Assembly (NCBI GenBank): GCA_036383875.1 | Contig: DASVNL010000032.1 | Span: forward strand, 1-43,649 | DNA from: Thermoanaerobaculia bacterium | GTDB lineage: Bacteria; Acidobacteriota; Thermoanaerobaculia; Gp7-AA8 | DNA length: 43,649 nt | Direction of reading: 5' to 3' | Shown: one piece after another, positions 1 through 43,649 of the stretch | Layout: each line of letters opens with the position of its first letter | Numbering within the stretch: position 1 is the stretch's first letter | Notes under the pieces: model-generated | What the model was told of the DNA's origin: nothing | What the model saw: the letters and a program-made list of their open reading frames with translations, nothing else | Database searches by the model: none | Position numbers and translations under genes: made by a program

Positions 1-497
1 ACGGTCCGCACGGCGACGTCGATCGCGAGCTCTTCCCACGAGGCGTTTGCGTTGTCGAGCGCGGCGCACGCACGGGCGATGAGCGGTGCGGACTCGCGCA
101 TCGGTGGAAGTCGCTGCGGACGGAACCGAGGACGTGCGCCGGTGATGCGCTCGAAGGCATCGGGCGCGAACTGAAACGAGATGCAGCGATCGCCGGTGCC
201 GTGTGCGTGCGAGCATTCGTAGGGGAGTTCAGGGTGGCCGAGGAGCATCGAGCCGGCGGTCATGAGCTCGGCGTGTTTCGTGGTGCGGTACTGAAACGTT
301 CCCGCGACCACCATCGACATCGAGACGTGTGCGTGCCGCTCTTCGAACGGCCGATCATCGGGACCGGACGTGCAGAGCACATCCGCGACGCGCCAGCCGT
401 CGCCCGATGCGAGCGTCCGCGCGGTCGCGGAACCTTCGTGACCGTTGCGCATCCGCTCGCGAATGGCCTGCTGCAGCTCGACCGCAATTTTCGCCAA
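1..497 (-). CDS. AraC-family transcriptional regulator, N-terminal cupin-like sensor part (partial; 3' end beyond left edge)
   Basis: Not in the ORF track because it runs off the edge. My minus-strand translation from TTG at 495-497 gives AKIAVELQQAIRERMRNGHEGSATARTLASGDGWRVADVLCTSGPDDRPFEERHAHVSMSMVVAGTFQYR... This is a pattern I recognise from AraC-type regulators with an N-terminal cupin. An in-frame TAA lies just upstream. The start codon is uncertain. Confidence 0.5.
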   Translation of the reverse strand, partial: MAKIAVELQQAIRERMRNGHEGSATARTLASGDGWRVADVLCTSGPDDRPFEERHAHVSMSMVVAGTFQYRTTKHAELMTAGSMLLGHPELPYECSHAHGTGDRCISFQFAPDAFERITGARPRFRPQRLPPMRESAPLIARACAALDNANASWEELAIDVAVRT

Positions 498-545
498 GAT
501 TCGTTCCTCGCTTCGCTTTTATAACCCGTCCTGCATGACGAATGT

Positions 546-1058
546 TTGCAGGAGGACGCGATGACGATGATCGAGGCGCTGGCGGCGGCCGGGCGCTCGC
601 CGGAGATCCCGGAGGAGATGGACGCGTATGGCTGGCTGGTCGGCAGTTGGGAGCTCGACGTGATCCGCTACGGCGTCGACGTGCGCGAGCGCAAGATCAA
701 AGGATCGGCGCACTTCGGCTGGGTACTCGAAGGGCGTGCGGTGCAGGACGTGTGGATCATGAAGGCGGAGAATCTCGTGGCCACGTACGGAATGACGATC
801 CGCGTGTGGGACCCGGCCATCGCGGCGTGGCGCGTCACGTGGATGAATCCGATCAGCGGACGCCGCGATGAATTGATCGGCACGAAGCAGGGCGGTGACC
901 TCGTGCAGATCGGGCAGCACGCGGACGGCACGCCGATCCGCTGGAGTTTCATCGACATCACACCGAATTCGTTCCGCTGGCTCGGCGAAGCACTCGAGCG
1001 CGACGGCGCGACCTGGAAACTGGAAGCTGAATTTCACGCAAGGAGAATCGAATCATGA
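546..1058 (+). CDS. conserved hypothetical protein (family not recognised)
   Basis: 170-aa ORF with normal (non Arg/Pro-shadow) composition. Divergent from the AraC gene. ATGA stop/start overlap with the next gene at 1055-1058. An alternative start is ATG 561 (MTMIE...). Confidence 0.6.
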   Translation: MQEDAMTMIEALAAAGRSPEIPEEMDAYGWLVGSWELDVIRYGVDVRERKIKGSAHFGWVLEGRAVQDVWIMKAENLVATYGMTIRVWDPAIAAWRVTWMNPISGRRDELIGTKQGGDLVQIGQHADGTPIRWSFIDITPNSFRWLGEALERDGATWKLEAEFHARRIES

Positions 1059-1525
1059 GCAACGAAACATCACTCCGCGAACTGCTGGTGCGCTCGCTCG
1101 ACTGGGACAGCGCGCACATCCGCTTCGAAGAGGCGACGAAGGACTTTCCGTCCGAGCTGCGCGGGCAGCGTCCGGCCGGCGCACCGCACACGCCGTGGCA
1201 ACTGCTCGAGCATTTGCGCATCACGCTGTGGGACATCCTCGAGTTCTCGCGCGACGCGAAGCACGTCTCGCCCGAGTTCCCCGCGGGCTACTGGCCAGCG
1301 TCCGACACGCCGGCCGACGACGCGACGTGGGATCAGAGCATCGTGCAGTATCGCAACGACCTGCAGGCGCTCGCCGAGCTGACGATGGATCCGTCCGTCG
1401 ATCTCTACACGCCGATTTCGCACGGCAGCGGCCAGACGATCCTCCGCGAAGTCCTGCTGACGCTCGATCACAACGCGTATCACCTCGGCCAGTTCATGTT
1501 CGTGCGCAAGTCGCTCGGCGCGTAA
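1055..1525 (+). CDS. DinB-family (DinB_2-like) metal-dependent four-helix-bundle protein
   Basis: 156 aa with spaced His residues (WQLLEHLRITLWD ... TLDHNAYHLGQF) typical of the DinB/YfiT fold. SD AAGGAGA at 1041-1047. Terminator follows. Confidence 0.75.
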   Translation: MSNETSLRELLVRSLDWDSAHIRFEEATKDFPSELRGQRPAGAPHTPWQLLEHLRITLWDILEFSRDAKHVSPEFPAGYWPASDTPADDATWDQSIVQYRNDLQALAELTMDPSVDLYTPISHGSGQTILREVLLTLDHNAYHLGQFMFVRKSLGA

Positions 1526-1559
1526 AAGCAGCCATCGAACGTGCGCAATTCAGGCATGG

Positions 1560-1588
1560 GTCCCATCTGAAAATCAGATGGGACTTTT
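1560..1588 (+). terminator. Rho-independent terminator after the DinB gene
   Basis: Perfect 11-bp stem GTCCCATCTGA / TCAGATGGGAC with an AAA loop, followed by TTTT (1585-1588). Confidence 0.7.
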
Positions 1589-1603
1589 GCGCTAGCATCG
1601 CGC

Positions 1604-2506
1604 ATGGACGTTCGTCAGTTGGAGATGTTTCGGGCCGTCGTGGAAGCCGGGAGTTTCACCGGCGCCGCGCAACGGCTGCACATTTCGCAATCCGCCATCA
1701 GCCGGCAGTTGCAACTGCTCGAGAAGGAACTCGGCACGCTGCTGCTACATCGCACGGGACGCGGCGTGAACATCACGCCCGAGGGGCACATTCTGTTGAG
1801 TGCGGCGAACCGGATCTGGCGCGACATGCAGGAAGTCGTCGCGCAGATCTCGGACACGCAGAACATGCAGAGCGGGTCCATCTCCCTCGGCGGCGGCATG
1901 ACCGTCTGCCTGCACATCCTCCCGAAGCTCCTCAAGAAATTCAGGACGATGTACAAGAACGTCGACCTGCGCGTCACGACCGGCACCGCCGTCGATCTCC
2001 TGCAGCGACTGCGCGATCACGACGTCGATCTGTTGTTGCTCACGCTGCCGATCTACGGCCCCGACCTCGAAGTCCTGCCCGTGCTCAAAGAGGAGATGGT
2101 CGTCGTCTGCGCGAAGAACCATGCGTTGTCGCGCGCGCGCACTGTCGAGGCGAAGACGCTCGCGCGCTATCCACTGATCCTCTTCGAGTCGGGTTCGAAC
2201 ACACGCAAGGTGGTCGATGAATTTTTTCTCAACGAACAGATGCCGGTGAACGTCGTGATGGAAACGGAGAACGTCGAGATCATCAAGGCGATGGTCGCGA
2301 ACGGCCTCGGCGTCACGATCCTCCCGTACGGCGCGCTTGCGGCCGATCTGCGCGCGGGACGCTTTGCGTGGGCGCGCGTGCGCGGACATCGCCTGCATCG
2401 CGAAACGGGCTGGGTGTATCTGAAGTCCGCGCATCGACCGAAGTCGATCGCGGAAGTGCTGCGCGTGTTCGACGAGATGAAGGAACAGTTCGGCGGGAAG
2501 CCGTGA
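1604..2506 (+). CDS. LysR-family transcriptional regulator
   Basis: 300 aa. The N-terminal wHTH is MDVRQLEMFRAVVEAGSFTGAAQRLHISQSAISRQLQLLEKELG. A LysR substrate-binding-like C-terminal half follows. Confidence 0.9.
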   Translation: MDVRQLEMFRAVVEAGSFTGAAQRLHISQSAISRQLQLLEKELGTLLLHRTGRGVNITPEGHILLSAANRIWRDMQEVVAQISDTQNMQSGSISLGGGMTVCLHILPKLLKKFRTMYKNVDLRVTTGTAVDLLQRLRDHDVDLLLLTLPIYGPDLEVLPVLKEEMVVVCAKNHALSRARTVEAKTLARYPLILFESGSNTRKVVDEFFLNEQMPVNVVMETENVEIIKAMVANGLGVTILPYGALAADLRAGRFAWARVRGHRLHRETGWVYLKSAHRPKSIAEVLRVFDEMKEQFGGKP

Positions 2507-2512
2507 GGTTGC

Positions 2513-2540
2513 GGAGTGCGACGCGTGCGCATCGCACTCC
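2513..2540. terminator. GC-rich hairpin between convergent genes (possible bidirectional terminator, no T-tract)
   Basis: Stem GGAGTGCGA (2513-2521) / TCGCACTCC (2532-2540) with a 10-nt loop. It lies between the LysR stop (2506) and the minus-strand stop at 2552. Confidence 0.35.
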
Positions 2541-2551
2541 GAAGTCGTCGA

Positions 2552-3169
2552 TCAGAACTGACAGGTGCCGTTGCAGACGTCGAGGTACATCGGACCGCAA
2601 CCCTGAGCCAGCGTGCATTTCGGCATGCCGCGTTCGCACGGCACGGACGGGAAGCAGTCGTTGCCGGCCTGATTGCAGTGACACGTTTCGTTCGTGGTCA
2701 CGCGGAACGTCGGCGGGCGCAGGCGTTCGAGCGCGGCCTGTTTATTCACGTCGTAGAGCGCGATCTGCACGAGCTCCGGCGGGAGCAATGCCTTCGCGCG
2801 TTGTTCGATGTAGGTGAGCGGCTCGCGGACCTGACGGTTCCAGTCGGGACTGGTGCGATCCGCTTCGAACGCGCCGCTGGCGATGAATCCGAGCGCTTCG
2901 AACAGCACGCTGCGCTGTTCGTGCGTGAGCTCCGGATGCTCGGCGATGACCTCGACGAGATGCAGCGTCCAGACGTCGGCCTGCATCTGCGGCGTCAGTT
3001 TCGCGAACTCCGGTTTGACGTCGCGGCCGTTGAAGGATCGCAGCGTGTCGTAGCTCGCCTCGACGTCGAGCTGTGCGCCGCGCAACCGTCCTTTCAACTC
3101 CTGTGCGGAGACCGTGACTGTGAAGAGAAGAACCAGGCTGATGAGAAGGATGCTCCGTTTCGTGCTCAT
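2552..3169 (-). CDS. exported protein with a C-terminal 8-Cys module resembling bacteriocin fulvocin C (fulvocin-C-related protein)
   Basis: 205 aa. Signal peptide MSTKRSILLISLVLLFTVTVSAQ. The C-terminal 44 aa are TCHCNQAGNDCFPSVPCERGMPKCTLAQGCGPMYLDVCNGTCQF. The C-x-C...C spacing is reminiscent of fulvocin C as I remember it. Confidence 0.6.
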   Translation of the reverse strand: MSTKRSILLISLVLLFTVTVSAQELKGRLRGAQLDVEASYDTLRSFNGRDVKPEFAKLTPQMQADVWTLHLVEVIAEHPELTHEQRSVLFEALGFIASGAFEADRTSPDWNRQVREPLTYIEQRAKALLPPELVQIALYDVNKQAALERLRPPTFRVTTNETCHCNQAGNDCFPSVPCERGMPKCTLAQGCGPMYLDVCNGTCQF

Positions 3170-3211
3170 ATCTTCCGCCTTTCAGTATTGACGTCGATAT
3201 GGAGCATACAC

Positions 3212-3634
3212 CTAGCGAAGCCGCGCGAACCCAAGCTCTTTCAAGTCCGCCTTCACGTCCGGCTCATGAACCAGGCCGGACCGCATGCAGCTACTGGTTG
3301 ACCAACGCTGCTCCTCGGCGTTCGCGTAGAGGAGATACGTTCCGGCGATGACGTAGCTGTACGAGCAGTAGCAGCAGCCGTCGTCCGTGACGAACGTGAC
3401 TTCCTGACCTGCCGTGAACTTGCCCTTGCGCGCTTCGATGACGCGCACCGTCGCTTCGATCGTGCTCACGCCCTGATGCTCTTTCGTCACCTCGAGGCGG
3501 ATGACTTTGCCGACCAGCACAGCGTCCGCGGCTTCGAAGTTTTCTTTTGCAGTGAGCTGGATACAACTACACGCGAAGGCGGCGGGGGCGAGGAGAGTGA
3601 GGCAGAGGAGGAACGCGACCATGCGAGTGCGCAT
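3212..3634 (-). CDS. exported TIMP/netrin-module-like protein (putative metalloprotease inhibitor fold)
   Basis: 140 aa. The signal peptide ends ...APAAFA|CSC, so the mature N-terminus would be CSCIQLTAKENFEAADAVLVGKVIRLEV. Compare N-TIMP [24 protein letters not shown]. Further Cys residues occur at GCCYCSY and SSCM. Confidence 0.6.
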   Translation of the reverse strand: MRTRMVAFLLCLTLLAPAAFACSCIQLTAKENFEAADAVLVGKVIRLEVTKEHQGVSTIEATVRVIEARKGKFTAGQEVTFVTDDGCCYCSYSYVIAGTYLLYANAEEQRWSTSSCMRSGLVHEPDVKADLKELGFARLR

Positions 3635-3646
3635 GTGCCGATTGTC

Positions 3647-4396
3647 TCACCGCGACATCCATCCACCGTCGACGGTGATCGTCGTCGCGTGGATGTACGA
3701 CGACGCGGGAGACGCGAGGAACACGACGGCGCCGGCGAGGTCGGACGGCGTGCCCCAGCGGCCCGCGGGAATGCGCGCGAGGATGTCGCGACTGCGCGCG
3801 GGGTCGTCGCGCAACGCCTGCGTGTTGTCGGTAGCCATGTAGCCGGGCGCGATCGCGTTGACGTTGATGTTCATCGGCGCGAGCTCGTTCGACAGCGCGC
3901 GCGTCAATCCGACGATGCCGCTCTTGGCCGCGGTGTACGCGACGACGCGGATGCCGCCCTGGAACGACAGCATCGACGCGATGTTGATGATGCGTCCCGC
4001 GACGCTGCGCGCGGTCACGGATTGCGCGAATGCGCGCGAAAGCGCAAACACGGAGCGCAGGTTCACCTCGAGGACCGCGTCCCAGTCGTCGTCGGTGTAG
4101 TCGAGGAGATTCGCGCGGCGGATGATGCCTGCGTTGTTGACGAGGATCGTCGCGTTGGGCGCCGCGTCGATGATGTGCGACGTCGCGGCGCGATCGGCGA
4201 GGTCGGCGTGAATGCGAATCGCGCGACGGCCAACGCGTTCGACGGCCGCCGCGGTTTCATCGAGATCGCCGCGCGCGACCAGGGCGACGTCCGCGCCGGC
4301 TTCGGCGAGTGCGATCGACATCGCGGCACCGAGTCCGCGCGAGGCGCCGGTGACGATCGCGAGCTGGCCGTCGAGTCGGAAGGCGTCGAGGATCAT
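3647..4396 (-). CDS. kduD: 2-dehydro-3-deoxy-D-gluconate 5-dehydrogenase (SDR)
   Basis: 249 aa starting MILDAFRLDGQLAIVTGASRGLG. It has NNAG and a YxxxK motif (YTAAKSG), and the C-terminus is ITVDGGW. I chose the internal ATG at 4396; the 350-aa track ORF has an Arg/Pro-rich shadow N-extension. ATGA overlap with the uxaC stop. Confidence 0.85.
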   Translation of the reverse strand: MILDAFRLDGQLAIVTGASRGLGAAMSIALAEAGADVALVARGDLDETAAAVERVGRRAIRIHADLADRAATSHIIDAAPNATILVNNAGIIRRANLLDYTDDDWDAVLEVNLRSVFALSRAFAQSVTARSVAGRIINIASMLSFQGGIRVVAYTAAKSGIVGLTRALSNELAPMNINVNAIAPGYMATDNTQALRDDPARSRDILARIPAGRWGTPSDLAGAVVFLASPASSYIHATTITVDGGWMSR

Positions 4397-5838
4397 GCGG
4401 CTTTGCGATGAATGTTGCGGCCGAGACGGCCGAGGTCGAGGCCGAGGTAGTCGCGGGCGTTGAAGAACGAGACGTCCTGCGCGAGTCCGCCGAGCAGCGT
4501 GAGATCGTGCGGCAGGAGGCCGGCGCGTACGTCGTTGCCGAGGATGTTGCAGACGAGGCGGCGGAAGTATTCGTGGCGAGAGTAGGAGAGGAAGCTGCGC
4601 GAGTCCGTGACCATGCCGACGAACCGCGCGAACAAACCCATGTTCGACAGCGCGCGGATCTGCGCCTCCATCCCATCTTTCTGATCGAGGAACCACCACG
4701 CCGCGCCGTACTGCATCTTGCCGGGCACGGAGCCGTCCTGGAAGTTGCCGGTCATCGTCGCGAACAGTTCGTTGTCGCGCGGGTTGAGGTTGTAGAGGAT
4801 GGTCTTCGCGAGATGACTCGTCGAGTCGAGGCGATCGAGGAAGCGCGCGAGCGGGCGCGCCTGTTCGAAGTCGCCGATCGAGTCGAGTCCCGTGTCCGCG
4901 CCGAGCTTGCGGCGCATGCGCGAGTTCGTGTTGCGAAGCGCGCCGAGGTGATATTGCTGCACCCAGCCGCGCGCGTGATCCATCAATGCAAAGTGATGCA
5001 GCAGCGCTGATTTGTAGCCGCGTGCTTCGTCGCCGTTGACCGGCTCGCGTGCGCGCAACTTCGCGAACGTATTCGCGACGTCGGCGTCGCTCGACGGTTC
5101 AGCGTAGATCTGTTCGAGACCGTGATCGGATGCGCGACATCCTGCGTCGTGAAACGCGGCGTGGCGCCGATCGAGTGCATCGATGAACTGCGTGTAGTTG
5201 TCGATCGAGACGCCCGACGCCGACTCGAGGCGATCGAGCCACCCGTTGAACGCGTCCATGTCTTCGATCGCAAGCGCGGCATCGGGGCGCCACGTCGGCA
5301 CGACGCGCGTGTCCGGATCGGGACGTTGCGCGAGCGCGTGGTGATGTTCGAGCGAGTCGGCGGGATCGTCGGTGGTGCAGACCACCGCGACGTTGAACTG
5401 TCGCAGCAGACCCTGCGTCGTGAACTCGGGCTGACGCAGCTTTTCGTTGCAGCGATCGAAGATCGCGCGCGCGCTCGCGGCGTCGAGCAGCGAGTGGATG
5501 CCGAACGGTTTCTTCAGCTCGAGATGCGTCCAGTGATAGAGCGGATTGCGCAGCGTCGCGGGAACGGTGCGCGCCCACGCGTCGAACTTTTCCCAGTCGG
5601 TCGCGTTGCCCGTGCAGAAGCGTTCGTCGATGCCGTTCGCGCGCATCGCGCGCCACTTGTAGTGATCGCCGTCGAGCCAGATTTCAGTGATCGATCGAAA
5701 GGCGTGATTGCTCGCGATCTGCTGCACCGGCAGATGGCAGTGATAGTCGATGACCGGCAGCGTCGCGACGTGGCGGTGATAGAGCTCGCGCGCGACGTCG
5801 GTCTCGAGCAGAAAGTCATCGTCGATGAACGGCGTCAT
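4393..5838 (-). CDS. uxaC: glucuronate (uronate) isomerase
   Basis: 481 aa starting MTPFIDDDFLLETDVARELYH...LPVIDYHCHL, the classic UxaC N-terminus. The start ATG at 5838 overlaps the exuT stop (ATGA). The longer track ORF (to 6708) is a shadow extension. Confidence 0.9.
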   Translation of the reverse strand: MTPFIDDDFLLETDVARELYHRHVATLPVIDYHCHLPVQQIASNHAFRSITEIWLDGDHYKWRAMRANGIDERFCTGNATDWEKFDAWARTVPATLRNPLYHWTHLELKKPFGIHSLLDAASARAIFDRCNEKLRQPEFTTQGLLRQFNVAVVCTTDDPADSLEHHHALAQRPDPDTRVVPTWRPDAALAIEDMDAFNGWLDRLESASGVSIDNYTQFIDALDRRHAAFHDAGCRASDHGLEQIYAEPSSDADVANTFAKLRAREPVNGDEARGYKSALLHHFALMDHARGWVQQYHLGALRNTNSRMRRKLGADTGLDSIGDFEQARPLARFLDRLDSTSHLAKTILYNLNPRDNELFATMTGNFQDGSVPGKMQYGAAWWFLDQKDGMEAQIRALSNMGLFARFVGMVTDSRSFLSYSRHEYFRRLVCNILGNDVRAGLLPHDLTLLGGLAQDVSFFNARDYLGLDLGRLGRNIHRKAA

Positions 5839-7133
5839 ACATTGGCCTGCTCGAGTCGCGGTGCCAGCGTGTGAATGATCGCGAGCGCGATCAGATAGAC
5901 GAGGCCCGCGCAGAGAAAGACGATGTGATAGCTGCCGGTGAGTTGCAGCGCGTAGCCGGTCGCAGTCGCGATGGCCATGCCGCCGATGCCGCCGGCCATC
6001 CCGCCGATGCCGACCACGGAGCCGACCGCGCGTTTCGGAAACATGTCCGAGACGGTGGTGAAGATGTTCGCGCTCCACCCTTGATGCGCAGCGGCCGCGA
6101 GGCTGATCAGTCCGACGGCGGTCCAGAGTCCCGACACGAGCGGCGCGAAGATCACAGGGACGACGCCGAGTGCGCAGATGAGCATCGCGACTTTGCGCGC
6201 TTTGTTCACCGTCCAGCCGCGTTTGATGAAGTGCGACGAGAGCCAGCCGCCGCCGATGCTGCCGATGTCCGCAATGACGTAGATGACGATGAGCGGCAAT
6301 CCGACTTTGCTCAGCGTGAGGCCGTGCTTTTCGTTGAGGAACTTCGCGAGCCAGTAGAGATAGAACCACCACACCGGATCGGTGAGGAACTTGCCGAGGG
6401 CGAAGGCCCAGGTCTGGCGCATGCGGATGAGGCTGAGCCACGGGACGCGCGTCGCCGGTTCTTCCGCGTCGCTGCGGATGTACGCGAGCTCTTCTTTCGA
6501 AACGCCCGTGTGTTTCTCCGGCGCGTTGTAGAGCCAGAGCCACGCGCCGAGCCAGAGGAATCCGATTGCGCCGGTGAGGATGAACGCGACCTGCCAGCTC
6601 CACGTGAGGGCGATGATCGGGACGACCGCAGGCGCGATGATCGCGCCGAGGTTGCTGCCGCCGTTGAAGATGCCGGTGGCGAGAGCGCGTTCTTTTTTCG
6701 GGAACCACTCCGCGACGGTTTTGATCGCCGCGGGAAAGTTGCCGGCCTCGCCGAGTCCAAGTCCGAAGCGCGCGATGCCGAAGCCGAGCGGCGTGCGCAC
6801 GATTGCGTGCAGCATCGCGGCGATGGACCAGAACACGATCGCGAAGGCGAAGCCGAGCTTCGTGCCGATCACGTCGAGCACACGTCCGACGACGAGCAGT
6901 CCGATCGCGTACGCGGCCTGGAAGGCCGTCACGATGTAGCCGTACTGCACTTCGTTCCAGCCGATTTCTTTTTGCAGCGTCGGCGCGAGGATGCCGAGAA
7001 CCTGGCGGTCGATGTAGTTGATGGTCGTGGCGAAGAGGAGGAGCGCGCAGACGATCCAGCGCGTGTGGCCGCGCTTCGGCGGCGCGGCCGCGGCTTCAAC
7101 CGGCGTGGAGACGGACGTCGCTTCGGCGCTCAT
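5835..7133 (-). CDS. exuT: MFS hexuronate transporter
   Basis: 432 aa, multi-TM. It is collinear by eye with E. coli ExuT (INYIDRQVLGILAPTLQKEIGW..., VLDVIGTK, EWFPKKERA). Confidence 0.8.
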   Translation of the reverse strand: MSAEATSVSTPVEAAAAPPKRGHTRWIVCALLLFATTINYIDRQVLGILAPTLQKEIGWNEVQYGYIVTAFQAAYAIGLLVVGRVLDVIGTKLGFAFAIVFWSIAAMLHAIVRTPLGFGIARFGLGLGEAGNFPAAIKTVAEWFPKKERALATGIFNGGSNLGAIIAPAVVPIIALTWSWQVAFILTGAIGFLWLGAWLWLYNAPEKHTGVSKEELAYIRSDAEEPATRVPWLSLIRMRQTWAFALGKFLTDPVWWFYLYWLAKFLNEKHGLTLSKVGLPLIVIYVIADIGSIGGGWLSSHFIKRGWTVNKARKVAMLICALGVVPVIFAPLVSGLWTAVGLISLAAAAHQGWSANIFTTVSDMFPKRAVGSVVGIGGMAGGIGGMAIATATGYALQLTGSYHIVFLCAGLVYLIALAIIHTLAPRLEQANV

Positions 7134-7134
7134 C

Positions 7135-8436
7135 TCACGCCACCCCTCTCAGCCGCTGCCACACGCGTCCGGACGGGAACTCGTACGCGTCGAGCGACTC
7201 GTCCTTCATCGTGATGCTGTAGCCCGGTTTCGTTGGCGCCATGTAGCGCGCATTGCGCACGATGCACGGATCCACGAAGTGTTCGTGCAGATGATCCACG
7301 TACTCGCATACCCGATCCTCCAGGCTGCCGCTGATCGCGACGTAGTCGAAGATGGAGAGGTGCTGCACGTATTCGCAGAGGCCGACGCCGCCCGCGTGCG
7401 GGCAAACCGGCACGCCGAACTTCGCGGCCATGAGGAGCACGGCCAGCACTTCATTGACGCCGCCCATGCGGCACGAGTCGACCTGCAGGAAGCGGATCGC
7501 TTTGGCCTGCAGCATCTGTTTGAAGATCACGCGGTTCTGCACGACCTCGCCGGTCGCGACGCGGATCGGATCGATGGCGCGCTGGATTTCGGCGTGGCCG
7601 AGGATGTCGTCGGGGCTGGTCGGCTCTTCGATCCACCAGGGGTCGAATTGCGCGAGCGCGCGCATCTGCTCGATCGCTTCCGAGACGTCCCAGCATTGAT
7701 TCGCATCCATCATCAGGAGGCGTTCGTTGCCGATCTCTTCGCGCATCAGCGCGGCGCGGCGGACGTTGTCGTCGAGGTTGCGACCGACCTTCATCTTGAA
7801 TGCGGTCCAACCTTGCGCGATCGCTTCCTGGCAGAGGCGGCGCACTTTGTCGTCGGGATAGCCGAGCCAGCCGGTGGAAGTCGTGTACGCGGGAAATCCG
7901 TCGCGCAGCATCTCCGCCTCGCGTTCGTTCCGTCCTGCACGCTTTGCGTTCAGGATCGCGAGTGCTTCGTCGGGCGTGAGGACATCGGAGATGTAGGTGA
8001 AGTCGATCGCGTCGACGATTTCCTGCGGTGAGAGGTCGGCCAGATGCTTCCACATCGGCTTCCCTTCGCGCTTCGCCCAGAGATCCCACACGGCGTTGAT
8101 GAGCGCGCCGGTCGCCATGTGCAGGATTCCTTTTTCCGGTCCGAGCCAGCGCAGTTGCTTGTCGACGGTGAGATCCCGATAGAACCCGCGCATGTTCGCC
8201 GTGACCTCGGAGAGCCGACGCCCGATGACGTGATGCTTCAGCGCATGCACCGCCGCGACCACGATCTCGTTCCCGCGCCCGTTCGTGAACGTGAGCCCAT
8301 CCCCAGTCAGCCCGGAGTCTGTGACGACCGTGACGTACGTCGCGGAGTAGTCGCCGAGATTCAGCGCGTCCGAACCGTCCATGTCGAGGGAAGTGGGGAA
8401 GCGAATGTCGCGAACGATGACGTCCGTGATCTTCAA
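7135..8436 (-). CDS. fucD: L-fuconate dehydratase (enolase superfamily, MR/MLE)
   Basis: 433 aa. It resembles Xanthomonas FucD end to end (DIRFPTSLDMDGSDA, QLRWLGPEKG, WIEEPTSPDD, CPHAGGVGLCE, EYVDHLHEHF). TTG start at 8436 with SD AGGAGG 5 nt upstream. Confidence 0.8.
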   Translation of the reverse strand: MKITDVIVRDIRFPTSLDMDGSDALNLGDYSATYVTVVTDSGLTGDGLTFTNGRGNEIVVAAVHALKHHVIGRRLSEVTANMRGFYRDLTVDKQLRWLGPEKGILHMATGALINAVWDLWAKREGKPMWKHLADLSPQEIVDAIDFTYISDVLTPDEALAILNAKRAGRNEREAEMLRDGFPAYTTSTGWLGYPDDKVRRLCQEAIAQGWTAFKMKVGRNLDDNVRRAALMREEIGNERLLMMDANQCWDVSEAIEQMRALAQFDPWWIEEPTSPDDILGHAEIQRAIDPIRVATGEVVQNRVIFKQMLQAKAIRFLQVDSCRMGGVNEVLAVLLMAAKFGVPVCPHAGGVGLCEYVQHLSIFDYVAISGSLEDRVCEYVDHLHEHFVDPCIVRNARYMAPTKPGYSITMKDESLDAYEFPSGRVWQRLRGVA

Positions 8437-8453
8437 GGGAACCTCCTGTGAAG

Positions 8454-8611
8454 CGAGTGATGAGAGATGAGTGATGAGTGATGAACTGCAGGGCGAGATT
8501 GGAAGGGCTCAGGACAAATCTCGGATGCAGCTCACGACTCATTGCTCATTGGTCACGACTCGTGCGTCTCCCGATGCGGTTCATCACTCATCATTCATCT
8601 CTCATCGCTCG
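8454..8611. repeat. 33-bp imperfect inverted repeat (31/33) made of tandem TGATGAG / CTCATCA heptamers, arms 8454-8486 and 8579-8611
   Basis: The left arm is CGAGTGATGAGAGATGAGTGATGAGTGATGAAC. The reverse complement of the right arm is CGAGCGATGAGAGATGAATGATGAGTGATGAAC. The 92-nt spacer contains CTCATTG x2 and CACGACTC x2. The element fills the intercistronic gap between the SDR stop (8624) and the fucD SD. Confidence 0.85.
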
Positions 8612-8623
8612 TCGAACGACGAC

Positions 8624-9391
8624 CTACTGATTGACCCCAGAAGCTAGAACCCCCCCGTCCACCGCGATCACTTCGCCGTTGACGAAGCTCGAGGCGTCGG
8701 AGGCGAGGAAGACGCAGGCGCCGGCGAGCTCTTCGACGCGGCCGAAGCGGCGCATCGGGGTGCGGAGGAGAAATTCTTTGCCGCGCTCCGTGCCGTCGAG
8801 CAGTGCCGAGTTGAGCGCGGTGCGATAGACGCCCGGCGCGATTGCGTTCACGTTGATGCCGCGCGATCCCCACTCGACGGCGAGCGCGCGCGTGAGTCCG
8901 GCGACGCCGGCTTTGCTCGCCGTGTACGCCGCGACTTCGAAGAGCCCGATGAACGACGCCAGCGAGGCGATGTTGATGATGCGGCCGTGGCCGCGCTCGA
9001 GCATGTGGCGGCCGAACACCTGACACGCGCGCAGCGTCCCGGTGAGATTCGTTTCGAGAATCGACGCCCACTCTTCGTCCGTGACGTCGAGCGTCGGCGT
9101 GCGCTTCGTGATGCCCGCGCAGTTCACGAGGATGTCGACCCCGCCGAGCTCCGCGATCGTCTGCTGCAGCGCGGCTTCGAGCAATGCGCGATCCGAAACG
9201 TCTGCGGTGACGCGCACGGCGCGGCGTCCGCGCTGTTCGACTTCACTCGCGGCCGCGTCGACCTGCTCGCGTCTGCGCGACATCGGCACGACGTCCGCGC
9301 CGGCGTCGGCGAGTCCGCGCACGAGCGCGAGTCCGATGCCCGACGTGCCGCCCGTGACGACGGCCACTTTTCCTTCGAGTGGTGGTGTCAC
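8624..9391 (-). CDS. SDR-family oxidoreductase (candidate 2-keto-3-deoxy-L-fuconate or gluconate-5-type dehydrogenase)
   Basis: 255 aa from GTG at 9391 (VTPPLEGKVAVVTGGTSGIGLA). It has NCAG and YTASKAG motifs. GTGA overlap with the gntR stop. The rest of the 517-aa track ORF is a shadow extension. Substrate is inferred only from the fucD neighbour. Confidence 0.8.
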   Translation of the reverse strand: MTPPLEGKVAVVTGGTSGIGLALVRGLADAGADVVPMSRRREQVDAAASEVEQRGRRAVRVTADVSDRALLEAALQQTIAELGGVDILVNCAGITKRTPTLDVTDEEWASILETNLTGTLRACQVFGRHMLERGHGRIINIASLASFIGLFEVAAYTASKAGVAGLTRALAVEWGSRGINVNAIAPGVYRTALNSALLDGTERGKEFLLRTPMRRFGRVEELAGACVFLASDASSFVNGEVIAVDGGVLASGVNQ

Positions 9392-10149
9392 CCGCCAACC
9401 ACCTTCGAAGGCAACACTCCCGCGGGCAGCTCTTCCGATGCCTGCGCGCTGCGCGCGAGGTCGAGGTGTCGCGTCATTTCGAGACGCGCGCGTTCGGGAT
9501 CGCGATCGCGAATGGCCTGGTAAATGCGGCGATGCATCTCCGCCGATTCTTTGAGATCGATTGCGCGCTCGACCGTCATGCGGCGCTGTTCGTAGACGAG
9601 CGACGAGATCATTTCGACGAGCGCGAGCAGCACCGGATTGTCGGCCGCGCCCGCGATCGCGCGATGGAAGCGCACGTCGTGCACGAGGAACGTCTGCGGC
9701 TCCGTCAGCGTCGCGAACATCCCGGTCACTTCCTCGGCCATCGGCGCGAGGCGATCGGCGAGTCCGCGTTCCGCGGCCAGTCCGGCCGCGCCGACTTCGA
9801 GCACTTTGCGCGCTTCGAAAATCTGATCGCGCGTGAAGCCGTGCAGCGCTGCGAGAAACGAGAGCGGACCGGCGCCGAGGCGGGGAGGACCGCCGGTGAT
9901 GAACGTGCCTGCGCCCTGGCGCGACTCGGTGACGCCCATCGCCGCGAGTGCGTGCAGTCCGGCGCGCACGGTGGGTCGCGAGAGTCCGAGCTCCTGGGCG
10001 AGCTCGCGTTCCGGCGCGAGCCGGTCGCCGGGTCGCAGCGATCCGCTCTCGATGAGAAGAGCGATGTGGCGGACGACCTGATCGGCGGACTGCAATTCGC
10101 CGGATGGAAGATCCAGAGACGGGTCTTTCGGCTTCAGATCCTTGACCAT
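9388..10149 (-). CDS. GntR-family (FadR/FCD subfamily) transcriptional regulator
   Basis: 253 aa. The wHTH reads RLAPERELAQELGLSRPTVRAGLHALAAMGV, followed by a helical FCD-like C-terminal domain. It is the first gene of the minus-strand hexuronate operon. Confidence 0.85.
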   Translation of the reverse strand: MVKDLKPKDPSLDLPSGELQSADQVVRHIALLIESGSLRPGDRLAPERELAQELGLSRPTVRAGLHALAAMGVTESRQGAGTFITGGPPRLGAGPLSFLAALHGFTRDQIFEARKVLEVGAAGLAAERGLADRLAPMAEEVTGMFATLTEPQTFLVHDVRFHRAIAGAADNPVLLALVEMISSLVYEQRRMTVERAIDLKESAEMHRRIYQAIRDRDPERARLEMTRHLDLARSAQASEELPAGVLPSKVVGG

Positions 10150-10292
10150 GTACGTTCTCTCCGAGTGGCTTGACCAATTCTCGACATCTATCTCAAATTG
10201 TCAATACTGGATTGACCAATTTCGATATCCGAAGGTAGGATCTTCGGCGCAGTCGCACTTTCTGGTCGGTTTGTCTTGGTATTGGTCTGACC
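10142..10292. promoter_or_regulatory. divergent promoter region with repeated TTGACCA(ATT)/TTGTCAAT boxes (candidate GntR-type operators)
   Basis: TTGACCA lies at 10142-10148, overlapping the gntR start. TTGACCAATT lies at 10170-10179 and again at 10212-10221, 42 bp apart. TTGTCAATA lies at 10198-10206. ATTGGTCTGACC lies at 10281-10292. The half-site resembles the TTGGTATACCAA-type UxuR/ExuR operator. Confidence 0.45.
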
Positions 10293-10307
10293 TCACGAGG
10301 GACAGGT

Positions 10308-13300
10308 ATGACAACGACGTTGCGTCTCCTGCTCGTTTTCGCGCTGATTCTGGCGTGCACCGCGCACGCGGACATCGTCCTCCACGCGGACTACTCCGAT
10401 CCCGACGTCATCCGCGTGGGCGACACGTACTACCTGACCGCGTCGAGCTTCCAGCATGTCCCCGGCCTGCCGATCCTCGCATCGAACGACCTCGTGAACT
10501 GGACGATCATCGCCCACGCCGTGGATCGCCTGCCCGCGGATTTTGATCGCCCGCAACATGGCAATGGTCTGTGGGCACCGAGTCTCCGCCATCATGACGG
10601 CTGGTTCTGGATCTACGTCGGCGATCCCGATCGCGGGATCTATATGACGCGCGCACGCGACGCGCGCGGTCCATGGGAACCGCTGACGCTCATTCACAAA
10701 GCAACCGGCTGGATCGATCCGTGTCCGCTGTGGGACGACGACGGCGCGATGTACCTCGTGCACGCGTGGGCGAAGAGTCGCGCGGGGTTCAACGGCGTGT
10801 TGAGCGTCAATCGAATGAGCAGCGACGGGCGCCGCGTCGTCGACGACGGCGTGGTCGTGTTCGACGGACGCGAGAACCATCCGACGATCGAAGGTCCGAA
10901 GTTCTACAAGCGCAACGGCTGGTACTACATCTTCGCTCCCGCGGGCGGCGTGAAGCGCGGCTGGCAAACGGTGCTCCGCTCGAAGAACGTGCTTGGCCCG
11001 TACGAAGACAAGATCGTGCTCGAGCAAGGTCGCAGCATGGTGAACGGTCCGCATCAGGGCGCGTGGGTGGATGGCTCCTTCATTCATTTTCAGGACCTCG
11101 GCGCCTACGGCCGCGTCGTGCATCGCCAGTCATTGAAATGGATCAACGACTGGCCCGAGATCGACGGCCCGTCGAACGCCGATCTGCACCCGGCGATGCC
11201 GCAAGCGTCCGACGAGTTCAACGCGCGCACGCTCGGTCTGCAGTGGCAGTGGCAAGGCAACGTCGCGAAGGACGCGTACTCGCTGCGCAATGGCGCGTTG
11301 CGACTCTCCGCGACGCCGCCGAATCTCTGGGACGCGACGAATCTCCTGCTGCAGAAGCTCCCCGCGCGCGCGTTCACGATGACGACGCGCCTCGACGCCT
11401 CGACGCTCCAGCCCGGCGAACGCGCGGGTCTCGTGATTTTCGGCATGGACTACTCCGCACTGACGATCGAACGCGCAGTCAGCGGCTTCGTCGTCCGACG
11501 CGTGACCGCGCGCGACGCGGACGAAGGCGGCGCAGAGCAGGAGCTCGGCGTCGTGCCGGTCGCGAATGGCAACGTCGAGTTTCGCATGACGGTCAGTCCG
11601 CACGCGGTCGCGCGCTTCGCGTATCGCACGACGGATGGATTCCAATCCATTGGGACCGCATTTGTCGCGCGGCCCGGCAAGTGGGTCGGCGCGAAGGCCG
11701 GACTGTTCGGCCCCGCGCGCTTCGACTGGGTTCGCGTCGAGACGTTCCAGCCGGCGGAAACCGCGAGCCTGATCGTCGGACCGGACGGCGACTTCAAGAC
11801 GATTCAGGAAGCCGTCGACGCGATCCCGCGCGACAACGACGACCCGCAAATCATCCTCATCCGCAACGGCACGTATCGCGAGAAGGTGATGATCGCGAAG
11901 AGTCACATCGCGCTCGTCGGCGAGGATCGCGAGACGACGCGCATCGCGTTCGCGGAGCTGCGCCGCAACTGGCGCGCGAGTCATCCCGACGACTACGGCG
12001 CCGCGGTGATCAACATCGCGGACGAGGCCACCGACATCACGATCGCGAACCTCACGGTCGTCAACGATTACGGCAGCGCGTCCGGCGATCACGATCATCA
12101 GTTCGCGATCCGCGGGATGTCGCTGTCGAATCGCATCGCCGTGCTGCATGCGAACGTGATCGCCGGCGGCGGCGACACGTTCAGCCCGTGGAACAGCGAG
12201 TCCGGACTGACCTACGCAACCGATTCGTACTTCGAAGGCTACGTCGATTTCGTCTGTCCGCGCGGCTGGGCGTACATCACGAACAGCCGCTTCTACGCGC
12301 GCCCGAGCAGCGCCGGCATCTGGCACGACGGGAGTAAGGGTCGCGACCAGAAGTTCGTCATCCGCCATTCTCACTTCGACGGCGATCCGAACTTTCTCCT
12401 CGGCCGCAACCATCGCGACGCGCAGTTCTATCTGCTCGACGCACAGTTCAGCGCGGCGATGGCCGATCGCGCGATCTATCCCGCCGATGCACCCGACCCA
12501 CGCCAGTGGGGCGAGCGTTACTACTACGCGAACGCGCATCGCGAAGGCAGCGACTTCGCGTGGTACGCGGACAATCTGCGCGACGCCGACGGCTCCCCGC
12601 GCGATGAAGACGTGACCGCGGCCTGGACGTTCGGCGGACGCTGGGATCCGTCAACGATTCCTGCGGTGTTGCCGTTCGCCGCGATCCCGCAACCGGAGCA
12701 CGGTTGGAAGTGGGCCGATCCGGCGGGCGTCACGCTGCGCTGGACGCCGTCGCGCAACGCACGCACGCAACGCATCACCTTCGATGGGAAGACGCACGAC
12801 GCGCGCGAGTCGAAATTCGAGACCGGCCCGCTCGAGCCGGGAAAGTCGTACACGTGGCGTGTCGATGATGGTCCGGAGTGGACGTTCCGCGCCGATCCGC
12901 GCACGACGCGCATCGCACTCGTGGGCGACTCCACCGTCACCGACAAATCGGGCTGGGGCCGCGGCTTCACGGCGAACGTCAACGAAAGCGCAGCCGTGCT
13001 CAATCTCGCCCGCGGCGGGCGCAGCTCGAAGTCGTATCGCAGCGAAGGTCTGTGGGACGACGTGCTGCGCCGCAAGCCGTCGCACGTGCTCCTGCAATTC
13101 GGCCACAACGACGAGCCGGGCAAGGGTCTGGATCGCGAGACCGACGTCCCGACGTTCACCGCGAACATGACGCGCTACGTCGACGAGGCGCGTGCAATGG
13201 GCGCGAAGCCGATCCTCGTCACCTCGCTCGCTCGCCGGTACGACGATCCGCACCTCGGCAAATACGCCGACGCGACGCGCGCAGTCGCGGCGGAGAAAAA

Positions 13301-14627
13301 CGTCCCGCTCATCGATCTCAATCGCGAGAGCCACGCGATCCTCGTCGGACTCACGCCGTCCGTGACCTTCACGCTCGGCCCTGACAAAACGCACCTCAAT
13401 GAAACAGGCGCGGCGCTCTTCGGAGACGTCGTCGCAGAAAAACTGCGCGACGCCGCACCCGAGCTTGCGACGCATATGCGCAAGAAAACCGCCAACCGCC
13501 AACCGCCAACCGCCAACTGGTCGGCCCGAATGGCCGACTCCGTAATGAAGCGCACACCGGACCCGTTGATGCTCGACGCGCGCGAGACGCCGCGCTGGGA
13601 GTACACGCCCGGCCTCGTGCTCAAGGCGATCTTCGACGTCGCACAACGCACCGGCGATGAACGCTACTGGAACTACGCGACCACGTATTACGACCACTTC
13701 ATCAACGCCGACGGCACCATCAAGAACTACGTCAAAGACGACTACAACATCGATCGCATCAATCCCGGCAAGCCGCTCTTCCTGCTTTACGCGAAAACAA
13801 AAGACGAGAAATATCGCAAAGCCATCGAGCTCCTGCGCCAGCAGATGCGCGAGCATCCGCGCACGAAGGAAGGCGGCTTCTGGCACAAGAAGCGATACCC
13901 GTATCAGATGTGGCTCGACGGGTTGTACATGGGCGCGCCGTTCCTCGCGCAGTACGCGAAGACGTTCAATGAGCCCGCGCTGTTCGACGACGTCATCAAT
14001 CAGTTCGTCTGGATGGAATCGCACGCGCGCGACCCGAAGACCGGCCTGCTGTATCACGGCTGGGACGAGAGCCGCGAACAGAAGTGGTCGGATCCGAAAA
14101 CCGGGACCTCGCCTGAATTCTGGGGCCGCGCGATGGGGTGGTATGCGATGGGTCTCGTCGAGACGCTCGACTTCGTCCCGCTCGAACATCCGCGACGCCG
14201 CGAGTTGATCGCGATCCTGCAGCGGTTAGTCGAGGCGATTGTGAAAGTGCAGGATCCGAAGACGGGCGTGTGGTGGCAAGTCGTCGACAAAGGCGGCCGC
14301 GAAGGAAACTACCTCGAAGCCTCCGTGTCCGTGATGTTCAGCTACGCATTGTTGAAGGCCGCGCGCCTCGGCTACGTCAAGCCGATTTATCGATTGTCCG
14401 GCCAGTTTGCGTACAACGGCGTGCTCAAACAATTCATCGAGGTCGACAAAGACGGCGTCGTGAATATCCACCGCGTCTGCGAAGTCGCAGGACTCGGCGG
14501 CGATCCCGAAAAAGGGGAGAAGTACCGCTCCGGCACGTACGACTACTACATCACCGAGAAAATCCGCAGCAACGATCCAAAGGCCGTCGGCCCGTTCATT
14601 TTTGCGAGTCTGGAGATGGAGCGCTGA
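10308..14627 (+). CDS. exported multi-catalytic pectin/rhamnogalacturonan-degrading fusion protein: GH43 + beta-sandwich, CE8 pectin methylesterase, CE12 SGNH rhamnogalacturonan acetylesterase, GH105 unsaturated rhamnogalacturonyl hydrolase
   Basis: Single uninterrupted 1439-aa ORF with a signal peptide. GH43 spans ~10380-11210 (YSDPDVIRVGDTYYL, IEGPKFY), with a ConA-like domain to ~11750. CE8 spans ~11760-12660 (TIQEAVDAIP, GGGDTF, GYVDFVCPRG). An Ig-like linker follows. CE12 spans ~12905-13470 (LVGDSTV, GHNDE, DKTHL). GH105 spans ~13545-14624 (EGGFWHKKRYPYQMWLDGLYMG, very similar to YteR). Confidence 0.85.
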   Translation: MTTTLRLLLVFALILACTAHADIVLHADYSDPDVIRVGDTYYLTASSFQHVPGLPILASNDLVNWTIIAHAVDRLPADFDRPQHGNGLWAPSLRHHDGWFWIYVGDPDRGIYMTRARDARGPWEPLTLIHKATGWIDPCPLWDDDGAMYLVHAWAKSRAGFNGVLSVNRMSSDGRRVVDDGVVVFDGRENHPTIEGPKFYKRNGWYYIFAPAGGVKRGWQTVLRSKNVLGPYEDKIVLEQGRSMVNGPHQGAWVDGSFIHFQDLGAYGRVVHRQSLKWINDWPEIDGPSNADLHPAMPQASDEFNARTLGLQWQWQGNVAKDAYSLRNGALRLSATPPNLWDATNLLLQKLPARAFTMTTRLDASTLQPGERAGLVIFGMDYSALTIERAVSGFVVRRVTARDADEGGAEQELGVVPVANGNVEFRMTVSPHAVARFAYRTTDGFQSIGTAFVARPGKWVGAKAGLFGPARFDWVRVETFQPAETASLIVGPDGDFKTIQEAVDAIPRDNDDPQIILIRNGTYREKVMIAKSHIALVGEDRETTRIAFAELRRNWRASHPDDYGAAVINIADEATDITIANLTVVNDYGSASGDHDHQFAIRGMSLSNRIAVLHANVIAGGGDTFSPWNSESGLTYATDSYFEGYVDFVCPRGWAYITNSRFYARPSSAGIWHDGSKGRDQKFVIRHSHFDGDPNFLLGRNHRDAQFYLLDAQFSAAMADRAIYPADAPDPRQWGERYYYANAHREGSDFAWYADNLRDADGSPRDEDVTAAWTFGGRWDPSTIPAVLPFAAIPQPEHGWKWADPAGVTLRWTPSRNARTQRITFDGKTHDARESKFETGPLEPGKSYTWRVDDGPEWTFRADPRTTRIALVGDSTVTDKSGWGRGFTANVNESAAVLNLARGGRSSKSYRSEGLWDDVLRRKPSHVLLQFGHNDEPGKGLDRETDVPTFTANMTRYVDEARAMGAKPILVTSLARRYDDPHLGKYADATRAVAAEKNVPLIDLNRESHAILVGLTPSVTFTLGPDKTHLNETGAALFGDVVAEKLRDAAPELATHMRKKTANRQPPTANWSARMADSVMKRTPDPLMLDARETPRWEYTPGLVLKAIFDVAQRTGDERYWNYATTYYDHFINADGTIKNYVKDDYNIDRINPGKPLFLLYAKTKDEKYRKAIELLRQQMREHPRTKEGGFWHKKRYPYQMWLDGLYMGAPFLAQYAKTFNEPALFDDVINQFVWMESHARDPKTGLLYHGWDESREQKWSDPKTGTSPEFWGRAMGWYAMGLVETLDFVPLEHPRRRELIAILQRLVEAIVKVQDPKTGVWWQVVDKGGREGNYLEASVSVMFSYALLKAARLGYVKPIYRLSGQFAYNGVLKQFIEVDKDGVVNIHRVCEVAGLGGDPEKGEKYRSGTYDYYITEKIRSNDPKAVGPFIFASLEMER
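13487..13517 (+). repeat. heptanucleotide tandem repeat (GCCAACC) about 4.4 units inside the CDS at the CE12/GH105 junction
   Basis: The sequence is aacc gccaacc gccaacc gccaacc gccaac, encoding TANRQPPTAN. The unit length is not a multiple of 3. Confidence 0.9.
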
Positions 14628-15960
14628 AGCGCGTCCACAAAGCCTGCACATCGACTGACGCATCGACTTCGAGAGTTCGCGACAATTGCTCCAGCCACTG
14701 ACGCCGGTCCTGCGGAACGATCACCGGACGCGATACCGACTCGCGTTTCGGATAACCGCCGGCCTCGCGCTGACTGTCGATGATGCGGCCGTCGCCGTCG
14801 ATGATCGATCGCACGATGCGCGCGTCGATCGGATCGCGTCGCGCAGGACGCGACCCAGCACTGCGCAACGCGCGCTCTGCCGATTCACGCGGATCTCGCG
14901 CTGCAACCGCGGCCTCGCTCGCGATTACGCCGTCGTCATGCGACGCGACGCCGAACAGCAGATTGTCGCGAAGGAACGCACGCGCGCCCGGATCGAGGCT
15001 CTTCACGAAATACTTGCCCCGCGTATTCGGTCCCGCGATGGCCACGTTCCCCGCCAGCGTCACCTCGGCCGGCGTCAACATCTTCTGATTCCCCTTCGCG
15101 CCGATGCCGACGCACGCCGAGACCCAGTTGTACATCACCGAGTCGAGCACCGTCGCCGTCGCGCCGCCCTTCACGCGCGGGTTGCGTTCGTGGTTGTGCG
15201 CGTACACGCAGCCGATGATTGCGACGTTGCGCACGCCGTCGTGCACGAGCGTCCCCTTCGAATGTTCGCCCTTCGGGTGCGTCGACTTCGACAGCGCCTC
15301 GGCGATCAGGCAATGTCGCAGCGTGATGTCGTGCGCCGTGAGGCTGCCGTCCTCGACGTCGCCTGGCCCCGAGGTCGAGAGATTTTCGTCGACGGCCCAC
15401 GTTGCGGAACAGTGATCGAAGATCACGTCGTGCACGGGGCCGTTGCTGCCGCGCCGCACGCCCAGCGCGTCGGGCGTCCACTCCACGCCGGGAAGACCTT
15501 CGTCGCCTGGACGCACAGCGATGTGCTGAATCACGACGTCGTGCGTTTCGACGATGAGGCCACCGCGAATGAGCGTGATCCCGGGATCGGGCGCCGTCTG
15601 GCCGGCGAGCGTGAGGTGCGGCTCGCGGATCGTGAGCGTGCGTCCGCCGAGGTCGATGACCCCGGCGACTTCGAACACGACGAGGCGCGGTCCCCTGGTC
15701 TGAAGCGCGTGCCGCAGCGAGCCGGGTCCGTCCGCGGCGAGCGTCGTCACCCGGACGACGTCTCCGTCGATGCCGCCGTCCGTCTTTGCGCCGATTTGTT
15801 GCTCCGCGCGATCCAATTCAGGGCTGATTGGTCTGACCACTGTGGTTTGCGTGGGAGTGGGGGCGGCAGGACCCGAAACGGGCGCTTTCGAGGCAAAACA
15901 ACCGGAAAAGCCCGCGGCGAGCAACGAAAGGGCGAGAAAAGATGTATCGAATTTAAGCAT
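14596..15960 (-). CDS. pectate lyase (PL1-like) lipoprotein
   Basis: 454 aa from ATG 15960 (MLKFDTSFLALSLLAAGFSGC lipobox). Parallel beta-helix motifs are present: VIFDHCSATWAVDENLS and HNHERNPRVKGG. The 3' end overlaps the convergent CAZyme gene by 32 nt. The track ORF to 16251 is a shadow extension. Confidence 0.8.
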   Translation of the reverse strand: MLKFDTSFLALSLLAAGFSGCFASKAPVSGPAAPTPTQTTVVRPISPELDRAEQQIGAKTDGGIDGDVVRVTTLAADGPGSLRHALQTRGPRLVVFEVAGVIDLGGRTLTIREPHLTLAGQTAPDPGITLIRGGLIVETHDVVIQHIAVRPGDEGLPGVEWTPDALGVRRGSNGPVHDVIFDHCSATWAVDENLSTSGPGDVEDGSLTAHDITLRHCLIAEALSKSTHPKGEHSKGTLVHDGVRNVAIIGCVYAHNHERNPRVKGGATATVLDSVMYNWVSACVGIGAKGNQKMLTPAEVTLAGNVAIAGPNTRGKYFVKSLDPGARAFLRDNLLFGVASHDDGVIASEAAVAARDPRESAERALRSAGSRPARRDPIDARIVRSIIDGDGRIIDSQREAGGYPKRESVSRPVIVPQDRRQWLEQLSRTLEVDASVDVQALWTRFSAPSPDSQK

Positions 15961-15962
15961 AC

Positions 15963-16008
15963 TGGTCATACAACACTTGACTATCAGGCGTGAGTGGTCA
16001 TATAACAC
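15963..16008. promoter_or_regulatory. direct repeat TGGTCATA(C/T)AACAC x2 in the divergent pectate-lyase / TonB-receptor promoter region
   Basis: The copies lie at 15963-15976 and 15995-16008, 32 bp apart (13/14 identical). They share the TGGTCA core with the reverse complement of the 10170/10212 boxes. Confidence 0.4.
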
Positions 16009-16063
16009 AGGCCACGATCCCAAGCGAACAATTCGACCCCATCGAGTGCCCGGAGGAGATGTC

Positions 16064-19000
16064 ATGAAGCAACGGATCCTGCTGCGTGCGGTGCTCAGCG
16101 CCTTCCTTTTGATCCTCATTCTTCCCGCGATGGCCCAGGATTTCCGAGGTGCCGTCGGCGGCACCATCACTGACTCGACCGGCGGCGTTCTGCCCGGCGT
16201 GACGGTCACCGTGACCAACGTCACGACGAACGTCGCGGCGACGACGGTCACCGACGAACGCGGCGCATACCTGATCCGCTACCTCAACGCCGGCGTCTAC
16301 ACCGTGCAGGCGCAACTCGAAGGACTGCAAACGGTGGCGCGCAAGAACGTCGACGTCCGCATCGGCGCGACGGTGCCCATCGATTTCAAGATGGAGCCGG
16401 GCGGAGTGTCCGAGGTGATGGTCGTGACGGCGGATGCGCCGATCATCGATCGGAGCACCGGCGTGACCGGCGCGGTCATCGACGACAAGCAGATCGAACA
16501 ACTGCCCCTCGGCGACGGCACCGCGTACATGCTCACGCGACTCGCGCCCGGCGTGGCCGACTCCTCCGATCTTCACTTCTCCCGCCCGATGGACAACGGC
16601 AACCTCGGCGGCGTCGTCGCGAACGGCGCGATGGGCGGCAACGATTTCACACTCGACGGCGCGCCCAATCGCGTTTCACCCAACAACACGAACCCGGGCA
16701 ACAACAGCGGCGTCGTCGGATTCTCGCCGCCGTCCGATGCGATCTCGCAGTTCAAAGTCCAGACGAATGCGTTCGACGCGCAGTCCGGACATACCGCCGG
16801 CGCGACCGTCAATCTCGCGCTCAAGAGCGGCACCAACGACTGGAAGGGCGCCGTCGCGTATTTCAATCGTAGCGACAGCCGCTCCGCAACGCCGCTCCTC
16901 AGCAAACGCGCCGGCGCCGAAAAGCCGACGCGCGAATATGACCGCTACACCGCATCGGCATCCGGTCCGATCGTGCGCGATCGCACGTTCTTCATGTTCG
17001 CGTACGAGAAACTCAAAGATATTCAGCCGGAATCGGCGTATTACACCGTTCCGACCGTGAAGATGCGTAACGGCGATCTGTCGGAGTGGTCGGGCATCAC
17101 GATTTACGATCCGCTCACCGCGACCGGCAGCAATCTCGCGCGCACCGCGTTTCCCGGCAACATCATTCCGGCGAATCGCATCAATGCGATCGCGGCCGCG
17201 TACGCAGCACTGTATCCGCTGCCGAATCGCGAAGGTCTCGAGGACAATTACTTCACGAATCAGCTTCGTCCTTACGACTACAACGCGTACCTTCTGCGCG
17301 GCGATCACAATTTCAACGGATCGCACAAGCTCTTCCTCAATGCGTACATGAACAAGCGCGTCGAGGATCGCTACAACTGGGCGAAGGGCGCGGAGAACGC
17401 GACCGGCGAAGGCGAGATCAACGGCTTCCTCGTCACCAAGGGTCTCGACAATCGCAGCAACGACGGCCTGACCCTCGGCTACACGTCGATGTGGGGCAAC
17501 TCCCTCGCGCTCGACGTCATCGGCGCGTGGTCGCAGTTCGGCGAGTGGCGTGAGGCGGGCGACGAATTCGATCCCGCACAGCTCGGCTTCTCGGCCCAAA
17601 CTGTCGCCTTGATGAATGGCTACAACTATCTGCCGTTCATCACGTTCGGCGGCTTCAGCACGACGAATTCGAACTCGCGCATCGCGACCCTCGGCTCGCA
17701 GCGCTCCGACTTCGGCACCGGCTTCAATCGTCCGTTCACGAACATCTCCTTCACGCCGACGGCAAGCTGGGTCATGAGCGGACACTCGATCCGCACCGGC
17801 TATGAGCTGCGCCATCAGCGTTGGGAAATCGACAACGCCGAGTACGGCGCCGGTCGCTATCACTTCAACGGCGCGTACACACGCGCGAACAACTCCGCGA
17901 CGCTCAACGTCCCCGCGCAGTCGTGGGCGCAATTCCTCCTCGGACTTCCGACCACCGGCACGAACACCGTCGCGACGGCGGGCAGCACGGCCAGCCAGTT
18001 CGAAATCGCCGCCGACGCTGACTATCGCCAGGTCTCGCACTCGTTCTTCGCGCAGGACGACTGGTCGTTCAATGACAAATGGACGATCAACCTCGGCGCG
18101 CGATTCGAGTTCCATCAGTCGATGACCGAGGCGGAGGATCGGAATATCGCGGGCTTCAATACCGAGATTACGAGCCCGATCGCCGCCGCCGCGATTGCGA
18201 AGTACGGCGCGGCTCCGATTACGGAGATCGCGGCCAATCAATTCCGCGTCAACGGCGGACTCGAATTCGCAGACGGCGCGATTTACGACGATCTCTTCAA
18301 GTTCCTGCCGCGCGCGGCGTTTTCGTATCTCATCAATCCGCGCACCGTCATCCGCGGCGGCCTCGGCCTGTTCAGCTACGACTACTACTTCGACGCGGGC
18401 AACCAGACCGGATATTCGCAGCCGACGGCCATCGTCACCACCGACAACAACGGCCGCACGTTCCTGACTGACCTCAATAATCCGATCCCGACTGGCGGAC
18501 TGACGCAGCCCGTCGGATCGTCGCTCGGAGCCGCTACCGGACTCGGACTGAACATCGGTACCGTCGTCCCTGCCGATCGCGAAGTGCCGTATTACACCCG
18601 CTGGCAGATCGGCGGACAGCGCGACATCGGCGCGGGCTGGTCCGTCGAGGCGTTCTACGTGAATTCGAAGGGCCGCAACCTGCCGGTCCTTCGCGAAATC
18701 AACGGCATCCCGACGCAGTACCTCTCGACTGCGACGCAGCGCGACACGGATCGCGAAGCGTACCTCGCCGCCAACGTCGCAAATCCGTTCGTCGGACTCC
18801 TGCCGGGCACCGGTCTCAATGGGGCGACGATTTCACGCGCGCAGTTGCTGCGTCCGTTCCCGCAATTCCTCAGTGTGGTCACGGAGGAGTACACGGGATC
18901 GGATTCGTATCAGGCGGGATCGGTTCGCCTGGAGAAGCGGTTCAGCAGCGGCAACTCGCTGATCGCCACCTACACGCGCTCTGAAACGCGCGACAAGCTC

Positions 19001-19639
19001 AATTACCTCAATCCGGCCGACGAAGAGCTCGAAGATCGCATTTCGCCGAACGATCGCCCGAATCGCGCGACCCTCGGCGCCACGATCCGCCTGCCGTTCG
19101 GCCGCGATCAGCGCTACGGCTCCAATTGGAACAGCATCGTCAACGGCGTCCTCGGCGGCTGGACCGTCAGCGCGACGTATCAGTATCAGAGCGGTTTCCC
19201 GCTGACGTGGACCACCAACATCTATTACGACCCGGCGCGCGATCCGAAAGACCTGAGCTCGAACATCGGCGGCGATTGTCCGGGTGGCGGTACGGCAGGA
19301 CTCGATTGCCCGGCATGGGACATTTCGGGCTTCTACATTCCGGGTGGCACCGGCCGTACCGATCAGCGCATCGTCATGGGCAACACCCTGCGCCGCTTCC
19401 CGTCGACTCTGCCGAACGTGCGCACCGACGACCTGCATCTGATGGATGTCGGCGTGTACAAGAACTTCGGACTGCCGCAGGGCTTCGACCTGCAGGTGCG
19501 CATCGAAGTGATCAACGCACTCAATTACACCGTGCTGTGGAATCCGAACCTCGATCCGACGAACTCGCAGTTCGGCTACGTCAATCAGGATCGCAACAAT
19601 CCGCGTGACATCCAATTGGGCGCGAAGCTCACGTTCTGA
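16064..19639 (+). CDS. TonB-dependent outer-membrane receptor with N-terminal carboxypeptidase-regulatory-like domain
   Basis: 1191 aa from ATG 16064 (SD GGAGGAG at 16053-16059). Signal peptide, then DFRGAVGGTITDSTGGVLPGVTVTVTN...ERGAYLIRYLNAGVYTV. A plug-like region follows and the protein ends with ...LGAKLTF (C-terminal Phe). The upstream part of the track ORF is a shadow. Confidence 0.85.
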   Translation: MKQRILLRAVLSAFLLILILPAMAQDFRGAVGGTITDSTGGVLPGVTVTVTNVTTNVAATTVTDERGAYLIRYLNAGVYTVQAQLEGLQTVARKNVDVRIGATVPIDFKMEPGGVSEVMVVTADAPIIDRSTGVTGAVIDDKQIEQLPLGDGTAYMLTRLAPGVADSSDLHFSRPMDNGNLGGVVANGAMGGNDFTLDGAPNRVSPNNTNPGNNSGVVGFSPPSDAISQFKVQTNAFDAQSGHTAGATVNLALKSGTNDWKGAVAYFNRSDSRSATPLLSKRAGAEKPTREYDRYTASASGPIVRDRTFFMFAYEKLKDIQPESAYYTVPTVKMRNGDLSEWSGITIYDPLTATGSNLARTAFPGNIIPANRINAIAAAYAALYPLPNREGLEDNYFTNQLRPYDYNAYLLRGDHNFNGSHKLFLNAYMNKRVEDRYNWAKGAENATGEGEINGFLVTKGLDNRSNDGLTLGYTSMWGNSLALDVIGAWSQFGEWREAGDEFDPAQLGFSAQTVALMNGYNYLPFITFGGFSTTNSNSRIATLGSQRSDFGTGFNRPFTNISFTPTASWVMSGHSIRTGYELRHQRWEIDNAEYGAGRYHFNGAYTRANNSATLNVPAQSWAQFLLGLPTTGTNTVATAGSTASQFEIAADADYRQVSHSFFAQDDWSFNDKWTINLGARFEFHQSMTEAEDRNIAGFNTEITSPIAAAAIAKYGAAPITEIAANQFRVNGGLEFADGAIYDDLFKFLPRAAFSYLINPRTVIRGGLGLFSYDYYFDAGNQTGYSQPTAIVTTDNNGRTFLTDLNNPIPTGGLTQPVGSSLGAATGLGLNIGTVVPADREVPYYTRWQIGGQRDIGAGWSVEAFYVNSKGRNLPVLREINGIPTQYLSTATQRDTDREAYLAANVANPFVGLLPGTGLNGATISRAQLLRPFPQFLSVVTEEYTGSDSYQAGSVRLEKRFSSGNSLIATYTRSETRDKLNYLNPADEELEDRISPNDRPNRATLGATIRLPFGRDQRYGSNWNSIVNGVLGGWTVSATYQYQSGFPLTWTTNIYYDPARDPKDLSSNIGGDCPGGGTAGLDCPAWDISGFYIPGGTGRTDQRIVMGNTLRRFPSTLPNVRTDDLHLMDVGVYKNFGLPQGFDLQVRIEVINALNYTVLWNPNLDPTNSQFGYVNQDRNNPRDIQLGAKLTF

Positions 19640-19641
19640 TC

Positions 19642-20724
19642 ATGAAGGTCCGCCGATTTCTGCCGGCGGTCGTACTGACCGCCGGCAGTCTTTTCGCGCA
19701 AACCCTCTCCGTCACCGTTCATAATGACCTCGCCTTCGCCCGCGCGTCCGAAACCATCGAACTGACGGCCACGCAACTCGCGCCGCTCGGCACGGATCTG
19801 ACGAAAATTCACGTCTTCGAGAAAGGCTCCACGCGCGAAGTGCTCGCGCAATCGCTCGATGACGTCCTGATTTTCCAGACCGACGTTCCCGCGAAAGGCG
19901 AGCGTTCGTTCGAATTGAAAACAGGAGAGAAGCGCGTGTACAAGCGCGAGGATTTTCGCGTGTACGGACGCTTCAATCGCGAGCGCTGGGACGACTTCGC
20001 GTGGGAAAACGATCGCGTCGCGCATCGCATGTACGGACCGGCGCTCGAGACGTGGCAGAAAGAACCGCTCACGTCGAGCACCGTCGACGTGTGGCTCAAG
20101 CGGACGCGCCGTCTCGTCATCAACGATTGGTATCTCGTCGACGACTACCACCGCGACACCGGCGAAGGCGCCGATTTCTATTCGGCCGGGAAGAGCCGCG
20201 GGTGCGGCGGCAGCGGTTTGTGGCGCGACGGCAAGCTCGTCGTGTCGAAGAATTTTCGCGAGTCGCGCGTGATCGCGAACGGTCCGATCCGCCTCGTGTT
20301 CGAGCTGCGCTATCCCGACTTCGGCGAAACGAAACGGATCACCCTCGACGCCGGACAGAACTTCAATCGCTTCGAAAGCCGCTACGACAACGCCGCGGAT
20401 TCGACGTACGCCGCGGGGATCAAGAAGGTCGCGGCCGCGCAATTTCGCGTCGATCGCGCGAACGGCGTGATTCGCAATTGGGAGCCGGTGGCGCAGAATG
20501 CTGGCGAGTCCGGTTGCGCGGTGATCGTCGCCCCTGCGTCGATCGTCGACGTGGTTGAGGCCGAGGGGAATCAGCTCGTGGTTGCGCGGACGCCGGCGGT
20601 TTATTGGGTTGGCTCGGCCTGGAATCGCAGCGGCGATTTCGTCGAGGTCGCGGACTTCGATCGTCTGATCGATCAATGGACGCAGCGCGTGCGCACGCCG
20701 GTGAGGATTGAGGTGAAGAATTGA
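19642..20724 (+). CDS. DUF4861-family exported protein (pectin-locus associated)
   Basis: 360 aa with a signal peptide. The motifs FAWENDRVAHRMYGP and DVWLKRT match my memory of DUF4861. It starts 2 nt after the receptor stop. Confidence 0.65.
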   Translation: MKVRRFLPAVVLTAGSLFAQTLSVTVHNDLAFARASETIELTATQLAPLGTDLTKIHVFEKGSTREVLAQSLDDVLIFQTDVPAKGERSFELKTGEKRVYKREDFRVYGRFNRERWDDFAWENDRVAHRMYGPALETWQKEPLTSSTVDVWLKRTRRLVINDWYLVDDYHRDTGEGADFYSAGKSRGCGGSGLWRDGKLVVSKNFRESRVIANGPIRLVFELRYPDFGETKRITLDAGQNFNRFESRYDNAADSTYAAGIKKVAAAQFRVDRANGVIRNWEPVAQNAGESGCAVIVAPASIVDVVEAEGNQLVVARTPAVYWVGSAWNRSGDFVEVADFDRLIDQWTQRVRTPVRIEVKN

Positions 20725-22178
20725 TCAACCGCCGCGACCTGGCCCGTACGCTCCTCACCGCGAGCGCCGCGCTCGCGCTGGGTCCGCGCATCGCGTTCGC
20801 ACAACCTGCGGCGTCGACATTGCCGCCGTTGACCATCGATCCGCGCGATCCGTGGGCCTCGTTGCCGCAACTCCTCGCGCGCATTTCGCCGCCGCGAATT
20901 CCGCAGCGCGACTTCGTGATCACGAAATTCGGAGCGAAGAGCGGCGGCGACGCGGGCAGCGCAATCAAGAAAGCCATCGCTGCGGCGACGAAAGCCGGCG
21001 GCGGCCGCGTCGTCATTCCCGAGGGCGACTTCCTCACCGATCCAATTCGCCTCGCCAGCCGCATCGAATTGCATGTCAGCGGCGGCGCGACACTACGCTT
21101 CAGTCAGGATCCCGCGCGCTATCCGCTCGTGCATACGCGCTGGGAAGGCGTCGAGTTGATGAATTACTCGCCGCTCATTTATGCCTTCGAATGCGAGGAC
21201 GTCGCCGTGACAGGCGAGGGGACGCTCGACGGTCAGGCCGACGAAGAACATTGGTGGCCGTGGAAGGGCGTACCGACCGGCAAGCGCGCGGACGTCACGA
21301 AGAATAATGAAGGACCGGCGCCGCAGATCGCCGATCGCAATCGACTGTTCCAGCAGGGACAGGACGGGGTGCCTGTCGCGGAGCGCATTTACGGACAGGG
21401 ACATTTTCTGCGACCGTCCTTCATCGAACCGTATCGCTGCAAGAACGTTTTGATTGAAGGCGTGACGCTGCGCAATGCGCCCTTCTGGGTCACGCATCCG
21501 ACGCTCTGCACGAACGTCACCGTGCGCGGGATCAAAGTCATCTCGCATGGCGCGAATAACGACGGCTGCGATCCCGAATCGTGCCGCGACGTGCTCATCG
21601 AAGACTGCATGTTCGACACGGGCGATGACTGCATCGCGTTGAAATCGGGACGCAACAATGATGGCCGCCGGCTCGACACGCCCGTCGAGAACGTCATCAT
21701 TCGCAATTGCGTGATGAAGGACGGACACGGCGGCATCACGGTCGGCAGCGAGATCACGGGCGGCGCGCGCAACATCTTCGCGGAGAAATGCCGGCTCGAC
21801 AGCCCGGACCTCGAACGCGCGCTGCGCTTCAAAACCAACACGCTGCGCGGCGGGACGATCGAAAACGTGTTCGTGCGCGACATCGAGATCGGCACGGTGA
21901 ATCTTGCGCCGATCGAAATCGACCTGCGCTACGAGCCGCGCGATTCGGGACCGAATCTCCCGCAAGTCCGCAACGTGCTGGTCGAGCGGATGACGTCGAA
22001 GGAAAGCAAACACGGGCTGTACATTCGCGGCCTCGAGAACGCGCCGATTCGCAACGTCGTCGTTCGCGACAGCACGTTCCGCGGAGTCGCGCAGGGGCAC
22101 GTCATCGAGGGCCAGGTCGAGCTGATGCTCGATCGGGTGACCACCGAGGCGGCGCCGGTGAAGGAGACGAAGAAATGA
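20721..22178 (+). CDS. GH28 polygalacturonase / exo-poly-alpha-galacturonosidase with Tat-type signal
   Basis: 485 aa. TTG start in a TTGA overlap. The twin-Arg leader is MINRRDLARTLLTASAALALG. GH28 motifs are NNDGCDPESC, DTGDDCIALKSG and GHGGITVGSE. Confidence 0.85.
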   Translation: MINRRDLARTLLTASAALALGPRIAFAQPAASTLPPLTIDPRDPWASLPQLLARISPPRIPQRDFVITKFGAKSGGDAGSAIKKAIAAATKAGGGRVVIPEGDFLTDPIRLASRIELHVSGGATLRFSQDPARYPLVHTRWEGVELMNYSPLIYAFECEDVAVTGEGTLDGQADEEHWWPWKGVPTGKRADVTKNNEGPAPQIADRNRLFQQGQDGVPVAERIYGQGHFLRPSFIEPYRCKNVLIEGVTLRNAPFWVTHPTLCTNVTVRGIKVISHGANNDGCDPESCRDVLIEDCMFDTGDDCIALKSGRNNDGRRLDTPVENVIIRNCVMKDGHGGITVGSEITGGARNIFAEKCRLDSPDLERALRFKTNTLRGGTIENVFVRDIEIGTVNLAPIEIDLRYEPRDSGPNLPQVRNVLVERMTSKESKHGLYIRGLENAPIRNVVVRDSTFRGVAQGHVIEGQVELMLDRVTTEAAPVKETKK

Positions 22179-22984
22179 GTCTGCGTGAGATCGACGCCGC
22201 AACGTGCGTCGTGCGCGACACCGCGAGTCATCGCGGGCGCCACATTTCAGTGAAACCGGGAACGACTGCCGCGCGCCATCTGCACTATGGCCGCATTGTG
22301 CTGGAGAACGAGTCCGCCACCTTCAATACCGAGGAGCGCGAAACGGCGTTCATTGGCCTGAAGGGAGATGCGGCGATCGAGGCAGATGGCGCGCGCTATG
22401 AACTTGGCCAGTACGACGCACTGTACGTCCCACGCGATACTCAAGTCACCGTGCGCGGCACGTGCGATATCGCGGAAGTCGCGGCGCCGGTCGACAACAA
22501 ATATCCGATTCAATTCGTGAAATTCGCCGACGTTCAGAATGATCCCGCGTTGCATTTCGACACGGGCGGAACATCCTCCCAGAGAAATCTGAATATTCTG
22601 ATCGGTAAGAACATCGAAGCCGGTCGCATCCTCGCCGGCGTGACGTTCAGTAAGCCTGGCAACTGGACGTCGTGGCCGCCGCACGAACACGCGAATCTCG
22701 CCGAAGAAGCGTATTTGTACATCGACATGCCGGAGCCGGGGTGGGGATTGCAACTCGTCTACACCGATCCGCGCAATCCCGAGCTCGTCGCAGTCGTGAA
22801 GCAGGACGACGTCGTCATCATGCCGCGCGGCTACCACCCGAACGTCTCTGCACCCGGCGGCACGATTAATTTCCTCTGGATGATGGCCGCGAATCGCGAA
22901 ACCGTGGACCGCCAATTCGGAGTCGTCAACGTGCATCCCGATTACGCACAGGGCGGCTCCGGCCTCGAGGCATCGAGAAAATAG
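22175..22984 (+). CDS. KduI/IolB-family cupin isomerase (5-deoxy-glucuronate isomerase-like; likely the 4-deoxy-L-threo-5-hexosulose-uronate isomerase step here)
   Basis: 269 aa from ATG 22175 (ATGA overlap with GH28). GNWTSWPPHEH...LQLVYTD...VVIMPRGYHPNVSAPG parallels B. subtilis IolB (GNWSSYPPHKH...FQRVYTD...VVIVPAGYHPV). The functional call is inferred from context. Confidence 0.75.
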   Translation: MSLREIDAATCVVRDTASHRGRHISVKPGTTAARHLHYGRIVLENESATFNTEERETAFIGLKGDAAIEADGARYELGQYDALYVPRDTQVTVRGTCDIAEVAAPVDNKYPIQFVKFADVQNDPALHFDTGGTSSQRNLNILIGKNIEAGRILAGVTFSKPGNWTSWPPHEHANLAEEAYLYIDMPEPGWGLQLVYTDPRNPELVAVVKQDDVVIMPRGYHPNVSAPGGTINFLWMMAANRETVDRQFGVVNVHPDYAQGGSGLEASRK

Positions 22985-22986
22985 CG

Positions 22987-24072
22987 ATGCAAATCAAAGA
23001 CGCCGCGACCGCGCGCCACGATCTCGTCTCCCTCGGCGAAGTCATGCTCCGTCTCGATCCCGGCGACGGCCGCGTCGCGACGACGCGCACGTTCCAGGCG
23101 TGGGAAGGCGGCGGCGAATACAACGTCGCGCGCGGACTGCGCCGCTGCTTCGGCCTGCGCACCGCGATCGTCACGGCGCTGGTCGACAATCCGGTCGGCC
23201 GCCTCATTGAAGACCTGATGCTGCAGGGCGGAACCGATCTGTCGTACGTGCGCTGGGTCAGCGACGACGGCGTCGGCCGCCGCGCGCGCAACGGTCTCAA
23301 CTTTACCGAGCGCGGCTTCGGACTGCGCGCTGCTCTTGGCTGTTCGGATCGCGGACACACCGCCGTCTCGCAGCTCAAACCCGGCGACGTCGATTGGGAC
23401 GCGATTCTCAGTGGCGCGCGGTGGTTCCATACCGGCGGCATTTTCGCGGCACTCTCGGAGACCACTCCCGACGTCGCGCGCGAAGCCATGCAGGCTGCGA
23501 ACCGCCACGGTGTGATCGTCTCGTACGACCTGAATTACAGGCCTTCGTTGTGGAAGGGCATCGGCGGTCCGGAGAAAGCGCGTGCCGTCAATCGCGAGCT
23601 CGCTGGTCTCGTCGACGTGCTGTTCGGCAACGAAGAGGATTTCAGCGTCGCTCTCGGTTTTGAAGTCGAAGGCGTGGACGAGCATCTTGGTGAATTGCCG
23701 AAAGAAGCGTTCAAACAGATGATCGGCAAAGTGCGCGCTGAATATCCCGCACTGGCGGTCATCGCGACGACGCTGCGCGTCGCGCGCACGGCGACGCGCA
23801 ATGACTGGGGCGCGATCGCGTGGTCCGATGGCGACTTCTTCGAGGCGACGCCGCGTCCCGATCTCGAAATTTACGATCGCGTCGGCGGGGGCGATTCGTT
23901 CGCGTCCGGTTTGATTTATGGATTTCTCAAAGACAAAGGCCCGCAATGGGCGGTCGAATGCGGCGCCGCACACGGCGCACTCGCAATGACGACGCCGGGC
24001 GACACGAGCATGGCCACGCTCGCGGAAGTGGAGCGCGCCATGAAGGGCGGCACGGCCCGCGTGAGCCGCTGA
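22987..24072 (+). CDS. kdgK: 2-dehydro-3-deoxygluconokinase (PfkB family)
   Basis: 361 aa. PfkB motifs are GGGEYNVA and a C-terminal GGGDSFASG. It sits between the KduI-like gene and eda. Confidence 0.8.
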   Translation: MQIKDAATARHDLVSLGEVMLRLDPGDGRVATTRTFQAWEGGGEYNVARGLRRCFGLRTAIVTALVDNPVGRLIEDLMLQGGTDLSYVRWVSDDGVGRRARNGLNFTERGFGLRAALGCSDRGHTAVSQLKPGDVDWDAILSGARWFHTGGIFAALSETTPDVAREAMQAANRHGVIVSYDLNYRPSLWKGIGGPEKARAVNRELAGLVDVLFGNEEDFSVALGFEVEGVDEHLGELPKEAFKQMIGKVRAEYPALAVIATTLRVARTATRNDWGAIAWSDGDFFEATPRPDLEIYDRVGGGDSFASGLIYGFLKDKGPQWAVECGAAHGALAMTTPGDTSMATLAEVERAMKGGTARVSR

Positions 24073-24088
24073 CGAAAGGAAATTCACA

Positions 24089-24745
24089 ATGGACGCAATG
24101 CAGCGCATTCGCGAAGTCGGACTCGTGCCGGTCGTGCGCGCCGCCTCGGCCGACGAAGCGCTGGCCGCCGTCGACGCCATCCGCGCCGGCGGCATTCCCA
24201 TCCTCGAAATCACCCTCACTGTCCCCGGCGCCGTTCAGATCATCGCCGCGCTCACATCCCGGCTCGGCGATGCGGCGCTGATCGGCGCCGGGACGGTGTT
24301 AGACGCGGAGACCGCGCAGCAATGCATCGACGCCGGCGCCGCGTTCATCGTCAGTCCCGCACTCGACATCGAGACGATCGAGCTCTGCCGCCGCATGAAC
24401 GTCCCGATTTTCCCCGGCGCACTGACGCCGACGGAAGTCGTGAAGGCGTGGAAAGCCGGCGCGAGCGCGATCAAAGTGTTCCCCGCGAACGCAGTCGGCG
24501 GCGCGACGTACATCAAGTCGCTCAAAGCGCCGTTGCCGCAAGTCGAATTGCTCCCGACGGGCGGCGTTTCGTTGAAGACCACCGCCGATTTCATCGCGGC
24601 CGGTGCGTTCGCCCTCGGCGTCGGCGCGGATCTCGTCGACCTCGCCGCACTGCGACGCGGTGACGCGGCGGCAATCACAGCGAAGGCGCGCGAGTACGTC
24701 GAAGCGGTGCGCATTGCCCGCGCGCCCCTGCAACCCGTGGCCTGA
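24089..24745 (+). CDS. eda: KDPG / 4-hydroxy-2-oxoglutarate aldolase
   Basis: 218 aa with LVPVVRA...GIPILEITL...GAGTVL...KVFPA...LPTGGV, typical of Eda. Confidence 0.85.
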   Translation: MDAMQRIREVGLVPVVRAASADEALAAVDAIRAGGIPILEITLTVPGAVQIIAALTSRLGDAALIGAGTVLDAETAQQCIDAGAAFIVSPALDIETIELCRRMNVPIFPGALTPTEVVKAWKAGASAIKVFPANAVGGATYIKSLKAPLPQVELLPTGGVSLKTTADFIAAGAFALGVGADLVDLAALRRGDAAAITAKAREYVEAVRIARAPLQPVA

Positions 24746-24792
24746 TCGCGATCGCTGTCACATCGCGGACCTCCATCTCGTCTTGCTGACGA

Positions 24793-25755
24793 ATGGAGGA
24801 AACCATGCGAGTTTTCATTGCGGGCGCAACCGGCACGATGGGGCTGCCGCTCGTGCATCAACTCATCCGCGACGGCCATGAGGTCGTCGGCCTCACGCGA
24901 AAGGAAGACGGCGCAGCCGCGCTGCGACGCGCAGGCGCAGAGGCCGTCATCGGCGACGCACTCGAAGGCGACGCGCTGAAACGCATCGTCATCGACGCGC
25001 GCCCGACGCACATCGTGCATCTGCTCACCGCGCTGCCGAAGAGCGGCGGCAATCGCGCGAGCGATCTCGCTCCGACAAACGAGCTGCGCATTCGCGGCAC
25101 CGCCAATCTGCTGCAAGGCGCGCTTGCGGCGCGAGCGCAACGCATCGTCGTCGAGTCGTTCCCGATCGTCTACGGCGCCGGCGATCTCGGCACGCAGCCG
25201 CTCGACGAAAACGCACCGATGGATCCGGATCCGAAAGGCGCGACGCGTGAGTCGGTCGAGGCGTTGCGTTCGATGGAGTCCCAGGTATTCGCGGTGCGCG
25301 ATCGCATCGAGACGGTGGTGCTGCGATACGGATATCTCTACGGCGCGGATGTGCCGTCGACGCAGGGTCTGCTCGAGGGACTGCGCGCGCGCAAAGTGCC
25401 GCTGATGCGCGGCCCCGAAGGCCTCGGCTCGTTTCTGCACATCGACGACTTTGTCTCCGCGACGATGCTCGCGCTGCAGTCGCACGTCACGGGTGTATTC
25501 AACATCGTCGACGACGAGCCGGTGTCGCTGCGCGCGTATCTCACGCATGCAGTGCGACTGCTCGACGCGCCGCAACCGCGGAGCGTGCCGCGATTCGTCG
25601 TGAAGCTGCTGGCGCCGATGGTCGCGCAGTTCTCGACGATGCGCGTGCCGCTCTCGAATGCGCGCGCGAAACGCGAGCTCGGATTCGCGCCACGCTTCGC
25701 GAACTATCGCGACGGACTGGCGCAGGTCATTGCGGCGAAGTCGAACGCGGGGTAA
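24793..25755 (+). CDS. NAD(P)-dependent epimerase/dehydratase-family (atypical SDR) protein
   Basis: The Rossmann motif is MRVFIAGATGTMGLPLV. The start is ATG 24793 or, more likely, ATG 24805 (SD GGAGG 5 nt upstream). Confidence 0.75.
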   Translation: MEETMRVFIAGATGTMGLPLVHQLIRDGHEVVGLTRKEDGAAALRRAGAEAVIGDALEGDALKRIVIDARPTHIVHLLTALPKSGGNRASDLAPTNELRIRGTANLLQGALAARAQRIVVESFPIVYGAGDLGTQPLDENAPMDPDPKGATRESVEALRSMESQVFAVRDRIETVVLRYGYLYGADVPSTQGLLEGLRARKVPLMRGPEGLGSFLHIDDFVSATMLALQSHVTGVFNIVDDEPVSLRAYLTHAVRLLDAPQPRSVPRFVVKLLAPMVAQFSTMRVPLSNARAKRELGFAPRFANYRDGLAQVIAAKSNAG

Positions 25756-25764
25756 AACGGATGG

Positions 25765-26478
25765 ATGGCAGAGAACAACGACATCGTCGCGCGCCGCCTG
25801 CGCTACATCGAACGCCAGCGCCAACTCGGGCACGGCGTGGACGTGCAACTGAGCGGCGTGAAGCCGATGGGCTCCGGTCCGCTGAATCGTCACGGGATGC
25901 CGCAGGTCCCGATCGATCAACGCATCGTCCCGAACTGGCCGGTCCTCGACCTCGGCGACGTCCCCGATATCCGCCGCCAGGATTGGCGCCTCGAGCTCGG
26001 CGGCCTGGTCGACAATCCGGTGTCATTGACGTGGGCGGAGTTCATGGAATTGCCGCAAGTCGACGACGTCAGCGACTTTCATTGCGTCACGACCTGGAGC
26101 CGTCTCGATAATCACTGGCGCGGCGTGCGGTTTTCCACGCTCGCCGAGCTCGCCGTCCCACACGACAACGTCACGCACGTCCTCTGCACCGGCTACGACC
26201 GCGATATCGGATCGCAGGAGCCGTACACGACGAACCTCCCGTTCGCCCGCGCAGTCGAAGCCGACGTGCTGCTCGTCCACACATGGGAAGGCAAGCCGCT
26301 CCCACGCGAACACGGCGGCCCCTTACGAATGATCACGCCGAAGTTGTACGCGTGGAAAGGGACGAAGTGGATTCGCAAGATCGAATTTCTCGATCACAAC
26401 AAGCGCGGATTCTGGGAGCGTCGCGGCTACTCCGACACGGCCGAGCCGTGGCTCAACGACCGCTATTCGAGCGATTGA
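25765..26478 (+). CDS. sulfite-oxidase-like molybdopterin-binding oxidoreductase
   Basis: 237 aa. DFHCVTTWS (Mo-ligand Cys context), HGGPLRMITP and YAWKGTKWI are typical of the Oxidored_molyb domain. Confidence 0.75.
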   Translation: MAENNDIVARRLRYIERQRQLGHGVDVQLSGVKPMGSGPLNRHGMPQVPIDQRIVPNWPVLDLGDVPDIRRQDWRLELGGLVDNPVSLTWAEFMELPQVDDVSDFHCVTTWSRLDNHWRGVRFSTLAELAVPHDNVTHVLCTGYDRDIGSQEPYTTNLPFARAVEADVLLVHTWEGKPLPREHGGPLRMITPKLYAWKGTKWIRKIEFLDHNKRGFWERRGYSDTAEPWLNDRYSSD

Positions 26479-26479
26479 G

Positions 26480-26932
26480 ATGTTCGACGACACGCACGAT
26501 CTCATCCAGCAAATGATGGCCGCGTACGCCGACGACGCAGTCAGCTTTGCGCGTCAGGTCTTTTCGATCGAACTGAATTCATCGCCGGACAGCATCCAAC
26601 AAGTCGAATTCATCCTCGACAAACTCTCCCGCTCCGTCCGCCGAACCTGGCTCAAACGCCTCCTCCGCCTCGGCATGTCCGAAGAGCAAACCGACACCGT
26701 CGCGAAAATGTTCGGCGGCTACATCGGCGAAATCATCCGCAAAGACAAAGGCGGCATCTGGCAAATCATCGCCAGCCCCACCGGCGAAGGCGACGTCGTC
26801 GCCCTCGTCAACGGCGAAGACAAAATCTTCCCACCCGCCAAGGCCTACAAGCGGCTCGTAAACGGCGACGAGGACAACGTCTGGTTCTATTACCAGGTGT
26901 TGATGTCCGGCGAGGTTTACGGAAGCCGGTAA
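26480..26932 (+). CDS. hypothetical protein
   Basis: 150-aa ORF with normal composition. It starts 1 nt after the previous stop. Its 3' end overlaps the convergent caspase gene by 16 nt. No family recognised. Confidence 0.55.
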   Translation: MFDDTHDLIQQMMAAYADDAVSFARQVFSIELNSSPDSIQQVEFILDKLSRSVRRTWLKRLLRLGMSEEQTDTVAKMFGGYIGEIIRKDKGGIWQIIASPTGEGDVVALVNGEDKIFPPAKAYKRLVNGDEDNVWFYYQVLMSGEVYGSR

Positions 26933-28566
26933 CGACGCCGCTTTCGCGGGGCGTCTTTCCAGGCATCAGTCTTCCGCGCTGGATCTCCGTCTGAATCGAA
27001 GTATGCCGTTCGACGGGTCGTCGTGACCGCTATGTCCTGGCGCTTCAACTCGGGATCGCGGCTGACGATCTGCAGATCCCGAATTTCATCGCCTTCCGGT
27101 GCGACGCGGTGCCAGCGCACCGAAGCAGCACTCGTCAGAGAGAAGAGCGAGTCGGCTGTGGCCGCAACGATCCAGGGCTTATGACTCGAGGTTTGCCGGA
27201 ACACCGCGACGTTTCGCAATCCTGTGAGTCCGGTGAATTGGCCCGTAATCTCGCCATCGCGACCGATGATCGTGATCGCCGAATCGGAAAGCGCGACGAT
27301 TTGATCCACATGCTTGCGCTCTAAATCGCCAGTGGCGAATGTCCGAAGTCCGGGAATCTCCTTCTGCCTCACCTCCGCGAACTCGCGATTGAAGATGATG
27401 AGCCGTTCTTTGAGCGCGACGATGATTTCCGAAACACCGTCTGCGTCCACGTCGGCTACGCCCGCATGAAGGATCGGCGACGGAAATACGGGTTCCCAAA
27501 GCTTCTGGTTTTCCTGATTCTTCAGTGTCAGGTGGCTGCCATCGAATGAGACGCTCAACACTTCGCGGCCTGACGGTCGGTTCCAGCATTTCGAGAGCGG
27601 CATCCGGCCCGCGTTCCCGTCGATTCGTACCTGAATCGCAGCGCCGACCGGTGCTTTGTGATTCGCAAGAATCCATTGTTTGACCTGCTTCTCTGCATGC
27701 CGGTGCAGGGACTCGGCGGTCACAAATTCATCGGTCGCTGAAGCTTGGCAGTCCAGTCCATCGAGAACCGCCTTCGTGAAAACGCCGTTGCGACTCACGG
27801 CGTCGTCGTACGCGTAATTGCCTGCGGATGCCGCATAGAACACGACCTGACCGGATACGTTCTTCATCTTCTTTTCAATGTCGGGGGCGGCGGACGCCGC
27901 GCCGGAGCGGGTATTGCTGAGAGCGCGATCGCGGCAGGCGTCGACGAAGATCAGCGAACGGCGCACTGGCGAGTTTGAGACGATGTCGAAAAGGAGCGCC
28001 GTCTTGAGTGAGGTATGGGTGTCGGGATAGGTGGATGACTCCACGAGGATGTATTCACTGCCATCCGTCATGAACCCGTGCGTAGCGATGGAGAGGATGA
28101 ATATGCCGGCCGGCCCGGCGATCGCTGTCTGTTGTCGCAATTGATAGAGGATCTCGCGCGCGGTTGCCGTGACTTCTTTGGCGCCGGCCTCTTTCAGTTC
28201 TTTGAGGCGCTGCTTCGATTTGTCTTTCACCGGTGCGCCTGAGAGTGCGAGTACAACGCGTTGCGGCGGGATCAGGTGCAGGCGCCGGTCCATGGAAAAC
28301 ATGTACGCAAGGTCGACGGCATCGTCGACGGCGTATCGCACACCATACATGTCTTTATCTCTGAATTTGCTGACCCCCACGAACAACCCCGCGGATTCGT
28401 GGCGATCGAATTTCGGCTCGGGCGCTGCCGTCGTCGCGACCGCGCTCACGGGTCCTGCCGATCGCACGTGGCGTACGAGAGGGACGAATGTCGCGGTGGT
28501 CAGGCCGAGGAGGGCGAGGGCGAGGACGAGCGGCTTCCACGATCTCATCTGCATAGGCAAAGACAC
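26917..28566 (-). CDS. membrane-anchored caspase-family (peptidase C14) protein with C-terminal beta-propeller/FG-GAP-like region
   Basis: 549 aa. N-terminal TM anchor WKPLVLALALLGLTTATFVPLV. The His/Cys dyad contexts are FILSIATHGF and LIFVDACRD, followed by VVFYAASAGNYAYDD...GVFTKAVLDGL. The C-terminal half contains GVADVDADGVSEIIVAL. The start is ambiguous (GTG 28566, ATG 28554 or ATG 28548). Confidence 0.75.
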   Translation of the reverse strand: MSLPMQMRSWKPLVLALALLGLTTATFVPLVRHVRSAGPVSAVATTAAPEPKFDRHESAGLFVGVSKFRDKDMYGVRYAVDDAVDLAYMFSMDRRLHLIPPQRVVLALSGAPVKDKSKQRLKELKEAGAKEVTATAREILYQLRQQTAIAGPAGIFILSIATHGFMTDGSEYILVESSTYPDTHTSLKTALLFDIVSNSPVRRSLIFVDACRDRALSNTRSGAASAAPDIEKKMKNVSGQVVFYAASAGNYAYDDAVSRNGVFTKAVLDGLDCQASATDEFVTAESLHRHAEKQVKQWILANHKAPVGAAIQVRIDGNAGRMPLSKCWNRPSGREVLSVSFDGSHLTLKNQENQKLWEPVFPSPILHAGVADVDADGVSEIIVALKERLIIFNREFAEVRQKEIPGLRTFATGDLERKHVDQIVALSDSAITIIGRDGEITGQFTGLTGLRNVAVFRQTSSHKPWIVAATADSLFSLTSAASVRWHRVAPEGDEIRDLQIVSRDPELKRQDIAVTTTRRTAYFDSDGDPARKTDAWKDAPRKRRRYRLP

Positions 28567-28580
28567 GCCATCGTCGAAAG

Positions 28581-28596
28581 GGTGGCGCGCGCCACC
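28581..28596. promoter_or_regulatory. perfect 16-bp palindrome GGTGGCGCGCGCCACC (A/T flanked) in the 77-bp divergent caspase / vWA intergenic region
   Basis: Read directly: gaaag GGTGGCGC GCGCCACC ttttt, at 28577-28601 with flanks. No upstream plus-strand gene is present for it to terminate. Confidence 0.5.
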
Positions 28597-28643
28597 TTTT
28601 TCCCTCCCTCGTGTCCTTTCATGGACAGCAATCAGGGAGACAT

Positions 28644-29774
28644 ATGAGACGCGGACTCCTCATCGCGGTAGCGTTGCTTCTCATTTCCAATGAGGCCTCG
28701 GCGCAGAAGCTCGGGCCGGTCGACTGGATCTTTCTCGTCGACACGTCGAAGTCGATGCGTGGCATCGGCCGCGACACGAAGGACATCTTTGGCGACGTAA
28801 AAGAGAGCCTCAAGTCGTTCGTACGCGAGACGAACGACGGCGACACGGTCGCGATCTTCACGTTCGATCGCAAGGTGAGTCCGATTGCGAAGATGGACGT
28901 GAGCGGACTCACGCGCGCCGATCTTTACGAGTCGATCGAGCAGCTAAAGGCCGAAGGGGACCGCACGCACCTCGGTGCCGCGATCGCGAAAGGTCTCGAT
29001 CGTGCGGAGTTCTTGCGCACGCATTCCGATCCGACGCGCGCTCGCGCCGTCGTGTTGTTCACGGACGGCAAAGAAGACATTCGCGGAATTGAGAACCCAA
29101 CTCACATCAACGCGAATCTTGCCGGAACCTCGGACTCGTACGTCTACTTCGTTTCGATGGGCAAGGAGCACGAGAAACAACTCGACGAATTTGCCAAGAG
29201 CACTCCGCGCGCGACCGTGCTGCGCGCAACTACGCGCGAACAGATTCGCGCCATGGCGCAGACGATTCGCCGAGATCTCCCGAAGCCCACGCCTCCACCG
29301 CCCATCAAAGAGAAGCCGGCGACTCCACCGCCACCACCACCACCGCCCTCTCCGTGGATGCGCGCACTGCGCTGGTTGATCGAGCTCGCGATCCTCGGCG
29401 GTATCGCGATCTTCCTGCTGCAGCAGCAGCGCAAGAAGAATCGGCTCGAAGGGGAGATCGAGATTCTGCGACCGCAGACCGCGCCCGACCTCGCATTTGT
29501 CGGACTGCCGAAATTGCAGGCGAGCGAGGTGATGCTCAGCGCGATTCTGCCGCTCGACGCATTGAGCGGCGGCGATGCGCGTCTGTTCGTCAAGCGCAAA
29601 GACGGGAAAAAGAAAATCTGGATTTCCGCCGCCGGCGGCGGACTGCGCATCAACGACGTCGACACGCCGGTGAGCGAGTTGTACGACGCCGACACGATCG
29701 AGATCGGCACCGCGAAATTGCGCTTCAACCGCGTCGGCGACGAGCGTCCGTACGACGTCGACTCCGCCCACTAA
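28644..29774 (+). CDS. exported vWA-domain protein with poly-Pro linker, single TM and cytoplasmic FHA-like C-terminal domain
   Basis: 376 aa from ATG 28644 (SD AGGGAGA). Signal peptide MRRGLLIAVALLLISNEASAQ. The MIDAS motif is FLVDTSKSM. The linker is PKPTPPPPIKEKPATPPPPPPPPSP. The TM is WLIELAILGGIAIFLL followed by RKKNR (positive inside). The C-terminus LRINDVDTPVSELYDADTIEIGTAKLRFN resembles the end of an FHA domain. Confidence 0.75.
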   Translation: MRRGLLIAVALLLISNEASAQKLGPVDWIFLVDTSKSMRGIGRDTKDIFGDVKESLKSFVRETNDGDTVAIFTFDRKVSPIAKMDVSGLTRADLYESIEQLKAEGDRTHLGAAIAKGLDRAEFLRTHSDPTRARAVVLFTDGKEDIRGIENPTHINANLAGTSDSYVYFVSMGKEHEKQLDEFAKSTPRATVLRATTREQIRAMAQTIRRDLPKPTPPPPIKEKPATPPPPPPPPSPWMRALRWLIELAILGGIAIFLLQQQRKKNRLEGEIEILRPQTAPDLAFVGLPKLQASEVMLSAILPLDALSGGDARLFVKRKDGKKKIWISAAGGGLRINDVDTPVSELYDADTIEIGTAKLRFNRVGDERPYDVDSAH

Positions 29775-29796
29775 TCACTCGAGAGAGAGGCCTCCA

Positions 29797-32553
29797 ATGA
29801 AAAACAACGTCGTGTTTCGCCCCACTGTCGTCATCGGACTCGGTGGTACCGGCTATGGCGCATTGCTGAAGTTGAAGAAGCGTTTCGTCGACGCGTACGG
29901 CTCGGTGCCGCCGATCATTCGCTTCCTCTCGATCGACACGACGGAGAACGCCGAGGGGACGACGCGGACGGAGGAGGCCCCGCAGGAGGGTGGGCTCGAT
30001 CACAACGAGATGTACGTCCTGCAGGTCGGCAATCCCGGAAATCTCGTGGGAAATGGAACGAATCCGCATCTCGATGAATGGTGGCCGCCCGAAATTCCGA
30101 CGCAGGCCATCATCGCGGGCGCCGGCCAGGTGCGTGCGCGCGGACGCCTGGCGCTCTTCGCGAAGGCGCAAGAGGTGCGCGCGCGGATCCAGCGCGCGAT
30201 CGACGACGTGCGAAACATCCGCAATCAGAAGCAGATGTATTCGGATCAATTTCAGATCTCGAATCGTGCGGGCGTTGAAGTGCACATCGTCGGCAGTCTC
30301 GCGGGTGGCACTGGCAGTGGGACATTTCTCGACGTCGCGTTCATCGCGCGCGACATCATCGGCAGCGACGAGAACTCGAATTTCACCGGCGTGTTGTTGT
30401 TGCCCGGGATTTTCACGCGCTACGCGGGAGTCGCGCTCGTCAAGCCGAACGCGTACGGCGCGCTGAAAGAGATTGAATATCTCTCGACGATGAAAGGCAG
30501 TCTCACGATCGACTATGGCATGCGCCGCGTCGAGGTGACGCGGCCGCCGTTCGACGTCGTCTATCTGATCGACAGCATCAACGAGCAAGGCCGGGTCGTC
30601 ATGGAACAGAACGATCTCCTCGGCCTGATCGCAGACGGAATGTACGTCCAGATCGGATCGCAGATCGGCACCGACAGCGCGAACGCCGTCGACAACATCA
30701 AGACCCAGATTGCGACCGCGGGTCGCGTCAAAGGACGTTCGCCGCAGTACTGCAGTTTCGGCGTCGCGTCGCTGACGATGCCGACGTTCGACGCGCTGAT
30801 GTGGGAGGACGCGAAACGCCTCGTCAATGATGATCTCCTCAATGGCGCTGTCGCGGATTCCGAAGTCGAAGAAGAGGTGCAGCGCTTCATCGACCAGAAC
30901 CGCCTGCGCGAAGACGAGGCCGATCAGGTCGTCGAATTTCTCAGTCAGCGCGAGGGCGGCGGTCAGTTGCGCATCCCGATGCCGCTCACGCAACTCACCT
31001 TCGACAACAAGGCCCTCGGCGCAATCAAGAATCTGCACACCACGCATCGCTCGCGCGCCGAGCGTCAAATTGCGCAGGCCATCGGCGCGAATTTCGAGAA
31101 ATTACGCGATGACTGCGTGGCAGCGATCACGACGCTATGGGAAGCGAAGGTGAATCGCATCAATGGATTCACGCGCGCGGAGCGCTTCTTCGAGAAGCTC
31201 CAGGCGAAGCTGGAGTGGTACCAAAACATGATGGACGGCGAAGCGAAGGAGGAGCGCACGAAGCTGAAGGCGCTGAGCTTCAAGCCGGCCGAGGATCAGA
31301 TTACGGAGGCGGCGGGCGCGTTCTTTAGTCGCGAGGCGCGCGTGAAGACGGCGTGCGAAGTGTACGGCGGACTGGTCGATCGCGAGACCGAACTGACGAT
31401 TCGTGTCGCGCGACTCGAGAAGGCCGCCGAGCTTTATTCGACGCTGCATGCGCACACGCAATCGATCCTCAATTCCTGCTACCGCATCCGCGAAAACCTC
31501 AATGCATCGCGCAAGCAATTCGAGCAGCAGTATCTCGACGCGACGAACCCGCGCGGGTCGTCGCGGTTGTTCGAACAGACCGTCGCCTTCGATCCCGGCG
31601 CACAACGTCCGAAGGTTCTCGGCGATGACTTCGTGAAGTGGTACGCCGATCATCACGCGAACGGCTCGCTCTCGCAGTGGGCCGGACTGCGCGCGGCCGA
31701 AGTCCACGCGGACATTCGCCAGTTCGTCGAGAAATGTTATGAGCCGCTCACGTCACTCACGATGGACGACATCCTGAGCCGTCTCTCGCCGGATGCGGTG
31801 TCGCAGGAATTGAAGCGCCTGGATAATCTCGCCGTTCCTCTCTGGCGTTACGACCTCGGCAGAATTCCGGTCGTCAATCAAACCATCATCAATGAGTTCT
31901 ATCACTACGGCGTTTCAGACGCGGAGTCGACGGTGCTCAAGGCGGCGCGTTATGCGACGGGCGTTCCCAAGGGCAACGCGCAACCGGGCATGGTCTCGAC
32001 GCGCGACGCGAACCGCATCCTCCTGTTCAAGGTCAAGACCGGCATTCCGCTGTTCGCGCTTGCCGACATTGAAGACATGGAGCGCGCGTATACCGATCCG
32101 AACAAGATCATCTCGTGTCACCTTCACCGCGACTGGAAGGAACTACAGAACCTCATTCCGCGCAGTGGCGACGGCGAGGCATTGCGGTGGTTCGCGCTCG
32201 CGCAGGCGCCGGAGCCGTTCGCGATCATCAAGCGCGAGGGCGCGTGGTATTCGATGAAGTCGAAGGGCGGCAAGCGCCTCGACAACAACATGGTTCGACT
32301 CGCGCAGGGCCGCGTGCCGGCCTACAACGCGTTCGAGAAAAATCGGGAACTCGTTCAGGAAGCGGAGGAATCGATCGATGCCGTAGTCACGCGCGAAGGC
32401 GCGGTGCGCGTCATTCAGATCCTCAAGGACTACACGGACACGCTCTCGAAGCAGATGAGCGGGACGGCCGTCGATCCGGTGGTGAAGGATCAAGTCGAGA
32501 ACGAGATTCTGGCCATTGAGGATTACGTGCGGCGGATGGAGACGCTGAGCTGA
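29797..32553 (+). CDS. tubulin/FtsZ-superfamily GTPase (Tubulin_2-like) with a ~600-aa helical C-terminal extension
   Basis: 918 aa. T1-like VVIGLGGTGYG lies at 29836-29859. The tubulin-signature-like motif GSLAGGTGSGTFLDVA has AGGTGSG at 30301-30321. No signal peptide or TM. No division/cell-wall gene context. Confidence 0.75.
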   Translation: MKNNVVFRPTVVIGLGGTGYGALLKLKKRFVDAYGSVPPIIRFLSIDTTENAEGTTRTEEAPQEGGLDHNEMYVLQVGNPGNLVGNGTNPHLDEWWPPEIPTQAIIAGAGQVRARGRLALFAKAQEVRARIQRAIDDVRNIRNQKQMYSDQFQISNRAGVEVHIVGSLAGGTGSGTFLDVAFIARDIIGSDENSNFTGVLLLPGIFTRYAGVALVKPNAYGALKEIEYLSTMKGSLTIDYGMRRVEVTRPPFDVVYLIDSINEQGRVVMEQNDLLGLIADGMYVQIGSQIGTDSANAVDNIKTQIATAGRVKGRSPQYCSFGVASLTMPTFDALMWEDAKRLVNDDLLNGAVADSEVEEEVQRFIDQNRLREDEADQVVEFLSQREGGGQLRIPMPLTQLTFDNKALGAIKNLHTTHRSRAERQIAQAIGANFEKLRDDCVAAITTLWEAKVNRINGFTRAERFFEKLQAKLEWYQNMMDGEAKEERTKLKALSFKPAEDQITEAAGAFFSREARVKTACEVYGGLVDRETELTIRVARLEKAAELYSTLHAHTQSILNSCYRIRENLNASRKQFEQQYLDATNPRGSSRLFEQTVAFDPGAQRPKVLGDDFVKWYADHHANGSLSQWAGLRAAEVHADIRQFVEKCYEPLTSLTMDDILSRLSPDAVSQELKRLDNLAVPLWRYDLGRIPVVNQTIINEFYHYGVSDAESTVLKAARYATGVPKGNAQPGMVSTRDANRILLFKVKTGIPLFALADIEDMERAYTDPNKIISCHLHRDWKELQNLIPRSGDGEALRWFALAQAPEPFAIIKREGAWYSMKSKGGKRLDNNMVRLAQGRVPAYNAFEKNRELVQEAEESIDAVVTREGAVRVIQILKDYTDTLSKQMSGTAVDPVVKDQVENEILAIEDYVRRMETLS

Positions 32554-35351
32554 TGCTCAAGCCCGTTAGCATTCTCGCCCTCGACGATGCCTCGGCGCCG
32601 CTCGCAATGGCGGTGCAACAACGCATCGCGTCGCAGCTCGAGCTCGACGATCTCGTGCAATGCCGCGCCATTGGAGCGACGACGCTCGAGGATGCGATTC
32701 AGTCAATTCACGCGCAGCGCCAGCGTCCCGACAGTCCGCTGCGCGTGCGCGACGATCTCAGTCCGCGCGAATTGGTGATGGTCGTGCTGGCCGCGTCCGG
32801 GCCCGCACGATTGACGCTCATCGAGACGGTGCAGCGCATTCGCCGTCATTACGAGTCGCGCCACCTGGTGTCGTTCTTCACGATTGAGATTCTCTGCTTG
32901 ATGCCCGAGGTGATTGGGGCGAAGGAGAAGGGCGACTATGCGAATGCATATGCGTTGCTGAAGGCGCTGAGCGCCGATGGTGCGAAAGCGTTCGACGAAG
33001 TGTGGCTGCTCGACGCGACCAACGGCGCGCGCGTGCGGTTCGGCGCGATCGACACGGCGCTCGATGCCTACGCGGATGCCGTTGCGGGCTCGCTGTTACA
33101 CGAGCCGGAGATGAGCGGCGCGCTGCCTGGCCTCCATCCGCGCGGGATGCATCCGACGTTCAGTTCGTTCGGATACGCGGAGCTCGTGTTTCCGCGCGAC
33201 ATCGCGCTGCGGCGGCTCGAGCCGCGATTCGCGGTGCAATTGCTGCGCGAGACGTTGCTCGCCGGCAAGGAGCCATCGCACGCGCAACTTGCGGCAAAGC
33301 AGTTCGTCGCGAGCGATGAGTTCACGACGCCGCTCGCGCGCATCGGCGTCGACGCGGGGCAGTCGCTCTTTCAGCGATTCCAGGCGCGTGCGCACGTCAC
33401 GGAGCAGACGCGCAGTGCGGACGAATTGATCGCGGCGGTGCGCGCCGAGTTGAAATCGTTTCGCGACACGACGCATCTCAAGAATCTCGAGACGCTCGCG
33501 AAGCAGGGCGAGCAGACATCGCGCGACTTCGCGACGCGACTCGCGCGCGTCGTCGACGAGACGCTCGATCGCGACGGATACGACTCGGCGATCGCGCTGC
33601 TCGACGCGTTGCTCGATCCGCTGCCGGATTTGCGTCCGGACGCGGAGCTCGCGCCGCGCAATCTCGTGACGGAAATCGGCGCGGCGACGGCGGCTCTCGA
33701 CAAGCAGTTGCAGTTCACGCCCAACACCGCGACGAGCGACGCCGCGCGCAAGCGCATCCGTGAGCTCGAGACGTTGATGCAGGATCAGAAGCTCGTCGCG
33801 GAGTCGCTGTCGCCGGTGTCCGCGGCGGAGCAACTCGAGGAAATGCAACGCGAGAAATCCGCACTGTTGCAACGCGTGCCTGAGGTGCTGTTCGCGGAGG
33901 AGCGGGAGAACAACGTCGCGCGCAACGCGGCGCGCGAGGCGGAGACGGCGCGACTGATGGCGGAGACCGAGGGGCGCGAGCAGACGTTGCGCGAATTGTT
34001 TGCGCAGTTGCCGCGCGCGGAGCAGGCGGTGCGTGAGGCGCTGGAGTTGCGACGCGACTGGCTGCGCAAGCAGGTCCTCACCGCGATCGCGGGCGTCGCC
34101 GCGATGTATGGGCTGCCATTCGTTTTCGGTCTGCTGCGCCCGAACCTCGAGCGCATCCACTGGGCCACCGGCCTCGGCCTGCTGACCTTCGCGATCGTCT
34201 GCACGTATCGCTACTTCAATCAAATCCAACCGCTCGTCAGCGGTGCGCGCGCGGCACTGGCGCGACTGCGTGAACAGATCGCGGCGACCGATCAGTCGAA
34301 GAACGCGGCGCACAACGACGAGCTGCGATTCGAATACGACATGGCGCATCGCCGCACGACGATCCGTGTGCTGCGCGAAACGCGCGACGTCGCGAAGACG
34401 ACGCTAGACGCCGTGCGCGCGCGACGCGTCGAGCTCGAGGAACTGGCAGCGGCGCTGACGCCGGCGTCGATCGTCTCGAGCGGACTGACGATCGCGATCG
34501 TGGACGACGCGGAAGTCGACGCGTGGTACGAGCGCACGATCGAGGATCGCAAGCCATTCGTGCGCGAGTTTCCGATCACGCGCGCGCAGTCGCGACAACT
34601 GGCGCTCGATGATCTGCGCGAACGCATCGTCGCGTACACCGCGACGGCGTTCGACGCGTTCCGCAAGTTCACGCTCGCCGATGCAGCGGCGAATGTCGCG
34701 AGCGAGCCGAAACTCACGCAGCGCATGAAGCGATTCACCGATACGAGCGCGCCGCTGATCGAAGTGCGCGACGACGATCTGCACGCGCAGAACGCGATGC
34801 AGCGCGACGCGACGTTGTGGGCAGACAGCAGCGATCGGACGTGGCTCGAACAGCTGCAGCGTCGCTTTCCGAGCGCGCATTTCAAGGCGTCGTCGGATGC
34901 ATTGCGCGTCCACGCGATCACGCGCGTCCTGCACTATCCGGCCTACGTCCTCGGGCAAATCGAGTATTACCGCGCGCAATACGAAGCTGCATCGCAGCGC
35001 GAGTCCGCCGACGTCGCGGATCTGCTGCCGCCCGAGCTCATTCTCGGGACGCCAGTGCGGAACGCGTACGAGCAGGTGCTGCTCGCACGCGCGGTCGGCG
35101 TGATCTCGCAACACGCCGACGGGCAACTCTTCGCCTCCGACTCCGCCCTCGGCAACTCGCACTTCGCCGCGGCTCAACGCATCGCCGATGCAGCGCCGTT
35201 GCGCGATGCGTTGGAGAACGCGCTCGCGCCGCGATTGGAAATCGCGGGCGATGTCACGCGGGATTTGCGCACGCTCGGCGAGTTGCCGCTCACGCCGCTC
35301 GAACGCAATCTCGTCGACGCGTTGCTCAAGAGGTACGCGGCGCTGGCGTGA
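32553..35351 (+). CDS. degenerate tubulin-like paralogue with coiled-coil regions and a central two-helix membrane hairpin
   Basis: 932 aa. TGATG 1-nt overlap with the upstream gene. The N-terminal ~250 aa are collinear with the upstream protein, but the GTP motifs are replaced (ILALDDASAP for IGLGGTGYG; VVLAASGPARL for GSLAGGTGSGT). The TM hairpin lies at ~34074-34215 (LTAIAGVAAMYGLPFVFGLL ... WATGLGLLTFAIVCTYRYF). Long Glu/Arg/Leu/Ala-rich helical stretches are present. Confidence 0.7.
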   Translation: MLKPVSILALDDASAPLAMAVQQRIASQLELDDLVQCRAIGATTLEDAIQSIHAQRQRPDSPLRVRDDLSPRELVMVVLAASGPARLTLIETVQRIRRHYESRHLVSFFTIEILCLMPEVIGAKEKGDYANAYALLKALSADGAKAFDEVWLLDATNGARVRFGAIDTALDAYADAVAGSLLHEPEMSGALPGLHPRGMHPTFSSFGYAELVFPRDIALRRLEPRFAVQLLRETLLAGKEPSHAQLAAKQFVASDEFTTPLARIGVDAGQSLFQRFQARAHVTEQTRSADELIAAVRAELKSFRDTTHLKNLETLAKQGEQTSRDFATRLARVVDETLDRDGYDSAIALLDALLDPLPDLRPDAELAPRNLVTEIGAATAALDKQLQFTPNTATSDAARKRIRELETLMQDQKLVAESLSPVSAAEQLEEMQREKSALLQRVPEVLFAEERENNVARNAAREAETARLMAETEGREQTLRELFAQLPRAEQAVREALELRRDWLRKQVLTAIAGVAAMYGLPFVFGLLRPNLERIHWATGLGLLTFAIVCTYRYFNQIQPLVSGARAALARLREQIAATDQSKNAAHNDELRFEYDMAHRRTTIRVLRETRDVAKTTLDAVRARRVELEELAAALTPASIVSSGLTIAIVDDAEVDAWYERTIEDRKPFVREFPITRAQSRQLALDDLRERIVAYTATAFDAFRKFTLADAAANVASEPKLTQRMKRFTDTSAPLIEVRDDDLHAQNAMQRDATLWADSSDRTWLEQLQRRFPSAHFKASSDALRVHAITRVLHYPAYVLGQIEYYRAQYEAASQRESADVADLLPPELILGTPVRNAYEQVLLARAVGVISQHADGQLFASDSALGNSHFAAAQRIADAAPLRDALENALAPRLEIAGDVTRDLRTLGELPLTPLERNLVDALLKRYAALA

Positions 35352-35355
35352 CGCG

Positions 35356-36126
35356 TCAGTTGCGCTGCAATTGTTCGATCGCGCGTCGCAACGCCGCGAT
35401 CTCTTCGCGCAGCTCGTTGTTGCTGTTCGTTTCTGCTTTCTGATCGGGCGACAGGAACCAGGTCGCGAGTCCCGCCGAGACGACGCCGAAGAGTCCGACG
35501 CCCGCAGTCATCAACAACGCGGCGACCATGCGTCCGGCGGTGGTCATTGGGAACTTGTCGCCGTACCCGACGGTCGTGATCGTGGTGATCGCCCACCAAA
35601 TCGCATCCTCGGCCGTCATGATGTTCCCGGTATTCGGATCTTCGAAATGCAAAACCGCAGTCGCGCCTGCGAATACGAGAACCACGGCGAGCAAGGTCGC
35701 GGCGAGCAATGTCGATTGTTTACGGCGACTGAGAATCGCAGTCGAGAGCACCCGCGCGGCACGAAGTCCGCGCAGCAATCGCGCGATGCGTGCGATGCGC
35801 GCAATGCGACCCCACCGCGCGACGTCGAGCATCGGAATTGACGAGAGCAGGTCGAGCCAGCCCCACGTGAGGAAATACTTCATCCGATTCGGCGCGCGCC
35901 ACAACGTGATCAGAAAATCGATCCCGAACGCGATGCAGATCGCCGTGTCCGCATACATCAACACGCCTTCAATCTGCGAGTCGTGATCGACCGCGTTCTG
36001 CGCGACCACGCCCGCAAGCGCGAGCACGCAAAGCGCGAGCATGAAGAGTTGATAAACCGGCATGGCGCTGCGCGCCGGTTGTGCTGGCGCCGAGGCGGCG
36101 GGAGTGGCAAGTGCGTCAGTGGACAT
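35356..36126 (-). CDS. voltage-sensor-containing K+ channel (6TM Kv/KvAP-like)
   Basis: 256 aa. The S4-like segment is RWGRIARIARIARLLRGLRAARV. The selectivity filter is TTVGYGD. A short C-terminal coiled coil is present. SD AAGGAG follows 12 nt after the caspase stop. Confidence 0.85.
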   Translation of the reverse strand: MSTDALATPAASAPAQPARSAMPVYQLFMLALCVLALAGVVAQNAVDHDSQIEGVLMYADTAICIAFGIDFLITLWRAPNRMKYFLTWGWLDLLSSIPMLDVARWGRIARIARIARLLRGLRAARVLSTAILSRRKQSTLLAATLLAVVLVFAGATAVLHFEDPNTGNIMTAEDAIWWAITTITTVGYGDKFPMTTAGRMVAALLMTAGVGLFGVVSAGLATWFLSPDQKAETNSNNELREEIAALRRAIEQLQRN

Positions 36127-36138
36127 GGCGGCTCCTTG

Positions 36139-37941
36139 TCAACGCCGTAGTTTACGCGGCGGCACGGATTCAAACGCCGCTCTTTCGATCGACCACGCGC
36201 TCGTCGTCAGCGTGCGGCCGGCGCGAATGCCATCCCAGTCGAGCACCGACGGATTCGGCAGCGGCTCTTCGGTCGACAAGAGAAAGAACAAATCGGCGCC
36301 ATACGGCGGCTTGACCTCGAAGACGGAGTTGTCGCCGAGGGTGATCGTGGATGCGATTTCACCAAGAGGAAAGCGATTCTCGACCGAGCCGTTGCTGCTT
36401 TGTGGGAACGCGAGAAAGCTTTTGCCGTGGCTGTCGATCACGAACGCGTAGTAGTAGCGTTTCGGCGCCCTGCGATTCGTGCCTTGCAATACGACGCGAT
36501 AGCGCTCGCCACCGATGAGCGTGTTGCCGGTGACGAGCGACCGATCGGCTTCGCGTTGCAGCGCGAGCCGGTACGGCGCGGCGGGCCCGGGCGGAGACTC
36601 GAGATTTCGCCAGCCGTGAATCTTGCGCAGCGTCAACGCGGACTCGCGCAGCGACGCACGGTTCGCAATCCACGCGCTTCGTTCATTTCGCGCGCCGGTG
36701 CGAATCCACGCGTGCTCTTGACCTTTGCTCGCGAGGATGTAGTCCGCGTCTGCCGCAGTTGCGACGATCTGGAAGCCGTCGCTGGAATCGATGATGCCGG
36801 TCAGCGGCGATTGCGACCACACGCGCAATGGTCGCGACGGAGGTGCGGCCCACGAGCTCACTTCGAGCATTGCGCCGGCGGTGACGCGGCCACGCTCGAT
36901 GCGCGCGACGCTGCGGTGAATGCCGAGGAGACGGGTGACGACGAGGCGGGACGCGTTGTCGCGCGTCTTGAGGATGCTGCCGATCGCGAGGCCGTTCGCC
37001 CAGCCGCCCTGCACGACGACGGTGCCGTTCGCATCGACGCGTTCGATCGCGACAACCGATTGTCGATCGCGAAGGTGGAGTCGCGTGTCGAGGAAGGGTC
37101 GATTGCGAGCGGCGCTCGTTCCCGCAAGCACGGGCTGCTGATCGGGATGCTCGGCGCGCATCCGCGCATGGGCGCGAAGGAACGTCTGTTGCGCGGACTC
37201 GTGCGGTGTCGCGTCGCGCAGAGCGTGCAGGAATGCCCACGTGAAGTCGCCGTGCAGTTCATCGTCGTCGCCCAACGATTCCCACGCGGTGCCATTGTCC
37301 TGTGCAGCCGCGATCACGAGCGCGCCGCGCGTTTCGGGTCGCGGGCCGTAGTCTGTGCGATCGCGCACGTCGGTGGTCGCGGGCTGAATGCTGCGCGTGC
37401 GAGGTGATCCGCGGAAGGACGAGCCGCTGTTGCAATGATCGAGGAGCAGCGTGAGGTGCGTCCCGCGATCGAGGATCGCGTTGAAGCGCGTGCGCAGTTC
37501 CTTGTCGCGAATGTCCGGCGCGCCGCGACGCGAGTCGGCGGGAACGATTGATTCGTCGAGCCGATCGAGTTCGTCGGACAGCGAATTGGGAATTTGCGAG
37601 CCGTGCCCGGCGAAGTAGAAGAACGCGACATCGCCTTTGCGTGACGCGTTCACGAGATCGTCGATGGCTCGCAGGATTGCGACGCGTGTCGCGCGTTGAT
37701 TGAGGAGCGTGACGACGTCGCCCGTCGCGAATCCGTATCGCGACGTCAATAGCTCGCGGAGCAATTGTGCGTCACGTGCCGCGCCACGGAGATCAGGCCA
37801 GCCGCGATGCTCGACGTTGCGTACTTTTGGGATGGTCGACGCGGTGTAATCGTCGATGCCGATGATCACCGCGCGTTTGCGAACTGTTTGCGCGTCCGCG
37901 GTCATCGCGATCAGGCAGGTGAATGCGAGAACGAATTTCAT
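36139..37941 (-). CDS. exported caspase-family (peptidase C14) protein with C-terminal DUF4384-like domain
   Basis: 600 aa from ATG 37941 (MKFVLAFTCLIAMTADAQ signal; ATGA overlap with the upstream gene stop). The dyad contexts are FFYFAGHGSQ and LLLDHCNSGS. The C-terminus YYYAFVIDSHGKSFLAFPQ...FEVKPPYGADLFFLLSTEEPL matches my memory of DUF4384. Confidence 0.75.
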   Translation of the reverse strand: MKFVLAFTCLIAMTADAQTVRKRAVIIGIDDYTASTIPKVRNVEHRGWPDLRGAARDAQLLRELLTSRYGFATGDVVTLLNQRATRVAILRAIDDLVNASRKGDVAFFYFAGHGSQIPNSLSDELDRLDESIVPADSRRGAPDIRDKELRTRFNAILDRGTHLTLLLDHCNSGSSFRGSPRTRSIQPATTDVRDRTDYGPRPETRGALVIAAAQDNGTAWESLGDDDELHGDFTWAFLHALRDATPHESAQQTFLRAHARMRAEHPDQQPVLAGTSAARNRPFLDTRLHLRDRQSVVAIERVDANGTVVVQGGWANGLAIGSILKTRDNASRLVVTRLLGIHRSVARIERGRVTAGAMLEVSSWAAPPSRPLRVWSQSPLTGIIDSSDGFQIVATAADADYILASKGQEHAWIRTGARNERSAWIANRASLRESALTLRKIHGWRNLESPPGPAAPYRLALQREADRSLVTGNTLIGGERYRVVLQGTNRRAPKRYYYAFVIDSHGKSFLAFPQSSNGSVENRFPLGEIASTITLGDNSVFEVKPPYGADLFFLLSTEEPLPNPSVLDWDGIRAGRTLTTSAWSIERAAFESVPPRKLRR

Positions 37942-38324
37942 GGCCACGATCCGCACGGTTCCAGCGACCGCGCTTCCTTTTCAGTCGTGGCGCCGTAAGT
38001 CCACAAACGTTCATTGACGTCTCGGTAGGTGACGGCGCGAAATCTACGGTCGGCGGCGAATTTCTGAATGCCGCCTTCGTAGACCTTGTATTTCGGCGAG
38101 CCGTATTGAAACGCCTCGACGATGTTGTCAGTCAGCGCTTGGCCGGTCTGCACGAGCAGCACCTGACAATCGTTGCCGGCGGCGTAACTACGGATGCTCC
38201 ACTTGGGGAATTGTCTGTAGCGTTCTGTGAGCTCATCCGACGCTTTGATGTGAGCCTCGGCGACAGGATCGGCATCGCAGGCCAGAAAGAGAGTGAGCAG
38301 AGTCATAGCGAGCAGGCGGTGCAT
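37938..38324 (-). CDS. small lipoprotein, unknown function
   Basis: 128 aa with the lipobox LTLFLAC. SD AGGAGG upstream of ATG 38324. Translationally coupled (ATGA) to the caspase gene. Confidence 0.6.
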   Translation of the reverse strand: MHRLLAMTLLTLFLACDADPVAEAHIKASDELTERYRQFPKWSIRSYAAGNDCQVLLVQTGQALTDNIVEAFQYGSPKYKVYEGGIQKFAADRRFRAVTYRDVNERLWTYGATTEKEARSLEPCGSWP

Positions 38325-38343
38325 GACGCCTCCTGATGAGAGA

Positions 38344-38373
38344 ACGGCTCGCCATCAAGCGATGGCGAGCCGT
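38344..38373 (-). other. perfect 13-bp stem / 4-nt loop intercistronic hairpin
   Basis: ACGGCTCGCCATC aagc GATGGCGAGCCGT lies between the stop at 38391 and the SD/ATG of the lipoprotein gene. No U-tract follows on the minus strand (tctctc). Confidence 0.6.
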
Positions 38374-38390
38374 CGAATGGAAGTGTGGGA

Positions 38391-39452
38391 TTACGGCCAG
38401 GTCGTCGGGGGACAGAGGGAGCGGTCGTACAGCGTCCGTCCGACATCGAAGCGCAGCGCGGTGAGCAGCGCCGACGCCGTCGTGCCCGAGGGGTGGATGC
38501 TCGACCACGTCACCTCGGGGACCTCGATTTCGCCGACCGCGCCTGCGCGCGGCACGAGGCGCTCCTCGCGCGCCGGCGGCTCTTCGAGCAACTCGTAATA
38601 CATCTCGAAGTGCTTGCCGGCCTGCGGGGCGTTGTTGTTCGACGACGCCGGCGGAACGAACGGCGGGAGATTCACGACCGCCACTTCGACCTTGCCCGAC
38701 ACGTCGGGAGAGAGCGTCATTGTGCGGCCGCCGCCGGCGTATTTCGATTCAACGAATTTCACGCTGTCGCCGGTCACAGTGATGTCGGCGCCGACCCACG
38801 TGGCCACGGCCTGAACGTAGGCGGAATTACTGCCGGTACCGTCGAGGCGATTGAAATGCACGGGCGTGACGTCACTGCCGATGCGCGCAATGCCGAACGT
38901 GTACAGATCGCCGGCGGACAGCTTGAAGCGCGCGGCGATGAGCTCCGGCGGGATCGTATCGAACACGTCGGCGTCGAGCGTGCAGCCGCCACCGCAGACG
39001 GTATTGAGGCTGGCGATCCAGGAGATGTCTTCACGCTCGCTGGTCGTCGTCGGGATGACTTTGGGATTGCCGTTGGTCGTGCCGCGCACGTTGTCGCGGA
39101 GATTGAAGGCTGGGAGATTGGCCGCGCCGGAGCTGGCTTTCTCGACAGTGATGTCGGAGCCGGCGATCAGCCATGCGCTGCCGTCGCCCAATGCGGTTTC
39201 GAGTGAGTCCACCGCGGTGGACGGCGTATCGCGGAAGGTGGTGTTGGCGATGGTGCTGTTGTTGGTGACGCAGTCGCCGGTGCAGTCGCCGGCACGCGCA
39301 TAAAGGATGGGCGTGTGGGCCTGCAGGGCGGCGCCGTCGGACGTGTGATAGTGATCGGCGTTGAGAAGCAGCACGGTCACTTCCGTGCCGTTCTCATTGG
39401 GGACGAAGGCCATCAGGCCGGTGAACAGAATTCTCAGGATGAAGGTGCTCAA
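38391..39452 (-). CDS. hypothetical protein, unknown family
   Basis: 353 aa from TTG 39452 (SD GGAGGA 8 nt upstream). Normal composition. It begins MSTFILRILFTGLMAFVPNENGTEVTVLLLNADHYH and contains Cys pairs GDCTGDC and CGGGC. It overlaps the CHAT 3' end by 59 nt. The track start (39500) is also possible. Confidence 0.55.
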   Translation of the reverse strand: MSTFILRILFTGLMAFVPNENGTEVTVLLLNADHYHTSDGAALQAHTPILYARAGDCTGDCVTNNSTIANTTFRDTPSTAVDSLETALGDGSAWLIAGSDITVEKASSGAANLPAFNLRDNVRGTTNGNPKVIPTTTSEREDISWIASLNTVCGGGCTLDADVFDTIPPELIAARFKLSAGDLYTFGIARIGSDVTPVHFNRLDGTGSNSAYVQAVATWVGADITVTGDSVKFVESKYAGGGRTMTLSPDVSGKVEVAVVNLPPFVPPASSNNNAPQAGKHFEMYYELLEEPPAREERLVPRAGAVGEIEVPEVTWSSIHPSGTTASALLTALRFDVGRTLYDRSLCPPTTWP

Positions 39453-42168
39453 TTTGTTTTTCCTCCAGTGCTGGTGTGGTGCCGTACGGCGAAGTCGCAA
39501 ATCCGACTGCCTGGAACGGGGCCCACACCATTGCTGACTTTCTCGGGAGCATTTCGAGCTGCGCCTTTCTCAGCGCCGCTGCCATATCGGCTCCTTCGCG
39601 ATAGTGACGATGAAATGACACGAACAGATCGTGTGCTGTGGCGTCATTCACCTTCCAAAGCGTGCCGACGATTCCCGGAACATTGGCCGCAACCAGCGGC
39701 CGCACTAGAGACGAGAGTCCTTCCGGCCCAATGGACTGGCCATCCGTGGTACTGCACGCGGCCAGAACGAAGAGACGAGTTTTTTCAAGGGTGTCGAAGT
39801 TGGCGAGCAGGCGCTCCGCCGTGAGCTTCCCCCGGTCTGCGCCCGAAGGAGCGAGCACCAGCATCGACTGCGAGGGCGCCGCGCTGTCGGATTTCGCGTG
39901 ACCGGCGAAATGAACAATGGAGCTTTGCCGCGCGTGCGACAGAAATTCGGGCACCGTAGCCTCGGTATCGACGAGCGATGTGACCGCGGAACCATAATAT
40001 TGGGCGAGACTCGCCGGCTCCATCCGGGCGTTCGGCAGCCGTCCCAGGCCGACGAAGTCCTCGAGTGAAAATGCCGGATCGCCGACGACCAGAACCTTGC
40101 CGTGGGGATCGCGGGGTAATTCCCGATCGCGCGCTACTGCATAGAAAAATAAAGACGCACTGCCGGCCACCGACACGGGACCCTTTTCGATCAGGTATCG
40201 ATTGGCGTCGTCCTTTAATGCCTCGAATGGCAGCGCGTGCATCGGCCCATCCGGGACGATGATGAAGCGAGGCATCGGGTGTTTGACCGACGTCAGTGCC
40301 GGCGCAAGAAGTCCGTCGTAGGGAGCGCGTAGTCCATCGTCGAAGCTCTGCTCATATCCATCCGCGATGGCGGCGTGAAGCGTCGCGACCCAAGCTTCGA
40401 TCTGTCCCCGCGTCGCGCGAAGTCTGAAGAGCTTGACGTCGTCACGCGAGATGAGCCACACGAAGGTGTGATTCTCCAGGACCAGATATTCGAGGATGTA
40501 CGTACCGGCAGGGAGGGACGTATGCGCGTCTTTCAGCTCGCGCAAAGACTCGATTTTGTGAAACCCGGCCGGCGGCGTCCGCGAGTGCAACGCGAGATAC
40601 ATTGGCTCGAACGCGCGCGCCTGTTCCGCCGAAACGAGAGCCGCCTCCGTCTCTTGCCGCGCGGCCTGCTTTTCGATCTGCGCGTGGTAATGCGACTGAA
40701 AGCGGGAGAAGTATGGCGTGGAGAATTCCTCGAACTTCCCGCGCTCACGCCCGCGCAGCAGCGCCTCCTGCTCTTTCCTCAGGACCTCCAACGCCGTGAC
40801 CACGTCCTTCTGTTCGCTCGCAGAGTCGCCGGCAAAACGATGTGCGGCTGAGCGTTTGAGGTAGAGGAGAAAGAGCCGCGTCGGATTTTCACCAGTAGCC
40901 GTGTCGATGGCTTTCGTGAAAATCTTTACTGCCTCGGCCGGCTTGCTCTTGGCGAGCAACTGCGCCTCGACTTCGTCGATCTCCGATCGCACCAGGTTGT
41001 ACGTTTCAGTACCCAGTTGAGCGGAGTCGAGCACGCGTTGGGCGAGGTCAATGTCGAGCGCAGCGTCGGCTTCGCGTCCCAGTTCGAGCTCGAGTGCGGC
41101 GCGTGCGCGCAGCGCGACGGCGTATTCCTGCTTAGGTTTGCTCGCACGCCCGGCTGGAGCCAGAGCGACGGCGCGCTTGATGTCCTCGACGGCGACTTCC
41201 TGATAGAGGAGCCCCAAGCGGGGATGGCCTTGCAATCGGAGAATCGTGGCGATTGAGCCGTAGGCGATGTGGCGCTCGCGAAGATCAGTGATTCGGGGGA
41301 AGAGGTCCACGATCCGTAACGCATCTTTCCACGCCAGGTCATCGCGACCGAGATACTGATGAGTCAGAATTCTTCGGCCAATGATGGATTGATACTGAAC
41401 GTTTGAGTCGCGCTCCAGTTCGTCAAAGTACGGTAAGGCTTGCAAGTACTCGCCCCGGAAGTTGTGAGACTCGGCGAGAAGTAGGGCGGCTCTGTACCGA
41501 AGCGACGGGTAGGTCGCCTTCATTGCGGCGTCGAATGCCGGCTTCAATCGTGCGATTGCCCCCGAATAATCTTGCATCGAATACAGCGCAAACCCGGTGT
41601 TGTAGTCGGACAACGCTTTCAACGGGCCACTGGAGGCAACAGGAGGATGCCCGATGACAAAGCCCGCAGCCAGGAGGTCACTCGGAAAGCGATCGCCATT
41701 TTCGGCGAATACGGTTGCAAGTAAAGGATTCGGATCCCCCAATTCGAAATAGGACGCGACGGGCGAAGGGAAGGCCTTGACGAATTGCTGCATCGTCGCG
41801 CGATCGCCTCTTTGAACGGCAGCTATAAACCGGTCGCGATCTGCGACGAGCGGCGGCGGGATGCTCAGCAATTCATCGCGACGCTTGCGGGCTTCGCGGC
41901 TCCATTCGCCCTCATTCATCTTTACGACGTTGTCGAACGTCGCGATGGCCAATCTGGTCAGGCCGAGCTCTTCCTGAATGACGGCCAATTTGTACTGCTT
42001 AGAAGGGGAACTGGGATCAGCGGCTACCTCGGCGGTGGCGAGTTCCCAGGCTCGCGGTAAATCTGCGGGCGGGGTTCGCCCCTTTTCGAATCGGGCCGTG
42101 TCTTCCTTTGTGCAGGCCGGCAAAAGGCTGCAGAGAGATAGAAGAATGCAAATGATTCTTTGTTTCAC
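39394..42168 (-). CDS. TPR-repeat + CHAT-domain (caspase-fold protease) lipoprotein
   Basis: 924 aa from GTG 42168 (VKQRIICILLSLCSLLPAC lipobox). The middle is a long TPR-like helical repeat region. The C-terminal CHAT contexts are IVHFAGHAKSD and LFVLAACSTTDG, ending VWAPFQAVG. The track ORF start (42444) would overlap the divergent sigma gene. Confidence 0.75.
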   Translation of the reverse strand: MKQRIICILLSLCSLLPACTKEDTARFEKGRTPPADLPRAWELATAEVAADPSSPSKQYKLAVIQEELGLTRLAIATFDNVVKMNEGEWSREARKRRDELLSIPPPLVADRDRFIAAVQRGDRATMQQFVKAFPSPVASYFELGDPNPLLATVFAENGDRFPSDLLAAGFVIGHPPVASSGPLKALSDYNTGFALYSMQDYSGAIARLKPAFDAAMKATYPSLRYRAALLLAESHNFRGEYLQALPYFDELERDSNVQYQSIIGRRILTHQYLGRDDLAWKDALRIVDLFPRITDLRERHIAYGSIATILRLQGHPRLGLLYQEVAVEDIKRAVALAPAGRASKPKQEYAVALRARAALELELGREADAALDIDLAQRVLDSAQLGTETYNLVRSEIDEVEAQLLAKSKPAEAVKIFTKAIDTATGENPTRLFLLYLKRSAAHRFAGDSASEQKDVVTALEVLRKEQEALLRGRERGKFEEFSTPYFSRFQSHYHAQIEKQAARQETEAALVSAEQARAFEPMYLALHSRTPPAGFHKIESLRELKDAHTSLPAGTYILEYLVLENHTFVWLISRDDVKLFRLRATRGQIEAWVATLHAAIADGYEQSFDDGLRAPYDGLLAPALTSVKHPMPRFIIVPDGPMHALPFEALKDDANRYLIEKGPVSVAGSASLFFYAVARDRELPRDPHGKVLVVGDPAFSLEDFVGLGRLPNARMEPASLAQYYGSAVTSLVDTEATVPEFLSHARQSSIVHFAGHAKSDSAAPSQSMLVLAPSGADRGKLTAERLLANFDTLEKTRLFVLAACSTTDGQSIGPEGLSSLVRPLVAANVPGIVGTLWKVNDATAHDLFVSFHRHYREGADMAAALRKAQLEMLPRKSAMVWAPFQAVGFATSPYGTTPALEEKQIEHLHPENSVHRPDGLRPQ

Positions 42169-42210
42169 GCATTCACTAAGATACGCGCTTCGCGCGATCG
42201 GAGACGAATC

Positions 42211-42774
42211 ATGACCAATCAGAACGGCGGCGGTGGCGGCGACGATCTGTTCCGGTCTCTGTACAAACGCTATTACCAGCGCATGCGTCGCTTTTTTCGA
42301 AGCGTCTTCAAAGTTTCGGAAGAAGATGCAGAGGAATTGACACAGGACGCATTCGTCCGGTTTTTCAAAGCCATCCGTGAATATCGCGGCGACGCTGAGT
42401 GGGCGTTTCTCGAGGCCATCGCGCGCAACGTCGGATACAACCACATCCGCTCACTGTCTACACAGCGACGCGGAAGTGTCCGGCCGGTTTCGTTGGACGA
42501 TCCCGCGGCTGGGTTCCAGGCGCCGCGCGCGTTGGTCACCGACCCGATCGACAGCATGATCGAAGGCGAGCGGCGGCAACGGTTGCGCGAGGCGATCACG
42601 AAATTGCCGAAGGGCCAGCGCGAGGCGTTGCAGTGGTGGCTGGATGGGCTTTCATACGAAGAGATCGCACGATTGCTGCGAAGCTCGGTCGACGCGGTGA
42701 AGTCGCGCATCCGCGATGGCAAACGGTTGTTGCGCGAGCGGCTTGGAGTCGCTGACCCGGAGGATGAGTCATGA
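42211..42774 (+). CDS. ECF-type RNA polymerase sigma-70 factor
   Basis: 187 aa from ATG 42211 (SD GGAGA). The region 2-like sequence is EDAEELTQDAFVRFFKAIREYRGD. The region 4 HTH is LPKGQREALQWWLDGLSYEEIARLLRSSVDAVKSRIRDGKRLLRERL. Confidence 0.85.
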   Translation: MTNQNGGGGGDDLFRSLYKRYYQRMRRFFRSVFKVSEEDAEELTQDAFVRFFKAIREYRGDAEWAFLEAIARNVGYNHIRSLSTQRRGSVRPVSLDDPAAGFQAPRALVTDPIDSMIEGERRQRLREAITKLPKGQREALQWWLDGLSYEEIARLLRSSVDAVKSRIRDGKRLLRERLGVADPEDES

Positions 42775-43517
42775 CCAATCAGTCGGAGTGGCAGGAAGCG
42801 AATCGCGAATTGATCGCCGAGGCGCGCCGGAAGTTCGGCGAGCCGCCGACGGCGGAAGAGATGTTTGCATACAGCCGGGGCGAGATGTCCGAGGAGGAGG
42901 CGGATCGCATTCGCGAGATGCTTCTGGCGTATCCCGAGCTGGCGCGCGCCTACAGCGCGGAGTTTCCCGAAGCGCCAGTACCGGGCGACGCGGATTACGT
43001 TCCCGAGGCCGAGGTCGATGCGGCGTGGAACGCGCTGCAGTCGCGACTTGGCGCAAACGGCAAGATCGTGCGGTTCCGGAACTTTCCGACCGCGGTCGCG
43101 GCGCTCCTCGCGGTCGTGTTCTTCGGACTGTTCGTCTACGCGGAAGGGCGGGCGCGCCACTATCGCGGCCTCGCGATCACCGGGCCGGTCGTGGTGCGCG
43201 AGTTTCAGGAGTTCGATGCGGACACGCCGCGCGGAGGCGCAATTCCGCAAACGCTCATTGGGGTCGGGGACCTTTACGCGATGAGCCTGCGACCGCTCAC
43301 CGGCGTCCGTTACGAGAGCTATCGCATCGAGATGGTCCGCGATGGTGAAGAGCCGATCCGCATCAACGATGCGAAGCTCGACGACAAGGACTCTTTCAAC
43401 ATCGTCATCCCCCGAGGACTGGTGCGTCCGGGCGATTACCGCCTGCGCATCTACGGCATGGATGGGCGCGACGATCACGACGCCGGGACCATCCTCGTCC
43501 GGGTCCCGACCCCCTGA
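42771..43517 (+). CDS. putative anti-sigma factor (single-pass membrane protein)
   Basis: 248 aa. ATGA overlap with the sigma gene. It has a cytoplasmic helical N-domain (no HxxxCxxC), the TM AVAALLAVVFFGLFVYA, and a ~120-aa extracytoplasmic C-domain. The role is inferred from position. Confidence 0.6.
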   Translation: MTNQSEWQEANRELIAEARRKFGEPPTAEEMFAYSRGEMSEEEADRIREMLLAYPELARAYSAEFPEAPVPGDADYVPEAEVDAAWNALQSRLGANGKIVRFRNFPTAVAALLAVVFFGLFVYAEGRARHYRGLAITGPVVVREFQEFDADTPRGGAIPQTLIGVGDLYAMSLRPLTGVRYESYRIEMVRDGEEPIRINDAKLDDKDSFNIVIPRGLVRPGDYRLRIYGMDGRDDHDAGTILVRVPTP

Positions 43518-43649
43518 GGCTGACACAACCCGTCACCGAACCGTGTCGGCTGGCGGGTTGACCCTCTGGTGGAAGGATCGTACCGTGTGTTAGGTTCACT
43601 GACCGCGTGGTCAGTGGATCTGACGCGATGATGGGTCGGAAGACGAAAG

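Follow-up and report, generated by a model that had tools for sequence, protein, structure and literature searches.

The question raised by this locus is whether caspase-fold proteases, a tubulin-like operon and a K+ channel encoded side by side form one envelope system, as a preliminary description of the sequence had proposed for an "island" at positions 26917-43517. The window is the whole 43,649-nucleotide stretch analysed (contig DASVNL010000032.1, assembly GCA_036383875.1, a Thermoanaerobaculia bacterium). The flagged region was compared with about 170 related loci, and export signals were assessed by heuristics together with the N-termini of orthologues. By this approach, the region of this soil acidobacterium was found to comprise two separable modules as neighbours: a vWA/tubulin-like operon (module A, 28611-35351, plus strand) and a sigma/anti-sigma/protease cassette (module B, 36139-43517 plus caspase 1 at 26917-28566). 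Eleven genes with their domains were recovered, and the gene content and coordinates first described hold for all of them:

26917..28566, minus strand, caspase 1 (Pfam Peptidase_C14, E 4e-9)
28611..29774, plus strand, vWA protein (Pfam VWA, E 6e-15)
29797..32553, plus strand, FtsZl1 / Tubulin_2 GTPase, also Tub (Pfam Tubulin_2, E 2e-64, 218.8 bits versus a cutoff of 27)
32553..35351, plus strand, degenerate FtsZl1 paralogue or "partner" (hhalign versus the Tub family)
35356..36126, minus strand, Kv-type K+ channel (Pfam Ion_trans, E 1.5e-19, and Ion_trans_2)
36139..37956, minus strand, caspase 2 (Pfam Peptidase_C14, E 1e-24)
37938..38324, minus strand, 128-aa lipoprotein, function unassigned (lipobox FLAC)
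38391..39452, minus strand, u353, a conserved unknown (called product, 353 aa)
39394..42168, minus strand, lipoprotein TPR-CHAT protease (Pfam CHAT, E 6.5e-51)
42160..42774, plus strand, ECF sigma factor (Pfam Sigma70_r2, r4_2 and ECF matches)
42771..43517, plus strand, single-pass anti-sigma-like protein (start overlaps the sigma stop)

Integrase, transposase, TIR, nuclease, STAND and AAA+ domains were absent from the eleven proteins by Pfam, NCBIfam and PADLOC searches, PADLOC recognised no system in the region, a tRNA search detected no tRNA, and an Rfam search returned 0 matches. The earlier statements that the region lacks integrase, transposase, tRNA, nuclease, TIR and STAND genes and any STAND/AAA+ NTPase were thus upheld, and there is no MoxR driver either. 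The term "island", in the sense of foreign DNA, is not supported: the GC content of the region is that of its flanks, and it has neither mobility genes nor bordering repeats.

Module A is a triad. Its vWA protein, with a likely start at Met12 (position 28644), begins with a Sec signal, after which come an extracytoplasmic vWA domain whose MIDAS motif (DTSKS) is intact and a Pro-rich linker. Residues 252-270 form a TM helix, flanked C-terminally by four positive charges, and the last 110 aa or so are a predicted cytoplasmic tail. The Sec signal has an AxA site directly ahead of the domain and is kept in the orthologue N-termini of all phyla. The N-terminal ~330 aa of FtsZl1 correspond to an FtsZ/tubulin fold with the G-rich motifs GLGGTGYG and AGGTGSG, which are invariant in an alignment of the family, and its C-terminal part is long-helical. 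As modelled by AF2 (pLDDT 75.6), FtsZl1 has an FtsZ fold, matching FtsZ/CetZ with a Foldseek probability of 1.00 (E 1e-4). The partner aligned with the Tub family over 655 columns by hhalign (probability 99%, E 8e-18), its GTP signature is replaced by AASGP-A, and a membrane hairpin is predicted at about residues 505-555; the partners at loci L008 and L171 gave weak Tubulin_2 matches. The triad was found at nearly all loci with room for it in Thermoanaerobaculia, other Acidobacteriota and Nostocales, with the vWA gene upstream of Tub and the partner adjoining Tub; in Nostocales, only the three triad genes are conserved (43/43). Other triads adjoin TIR, NACHT, nSTAND, RHS or DarTG genes. In such a module, binding to the vWA ectodomain outside the cell would be relayed across the membrane, where the FtsZl1 pair would assemble on the inner face in a GTP-dependent manner, with FtsZl1 as the putative cytoplasmic GTPase and the partner as a membrane-anchored protein that has lost the GTP-binding signature.

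This operon is not new. A vWA/FtsZl1 operon was predicted, and membrane remodelling proposed, by Makarova and Koonin 2010 (Biol Direct 5:33), a paper in which a caspase/CHAT neighbourhood is not mentioned (0 occurrences of "caspase"). Similarly to that operon (Pfam Tubulin_2, PF13809), module A has a Tubulin_2 protein without FtsZ_C and Tubulin_C beside a vWA protein with an intact MIDAS, has signal and TM segments on the vWA protein and membrane-associated partners, and coexists with ordinary cell-division genes. By contrast, module A is reduced to three genes, the third of them coding for the degenerate paralogue and its membrane hairpin, and partners of the protein kinase, P-loop GTPase and OmpA types are missing. 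The GAP1-N2 GTPase-centric conflict systems described in Firmicutes and Actinobacteria by Kaur, Burroughs, Iyer and Aravind 2020 (eLife 9:e52696) likewise include two tubulin-domain proteins with helical C-termini and a membrane protein with an extracellular vWA domain, and the wider class often carries effectors of caspase type; however, components of the GAP1-N2, DO-GTPase, FNIII and HSP70 kinds are all absent here, and the phylum differs.

The catalytic dyad contexts quoted in the preliminary description were found in all three proteases of module B, and their His and Cys residues are invariant across all recovered orthologues. Caspase 2 has a conserved signal peptide, the dyad His118/Cys175 (66/66 and 63/63 orthologues) and, C-terminally, a further domain of about 320 aa. 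In an alignment with the yeast metacaspase 4f6o (E 4e-14), the GHG and DxC motifs of the two line up, and the match of caspase 2 to the NCBIfam model caspase_w_EACC1 was 59 bits, under the cutoff of 140. It is predicted to be an exported metacaspase-like C14 peptidase. The p20 core and catalytic motifs match those of metacaspases/orthocaspases (MEROPS C14B; Yca1, 4f6o), whereas Sec export and the large C-terminal domain (with a faint DUF4384 match in an orthologue) set it apart from them. Caspase 1 has an N-terminal hydrophobic anchor (residues ~10-28), the dyad His163/Cys211 (SIATHGF / FVDACRD; 55/55 orthologues) and a C-terminal FG-GAP-like beta-propeller, for which its orthologue at L003 gave faint FG-GAP_3 and Beta-prop_CGLA matches. 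The CHAT protein carries the dyad His757/Cys805 (FAGHAKS / LAACSTT; 81/81 and 85/85 orthologues) and a lipobox followed by x(1-3)-EDT in essentially all orthologues; its profile gave weak matches to the CHAT protein 8d9h_E, separase and TPR proteins. The clan-CD proteases therefore look extracytoplasmic and catalytically intact. The claim that these proteases and the vWA protein are all extracytoplasmic is borne out by conserved signals for the vWA protein, caspase 2 and CHAT; for caspase 1, the anchor is conserved but the charges on both of its sides are ambiguous, so that export is probable and not certain.

The remaining cassette genes encode a sigma/anti-sigma pair and two unknowns. The sigma gene, with a likely start at ATG 42211 (MTNQ...), and the CHAT gene are arranged head to head with about 40 nt between them. 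No ECF promoter motif was found in this arrangement, and the k-mers conserved upstream of the sigma gene are CHAT coding sequence. The anti-sigma-like protein crosses the membrane once, at residues 105-123; its N-terminal part is a helical cytoplasmic region, and about 120 aa beyond the TM helix form a periplasmic domain. It contains no Cys and so no zinc motif. It gave a weak NCBIfam anti-sigmaE match (E 0.0096) and is collinear with a 286-aa protein beside the CHAT gene of L038 (E 2e-4). Of the two proteins listed as unknown in the preliminary description, the 128-aa protein has a lipobox in all orthologues and no Pfam, NCBIfam or PADLOC family match. The other, u353, has no signal peptide, and the cassette products are thus not all in one compartment. 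Its orthologues start straight with a conserved strand, and it has two conserved CxxxC pairs and overlaps the CHAT 3' end by ~59 nt at its start. The u353 family spans 405 representative clusters at E up to 0.001, and an AF2 model of low quality (pLDDT 55) gave no fold match.

Cassette composition was counted in 41 relatives with a locus of at least 12 kb. Gene order was kept in 41/41; CHAT, u353, the 128-aa protein and caspase 2 were present in all 41, the ECF sigma factor, divergently adjoining CHAT, and the anti-sigma in 40, and the triad in 11. A caspase-1-like C14/beta-propeller gene is usually near the cassette (25/41 loci) and directly follows caspase 2 at L122, L123 and L133, where the triad is absent. 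Caspase 1 thus goes with the protease cassette.

The K+ channel, with an R-rich S4 segment (RIARIARIARLLRGLR) and the filter TVGYGD, starts 12 nt downstream of caspase 2, and the two are probably co-transcribed in the window. It was found in 6/15 triad-centred and 4/41 cassette-centred loci. At other loci, the same spacer holds DUF4236 (L003, L173), DarT-Macro (L173) or extra sigma/anti-sigma pairs (L015, L030). The channel is thus accessory cargo in a variable spacer.

With these parts in hand, the proposal of one integrated envelope system, in which the exported clan-CD proteases would work jointly with the vWA/FtsZl1 machine and the K+ channel in defence, developmental lysis or envelope remodelling (e.g., proteases processing the vWA ectodomain, or FtsZl1 assembly as the output), can be weighed, as can the alternative that the genes are functionally unrelated and are neighbours only because the genomes are close relatives. 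In 13/15 species-level Thermoanaerobaculia genomes with sufficient flank, caspase-fold genes lie within ~10 kb of the triad. Their layout takes at least three different forms, and the block is kept where the outer flanks differ (window/L001 versus L003). In two more distant Acidobacteriota, the triad again has such neighbours: at L038, genes for an exported TPR-CHAT, a sigma-like protein and an anti-sigma homologue lie immediately upstream of it in the same orientation, and at L043 an exported C14 is encoded downstream of it. These associations, the TIR, NACHT, nSTAND, RHS or DarTG genes near other triads, and the placing of tubulin-pair and extracellular-vWA genes in predicted conflict systems by Kaur et al. 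2020 would suit an integrated system. Close relatedness is evident in the Tub identity of 80-88% at all type-A loci and in the u353 members of the locus scan, which are 49-71% identical and come from a single clade. Inertia is nevertheless a very improbable explanation, since the block outlasts the change of outer flanks, the cassette order stays invariant in 41 loci although protein identities drop to 31-50%, and several genes of the region overlap or nearly abut in an operon-like manner. The integrated system, though less improbable, is also unlikely. The triad occurs without caspase/CHAT genes at 35/35 Nostocales loci and several Acidobacteriota, and within Thermoanaerobaculia caspases are missing at L005/L029 and L009/L031; the cassette is without a triad within reach at 20/31 informative loci, a count in which a 10-kb flank can miss a more distant triad (L139, L012). 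The modules are separable because loci with and without the triad are intermixed on the u353 tree, and because at L131 the triad is decayed beside intact proteases, with vWA residues 6-200 abutting partner residues 301-931 and Tub deleted. The sporadic channel and the absence of a PADLOC-recognised system also count against integration. Thus, of the single system first proposed, the recurrent proximity of caspases to the tubulin-like pair stands in Thermoanaerobaculia; synteny of the whole gene set does not, as triad or cassette often occurs alone, nor does co-occurrence with the channel. An obligatory protease/tubulin/channel machine is not supported. Linkage within Thermoanaerobaculia is non-random, and since it recurs there in three arrangements and sporadically elsewhere, a facultative functional link is possible; "merely neighbours" may therefore understate it.

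For the cassette itself, two TPR-CHAT/ECF pairings provide precedents. In DdvA, an anti-sigma and a periplasmic TPR-CHAT are fused in one protein, a proposed site-1 autoprotease (PMC11506125), and craspase Csx29 cuts Csx30, lifting inhibition of the ECF-type CASP-sigma (PMC10028731). As in DdvA/DdvS, an ECF sigma and its single-pass anti-sigma are genetically coupled to a periplasmic TPR-CHAT that bears a His-Cys dyad; in DdvA, the CHAT is proposed to act as site-1 protease ahead of RseP-type cleavage. Unlike DdvA, CHAT is here a separate lipoprotein gene, the anti-sigma lacks Cys and hence a zinc motif, two extra C14 peptidases and two unknowns are present, and no CBASS or CRISPR regulon is nearby; the CHAT protein gave no significant match to a DdvA chain in the PDB at E up to 1. 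The type III-E craspase resembles the cassette in that a TPR-CHAT protease lifts inhibition of an ECF-type sigma and in the weak match of the CHAT profile to the CHAT chain 8d9h_E, but it is cytoplasmic and RNA-guided, whereas here there is no CRISPR and CHAT has a lipoprotein signal. It is also conceivable, if less probable than not, that the proteases are the output and not the trigger of the switch, the sigma factor answering some other envelope stress and inducing exported proteases that would break down or mature substrates outside the cytoplasm, such as misfolded proteins of the envelope, proteins of competitors or phages, or surface adhesins. ECF sigma genes often regulate a divergently transcribed neighbouring operon. 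The head-to-head arrangement in 40/41 loci suits co-regulation as well as cleavage, and all three enzymes have intact dyads. However, both characterised TPR-CHAT/ECF pairings act upstream of sigma, and enzymes of the TPR-CHAT and C14 types typically serve in site-specific regulation and not in bulk degradation.

Taken together, we favour, with moderate confidence, two self-contained modules in which a split-DdvA/DdvS-like cassette stands beside the triad with variable cargo between them. The cassette joins three exported proteases of caspase type to a sigma/anti-sigma switch and is apparently undescribed; most likely it corresponds, in split form, to the CHAT-controlled ECF signalling of the DdvA/DdvS type. 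The signal, the cleavage target and any crosstalk with module A we infer: an envelope cue would activate the periplasmic clan-CD protease(s), which would cut the anti-sigma in its periplasmic part. A second cleavage, within the membrane, would then free the ECF sigma factor and switch on a regulon that probably takes in the protease operon itself.

The flagged region (26917-43517) was shown to consist of two separable, internally conserved modules. Module A is a triad of genes (28611-35351) for a vWA protein, an FtsZl1 protein of the Tubulin_2 family (Tub) and its degenerate paralogue (the partner). Module B is a cassette comprising an ECF sigma/anti-sigma pair, a TPR-CHAT protein, a 353-aa protein, a 128-aa lipoprotein and caspase 2, to which caspase 1 may be added. 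By use of an ORF listing coupled with Pfam searches, every gene named in the preliminary description was recovered, as follows.

26917-28566, minus strand: caspase 1 (ORF listing and Pfam)
28611-29774, plus strand: vWA protein (ORF listing and Pfam)
29797-32553, plus strand: Tubulin_2 protein, Tub (ORF listing and Pfam)
32553-35351, plus strand: 932-aa partner (no Pfam match)
35356-36126, minus strand: Kv-type channel (ORF listing and Pfam)
36139-37956, minus strand: caspase 2 (ORF listing and Pfam)
37938-38324, minus strand: 128-aa protein (ORF listing)
38391-39452, minus strand: 353-aa protein (ORF listing)
39394-42168, minus strand: TPR-CHAT protein (ORF listing and Pfam)
42160-42774, plus strand: ECF sigma (ORF listing and Pfam)
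42771-43517, plus strand: single-pass anti-sigma-like protein (ORF listing)

The names borne by near-identical proteins assign the window to Thermoanaerobaculia, a class of Acidobacteriota. A pectin/uronate utilisation locus lies 5' of this region at bases 1-24,000 (extent also given as 1-24100) and encodes a GH43/pectinesterase/GDSL/GH88 ORF, a TonB-dependent receptor (15770-19639), DUF4861, GH28, UxaC, an enolase-type dehydratase, SDR and PfkB. The first of these is a single 1439-aa ORF (10308-14627) with GH43, GH43_C2, pectinesterase, GDSL lipase and GH88 domains, and may be a true multi-enzyme or several genes joined by the mechanical ORF call. A 150-aa ORF (26480-26932) between a molybdopterin oxidoreductase gene and caspase 1 had no family match and no counterpart among the related loci, and could be specific to this lineage or no real gene. 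The reading of the flagged region as a foreign island was rejected: tRNA and Rfam searches of the region detected none, its GC was not shifted relative to the upstream DNA (window GC about 63%), and a search for insertion scars around the triad or the whole region found only short repeats at chance level. PADLOC and NCBIfam recognised no system among the region's proteins and returned generic caspase and vWA matches only. Within PADLOC-DB v2, generic caspase models were matched (E 3e-4 and 4e-19) and BovA was weakly matched by the CHAT domain (E 8e-6), while vWA, Tub, the partner and the unknowns had no match. AAA+, MoxR and P-loop GTPase domains were found neither in the 11 proteins nor in the upstream 26 kb, and the earlier remark that the region has no STAND or AAA+ NTPase was borne out.

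The tubulin-like operon was found to be the vWA/FtsZl1 operon of Makarova and Koonin (2010), known already as a prediction, whose FtsZ-like family is Pfam Tubulin_2 and which was predicted to remodel membranes. Tub matched Tubulin_2 with 218.8 bits over residues 11-330 (gathering cutoff 27) and carries the GTP-loop motifs GLGGTGYG (residues 14-21, T1 GGxG) and AGGTGSG (169-175, T4 GGTGSG-type), of which G16, G17, T18, G19, G170, G171, T172, G173 and G175 were invariant in an alignment of 21 sequences. Its AF2 model (pLDDT 75.6) matched FtsZ and CetZ structures in Foldseek over the first ~330 residues (probability 1.00, E 1e-4, TM(target) 0.4-0.5), followed by long helices; an exact look-up of the window Tub sequence returned no record. 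The partner is a diverged paralogue of Tub (hhalign probability 99%, E 8e-18, 655 columns) that reads AASGP-A where Tub has GGTGSG, with a membrane segment predicted around residue 510. The vWA protein, whose gene adjoins Tub, combines a signal peptide and a TM helix with an intact MIDAS motif of the DxSxS form (VDTSKSM). The extracytoplasmic placement proposed for the vWA domain held, as a Sec signal peptide was predicted directly N-terminal to the domain in all phyla by heuristics applied to orthologue N-termini.

When each GTDB species was represented by one genome, a scan for the triad gave 80 loci. The vWA gene stood next to Tub in nearly all related loci with room, and all three genes were together in nearly every such locus in Thermoanaerobaculia, Pyrinomonadaceae/Blastocatellia and Nostocales. 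In the Nostocales loci conservation was limited to the three genes (43/43), with housekeeping genes on the flanks. The triad may act as an outside-in relay, in which the MIDAS-bearing vWA ectodomain would direct FtsZl1 assembly at the membrane, a scheme that fits the 2010 hypothesis. In two related loci, L038 (15983-17032) and L171 (16109-17167), a DUF4126 membrane protein is encoded immediately 3' of the partner gene and may be a fourth member of the triad specific to that lineage. The locus of P0401 has a solo Tubulin_2 gene with neither vWA nor partner gene; it is 74% identical to the L038 protein and is flanked by a guanylate-cyclase-like gene on one side and a 1636-aa PNP_UDP-nSTAND-HEAT protein on the other, with a phage integrase 3.4 kb upstream.

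The proteases of the cassette were examined for catalysis and export. The catalytic His and Cys were invariant in all orthologues recovered (caspase 1, 55/55; caspase 2, 66/66 and 63/63; CHAT, 81/81 and 85/85). Caspase 2 matched yeast metacaspase 4f6o (E 4e-14), with FAGHGSQ/YSGHGGQ (GHG) and DHCNSG/DSCHSG (DxC) aligned, and caspase 1 combined a Pfam match (E 4e-9) with the invariant dyad; by these matches and motifs both are predicted to have the p20 core of metacaspase-like C14 peptidases. Export was called by heuristics on orthologue N-termini. By this approach, a Sec signal peptide was kept in caspase 2 orthologues, a lipobox in those of the 128-aa protein, and a lipobox followed by x(1-3)-EDT in those of the CHAT protein, the periplasmic location of which depends on these signal heuristics. 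The N-terminal hydrophobic anchor of caspase 1 was conserved, with ambiguous charges around it. Caspase 1 is probably exported, because this anchor is conserved, typical signal or lipobox sequences occur in some paralogues, and the C-terminal region of caspase 1 resembles FG-GAP. Thus, the view that all three proteases are extracytoplasmic is upheld by conserved (heuristic) signals for caspase 2 and CHAT, but is only probable for caspase 1.

A second scan, run on metagenomes with the 353-aa protein as seed, gave 80 loci, and gene content was counted in the 41 that spanned at least 12 kb. CHAT, the 353-aa gene, the 128-aa lipoprotein gene and caspase 2 were present in identical order in all 41. 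A divergent ECF sigma/anti-sigma pair adjoined CHAT in 40/41, and the sole locus that lacked it had no room upstream. A caspase-1-like gene was found in 25/41, the triad in 11/41 and the K+ channel in 4/41. The caspase-1-like gene had no fixed place: it followed caspase 2, separated caspase 2 from the lipoprotein gene, lay upstream of the anti-sigma or was found on the far side of the triad. In the window, CHAT overlaps the 353-aa gene by ~59 nt, the 128-aa gene overlaps caspase 2 by 19 nt, and the sigma stop overlaps the anti-sigma start (42771-42774); CHAT and the ECF sigma gene are head to head, with ~40 nt between their start codons (42168-42211), as in most relatives. These overlapping and near-abutting genes suggest that the cassette is organized as two divergent operons.

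The sigma factor has Sigma70_r2 and r4_2 matches in Pfam, and the anti-sigma is a 248-aa protein with a TM helix at residues 105-123 and no cysteine. With the CHAT and sigma starts so close, both promoters must lie inside the opposite coding sequence. The canonical ECF promoter GAAC-N(15-18)-CGT was essentially absent upstream of the sigma genes, and a scan of 26000-43649 for sigma-70 sites found 0 versus 2.8 expected. Conserved k-mers upstream of sigma were rejected as promoters, since, read on the opposite strand, they encode the CHAT motifs EDT and VEPR. The sigma (ATG 42211) and anti-sigma (ATG 42771) genes share a near-identical 20-nt start context, GAyGArTCATGACCAATCAG (42203-42222 and 42763-42782), and therefore both proteins begin MTNQ; this likeness may be due to chance or to duplication of a translation-initiation region.

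The cassette was compared to two experimental systems in which a TPR-CHAT protease is linked to an ECF-type sigma factor. DdvA, an anti-sigma, carries a periplasmic TPR-CHAT for which self-cleavage before RseP has been proposed, and CHAT cleavage with release of its ECF sigma, DdvS, is only a proposal there too (PMC11506125). In the craspase, Csx30 is cleaved by Csx29, relieving inhibition of CASP-sigma (PMC10028731). Like DdvA/DdvS, the cassette has an ECF sigma with a putatively co-transcribed single-pass anti-sigma and a CHAT protein with a canonical His-Cys dyad that is predicted, from signal heuristics, to be periplasmic. Unlike DdvA, this CHAT protein is encoded by a separate, divergently transcribed lipoprotein gene rather than fused to the anti-sigma, and the anti-sigma, devoid of Cys, has no zinc-binding CHCC domain. 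A phmmer comparison of the cassette CHAT with DdvA returned nothing, and the matches of a 13-sequence CHAT profile were limited to TPR proteins, separase and the CHAT chain 8d9h_E, each at E above 0.002. Membership of the DdvA family was rejected on fusion, zinc motif and detectable sequence similarity; we therefore propose that the cassette works like DdvA, not that it is one. Because the exported TPR-CHAT is strictly head to head with the ECF/anti-sigma pair, the analogy suggests a split version of the DdvA logic. In such a scheme, clan-CD proteases would cut the anti-sigma ectodomain in the periplasm and so free the sigma factor, and the C14 enzymes may be further steps or outputs. The ECF/CHAT/caspase cassette appears new among CHAT-linked ECF signalling: no description of an ECF/CHAT/two-C14 cassette was found in the searchable literature, and in the searchable main texts of ECF classification papers neither CHAT nor caspase genes are associated with any ECF group.

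The 353-aa protein, like its distant relatives, has no signal peptide, and the N-termini start straight at a conserved strand. Its AF2 model was poor (pLDDT 54.8, 26 sequences), and a Foldseek search of the PDB with this poor model gave no match at E up to 0.001. A distant family member, P0372, has a C-terminal extension of ~300 aa with TAAHV...GDSGA motifs, which are only a hint of a chymotrypsin-fold serine protease; a search of Pfam for such a domain in the extension found no match.

Whether the two modules belong together was addressed from synteny. Of 15 Thermoanaerobaculia species in which each flank of the triad spanned at least 5 kb, 13 had a caspase-fold gene in the triad locus. Three layouts occurred: the triad was enclosed by caspase 1 on one side and caspase 2 on the other (as in the window), adjoined a contiguous caspase1-caspase2 block (L020, L026, L030), or stood downstream of the cassette (L041). 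The block persists among relatives although the outer flanks change. The co-location noted in the preliminary description stood within this class. Outside it the pattern was mixed; in L038, the triad is directly preceded by genes for an exported TPR-CHAT, a sigma-like protein and an anti-sigma homologous to that of the window (E 2e-4). By contrast, the triad was within reach of the cassette in only 11/31 informative loci, and where it was missing caspase 1 directly followed caspase 2 (L122, L123, L133). A neighbour-joining tree of the 353-aa protein interleaved loci with and without the triad (e.g., L119 with and L122 without; L022 with and L133 without). In L131 (14903-17336), vWA residues 6-200 are joined to partner residues 301-931 with Tub deleted and the flanking caspase genes intact, and this triad is, to judge by its sequence, decaying. 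Outside Thermoanaerobaculia, caspase and CHAT genes were absent from triad loci L007, L036, L171 and L172 and from the Nostocales loci. Other neighbours of the triad there include an Asp-protease-TIR gene upstream in L008 and a DUF4062-NACHT-HEAT STAND NTPase gene on its 5' side in L043 of Blastocatellia (4652-8167); on the 3' side in L043 (16082-19878), an exported 300-aa Peptidase_C14 lies beyond two transposases of the rve and Mutator types.

The spacer between the partner gene and caspase 2 was also variable. It holds the K+ channel in the window and L001 and DUF4236 in L003 and L173; L015 and L030 have additional sigma/anti-sigma pairs there. DarT and Macro (a DarTG-type toxin-antitoxin) with DUF4236 lie between caspase 2 and the triad in L173 (14144-15867). 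Because these genes occupy the position of the K+ channel, the spacer is suggested to be a cargo hotspot, and the channel is cargo. The protease/tubulin/channel system originally proposed is not supported as an obligatory unit, given the 11/31 co-occurrence, the interleaved tree, the decay in L131 and a channel in only 4/41 loci. Crosstalk between the modules is possible and is not required by the evidence here. It is unlikely, in our estimate, that the Acidobacteriota cassette and triad cooperate in envelope surveillance, such that the vWA ectodomain and/or the anti-sigma would sense an extracellular cue (such as phage, predator or kin signal), triggering periplasmic clan-CD proteolysis and then FtsZl1-driven membrane remodelling, with the spacer as the hotspot of additional effectors (K+ channel, DarTG). 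An integrated envelope immune or death device is, nonetheless, a live yet minority reading. If true, it would be a caspase-based immune/death pathway outside the cytoplasm that needs no STAND or AAA+ NTPase.

Kaur et al. (2020) described tubulin-pair and extracellular-vWA neighbourhoods within GTPase-centred conflict systems of Firmicutes and Actinobacteria. Like these, the window has two tubulin-domain proteins and a membrane protein with a predicted extracellular vWA; unlike the NTP-dependent conflict systems of that study (MoxR-vWA ternary; GAP1/DO-GTPase with tubulin), it has neither a MoxR AAA+ ATPase nor a GAP1-N2/DO-type GTPase core, and the GTPase, FNIII and HSP70 parts are absent. The facultative linkage of the two modules and the variable spacer, with DarTG in one relative, may make the locus a candidate conflict hotspot.

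For the vWA/FtsZl1 operon, a prediction that has stood for 15 years with no experiments so far, a minimal and strictly conserved three-gene form is now defined, consisting of an exported vWA, a putatively active FtsZl1 and a membrane-anchored inactive paralogue, and this triad is a clean target for reconstitution. The P0372 extension, if real, would tie the 353-aa domain to proteases through fusion besides neighbourhood. If the cassette is a split DdvA, CHAT-triggered ECF sigma release would no longer be confined to a few Myxococcota but would reach a widespread soil clade, with protease and substrate on separate polypeptides and thus easier to test.

What the first reader, a model, noticed from the sequence alone, without database searches (positions are those of the whole stretch)
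28644..35351. Uncharacterised operon: exported vWA-TM-FHA-like sensor + giant tubulin/FtsZ-superfamily GTPase + membrane-anchored coiled-coil paralogue
Seen in sequence:
- Three co-directional genes are separated by 22 nt and by a 1-nt TGATG overlap.
- Gene 1 places a MIDAS-containing vWA domain outside the membrane (signal peptide, poly-Pro stalk, one TM, positive-inside RKKNR). An FHA-like ~100-aa domain sits inside.
- Gene 2 is a 918-aa soluble protein carrying GLGGTGYG and AGGTGSG, which are T1/T4-type tubulin/FtsZ nucleotide-binding motifs.
- Gene 3 is a 932-aa paralogue with coiled coils and a TM hairpin.
- No fts/mur/min/par genes are nearby, so this is not the division FtsZ.

Established knowledge:
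- GGGTG(S/T)G is the tubulin/FtsZ signature.
- Divergent FtsZ-like/Tubulin_2 families were predicted computationally to form membrane-remodelling systems (Makarova and Koonin, Biol Direct 2010), but they remain experimentally uncharacterised.
- I cannot tell without a search whether this protein belongs to one of those families.

Inference:
- This may be an envelope-spanning module. A periplasmic vWA ligand-binding event would be relayed via FHA (phospho-Thr binding) to a membrane-tethered GTP-dependent polymer.
Basis: partly seen in the sequence, partly recalled or inferred. Interest (0 to 1): 0.9.

Follow-up and report, generated by a model that had tools for sequence, protein, structure and literature searches.

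The report
FtsZ-like GTPase operon with vWA sensor
This is a three-gene membrane module: a periplasmic metal-binding sensor, a tubulin-like GTPase, and a membrane-anchored dead copy of that GTPase. The operon type was predicted by computer in 2010 and has never been tested, so this is a new member of a known but unexplained kind.

Summary
Three co-directional genes (28644-29774, 29797-32553, 32553-35351) have the stated junctions, motifs and topology.

- **Gene 2** is a clear member of Pfam Tubulin_2 (PF13809, E 1.6e-64), the FtsZl1 family of Makarova and Koonin 2010.
- **Gene 1** is the vWA/MIDAS partner those authors described.
- **The triad is conserved.** It keeps the same order in about 50 genomes of Acidobacteriota and cyanobacteria. 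The 2010 supplement already lists it for Nostoc (alr2042-2044). It is therefore a new member of a known, uncharacterised kind.

What is new here:
- Gene 3 is a true but degenerate paralogue of gene 2 (profile E about 1e-6 for both end domains). It has lost both Gly-rich GTP loops and gained a membrane hairpin.
- The operon and the divergent periplasmic caspase gene carry back-to-back copies of a conserved ECF-sigma-like promoter motif.
- Relatives often sit beside caspase, TIR or NACHT genes, or inside BREX/Hma islands.

There is no Pfam match, the canonical residues are absent, and no kinase is linked.

Best reading (inferred): a stress- or conflict-induced, envelope-spanning GTP-dependent polymer anchored by its dead paralogue.

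The parts
28590..28615 (+). Promoter-like bipartite motif CGCCAC-N15-GTGTC, 28 nt upstream of the gene 1 ATG (ECF-sigma-type, inferred)
   Evidence: Exact match in the window. The same motif, with the same 15-nt spacing, lies 7-46 nt upstream of 24 gene 1 orthologues. There are 51 instances in the 56 loci, against 4.4 +/- 1.6 in shuffled sequence. In L012 the motif also precedes an ECF sigma gene.
28562..28587 (-). Back-to-back copy of the same motif. It faces the divergent caspase gene, and its -35-like half forms the palindrome GGTGGCGCGCGCCACC with the + strand copy
   Evidence: The motif precedes 10 orthologues of this caspase, including ones that are not adjacent to the operon.
28644..29774 (+). 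Gene 1 (376 aa), a membrane-spanning vWA protein. It has a signal peptide (res 1-21), a periplasmic vWA/MIDAS domain (res 22-212, 28707-29279) and a Pro-rich stalk (213-237). These are followed by one TM helix (238-262, 29355-29429) and a cytoplasmic all-beta domain (266-366, 29439-29741).
   Evidence: Pfam VWA 5e-15. AlphaFold2 model with pLDDT 83. Foldseek vWA hits down to 7e-11. MIDAS residues are invariant. The C-domain shows 77% pairwise identity against 65% for vWA.
29797..32553 (+). Gene 2 (918 aa), an FtsZl1/Tubulin_2 GTPase. It has an N-terminal tubulin-like domain (res 11-330, 29827-30786) with T1 GLGGTGYG (29836-29859) and T4 SLAGGTGSG (30295-30321). Long helices follow (406-583, 31012-31545), then a C-terminal domain (603-918).
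   Evidence: PF13809 1.6e-64. T1, T4 and a GAGQVRARGR block are invariant in 20 homologues. AlphaFold2 secondary structure. Foldseek FtsZ/TubZ/CetZ/gamma-tubulin at probability 1.00, E 0.01-0.1. It is the most conserved gene of the triad.
32553..35351 (+). Gene 3 (932 aa), a degenerate membrane-anchored paralogue of gene 2. Its N-domain (res 1-245) has no Gly-rich GTP loops. A helical region follows, then a TM hairpin (res 507-556, 34071-34220), a second helical region, and a C-terminal domain (646-932) homologous to that of gene 2.
   Evidence: hhalign N-domains: probability 92%, E 5.7e-7. C-domains: probability 89%, E 2.3e-6. A diverse gene 3 family HMM hits gene 2 at 7e-27 in two collinear stretches. 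17 of 20 family members have weak Tubulin_2 hits. Motif table. All full-length representatives lack GGTGSG, and nearly all have at least one mid-protein TM segment.
26917..28554 (-). Divergent exported caspase-like peptidase (Peptidase_C14, N-terminal TM/signal). Probably co-regulated with the operon; it is an associated gene, not a proven component.
   Evidence: Pfam C14 4e-9. An orthologue sits divergently upstream in 14 of 22 Thermoanaerobaculia-type loci that have enough flank, at only 36-48% identity, while the genes further left differ. It shares the promoter-like motif.
35356..42444 (-). Convergent minus-strand cluster. It holds a K+ channel (35356-36126), an exported caspase (36139-37956), a small ORF with a lipobox-like N-terminus (37938-38324), an unknown 369-aa protein (38391-39500) and a TPR-CHAT protein (39394-42444). 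These are recurrent neighbours whose membership is not shown.
   Evidence: Pfam. The caspase-2 / unknown-369 / CHAT set recurs within 12 kb in about 10 related loci. The K+ channel recurs in 6, twice behind the same promoter-like motif.

Best explanation
**Identity (high confidence, about 0.9).** This is an FtsZl1 (Pfam Tubulin_2)/vWA operon of the kind Makarova and Koonin predicted in 2010, in a Thermoanaerobaculia (Acidobacteriota) genome. It is the three-gene subtype also found in Pyrinomonadaceae/Blastocatellia and in cyanobacteria.

**Mechanism (inferred, about 0.4).**
- Gene 1 places a MIDAS-containing vWA domain in the periplasm and a conserved beta-sandwich domain in the cytoplasm.
- Gene 2 is the only GTP-binding subunit. 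It assembles, tubulin-like, at the inner face of the membrane.
- Gene 3 has lost the GTP loops but kept the N- and C-terminal domains. It has gained a membrane hairpin and serves as the anchor, nucleator or cap for gene 2.
- The cytoplasmic domain of gene 1 couples periplasmic ligand binding to this assembly. The coupling is by direct protein contact, not by phospho-threonine signalling.
- The module is an accessory, inducible system. In this clade it is expressed from an ECF-sigma-type promoter together with a periplasmic caspase-like protease.
- It acts in envelope stress or biological conflict by remodelling or perturbing the cytoplasmic membrane.

**Shown:** the domain identities, the topology, the paralogy and loss of GTP motifs, the conservation of the triad, the conserved promoter-like motif, and the neighbourhood contents.

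**Inferred:** GTP-dependent polymerisation, the anchoring role of gene 3, the coupling through gene 1, sigma-factor dependence, and the physiological role.
For: - **Family membership.** PF13809 at 218.8 bits. [quoted passage not shown]
- **Triad order.** The same order and strand are found wherever my HMMs detect all three genes, from 88% down to 38% gene 2 identity, cyanobacteria included. Most of the other loci are cut by contig ends; L052, L054, L055 and L024 are the exceptions described under evidence against. The 2010 supplement lists vWA(608)-FtsZl1(910)-'coiled-coil'(1015) for Nostoc alr2042-44 and Anabaena Ava_4733-31.
- **Gene 3 paralogy and motif loss.**
- **Conservation.**
  - Gene 2 is far more conserved than genes 1 and 3: 82% against 56% and 60% in 20 loci.
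  - The cytoplasmic domain of gene 1 is better conserved than its periplasmic domain.
  - Together these fit a constrained cytoplasmic core with faster-evolving peripheral parts.
- **Inducible, accessory character.**
  - Back-to-back promoter-like motifs are shared with the caspase gene.
  - In related loci the same motif also precedes an ECF sigma gene and a PDC-S37/Hhe helicase-nuclease.
- **Conflict-type neighbours elsewhere.**
  - TIR (L001, L052), RHS (L002) and NACHT-HEAT (L038).
  - HmaC, PDC-S01, BrxL and a DrmD/BrxH helicase on Thermaceae plasmids.
  - Two caspase genes beside a Tubulin_2 gene on an Azospirillum plasmid.
- **Published prediction.** Kaur et al. 2020 independently classed systems with paired tubulin genes plus an extracellular TM-vWA protein as conflict systems (PMC7159879).
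Against: - No experiment exists for any member of the family.
- The gene 2 model is poor in the GTPase domain (pLDDT 35-80). The Foldseek E-values are only 0.01-0.1, and hmmsearch finds no solved structure.
- Makarova and Koonin could not identify the T6-H7 elements that other tubulins use to polymerise, so filament formation is not assured.
- PADLOC has no model that matches any of the three genes.
- Neighbourhoods are heterogeneous. In some loci they are plainly housekeeping, for example L043 with EPSP synthase and PheT.
- Loci without a clean triad:
  - L052 has a vWA gene and a gene 2 relative, about 3.9 kb of sequence downstream, and no gene 3 hit.
  - L054 and L055 have only a gene 2-like gene.
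  - In L024 all three genes are split into fragments.
- Caspase synteny within one bacterial class could partly reflect shared ancestry.
- The promoter reading rests on a motif, not on a mapped transcript. No sigma factor gene was found among the window ORFs scanned with Pfam.
- No interaction among the three proteins was tested.
Confidence: 0.45

Rival explanations
1. This is a dedicated immune or conflict system in the sense of Kaur et al. 2020. The tubulin-like pair forms an NTP-dependent, threshold-setting assembly that is triggered through the vWA protein. That assembly licenses linked effectors such as the caspase-like and CHAT peptidases, TIR proteins or nucleases, leading to cell suicide or invader restriction. 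The polymer is a signalling scaffold, not a membrane-remodelling machine.
For: - Paired tubulin genes with an extracellular TM-vWA protein are described in GAP1-N2 conflict systems.
- In Thermoanaerobaculia, caspase genes flank the operon and share its promoter-like motif. Caspase genes also lie beside a Tubulin_2 gene on an Azospirillum plasmid.
- Other neighbours are TIR, NACHT, RHS, BrxL, HmaC and Hhe-like genes.
- The sensor (gene 1) and gene 3 evolve fast relative to gene 2.
Against: - The components that define those systems (GAP1, a double-Zn-ribbon GTPase, an FNIII-repeat protein) were not found among the window ORFs scanned.
- No single effector family travels with the triad across clades.
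- Both window caspases carry an N-terminal hydrophobic signal/TM segment and are probably exported. A cytoplasmic polymer could not activate them directly.
- PADLOC has no hit to the triad.
Confidence: 0.25
2. Ligand binding by the periplasmic vWA domain is relayed by a cytoplasmic FHA domain that reads phospho-threonine marks, and this controls a membrane-tethered GTP-dependent polymer.
For: - The cytoplasmic domain is a roughly 95-residue all-beta module.
- The only hit of its profile in the PDB is the FHA-1 domain of Rv1747, aligned over the expected C-terminal half, but at E 0.72.
- Protein kinases are frequent in other FtsZl1 operons (PMC2875224).
Against: - No Pfam FHA match at E<=10 in the window protein, and none at E<=1 in eight diverse orthologues.
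- In my reading of the alignment, the conserved FHA Gly-Arg and Ser-x-x-His positions are not kept.
- No Hanks kinase catalytic motif lies within 10 kb in any of the 56 loci.
- No PP2C or kinase was found among the window ORFs scanned.
Confidence: 0.07
3. This is a constitutive cytoskeletal or membrane-remodelling machine, the original Makarova-Koonin reading. It would be a housekeeping system for vesicle formation, cell shape, surface organisation or adhesion, unrelated to stress or conflict.
For: - The authors' genomic-context argument.
- The triad is inherited largely vertically within Acidobacteriota classes and cyanobacteria.
- Some loci have only housekeeping neighbours (L043).
- Gene 2 is under strong constraint.
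Against: - Distribution is patchy. There are only about 100 clusters (at 50% identity) of the gene 3 family among 1.84 billion representatives.
- Tubulin_2 relatives occur on megaplasmids and inside defence islands.
- A specialised promoter-like motif is shared with a caspase gene and with a helicase-nuclease gene that matches PADLOC's Hhe/PDC-S37 models, rather than a general promoter.
Confidence: 0.18
4. The system does not polymerise. Genes 2 and 3 form a fixed heterodimeric GTPase switch, one live and one dead subunit held by coiled coils. It gates a membrane activity of the gene 3 hairpin without forming filaments.
For: - The T6-H7 polymerisation elements were not identifiable in FtsZl1.
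- Gene 3 lacks the nucleotide loops.
- The two genes are translationally coupled by the TGATG overlap, which suggests 1:1 production.
- Weak Foldseek matches of the helical region to bacterial dynamin and to ClyA-type pore-forming toxins (probability 0.2-0.77).
Against: - The Foldseek alignments to FtsZ span about 300 columns, that is both FtsZ domains.
- An invariant DSANAVDNIK segment sits where a T7-like loop would be expected (my reading).
- The toxin and dynamin matches have low probability and come from a low-confidence model.
Confidence: 0.1

Closest known systems
FtsZl1-vWA operons (Makarova and Koonin, Biol Direct 2010; Pfam Tubulin_2 PF13809), in particular Nostoc PCC 7120 alr2042-alr2043-alr2044 and Anabaena variabilis Ava_4733-4731
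   Same: - The same family by Pfam.
- The same three-part architecture of the GTPase.
- The same upstream vWA protein with an intact MIDAS and membrane anchoring.
- The same three-gene order and similar sizes: 608/910/1015 in Nostoc, 613/920/1054 in Pseudanabaena L047, 376/918/932 here.
   Different: - The 2010 table lists the third gene only as a 'coiled-coil' hypothetical. Here it is shown to be a paralogue that lacks the GTP loops and carries a TM hairpin.
- The window's vWA protein is shorter, with a Pro-rich stalk where the cyanobacterial and Pyrinomonadaceae proteins have an extra, possibly Ig-like, domain.
- This subtype has none of the kinase, P-loop GTPase or OmpA genes seen in other FtsZl1 operons.
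Tubulin-containing GAP1-N2 GTPase-centric conflict systems (Kaur, Burroughs, Iyer, Aravind, eLife 2020)
   Same: - Two tubulin-domain proteins with coiled coils.
- A vWA protein with TM segments and an extracellular vWA domain.
- Predicted action close to the membrane.
- Association with conflict-type genes.
   Different: - No GAP1, no Zn-ribbon GTPase and no FNIII-repeat protein here.
- Those systems were reported for Firmicutes and Actinobacteria, not for Acidobacteriota or cyanobacteria.
- The passages I read do not mention degeneracy or membrane insertion of the second tubulin gene.
Tubulin-family pairs in which the two subunits handle GTP differently (eukaryotic alpha/beta-tubulin). This is an analogy from general knowledge and was not tested.
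   Same: Two paralogous subunits are encoded or produced together. Only one nucleotide site turns over.
   Different: Alpha-tubulin still binds GTP, whereas gene 3 has lost both Gly-rich loops altogether and is membrane-embedded. No heterodimer has been shown here.
FtsZ with its membrane tethers FtsA/ZipA/SepF (general knowledge)
   Same: A cytoplasmic tubulin-superfamily GTPase needs a separate membrane anchor.
   Different: - Here the presumed anchor is a paralogue of the GTPase itself.
- There is no FtsZ_C domain.
- No conserved C-terminal peptide was looked for.
- There is no dcw-cluster context.
- The protein is about 900 aa with a coiled coil.
Integrin-type outside-in coupling through a MIDAS vWA/I domain (general knowledge)
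   Same: An extracytoplasmic MIDAS domain sits on a single-pass membrane protein whose cytoplasmic tail would contact a cytoskeletal polymer.
   Different: This is purely an architectural analogy. The vWA domain here is periplasmic on a short stalk, the ligand is unknown, and no coupling has been shown.

Membership tests
FtsZl1 / Pfam Tubulin_2 (PF13809) | Significant match to the family profile above the curated threshold | tested here: met
   Gene 2 residues 11-330 match profile positions 1-339 of 356, E 1.6e-64, 218.8 bits against a cut-off of 27. All close homologues carry the precomputed PF13809 hit.
FtsZl1 / Pfam Tubulin_2 (PF13809) | Gly-rich T1 and T4 (GGGTG(S/T)G-type) nucleotide-binding loops | tested here: met
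   GLGGTG (14-19) and SLAGGTGSG (167-175) are invariant in 20 homologues.
FtsZl1 / Pfam Tubulin_2 (PF13809) | [quoted passage not shown] | tested here: met
   AlphaFold2 secondary structure: alternating beta/alpha in 10-330, long helices at 406-583 (pLDDT about 90), and a helix-rich C-terminal region. This matches the published description.
FtsZl1 / Pfam Tubulin_2 (PF13809) | Operon partner with a vWA domain and an intact MIDAS, often with a signal peptide or TM | tested here: met
Tubulin/FtsZ superfamily fold | Three-dimensional similarity of the N-terminal region to FtsZ or tubulin structures | tested here: inconclusive
   Foldseek returns FtsZ (7ysz, 5xdv, 4u39, 2vam), TubZ 3v3t, CetZ 4b45/3zid and gamma-tubulin 7anz at probability 1.00 and target TM-score 0.40-0.44. 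However, E is only 0.01-0.1 and the model has low pLDDT in this domain. Sequence-profile search of the PDB finds nothing.
Tubulin/FtsZ superfamily function | GTP binding and hydrolysis, and GTP-dependent polymerisation | not testable with these tools
   This needs biochemistry. The T7-like catalytic loop could not be assigned with confidence.
Cell-division FtsZ | Tubulin (PF00091) plus FtsZ_C domains and a dcw/division gene context | tested here: not met
   Only Tubulin_2 and a borderline RecA_C hit were found. The neighbours are pectin-utilisation, caspase, channel and CHAT genes.
Gene 3 as a member of Tubulin_2 | Profile match above the Pfam threshold, and GTP-binding loops | tested here: not met
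   Window gene 3 scores 13.2 bits against a cut-off of 27 (E 0.054). T1 and T4 are replaced by ALDDAS and AASGPAR. Homology is nevertheless supported by profile-profile comparison. Gene 3 is therefore a diverged paralogue outside the family as Pfam defines it.
FHA domain (PF00498) | Profile match, and the conserved Gly-Arg / Ser-x-x-His / Asn pThr-binding residues | tested here: not met
   No Pfam hit at E<=10, and none at E<=1 in diverse orthologues. One non-significant PDB sequence hit to an FHA domain (E 0.72). GLP and G(S/G)DARLF stand at the expected positions in my reading. The fold itself could not be searched, because vWA hits filled the Foldseek list.
FHA-based signalling module | A linked Ser/Thr kinase or PP2C phosphatase | tested here: not met
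   A regular-expression scan for the Hanks catalytic loop plus DFG found none in the 56 loci. No kinase or phosphatase was found among the window ORFs scanned with Pfam.
GAP1-N2 GTPase-centric conflict system (Kaur et al. 2020) | A GAP1 protein, a TRAFAC GTPase with N-terminal Zn ribbons, and an FNIII-repeat component | tested here: not met
   None were found among the window genes scanned. Only the variable tubulin-plus-vWA theme is shared.
Catalogued anti-phage defence systems (PADLOC-DB 2.0) | A match of any of the three proteins to a defence-system model | tested here: not met
   No hits for genes 1-3. Only neighbours in this or related loci match: caspase, BovA-like CHAT, BrxL, HmaC, PDC-S01, PDC-S37/Hhe.
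ECF-sigma-dependent promoter | Conserved bipartite -35/-10 elements with fixed spacing, positioned just upstream of start codons, and also upstream of the cognate sigma gene | tested here: inconclusive
   The motif, its spacing, its position and its enrichment are shown. One instance precedes an ECF sigma gene in L012. No transcript mapping exists, no sigma gene was found among the window ORFs scanned, and there is no match to a named ECF group consensus.

The most novel reading that the evidence does not exclude
Genes 2 and 3 form an obligate heterotypic tubulin-superfamily pair: one GTP-competent subunit and one nucleotide-dead subunit inserted in the membrane. After the periplasmic MIDAS sensor (gene 1) engages its ligand, the pair polymerises at the inner membrane and deforms or permeabilises it. 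This would make it a tubulin-family effector of envelope defence or abortive infection. It would be switched on by an ECF sigma factor together with periplasmic caspase-like proteases. It would also be the first function assigned to the FtsZl1 family.
Probability: 0.12. Interest if true: 0.85.

Novelty: new member of a known kind. Interest (0 to 1): 0.5.

Why it matters
FtsZl1/Tubulin_2 is among the most divergent branches of the tubulin/FtsZ superfamily. In the library searched it has had no experimental study since its prediction in 2010.

This analysis does not reveal a new kind of system, but it sharpens the open question into testable parts:
- The minimal conserved unit is three genes.
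- The third gene is a GTP-loop-less, membrane-inserted copy of the GTPase.
- The cytoplasmic domain of the vWA protein is the conserved coupling element, and it does not look like a working FHA domain.
- In one clade the unit is wired to a specialised promoter shared with an exported caspase.
- In other clades it sits inside BREX/Hma-type islands.

Orthologous or similar triads exist in cultured organisms: Nostoc PCC 7120, Pseudanabaena cinerea, and plasmids of Thermus and Meiothermus. The function could therefore be tested directly.

Tried and rejected
- **BLASTP of gene 2 against gene 3.** Not significant (E 0.38). Only profile methods showed the paralogy.
- **Profile search of the PDB with the gene 2 family.** No FtsZ or tubulin hit.
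- **Foldseek with the whole gene 1 model.** It returned only vWA structures, so the cytoplasmic domain could not be compared by fold.
- **Pfam search of the gene 1 C-domain at E<=10, and of eight orthologues at E<=1.** No FHA.
- **hhalign of the gene 2 N-domain against E. coli FtsZ typed from memory.** Only the T4 region aligned (E 0.034). The T7 loop could not be assigned.
- **Genome scan with gene 3 family alignments.** The gene 2 alignment was used instead.
- **Third gene of the Thermaceae plasmid operons** (about 680 aa, no TM). Its relationship to tubulin-like proteins is unproven (hhalign probability 10%).
- **Sigma-70 promoter and terminator scan.** Uninformative.
- **Rfam and tRNA scans of the window.** Empty.
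- **Literature search for alr2042-2044.** Nothing found.
- **Readings rejected:**
  - A division FtsZ, on domain content and context.
  - A plasmid-segregation TubZ system. No TubR-like partner turned up, though none was specifically searched for, and the architecture is different.
  - Membership of the GAP1-N2 systems, because the defining GTPase components are absent.

Full report
**1. The observation**

The three ORFs exist as described.

- Gene 1 most plausibly starts at ATG 28644, behind a GGGAG ribosome-binding site, and ends at TAA 29774.
- 22 nt containing GAGAGAGAGG separate it from the ATG of gene 2 at 29797.
- Gene 2 ends in the TGATG overlap at 32551-32555, which starts gene 3.
- Gene 3 ends at 35351, four bases before the stop codon of a convergent K+ channel gene.
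- The window has 60-67% G+C, with no compositional break at the operon.

**2. What the three proteins are**

Gene 1 (376 aa)
- It matches Pfam VWA (E 5e-15, residues 29-202).
- In 36 orthologues the MIDAS residues D33-x-S35-x-S37, T108 and D141 are invariant.
- An AlphaFold2 model (mean pLDDT 83) shows these parts in order:
  - an N-terminal signal helix and a vWA fold;
  - a Pro-rich linker;
  - one TM helix (237-265) followed by QQQRKKNR;
  - an all-beta domain of nine to ten strands (271-362).
- Foldseek confirms the vWA fold (best E 7e-11).
- The cytoplasmic domain is the most conserved part of the protein: 77% mean pairwise identity, against 65% for vWA and 36% for the TM segment.

Gene 2 (918 aa)
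- It matches Pfam Tubulin_2 (PF13809) over residues 11-330, with E 1.6e-64 and 218.8 bits against a cut-off of 27.
- GLGGTG, SLAGGTGSG and a GAGQVRARGR block are invariant in 20 homologues.
- The AlphaFold2 model is weak in the GTPase domain but confident for very long helices at 406-583.
- Even so, the only globular PDB matches are FtsZ, TubZ, CetZ and gamma-tubulin. They have probability 1.00 and target TM-score 0.40-0.44 over about 300 columns, with E 0.01-0.1.
- A sequence profile finds no solved relative.

Gene 3 (932 aa)
- It has no Pfam family, and BLASTP to gene 2 is not significant.
- Profile-profile comparison of the two families aligns two regions:
  - the N-domains: gene 2 residues 103-355 with gene 3 residues 14-243, probability 92%, E 5.7e-7;
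  - the C-domains: 603-790 with 646-828, probability 89%, E 2.3e-6.
- An HMM built from 25 diverse gene 3 family members hits gene 2 at E 7e-27, in two collinear stretches on either side of the gene 3 membrane hairpin.
- 17 of 20 family members have sub-threshold Tubulin_2 hits.
- The two families share the blocks RPT/KPT..I.., PPFD..(Y/W)L.D..N and Y(C/S)SFG...L..P. In every gene 3 family member, however, ALD-x-x-A replaces GLGGTG and LSA(A/S)GP-type sequences replace SLAGGTGSG.
- No full-length representative has a GGTGSG motif, and nearly all have at least one mid-protein hydrophobic TM segment. In the window protein the hairpin is at residues 507-527 and 536-556.
- Gene 3 is therefore a nucleotide-loop-less, membrane-inserted paralogue of gene 2.

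**3. Conservation**

Close homologues are named Thermoanaerobaculia or Acidobacteriota MAG proteins. A scan of species-representative genomes returned 53 loci:
- Thermoanaerobaculia, at 76-88% gene 2 identity;
- Pyrinomonadaceae/Blastocatellia, at 49-56%;
- Pseudanabaena/Oscillatoriales, at 38-40%;
- a few more distant ones.

Family HMMs run on all ORFs of these loci find gene 1, gene 2 and gene 3 in the same order and on the same strand wherever all three are detected, cyanobacteria included. Most loci without a full triad are cut by contig ends. The exceptions:
- L052 has a vWA gene and a gene 2 relative, about 3.9 kb of downstream sequence, and no gene 3 hit.
- L054 and L055 have only a gene 2-like gene.
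- In L024 all three genes are fragmented.

Gene 2 is much better conserved than its partners: 82% against 56% and 60% mean identity to the window in 20 loci. It is more conserved in every one of those loci.

The gene 3 family is small. Only 100 clusters at 50% identity reach E<=0.001 among 1.84 billion representatives.

**4. Comparison with the literature**

Makarova and Koonin (PMC2875224) defined FtsZl1 as follows:
- usually an operon with a vWA protein that has an intact MIDAS and often a signal peptide or TM.

They proposed a membrane-remodelling role, and they noted that the T6-H7 elements could not be identified.

Their Additional file 5 lists the following:
- alr2042 (vWA, 608 aa), alr2043 (FtsZl1, 910 aa) and alr2044 (1015 aa) in Nostoc;
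- Ava_4733, Ava_4732 and Ava_4731 ('coiled-coil') in Anabaena.

This is the same triad by order and size as my cyanobacterial loci. The third gene was not recognised there as a paralogue.

Kaur et al. (PMC7159879) describe conflict systems in Firmicutes with two tubulin-plus-coiled-coil genes and a TM protein with an extracellular vWA domain. Those systems are built around GAP1 and Zn-ribbon GTPases, which are absent here.

I found no experimental work on the family or on alr2042-2044.

**5. The FHA claim**

The cytoplasmic domain of gene 1 is real, but its FHA identity is not established.

- Pfam finds nothing at E<=10 in the window protein, and nothing at E<=1 in eight diverse orthologues.
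- A family profile finds a single PDB sequence, the FHA-1 domain of Rv1747, at a non-significant E of 0.72.
- In my reading of the alignment, the positions expected for the pThr-binding Gly-Arg and Ser-x-x-His are GLP and G(S/G)DARLF.
- No Hanks kinase motif occurs in any of the 56 loci.

The domain may have an FHA-like fold, but a phospho-threonine relay is unsupported.

**6. Context and regulation**

Among the long ORFs scanned with Pfam, bases 4393-22178 of the window gave pectin/hexuronate-utilisation enzymes.

The operon's neighbours are:
- a divergent caspase-like gene with an N-terminal TM/signal segment (26917-28554);
- on the other side, a minus-strand cluster of a K+ channel, a second caspase with an N-terminal signal segment, an ORF with a lipobox-like N-terminus, an unknown protein and a TPR-CHAT protein.

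An orthologue of the first caspase lies divergently upstream of gene 1 in 14 of 22 Thermoanaerobaculia-type loci with enough flank. It is only 36-48% identical, while the genes further out differ. The caspase-2 / unknown / CHAT set recurs in about ten loci.

The 77-nt divergent intergenic region carries two exact, back-to-back copies of CGCCAC-N15-GTGTC: 28590-28615 on the + strand and 28562-28587 on the - strand.
- A relaxed form, C[GC]CCAC-N15-G[TG]GT[CT], occurs 51 times in the 56 loci, against 4.4 +/- 1.6 in shuffled controls.
- 24 copies lie 7-46 nt upstream of gene 1 orthologues.
- 10 lie upstream of caspase-1 orthologues, even where the caspase is not adjacent.
- 2 lie upstream of K+ channel orthologues.
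- Single copies lie upstream of an ECF sigma gene (L012), an RmuC gene (L024) and a helicase-nuclease gene that matches PADLOC PDC-S37/Hhe (L007).
- Spacer sequences vary, while the two blocks and the 15-nt spacing are kept.

I read this as an ECF-sigma-type promoter that co-regulates the operon and the caspase. This is an inference from a motif.

Neighbours outside this clade vary:
- TIR-aspartyl protease (L001), RHS (L002), NACHT-HEAT (L038), a STAND-like ATPase with TIR-TPR (L052) and a UvrD-like helicase (L047);
- or plainly housekeeping genes (L043).

On Thermaceae megaplasmids, a vWA gene, a tubulin-like gene and a 680-aa gene lie directly upstream of BrxL. The island around them contains HmaC, PDC-S01, a DrmD/BrxH-type helicase and methylase genes.

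On an Azospirillum plasmid, a Tubulin_2 gene is flanked by two caspase genes and by OmpA proteins.

PADLOC has no model for the triad itself.

**7. Interpretation**

The identity as an FtsZl1-vWA operon is secure. The mechanism is inferred:
- Gene 2 is the GTP-dependent assembling subunit.
- Gene 3 is its membrane-embedded, nucleotide-dead partner, acting as anchor, nucleator or cap.
- The conserved cytoplasmic domain of gene 1 couples the periplasmic MIDAS domain to this assembly by direct contact.

The specialised promoter, the patchy distribution, the plasmid-borne relatives and the conflict-type neighbours favour an inducible stress or conflict role over a housekeeping cytoskeleton. The evidence for that is associative.

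The main rivals, given with confidences in the rival list, are:
- a signalling scaffold that licenses effectors;
- a constitutive remodelling machine;
- a non-polymerising heterodimeric switch;

**8. Verdict**

This is a new member of a computationally known, experimentally uncharacterised kind.

The modest new points are the degenerate membrane-anchored paralogue, the non-canonical cytoplasmic domain of the vWA protein, and the promoter motif shared with a caspase gene.

Interest is moderate (0.5). The find is not a surprise to a specialist, but the family's function is a 16-year-old open question, and the conserved three-gene unit identified here exists in cultivable organisms.

Noticed in passing
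window 28562-28615 (both strands); related loci L003-L053, for example L012 8779-8843 and L007 17014-17067: A conserved bipartite motif, C[GC]CCAC-N15-G[TG]GT[CT], looks like an ECF-sigma promoter. It occurs back-to-back between the caspase gene and gene 1. In relatives it also lies upstream of K+ channel, ECF sigma, RmuC and Hhe/PDC-S37-like genes. This suggests a small clade-specific regulon.
   Followed up: partly
window 26917-28554 (-), 36139-37956 (-), 39394-42444 (-): The window holds two caspase-like peptidases with N-terminal signal/TM segments, whose His and Cys motifs look intact by eye, and a TPR-CHAT protein whose N-terminal region contains a lipobox-like LLPAC. All three appear to be extracytoplasmic. 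They recur near the operon in related Thermoanaerobaculia genomes at low identity (33-58%).
   Followed up: partly
L056 6297-14374, L057 6366-15458, L058 6395-14354 (Meiothermus, Allomeiothermus and Thermus plasmids): A vWA gene, a tubulin-like gene (about 905 aa) and a hypothetical gene (about 680 aa, no TM) lie directly upstream of BrxL in three genera. The surrounding islands contain HmaC, PDC-S01, a DrmD/BrxH helicase and a methylase. Whether the 680-aa protein is a further-diverged tubulin paralogue is unresolved (hhalign probability 10%).
   Followed up: partly
L059 7950-14914 (Azospirillum sp. TSA2s plasmid p2): A 1214-aa Tubulin_2 protein sits next to two caspase family genes and several OmpA/DUF4384/PEGA genes. 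This is an independent co-occurrence of FtsZl1 with caspases in Alphaproteobacteria.
   Followed up: no
window 32221-32379 (gene 2 residues 809-861): Gene 2 has a borderline Pfam RecA_C match (E 3.4e-6, 27.5 bits against a cut-off of 27). The same hit is precomputed for many homologues. The region is modelled as a small beta-sheet plus helix. Its significance is unknown.
   Followed up: no
window 10308-14627 (+): A single 1439-aa ORF combines GH43, a GH43 C-terminal domain, pectinesterase, a GDSL esterase and GH88 domains. It lies within a pectin/hexuronate-utilisation locus (UxaC, GH28, a TonB-dependent receptor, DUF4861). It is an unusually large multi-enzyme fusion if it is a true single gene.
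   Followed up: no
L052 8405-12739 (Thermoanaerobaculia MAG): A second, divergent vWA-Tubulin_2 pair (30% identity to gene 2) has no recognisable gene 3. A STAND-like AAA ATPase and a TIR-TPR protein flank it.
   Followed up: no
L024 7956-15532: In one long-read MAG, all three genes of the triad are split into several ORFs. This could be frameshift errors of the assembly or a decaying copy. I did not distinguish between the two.
   Followed up: no
L047 7977-9818, L043 7996-9819, L037 8357-9949, L031 8395-9939: Cyanobacterial and Pyrinomonadaceae orthologues of gene 1 are 500-610 aa. Between the vWA domain and the TM segment they have weak Ig-like hits (FixG_C, NPCBM_assoc, HYDIN-type), where the window protein has only a Pro-rich stalk.
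   Followed up: no

Follow-up and report, generated by a model that had tools for sequence, protein, structure and literature searches.

A degenerate tubulin-fold paralogue with a predicted transmembrane hairpin beside the FtsZl1 protein of a VWA/FtsZl1 operon in a Thermoanaerobaculia bacterium

Described systems and the composition of the locus

The FtsZ-like 1 family (FtsZl1, which is Pfam Tubulin_2, PF13809) was described by Makarova and Koonin in 2010 (PMC2875224) in VWA/FtsZl1 operons. Additional file 5 of that paper lists an Anabaena variabilis trio consisting of Ava_4733 (vWA), Ava_4732 (FtsZl1, 910 aa) and Ava_4731 (1015 aa), the third gene being recorded only as ‘same as alr2044 coiled-coil’. 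Within the FtsZ/tubulin superfamily FtsZl1 is the branch that has diverged furthest; it is widespread, but it has gone without experimental characterisation since that description; literature searches found no experimental work on the family, and searches on an inactive FtsZl1 paralogue, on alr2044/Ava_4731 and on a tubulin-like defence system returned nothing specific.

Paralogous tubulin-fold pairs with functionally asymmetric nucleotide sites, to which the pair described here may be likened, are familiar from alpha/beta-tubulin and BtubA/BtubB. Both partners bind GTP in each case, the site of alpha-tubulin being non-exchangeable rather than absent, and btubA and btubB are adjacent genes. 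A second point of comparison is provided by the bacterial dynamin-like pairs such as Cj-DLP1/2 of Campylobacter, which are likewise adjacent paralogues acting on membranes and which resemble the present proteins, as mitofusin and atlastin also do, in having a GTPase head on a long helical stalk with a membrane-inserting hairpin or paddle. The dynamin-type P-loop GTPase fold is, however, unrelated to the tubulin/FtsZ fold, and the GTPase motifs are kept in both partners of the dynamin-like pairs. A third comes from pseudo-GTPases and pseudokinases, where a dead but conserved paralogue likewise stands beside an active relative, evolving faster yet remaining constrained. We know of no FtsZ/tubulin-superfamily pseudo-GTPase with a partner of this kind; literature searches found none, an absence from the searched corpus that is not proof of novelty.

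The window analysed here, a stretch of 43,649 nucleotides, carries the same trio as the VWA/FtsZl1 operons (Table 1), and its genes 1 to 3 are one operon of this type. The locus is judged to be a variant of a known, uncharacterised system, and what is new is the reading of its third gene, which the 2010 account (PMC2875224) did not identify as an FtsZl1 paralogue, as dead at its nucleotide site or as a membrane anchor. Gene 1 probably starts at the ATG at 28644. Behind its signal peptide comes an exported VWA domain, which a Pro-rich linker joins to a single transmembrane helix (aa 252-270); about 115 residues on the cytoplasmic side form a tail. The tail has no domain match in Pfam, and a by-eye impression that it is FHA-like was dropped for this reason.

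Table 1. Features of the locus, with positions in the window
Feature	Position	Strand	Evidence or remark
Second caspase-like gene, divergent from gene 1 (gap about 45-80 bp)	26917..28566	-	Pfam Peptidase_C14 E=4.3e-9
Gene 1, VWA-domain protein	28611..29774	+	Pfam VWA E=5.7e-15; hydropathy
Gene 2, FtsZl1/Tubulin_2 protein, 918 aa	29797..32553	+	Pfam PF13809; AF2 model
Gene 2 T1 loop GLGGTG, aa 14-19	29836..29853	+	Invariant among orthologues
Gene 2 T4 signature AGGTGSG, aa 169-175	30301..30321	+	Invariant among orthologues
TGATG, gene 2 stop and gene 3 start sharing one base	32551..32555	+	Sequence
Gene 3, full-length gene 2 paralogue with degenerate nucleotide loops, 932 aa	32553..35351	+	hhalign; AF2; Foldseek
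Gene 3 T1-equivalent ALDDAS, aa 9-14	32577..32594	+	Glycines replaced; Asp11 invariant
Gene 3 T4-equivalent AASGPAR, aa 80-86 (AGGTGSG in gene 2)	32790..32810	+	Alignments
Gene 3 predicted transmembrane hairpin, aa ~508-555	34074..34217	+	Hydropathy; AF2
Caspase-like protease (Peptidase_C14), convergent with gene 3	36139..37956	-	Pfam E=1.1e-24
Conserved cluster: caspase, 128-aa ORF, 369-aa ORF, CHAT protease	36139 to 42444	-	CHAT E=7.8e-51

Ancient duplication and conserved pairing of genes 2 and 3

Gene 3 descends from one ancient duplication of gene 2. The preliminary description had read the two large proteins as collinear paralogues from five blocks aligned by eye in their N-terminal regions, which pair aa 11-30 of gene 2 with 6-25 of gene 3, 160-187 with 72-99, 216-230 with 127-141, 251-268 with 146-163 and 318-334 with 203-219; all five stand in the translated sequences where they had been placed. 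Single sequences carry little of this relationship: BLASTP of gene 2 against gene 3 is not significant (E=0.38), its best HSP being collinear, and hhalign with profiles of close orthologues gives E=2.9e-5 for the N-domains and E=1.4e-5 for the C-domains (probability 74-80%; cross controls at E~0.45), with the signal absent for the middle (stalk) regions by themselves. The collinearity nevertheless withstands shuffling, since the two N-domains reach a Smith-Waterman score of 48 against a shuffle mean of 33.1 +/- 4.8 (z=3.1; 12 of 1000 shuffles reach 48), whereas the cross controls of N-domain against C-domain fall at z<0. A diverse gene-3 family profile was required to go beyond the E~1e-5 of the close-orthologue profiles. 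With 26 diverse gene-3 relatives, profile-profile alignment to the gene-2 profile gives E=1.4e-31 (probability 99.87%) over 751 aligned columns, covering 4-1012 of gene 3 and 9-879 of gene 2 in profile coordinates and recovering all five blocks. The paralogy is thus borne out, and the collinearity is not confined to the N-terminal domain, where it had been placed, but runs on through the stalk and the C-terminal domain.

Two further searches link the families by way of gene-3 relatives. PF13809 is matched independently by 11 of the 26 relatives at E<=0.01 (best E=2.7e-10), and in a search of 1.8 billion proteins the gene-3 profile brings up intact FtsZl1 proteins, at E=2e-8 and 3.4e-5. Gene 3 alone scores 13.2 bits against PF13809 (E=0.054; the cut-off is 27) and, as judged from sequence, is best treated as a divergent sister family of FtsZl1 rather than as a Pfam-level member of PF13809. 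NCBIfam and PADLOC matched neither gene 2 nor gene 3, and a search of the PDB by sequence found no solved relative of either family.

The predicted folds are also related. The Foldseek E-values are modest (2e-4 to 2e-3 for the two models) because the queries were full-length models, and both models retrieve tubulin/FtsZ structures first, in keeping with the Rossmann-like tubulin/FtsZ topology of their N-domains. For gene 3 (AF2 model, pLDDT 86.8) the best PDB matches are beta-tubulin and BtubA (probability 1.0, about 298 columns). For gene 2, whose model is of moderate confidence (pLDDT 71.3, with the putative T7 region and aa 678-792 below 50), FtsZ, CetZ and gamma-tubulin stand at the top, FtsZ at E=2e-4. 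Both models show the build expected of FtsZl1, an FtsZ-like N-domain followed by an extended coiled coil and an alpha-helical C-domain, and the operon contains a VWA gene. In gene 2 the FtsZ/tubulin-like N-domain takes up aa 1-350, the long helical hairpin stalk aa ~406-583 and the C-terminal domain aa ~593-918. In gene 3 the tubulin-fold N-domain (aa 1-238) is followed first by a helical region and then by a giant helical hairpin (aa 421-634), and the C-terminal domain occupies aa 646-931.

An obligate partnership of genes 2 and 3 is indirectly supported by the way in which the two have been inherited, as read from sequence. The order VWA gene, FtsZl1 gene, dead paralogue is found in 86 of 87 related loci, in Nostocales, Acidobacteriota and others; these loci were retrieved with a narrower gene-3 alignment (A4) rather than the diverse one (A3) and were selected for a gene-3-like gene, and about 65 of the 87 are from Nostocales, so that they represent few independent lineages (about 6-8). 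Gene 2 lies directly upstream of gene 3 in 86/87, and in nearly all loci with enough upstream sequence a VWA gene precedes these two. The single-base overlap of stop and start codons, which suggests translational coupling of genes 2 and 3, recurs in related loci L001 and L085. In a joint tree the gene-2 and gene-3 families are split with 100/100 bootstrap support and their subtrees mirror each other, and gene 3 is the less conserved, faster evolving member in 77 of 77 loci. A decaying pseudogene is ruled out by the gene 3 reading frame, which is intact in every lineage, and by its conservation across phyla, from Nostocales to Acidobacteriota; its orthologues (n=40) retain 99 invariant columns. 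Many FtsZl1 operons in other phyla have no gene-3-type partner (PMC2875224, Additional file 5), so that FtsZl1 does not in general depend on one.

Nucleotide loops and the predicted membrane hairpin

Gene 2 matches PF13809 at 218.8 bits (E=1.6e-64), above the gathering score. Taking a T1 loop of the form GxGxxG and a T4 signature of the form GGGTG(S/T)G as the marks of an active GTPase of this superfamily, gene 2 carries both. Its T1 loop sits at the junction of strand 1 and helix 1 in the AF2 model (E10-15, then H16-34), and G14, L15, G16, G17, T18 and G19 are each invariant among orthologues. A T7 catalytic loop, for which the reference pattern is NxDxxD/E and which completes the active site of a neighbouring subunit, may lie where the invariant residues G291, D293, N296, D299, N300 and K302 fall at the expected place; the spacing is non-canonical and the model there has pLDDT <50, so this segment is read only as a putative T7. 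Since its GTP-binding motifs are intact, gene 2 is probably a competent GTPase. A hydropathy scan of gene 2 found no hydrophobic segment, and no transmembrane segment is predicted.

Gene 3 has neither the T1 nor the T4 loop, and the losses extend beyond these two. The T3-like segment GAGQVRARGR of gene 2 is deleted, as is the conserved AxDN(I/L)(K/E) of the putative T7 region, and an alignment of six diverse gene 2/gene 3 pairs shows the same loop losses. Among the related loci, GGTGSG at T4 (tested as GG[ST]G[SAT]G) and the T3-like segment are each present in 79/79 gene-2-like and 0/83 gene-3-like proteins, and the T1 motif in 76/79 against 3/83. The erasure of the glycine-rich nucleotide loops in the second protein, first noticed in this one pair, is thus family-wide. 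An ‘ALD(P/D/E)(H/A)S’ pattern has been kept in place of T1 from cyanobacteria to Acidobacteriota. Without T1 and T4, gene 3 is a homologue by fold and descent and is not filed as an active GTPase. It is homologous to an active enzyme, has lost the motifs and is conserved under constraint, and in its sequence it is a pseudo-enzyme paralogue from which the catalytic and ligand motifs have gone.

The comparison with alpha/beta-tubulin made in the preliminary description is accordingly loose, because both tubulins bind GTP while the loops of gene 3 are erased; gene 2 and gene 3 would not form a heterodimer in which both subunits bind GTP, and the likeness holds as an analogy only. Unlike the tubulins, among which BtubA and beta-tubulin are its best structural matches, gene 3 combines an erased nucleotide site with a stalk and a predicted transmembrane hairpin. 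Nor would it act upon gene 2 as alpha-tubulin acts upon beta-tubulin: the conserved putative T7 segment is missing, which makes gene 3 an unlikely catalytic activator, and a T7-donating role was rejected.

The predicted models show gene 3 to have kept the whole architecture of gene 2 and to have gained at the stalk tip a predicted transmembrane hairpin. Two hydrophobic helices joined by an 8-residue loop make up this hairpin, which prolongs both arms of the stalk (H421-524, a break, then H532-634 in the AF2 model); the arms of the two proteins are similar in length, at about 85 residues each. Every gene-3-family member examined has an equivalent hairpin, and none of the gene-2 partners does. 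The proposal that the inactive subunit provides the membrane anchor is favoured by this distribution within the pair, and is qualified by gene 1, a VWA protein that also spans the membrane.

A proposed membrane-bound pair and alternative readings

The best explanation of the locus, to which we give a probability of roughly 0.6, is an operon in which an active gene 2 and its dead, membrane-anchored twin gene 3 work with gene 1 as a membrane-bound heteromer. The two paralogues would lie side by side through stalk-stalk and/or head-to-tail N-domain contacts, with GTP bound and hydrolysed by gene 2 only. Gene 3 would be a membrane-embedded scaffold or cap that keeps gene 2 at about 12 nm from the bilayer and ties the nucleotide cycle of this GTPase to the membrane, and gene 1 would probably connect the pair with a ligand or structure outside the cytoplasm. 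The most likely output would be remodelling of the membrane, or else a stress or conflict response directed at it.

Gene 3 might instead be a membrane effector or target that is regulated by gene 2 without being a stable subunit, a reading that we consider possible but unlikely. Its helical bundle and hydrophobic hairpin would then resemble the head of a ClyA/AhlB-type alpha-pore-forming toxin or a dynamin-like paddle, it would be set off by the GTP state of gene 2 so as to perturb the cell's own membrane or make it permeable, and in Acidobacteriota the whole could belong to a caspase/CHAT-linked suicide or defence response. Foldseek does match the helical part of gene 3 to AhlB, SmhB and MakA (E 3e-3 to 1e-2, probability 0.9-0.99), and gene 2 has weaker matches to AhlB and to the Campylobacter dynamin pair, but such matches are often generic where long helical bundles are concerned, and the TM-scores, normalised to the query, are low at 0.11-0.14. 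The hairpin itself, as a prolongation of the stalk helices in the AF2 model, looks more like a constitutive transmembrane anchor. Here and at related loci in Acidobacteriota the operon has caspase-like and CHAT genes on its flanks; against this, PADLOC has no defence-system model for genes 1 to 3, and the caspase association is missing from cyanobacterial and other distant loci and is therefore lineage-specific.

A bolder and more doubtful view makes the pair a tubulin-fold counterpart of the dynamin-like and mitofusin-type machines. An exported VWA sensor would control gene 2, which would work through the stalk and hairpin of its dead twin to deform the membrane or breach it, and in Acidobacteriota the module would be wired to caspase/CHAT proteases for cell suicide or defence. 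The structural likeness of the gene 2 model to Cj-DLP1/2 (PDB 5owv and 5oxf) is weak, with a Foldseek probability of 0.33-0.51. If true, this view would imply a previously unknown direct coupling of a tubulin-type GTPase to the lipid bilayer.

That gene 3 is no pseudo-enzyme but a divergent GTPase, binding nucleotide or another ligand in a non-canonical pocket, is improbable. The T5 (LLP), H5 and S6/T6 (WLxDxxN) elements are common to both families, the invariance of Asp11 within what was the T1 loop suggests that the pocket has kept a function, and a few distant gene-3 relatives retain a T1-like GLGxxGS, so that some members may have residual ligand binding. However, all 83 gene-3 family members lack the T3-like segment and the phosphate-binding T4 signature, the two acidic residues in the T1 of this gene 3 would repel phosphates, and its former T4 loop contains a proline. 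Chance likeness of two large coiled-coil proteins, at which the poor BLASTP and Pfam scores of gene 3 might hint, is refuted by the profile-profile alignment, the PF13809 matches of its relatives, the tubulin/FtsZ fold of both models and the negative cross-domain controls.

On the preferred reading of an active protein held at the membrane by its dead twin, the pairing of one FtsZl1 subfamily with a dead, membrane-inserted copy would give the first concrete structural hypothesis for membrane contact by this branch, and the first conserved active/pseudo-GTPase pair in the tubulin superfamily known to us. It would be an independent echo of the division of labour in alpha/beta-tubulin, and co-inheritance of the pair across distant bacteria points to a two-part membrane machine. 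The hypothesis is directly testable, since genetically tractable strains of Nostoc and Anabaena carry the trio.

PADLOC assigns the flanking caspase and CHAT genes to generic models only, and the two small ORFs between caspase and CHAT have no domain match. The second caspase-like gene, upstream of gene 1, scores 59 bits against the NCBIfam model ‘caspase, EACC1-associated type’, below the model's 140-bit cut-off. Caspase-like genes lie downstream in 7 Acidobacteriota loci and in 0 cyanobacterial loci; the 7 include the near-identical copies L001 and L002, in which the same four genes follow the operon.

Paralogy and loss of the nucleotide site

Genes 1–3 lie on one strand as a compact, putatively co-transcribed unit, which combines an intact FtsZl1 GTPase (gene 2), a full-length paralogue of it with a dead nucleotide site and a predicted transmembrane hairpin (gene 3), and a membrane-spanning VWA protein (gene 1). 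Makarova and Koonin 2010 (PMC2875224) described the Pfam Tubulin_2 family, which gene 2 matches, under the name FtsZl1. Gene 1 has a signal peptide and a single transmembrane helix (aa 252–270), while its tail of ~115 aa contains no domain recognisable by Pfam. The 22-nt spacer between genes 1 and 2 carries a Shine-Dalgarno-like run, GAGAGAGAGG. Judged by how its orthologues are named, the window belongs to Thermoanaerobaculia (Acidobacteriota).

Features of the operon and its surroundings (window positions)
Feature	Position	Strand	Remarks
Pectin/hexuronate utilisation locus	1–24745 (~23 kb)		1439-aa multi-domain protein (GH43, pectinesterase, GDSL lipase, GH88); TonB-dependent-type outer-membrane barrel, GH28, KduI, UxaC, PfkB kinase, KDPG aldolase
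Caspase-like gene	26917–28566	-	Peptidase_C14; flanks operon
Gene 1	28611–29774	+	VWA protein, Pfam E=5.7e-15
Gene 2	29797–32553	+	918 aa; Tubulin_2 PF13809, E=1.6e-64, aa 11–330
Segment of gene 2 C-terminal domain	32221–32379	+	aa 809–861; borderline Pfam RecA C-terminal domain, PF21096 (E=3.4e-6; 27.5 bits, cut-off 27); match also precomputed for many gene 2 orthologues
Gene 3	32553–35351	+	932 aa; starts within gene 2 stop codon, TGATG
Helical bundle and hydrophobic hairpin of gene 3	33282–34457	+	aa ~244–634
Small potassium-channel-like gene	35356–36126	-	Ion_trans/Ion_trans_2
Caspase-like gene	36139–37956	-	Peptidase_C14; flanks operon, downstream side
CHAT protease	39394–42444	-	end of downstream cluster 36139–42444

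The statistical support for homology between genes 2 and 3 varies strongly with the method used. All five paired blocks of the preliminary description, which had proposed collinear N-terminal regions, were found at the places it gave in the two proteins. BLASTP between them gives only E=0.38, the best HSP being the collinear one, and the Smith-Waterman score of the N-domains (z=3.1) was reached by 12 of 1000 shuffles, with N-versus-C controls under the shuffle mean. Profiles of close orthologues (alignments A1, 40 sequences, and A2, 34 sequences) align collinearly in two separate stretches, one between the N-domains (gene 3 68–238 and gene 2 153–350, E=2.9e-5) and one between the C-terminal domains (647–828 and 603–788, E=1.4e-5); N/C cross controls give E~0.45. 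The gene 3 family is small, since its profile found just 102 matches among 1.84 billion representative proteins. These include very divergent members (12–45% identity), and the profile also retrieves bona fide intact FtsZl1 proteins (database proteins P0325, E=2e-8, with GVGGTG and CGGTGAG, and P0334, E=3.4e-5). An alignment of 26 diverse gene 3 relatives (A3) matches the gene 2 profile over 751 columns (probability 99.87%, E=1.4e-31), from residue 4 through the C-terminal domain and including the first of the five blocks, and 11 of the 26 individually match PF13809 (best E=2.7e-10). Because of this significant profile alignment and these PF13809 matches, the collinearity cannot be put down to a chance likeness, and it extends over the whole length of the proteins, beyond the N-terminal region.

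Nor are the predicted folds unrelated. The AlphaFold2 model of gene 3, made with its orthologue alignment, is confident (pLDDT 86.8) and has an alternating beta/alpha N-domain (aa 1–236), followed by a helical region, by a very long helical hairpin (H421–524 and H532–634) and by a mixed alpha/beta C-domain (aa 646–931). In the PDB it matches beta-tubulin and BtubA/BtubB best (E from 2.4e-3 upwards, probability 1.0, ~298 columns). The gene 2 model is less confident (pLDDT 71.3) and matches FtsZ from numerous species (E=2e-4) and, after these, CetZ and gamma-tubulin. A sequence search found no solved structure of either family. In both models the positions of the T1 and T4 nucleotide loops fall at strand-to-helix transitions, as in FtsZ (E10–15 to H16 and E161–167 to H172 in gene 2; E5–9 to H15 and E73–80 to H84 in gene 3).

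The loops themselves are erased in gene 3, as had been claimed. In six aligned pairs, from loci of 41–63% GC, every gene 2 protein has G(L/I)GGTG at T1, GA(G/K)QxRxxGR at the T3-like loop and (S/A)GGTGSG at T4. The gene 3 partners have ALDDAS, ALDDKC, ALDSHS, GLGDYGS, GLGEAGS or LVGDD at T1, a deletion of the T3-like region, and AASGPAR, AAAGPAS, AVNPATR, FDPIGSS, ADPIGSA or CDEVGSA at T4. Among all fetched loci, GGTGSG and the T3-like motif each occur in 79/79 gene 2-like but 0/83 gene 3-like proteins, and the T1-like GxGxxG in 76/79 and 3/83, respectively. Gene 3 also lacks a ~9-residue segment, AxDN(I/L)(K/E), which in gene 2 comes after the QIGxDS motif, where the T7 catalytic loop would be expected; as this region of the model has low confidence, the T7 assignment is tentative. 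The YSSFG strand is common to both families, as are T5 (LLP), H5 and S6/T6 (WLxDxxN). Gene 3 keeps an invariant Asp in what was its T1 loop, where the pattern ALD(P/D/E)(H/A)S extends from cyanobacteria to Acidobacteriota; this indicates a reshaped pocket and not mere drift.

Co-inheritance of the pair

A Tubulin_2 gene lies immediately upstream in every distant gene 3 relative with a readable contig, usually with a VWA gene before it. Scanning a single genome from each species added 80 loci, mostly from Nostocales (including cultured Nostoc, Calothrix, Anabaena, Rivularia, Tolypothrix, Mastigocoleus and Chlorogloeopsis), the remainder from Blastocatellia and Thermoanaerobaculia. A same-strand gene 2-like ORF directly precedes gene 3 in 86 of 87 loci, the exception being a disrupted or truncated locus; these loci were chosen for a gene 3-like gene, are dominated by one order and represent perhaps ~6–8 independent lineages. 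In the loci sampled gene 3 is thus always accompanied by gene 2. The converse does not follow from a sample selected in this way, and many FtsZl1 operons elsewhere have no gene 3-type partner (PMC2875224, Additional file 5).

In a neighbour-joining tree of nine pairs, the two families are split in 100/100 bootstraps and the same groupings recur in both subtrees, which points to one old duplication followed by co-inheritance. Gene 3 is less conserved than gene 2 in 77/77 loci (mean identity to the window 31% versus 47%) but still has 99 invariant columns among 40 orthologues. The gene 2-like ORF is split into two pieces in three Nostoc and Rivularia loci (L017, L035 and L060), and in L060 the gene 3-like ORF is split too, so that this locus has both partners broken; frameshifts, pseudogenes or errors of assembly could account for the splits.

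The operon type was already known to Makarova and Koonin 2010 (PMC2875224), whose Additional file 5 lists the Anabaena trio Ava_4733/4732/4731 and notes the third gene as 'same as alr2044 coiled-coil'. Neither that study nor Santana-Molina et al. 2023 (PMC9871819), where Tubulin_2 proteins serve just as outgroup, identified the third gene as an FtsZl1 paralogue, and searches for the locus tags of the trio and related concepts found nothing in the searchable corpus. Within that corpus three points appear to be new: that the tubulin superfamily includes a conserved pair of one active and one dead member, that the two are collinear over their full length, and that a transmembrane hairpin is predicted at the tip of the stalk. 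Large unexplained genes also lie downstream in other FtsZl1 operons of Additional file 5, namely Chloroflexus Cagg_1315 (1083 aa, labelled GrpE/COG0576), Frankia family B1 (889 aa) and Firmicutes family B8 (~780 aa), and might be further unrecognised degenerate FtsZl1 paralogues.

Predicted membrane attachment and a probable mechanism

By hydropathy, two adjoining hydrophobic helices occur mid-protein in every gene 3-family member examined (here aa ~508–555) and in none of the gene 2 partners examined, which supports the proposal that the inactive subunit is the membrane anchor. In the gene 3 model these helices prolong both stalk arms, so that both globular domains would be on the same, cytoplasmic side. 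The modelled arms outside the membrane, ~80–86 residues in gene 3 and ~72–86 in gene 2, would be compatible with side-by-side pairing.

With a probability of roughly 0.6, the two paralogues assemble as a membrane-bound heteromer in which gene 2 alone would cycle GTP. Gene 3 would act as a scaffold or cap, tethering gene 2 and passing its nucleotide state to the bilayer, and gene 1 would connect the pair with something outside the cytoplasm. Having neither a nucleotide pocket nor the putative T7 segment, gene 3 could only sit at an end of a gene 2 protofilament, or alternate with gene 2 without supporting hydrolysis, and would thus be closer to a membrane-fixed nucleator or cap than to alpha-tubulin. 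The preliminary interpretation is thus supported in part: paralogy, loop loss and the membrane anchor are supported, the heteromer has indirect support, and the alpha/beta-tubulin analogy is imprecise.

The main rival, that gene 3 is a regulated membrane effector, seems unlikely; it draws on Foldseek matches of the helical part of gene 3 to AhlB, SmhB and MakA, tripartite alpha-pore-forming toxins (E ~3e-3, probability 0.9–0.99), but similarity of this kind among helical bundles carries little weight. Gene 2 has weak matches of its own, to AhlB and to the Campylobacter dynamin-like pair 5owv, and all these similarities may be generic helical-bundle likeness.

Neighbouring genes

The flanking caspase-like genes match the NCBIfam 'EACC1-associated type' at ~59 bits, under the model's 140-bit cut-off. 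The downstream minus-strand cluster (caspase, 128-aa ORF, 369-aa ORF and CHAT) is retained in a locus whose gene 3 is just 55% identical. It recurs beside the operon's orthologue in other Acidobacteriota, as at 12866–19592 of the related locus L001, and not in cyanobacteria. Caspase-like genes lie downstream in seven Acidobacteriota loci (L001 and L002 among them being near-identical copies), but neither in the cyanobacterial loci nor in the other distant ones examined. The caspase/CHAT association thus looks lineage-specific and outside the core module. No PADLOC model matches genes 1–3, and the pectin locus upstream is unrelated to the operon. An Ion_trans_2 fragment lies a few genes downstream in another related locus (L006, 13386–13631) and is 48% identical over 68 aa to the window's channel-like gene, possibly by coincidence.

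Follow-up and report, generated by a model that had tools for sequence, protein, structure and literature searches.

Which of the genes at this locus belong together, and what might their products do? The window, a stretch of 43,649 nucleotides from a Thermoanaerobaculia bacterium (DASVNL010000032.1), carries on its minus strand five co-oriented genes, for a TPR-CHAT protein, a protein of 353 aa, a small lipoprotein, a caspase and a potassium channel. An earlier note, made from the sequence alone, took them for one operon whose products are made together and probably act together. The features that we consider here are listed below.

35356..36126, minus strand: Kv-type six-transmembrane K+ channel (Ion_trans and Ion_trans_2 matches)
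36139..37941, minus strand: Sec-exported C14 caspase-family protease, 600 aa, with a DUF4384-like C-terminal region (Peptidase_C14, signal peptide)
37938..38324, minus strand: Lpp128, small lipoprotein of 128 aa with conserved DC...PC cysteines (lipobox LFLAC)
38344..38373, minus strand: GC-rich hairpin in the U353-Lpp128 gap, 13-bp stem and GCUU loop (conserved with covariation)
38391..39452, minus strand: U353, 353 aa, unannotated beta-rich family, translationally coupled to the CHAT gene (homologues, structure model, linkage)
39394..42168, minus strand: TPR-CHAT cysteine protease, predicted lipoprotein, 924 aa (CHAT domain, lipobox, TPR by profile)
42169..42210, no strand: divergent spacer, 42 nt long, separating the start codon of sigma from that of CHAT; its core, CGCGAAnnGCGTATCTTAGTG, is conserved
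42211..42774, plus strand: ECF (group IV) sigma factor, RpoE/AlgU-like, divergent from the CHAT gene (Sigma70 models, structures)
42771..43517, plus strand: putative anti-sigma factor, 248 aa (position, single hydrophobic segment)

Gene order and its conservation

All junctions were read directly from the sequence, and the tight same-strand spacing described before was borne out: the CHAT and U353 genes overlap by 59 nt (39394-39452), the lipoprotein and caspase genes share an ATGA (37938-37941), and the caspase and channel genes are separated by 12 nt containing AAGGAG (36127-36138). The gap at 38325-38390 does hold a perfect 13-bp hairpin (13 of 13 bases complementary).

The conserved unit is composed of an ECF sigma/anti-sigma pair, divergent from the genes for the TPR-CHAT lipoprotein, U353, Lpp128 and the exported C14 caspase. 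This module is conserved at about 100 loci, 47 from genomes and more than 50 from metagenomes (uncultured soil Acidobacteria). All of the 47 genome loci come from Thermoanaerobaculia or Acidobacteriota MAGs and have identical gene order; where the host class is named, it is Thermoanaerobaculia (Acidobacteriota). Several MAGs contain two paralogous modules each. Apart from the channel, the genes of the five-gene set keep their order in every related genome locus with enough flanking sequence, and because these four recur with the order unchanged, the arrangement is more than chance. Occurrence in other genomes was a check that the earlier note had named for itself, and it turned up the four-gene order and not the channel.

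CHAT lies directly upstream of U353 at 90 of 92 loci, with an overlap of either 59 nt or 4 nt throughout, and a caspase gene follows downstream at about 62 of 67. The sigma/anti-sigma pair, overlooked before, is the most consistent partner of the set, standing next to and divergent from CHAT-U353 at 59 of 64 loci. The caspase gene of two distant relatives, L102 and L103, is relocated behind the anti-sigma gene, in the sigma operon, while CHAT-U353 stays divergent; since the linkage survives this rearrangement, a shared function is strongly evidenced. In another locus (L095) a subtilase (S8) takes the place of the caspase. Identity to the window proteins across loci is 50–71% for U353, 30–45% for CHAT and 24–46% for the anti-sigma factor; the latter two change faster, which fits sensor roles. 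From the above, we are highly confident that CHAT, U353, Lpp128, the caspase and the sigma/anti-sigma pair belong to one module. The earlier claim is supported in so far as four of the genes are a conserved, co-oriented and tightly coupled set, and is not supported for the K+ channel.

Proteins of the module

The CHAT gene starts with GTG at 42168, and its N-terminus, MKQRIICILLSLCSLLPAC, contains a lipobox, which is found at every locus examined but one; from this lipoprotein signal the protein is predicted to be extracytoplasmic (periplasmic). The CHAT domain (Pfam PF12770) is matched at E = 7.8e-51 (173.7 bits against a cut-off of 24), and the dyad His757 (HFAGHA) and Cys805 (LAACST) is invariant in 33 of 33 orthologues. 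The TPR label is more subtle: the single sequence stays just under the Pfam cut-off (TPR_6, 25.2 bits against 26.3), but the family profile matches TPR structures at positions 237-528 (E = 6e-7 to 1e-4). Compared with solved structures, the same profile gave weak CHAT-fold matches to Csx29 and separase only (E = 1e-4 to 1e-3) and no match to DdvA.

The caspase matches Peptidase_C14 at E = 1.1e-24 (87.8 bits against a cut-off of 21.4), has metacaspases as its nearest solved relatives, and keeps the dyad His113 and Cys170 in all 38 orthologues compared; the orthologues have signal peptides with an AxA-Q cleavage motif. In the name caspase-DUF4384, given before, the C14 part is sound, but DUF4384 stays below threshold: the cut-off is 27 bits, the window protein scores 14.3 (E = 0.044), and 6 of 10 orthologues reach 17–25 bits at the same position. 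Export signals on both CHAT and the caspase would place them in one compartment, and with both His/Cys dyads intact and invariant, the proteolytic cascade between them suggested earlier is plausible.

Lpp128 has a lipobox conserved among its orthologues and is present at all 46 genome loci whose sequence extends downstream past U353. It is absent from more distant clades and is therefore a clade-specific accessory; outside this sub-clade, the caspase gene lies directly after U353 or in the sigma operon. The earlier idea of Lpp128 as an inhibitor or chaperone of the caspase is weakened by this restriction to one sub-clade.

U353 starts with TTG at 39452, 7 nt past GGAGGA. Close homologues number more than 543, and a wider search gave 403 cluster representatives; identity within the main clade is 50–75%, and searches of Pfam, NCBIfam and PADLOC gave no match. 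The structure model is confident (pLDDT 92), and no fold match was found for it in PDB or BFVD. The N-terminus is modelled as core beta-strands, and the sequence contains no signal peptide and no transmembrane segment, so U353 appears cytoplasmic and would occupy another compartment than CHAT, which our main model leaves unexplained. His46, Cys57, Cys61, His281 and Cys347 are invariant. The family keeps company with proteases: CHAT is encoded upstream and C14 or S8 downstream, and in one case an S1 protease is fused.

The sigma factor matches Sigma70_r2, Sigma70_r4_2 and Sigma70_ECF (TIGR02937 at E = 3.8e-23), and its closest solved structures are AlgU, RpoE and SigE. Its stop codon overlaps the start of the putative anti-sigma gene in an ATGA (42771-42774). 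The anti-sigma factor has a single hydrophobic segment, a TM helix at residues 105-123, with a cytoplasmic domain on its N-terminal side and a periplasmic one of about 125 aa. Among family models none reaches its cut-off (best, NCBIfam PRK13920 at E = 0.0096); there is no zf-HC2 match, and the conserved N-terminal motif is without His/Cys ligands. The distant relatives L051 and L095 encode zf-HC2 anti-sigma factors. Between the sigma and CHAT genes, a spacer length of about 39–42 nt and the core sequence are common to most Thermoanaerobaculia loci. An ECF-type promoter was sought in the 42-nt spacer and elsewhere and none was identified, as -35 and -10 elements were not assignable.

The hairpin and the potassium channel

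The arms of the hairpin lie at 38344-38356 and 38361-38373 around a 4-nt loop, and the folding energy is -32.3 kcal/mol (z = -5.4; none of 200 shuffles folds as well). It was treated as incidental in the earlier note. However, all 47 genome loci keep it in the same place, directly after the stop codon (the median stem is 13 bp), and it resembles a terminator or attenuator. Compensatory changes are seen in 4 of 10 pairs and 98.8% of cells are paired, values reached by 0 of 500 shuffles; the hairpin is not a dispersed repeat. At most loci only 8–48 nt lie between it and the next start codon, too little for a promoter. The U-tract after the stem is weak in the window, where 3 of the first 8 nt are T, and across loci at least 4 T are found in 22 of 47 and at least 5 T in 11 of 47; a terminator scan did not list the hairpin. 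An intrinsic terminator, an attenuator or a 3'-end stabiliser is probable, and we lean, with some reserve, towards a role as attenuator or terminator.

The channel is a well-defined protein (Ion_trans E = 1.5e-19; selectivity filter TVGYGD; S4 segment RIARIARIARLLR), with KcsA and Kv channels as its closest structures. Because of the 12-nt gap with its AAGGAG, it is probably co-transcribed with the caspase gene in the window. This gap and the common orientation favour the original reading, in which the products of one five-gene operon, the Kv channel included, act together; one form of it would be a CHAT-to-caspase cascade working on or alongside the channel, with the lipoprotein as inhibitor of the caspase. 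At 12 of 57 loci, moreover, the same strand has a channel gene at some point downstream. However, it is within 400 nt of the caspase gene at only 3 of 57, one of which (L016) holds a channel-gene fragment only. In three loci (L004, L005 and L036) the caspase gene abuts a convergent P932 gene with no channel between, and in the closest relative (L104, U353 75% identical) about 950 nt and three opposite-strand ORFs separate caspase and channel, while the junction of the channel with P932 is kept. Moreover, the conserved terminator-like hairpin splits the set and argues against a single simple transcript, a kind of evidence that the earlier note itself had set against its operon. The five-gene operon is thus largely refuted by the comparative data, and we hold this explanation to be very improbable. 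The channel was rejected as a member since its linkage is not conserved, and its exclusion from the module is well founded in our judgement. The channel is a chance neighbour, which a local deletion has brought up against the caspase gene in the window genome.

Both in the window and at many loci, the module stands in synteny with a VWA-Tubulin_2-P932 operon (P932 is Tubulin_2-like) and with C14b, a second caspase paralogue. C14b is often inserted, inverted, between Lpp128 and the caspase.

Known systems, proposed mechanism and other explanations

In Myxococcus xanthus, DdvS/DdvA pairs an ECF sigma factor with a transmembrane anti-sigma factor that has a TPR-CHAT domain in the periplasm, and this CHAT domain is the proposed site-1 protease that starts regulated intramembrane proteolysis (PMC11506125). 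Similarly, the module encodes together a sigma factor of the ECF type, a putative anti-sigma factor with one membrane pass, and a predicted extracytoplasmic TPR-CHAT protein with a His/Cys dyad. Unlike in DdvA, the TPR-CHAT protein is a separate lipoprotein encoded on the opposite strand, and the anti-sigma factor has no CHAT domain; at 248 aa it is small, it brings a periplasmic domain (about 125 aa) of its own, and a zinc-binding (CHCC) motif is not recognisable in it. The module also adds U353, the small lipoprotein and the C14 caspase, its host is an acidobacterium, and no CBASS or CRISPR genes are found among the genes examined.

Craspase joins type III-E CRISPR Cas7-11 with Csx29 (TPR-CHAT), Csx30 and CASP-sigma, and Csx29 cleaves the anti-sigma-like Csx30 (PMC10028731). 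The genetic link of a TPR-CHAT protease with an ECF-type sigma factor is common to both, but craspase is cytoplasmic and RNA-activated via Cas7-11, whereas the module has no CRISPR component, its CHAT protein carries a lipoprotein signal and its anti-sigma factor spans the membrane; no kinship of U353 with Csx30 or Csx31 is known. In RpoE/RseA with DegS and RseP, regulated intramembrane proteolysis is used (PMC10028731). The module resembles it in the RpoE-like sigma factor, in the gene for a putative single-pass anti-sigma factor that follows at once, and in having a candidate for the site-1 enzyme among periplasmic proteases; it differs in that this candidate is a caspase-fold cysteine protease, a lipoprotein encoded beside the sigma gene, and not a PDZ serine protease, and in having no RseB-like gene. 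With orthocaspases, metacaspase-like Peptidase_C14-DUF4384 proteins and EACC-type systems (PMC8195603), the module shares the C14 fold, the His/Cys dyad and an ECF sigma neighbour, and its DUF4384-like C-terminal region, though below threshold, points the same way. However, the window caspase is Sec-exported, it scores 59.5 bits against a cut-off of 140 for the NCBIfam EACC1-associated caspase, and no EACC or TRADD-N partner is present among the genes examined.

By analogy with DdvA/DdvS and Csx29/Csx30, we propose that the module may serve as an envelope signalling and protease circuit. In this process, the TPR region of the periplasmic CHAT lipoprotein would sense a protein signal, CHAT would cut the periplasmic domain of the anti-sigma factor (the site-1 step, as proposed for DdvA), and intramembrane proteolysis would free the sigma factor and raise transcription of the module. 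The exported caspase would be the output protease; CHAT may mature it and, in this clade, Lpp128 may keep it in check. The hairpin might hold the lipoprotein and caspase below the levels of CHAT and U353, and U353 would be an obligate and apparently cytoplasmic partner of CHAT. Taken as a whole, a conserved Thermoanaerobaculia module of this kind is the best explanation, and we give it an even chance of being right. The single step in which CHAT acts on the anti-sigma factor, drawn from the analogy, is possible but rather doubtful. More speculative is a wider proposal, which we put forward only tentatively as an unlikely one: U353 would be a new fold and family and an obligate partner to a free-standing TPR-CHAT lipoprotein of the periplasm, forming with the ECF sigma/anti-sigma pair a "split DdvA" trans-envelope device, in which a caspase-fold protease is the site-1 enzyme for the anti-sigma factor, a cytoplasmic His/Cys-centre protein is coupled to the circuit, and exported caspases are the output.

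Control of neighbouring genes for exported proteins is common among ECF sigma factors, and CHAT and the caspase are both exported. The sigma pair might then sense its cue by another route, with CHAT, the caspase and Lpp128 as exported output (which might, for instance, break down envelope proteins that are foreign or misfolded, or scavenge protein) and no signalling role for CHAT. The downstream protease is also swappable, mostly C14 but S8 in L095, which is typical of an output component. However, CHAT is near-obligately paired with the sigma/anti-sigma genes even in the caspase-less relatives L051 and L095 (25–27% identity), which speaks for a place of CHAT in the signalling core. There are moreover two precedents for TPR-CHAT proteins acting on anti-sigma factors, and U353 is explained no better than in the circuit model. 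Such an output-only role seems a minority possibility, which deserves to be kept in mind.

A different role is suggested by the neighbours: the module, the VWA-Tubulin_2-P932 operon and C14b could form an island for conflict, defence or programmed death that counters invaders, with the caspase-fold proteases as killing effectors. The synteny, the frequent inverted C14b, the paired paralogous modules and the PADLOC domain-level matches (caspase at E = 4e-19, CHAT weakly) are consistent with it, and ECF-sigma-linked caspase systems have been proposed as conflict systems (PMC8195603). But the PADLOC matches are generic to the domain, the proteases are exported and not cytoplasmic, the module yielded neither an NTPase sensor nor a known defence gene, and synteny inside one bacterial class may reflect common descent and not a shared function. 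We regard this island as improbable; it concerns biological role and not mechanism, and is compatible with the envelope circuit that we prefer.

The named hosts are all uncultured Thermoanaerobaculia; this lineage is common in soil, and next to nothing has been learnt of its signalling and proteolysis. Caspase-fold CHAT proteases have lately been emerging as switches of ECF sigma factors, as in DdvA and craspase, and for DdvA the trigger signal and the cleavage step are still unproven. Because protease and anti-sigma factor are here two distinct polypeptides, the proposed site-1 cleavage could be tested directly with the two proteins mixed or co-expressed. The module also brings to light the well-conserved U353 family: its structure is predicted with confidence, no relative of it can be recognised, and its ties to proteases are tight.

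Composition and conservation of the gene set

The earlier note described five genes here as one minus-strand operon ending in a Kv-type potassium channel, and direct reading of the window sequence, a complete contig of 43,649 nt, found all the sequence features on which it relied. However, its account did not include a divergent ECF sigma gene and a downstream gene for a 248-aa protein, which were also found. The module is taken here as the ECF sigma/anti-sigma pair together with four divergent genes, coding for CHAT (a TPR-CHAT lipoprotein protease), U353 (a 353-aa protein of unannotated family), Lpp128 (a 128-aa lipoprotein) and an exported C14 caspase, while the channel is treated as a neighbour.

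Genes of the module and the adjoining channel gene
35356-36126, minus strand, K+ channel gene, preceded by a 12-nt gap with AAGGAG
36139-37941, minus strand, caspase gene, ATGA common to the Lpp128 stop
37938-38324, minus strand, gene of the 128-aa lipoprotein Lpp128
38391-39452, minus strand, U353 gene, TTG start 7 nt after GGAGGA, 59-nt overlap with the CHAT gene
39394-42168, minus strand, CHAT gene, GTG start, lipobox in the N-terminus MKQRIICILLSLCSLLPAC
42211-42774, plus strand, ECF sigma gene, RpoE/AlgU-like, divergent from the CHAT gene, with 42 nt between the two start codons
42771-43517, plus strand, gene of the 248-aa putative anti-sigma factor, directly downstream of the sigma gene with an ATGA overlap

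In the genome scan, 47 loci were identified, all from the class Thermoanaerobaculia or the phylum Acidobacteriota, and the layout is identical in every locus whose flank is long enough: the genes for anti-sigma and ECF sigma run leftwards and CHAT-U353-Lpp128-caspase rightwards from one spacer. A metagenome scan, with an alignment of intermediate diversity as query, added 49 loci with identity down to 22%, and further loci came from look-ups of distant cluster representatives. Every host is an uncultured MAG or a metagenome contig, ORFs and alignments served to place the gene starts of related loci, and the basis throughout is comparative genomics and prediction.

Linkage was counted in about 100 loci, with hand correction where clade-specific HMMs under-called distant loci. 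CHAT lies immediately 5' of U353 in 90 of 92 loci, the sigma/anti-sigma pair is divergent from CHAT in 59 of 64 (L051 and L095 have zf-HC2 anti-sigma factors instead), and a large C14 caspase is found downstream in about 62 of 67; in L095 a subtilase, not a caspase, follows U353. For L102 (41% identity) and L103 (27%), the caspase gene belongs to the sigma operon, where it comes after the anti-sigma gene, and CHAT-U353 is still divergent. The caspase has thus moved yet remains linked, so the linkage of ECF sigma, anti-sigma, TPR-CHAT lipoprotein, U353 and exported protease survives changes of gene order and resists rearrangement.

Across the genome loci, identity to the window copy is 50-71% for U353, 30-45% for CHAT and 24-46% for the anti-sigma factor, U353 being the most conserved member. 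Close homologues of U353 number more than 543 (60-75% identity), and all those named come from Acidobacteriota or Thermoanaerobaculia MAGs. Judged from its EF-G, which is 86-92% identical to named Thermoanaerobaculia members, L051, among the most distant loci, is a Thermoanaerobaculia genome. Moreover, several MAGs hold two paralogous whole modules, each with its own sigma/anti-sigma pair: CAVWUH010000002.1 (L016, L047), DASWNW01 (L007, L018), DASPMO01 (L009, L038) and DATELS01 (L006, L022). From the above, the family diversified as paralogues within Thermoanaerobaculia.

Protein features, the U353 family and the internal hairpin

The CHAT protein matches Pfam CHAT (E = 7.8e-51); its TPR region is sub-threshold with the single sequence, while a family profile matches TPR structures (E = 6e-7). 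The caspase matches Peptidase_C14 (E = 1.1e-24), and its DUF4384 match is weak: the window protein scores 14.3 bits where the cut-off is 27, and 6 of 10 orthologues reach 17-25 bits. The His/Cys dyads are invariant in both proteases (33 of 33 CHAT and 38 of 38 caspase orthologues), so both active sites are intact. A lipobox is present on CHAT in all loci examined but one and always on Lpp128, whose orthologues also share conserved cysteines; orthologous caspases carry Sec signal peptides with AxA-Q cleavage motifs. The 248-aa protein contains one transmembrane helix (residues 105-123), and its layout is that of a putative anti-sigma factor. These lipobox, signal-peptide and topology predictions put CHAT, Lpp128, the caspase and the anti-sigma C-terminal domain (residues about 124-248) outside the cytoplasm, which would place the proteases and the anti-sigma sensor domain in one compartment. 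The window caspase has 600 aa and does not contain the central segment of about 100-150 aa found in most orthologues (700-790 aa); those of L005, L010, L011, L037 and L043 are even shorter.

Neither U353 nor Lpp128 had a match in Pfam, NCBIfam or PADLOC. Relatives of U353 were found as 403 cluster representatives (E < 0.001), and ten of them scanned against Pfam gave no domain. An AlphaFold2 model from a shallow alignment was poor (pLDDT 51), and only a diverse 55-sequence alignment gave a usable one (pLDDT 92, pTM 0.92), which is mostly beta. Using Foldseek, this model found nothing in PDB or BFVD at E < 0.01 or TM > 0.12, and the U353 profile had no match among PDB sequences. The most conserved stretch is the N-terminus (consensus M.F.LRIFF.GLIAFVPS.DG), which is modelled as core strands. 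Sequence analysis detected no signal peptide or transmembrane segment, and U353 therefore looks cytoplasmic. Five residues, His46, Cys57, Cys61, His281 and Cys347, do not vary among relatives down to about 35% identity and suggest a metal or catalytic centre. Kinship of U353 with the caspase or its C-terminal domain was also considered and rejected (profile-profile probability 0.2%). P0249, a 669-aa relative, combines a U353-like N-terminal domain with a C-terminal extension; trypsin-like motifs (TAAHV...DAALV...GDSGAVW) were recognized by eye in the extension, with no Pfam match at E <= 0.01. If true, this would again tie the family to proteases.

The perfect 13-bp hairpin that the earlier note had pointed out in the only sizeable gap (arms 38344-38356 and 38361-38373, 4-nt loop) has a folding energy of -32.3 kcal/mol (z = -5.4 vs shuffles). 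All 47 genome loci have a strong GC-rich stem-loop after the stop codon of U353 and before the start of Lpp128, with a median uninterrupted stem of 13 bp; many share the core GGTTCGCC/GGCGAACC, and others have unrelated stems at the same place. Among 26 aligned homologous hairpins, compensatory double changes occur at 4 of 10 pairs, and 98.8% of cells keep their pairing; 0 of 500 shuffles reach the observed covariation, and slid controls fall to 31-51% paired; this alignment was made from pre-extracted hairpins and is biased towards structure. A dispersed REP-like repeat was rejected, since the palindrome occurs once per 20-kb locus and elsewhere in the window at chance level, and an Rfam search gave no match. 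The tail is only moderately T-rich (22 of 47 loci have at least 4 T among the first 8 nt, and the window has 3). In most loci the next start codon comes only 8-48 nt after the stem, which leaves no space for a promoter between them. The simplest reading is that the hairpin acts as an internal terminator, attenuator or 3'-end stabiliser, setting CHAT and U353 above Lpp128 and the caspase. Clades that lack Lpp128 usually have no hairpin either, and the distance from U353 to the caspase is then about 10-90 nt (e.g. L082, L084).

Two enlarged U353-Lpp128 spacers look like inserted repeat elements. The one at L007:11050-11172 contains tandem GGTTCCTCGGG-type repeats and a very large hairpin (-76 kcal/mol), and the one at L017:10492-10729 has a second long hairpin of about 150 nt.

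Upstream elements, the channel and the wider neighbourhood

The divergent sigma-CHAT spacer (42169-42210 in the window; homologues in L004-L047) varies little in length (39-42 nt), which is too short for two separate canonical promoters, and its core CGCGAAnnGCGTATCTTAGTG is conserved. It includes a CGT(A/G)TC element 10-11 nt 5' of the CHAT start codon. No promoter was found by a sigma-70 scan, and looking for GGAAC...CGT-type ECF motifs in the longer spacers of distant loci was unproductive.

In many loci (L018, L020, L030, L035, L046, L047, L053, L055, L060-L077, L091), a caspase paralogue of about 328 aa with FATHGVS...LLDACR motifs, related to C14b, the second caspase in the window, is inserted in inverted orientation after Lpp128 and before the main caspase, which therefore needs its own promoter there; elsewhere the paralogue is found behind the caspase, on the same strand. 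In all cases of separate caspase transcription, a palindrome of the form GACAC-N15-GTGTC, with the motif GACAC(A/G)AT-N8-AAACGTGTC, stands exactly 10 nt 5' of the caspase start codon, for example at L062:9455-9479, L018:11535-11559 and L039:11533-11557. A loose pattern of the palindrome gave 28 matches, where chance alone would give 5.5. An operator is one possible function, the promoter of a nearly leaderless mRNA another, and the position of CGT(A/G)TC before CHAT resembles the geometry of this motif. The only match in the window, at 43522, is not conserved in the homologous L004 sequence and is probably due to chance.

Besides its matches to Ion_trans and Ion_trans_2, the channel shows a TVGYGD filter and an S4 segment with arginine repeats, and its nearest solved relatives are KcsA and Kv channels. 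Its inclusion in the set by the earlier note is not borne out by the related loci: a channel lies within 400 nt of the caspase in only 3 of 57 (L007, L061 and, as a fragment only, L016), and a homologue is found anywhere in the downstream flank in 12 of 57. In L004, L005 and L036 the convergent P932 gene, coding for a 932-aa protein, directly follows the caspase. For the closest relative, L104 (U353 75% identical), about 950 nt and three small opposite-strand ORFs separate caspase and channel, and the channel still abuts the P932 end as in the window. This distribution and the L104 arrangement indicate that the 12-nt junction is a recent local juxtaposition. Co-transcription with the caspase is likely in this window given that junction, but the comparative loci do not support a shared function. 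The 3' end of P932 contains a perfect inverted repeat of 11 bp (35175-35213, spacer 17 nt). On the minus strand it lies some 145 nt beyond the stop codon of the channel gene, and it may be the terminator of the minus-strand transcript.

Genes of the wider neighbourhood
26917-28566, minus strand, C14b, second caspase, divergent from the VWA operon
28611-29774, plus strand, VWA gene, in the operon converging on the module
29797-32553, plus strand, Tubulin_2 gene, same operon
32553-35351, plus strand, P932 gene (932-aa product), same operon

This block (26917-35351) is syntenic with the module in L004, L005, L031, L036, L104 and L105, and P932 has a weak Tubulin_2 match in a relative; block and module may form a larger caspase, VWA and tubulin-like island. 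A polysaccharide-utilisation cluster occupies 10308-22178, with a 1439-aa multi-domain GH43, pectinesterase, GDSL and GH88 protein, a 1289-aa TonB-dependent-type outer-membrane barrel, a DUF4861 protein and a GH28 enzyme, and its gene content suggests that the host degrades pectin.

Possible role of the module

One model draws on two precedents. In M. xanthus, the TPR-CHAT domain of the anti-sigma factor DdvA is periplasmic and proposed to self-cleave before the action of RseP (PMC11506125), and the TPR-CHAT protease Csx29 cuts Csx30, lifting inhibition of an ECF-type sigma factor (PMC10028731). By analogy, the CHAT lipoprotein would be a signal-dependent site-1 protease on the anti-sigma factor, the freed sigma factor would raise expression of the module, and the caspase would be the output of the circuit. 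We hold such action of CHAT on the anti-sigma factor to be possible but rather doubtful; weak points of the model are that it does not account for the cytoplasmic-looking U353 and that the promoter searches found no ECF-type promoter. Alternatively, the proteases may be mere regulon output. A role in defence or conflict is suggested as well and is compatible with either mechanism; it is favoured by the VWA-Tubulin_2-P932 operon syntenic with the module, by the extra caspase paralogue and by published caspase-ECF systems (PMC8195603).

A literature search for ECF, CHAT and caspase modules of such composition found only DdvA, craspase and EACC2-type systems, and no description of the module or of the U353 family. 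DdvA is defined by a fusion of TPR-CHAT to the anti-sigma factor and by a zinc anti-sigma domain, whereas the window module has neither. The module is therefore best filed as ECF sigma/anti-sigma signalling linked to a CHAT protease, apart from the DdvA type.
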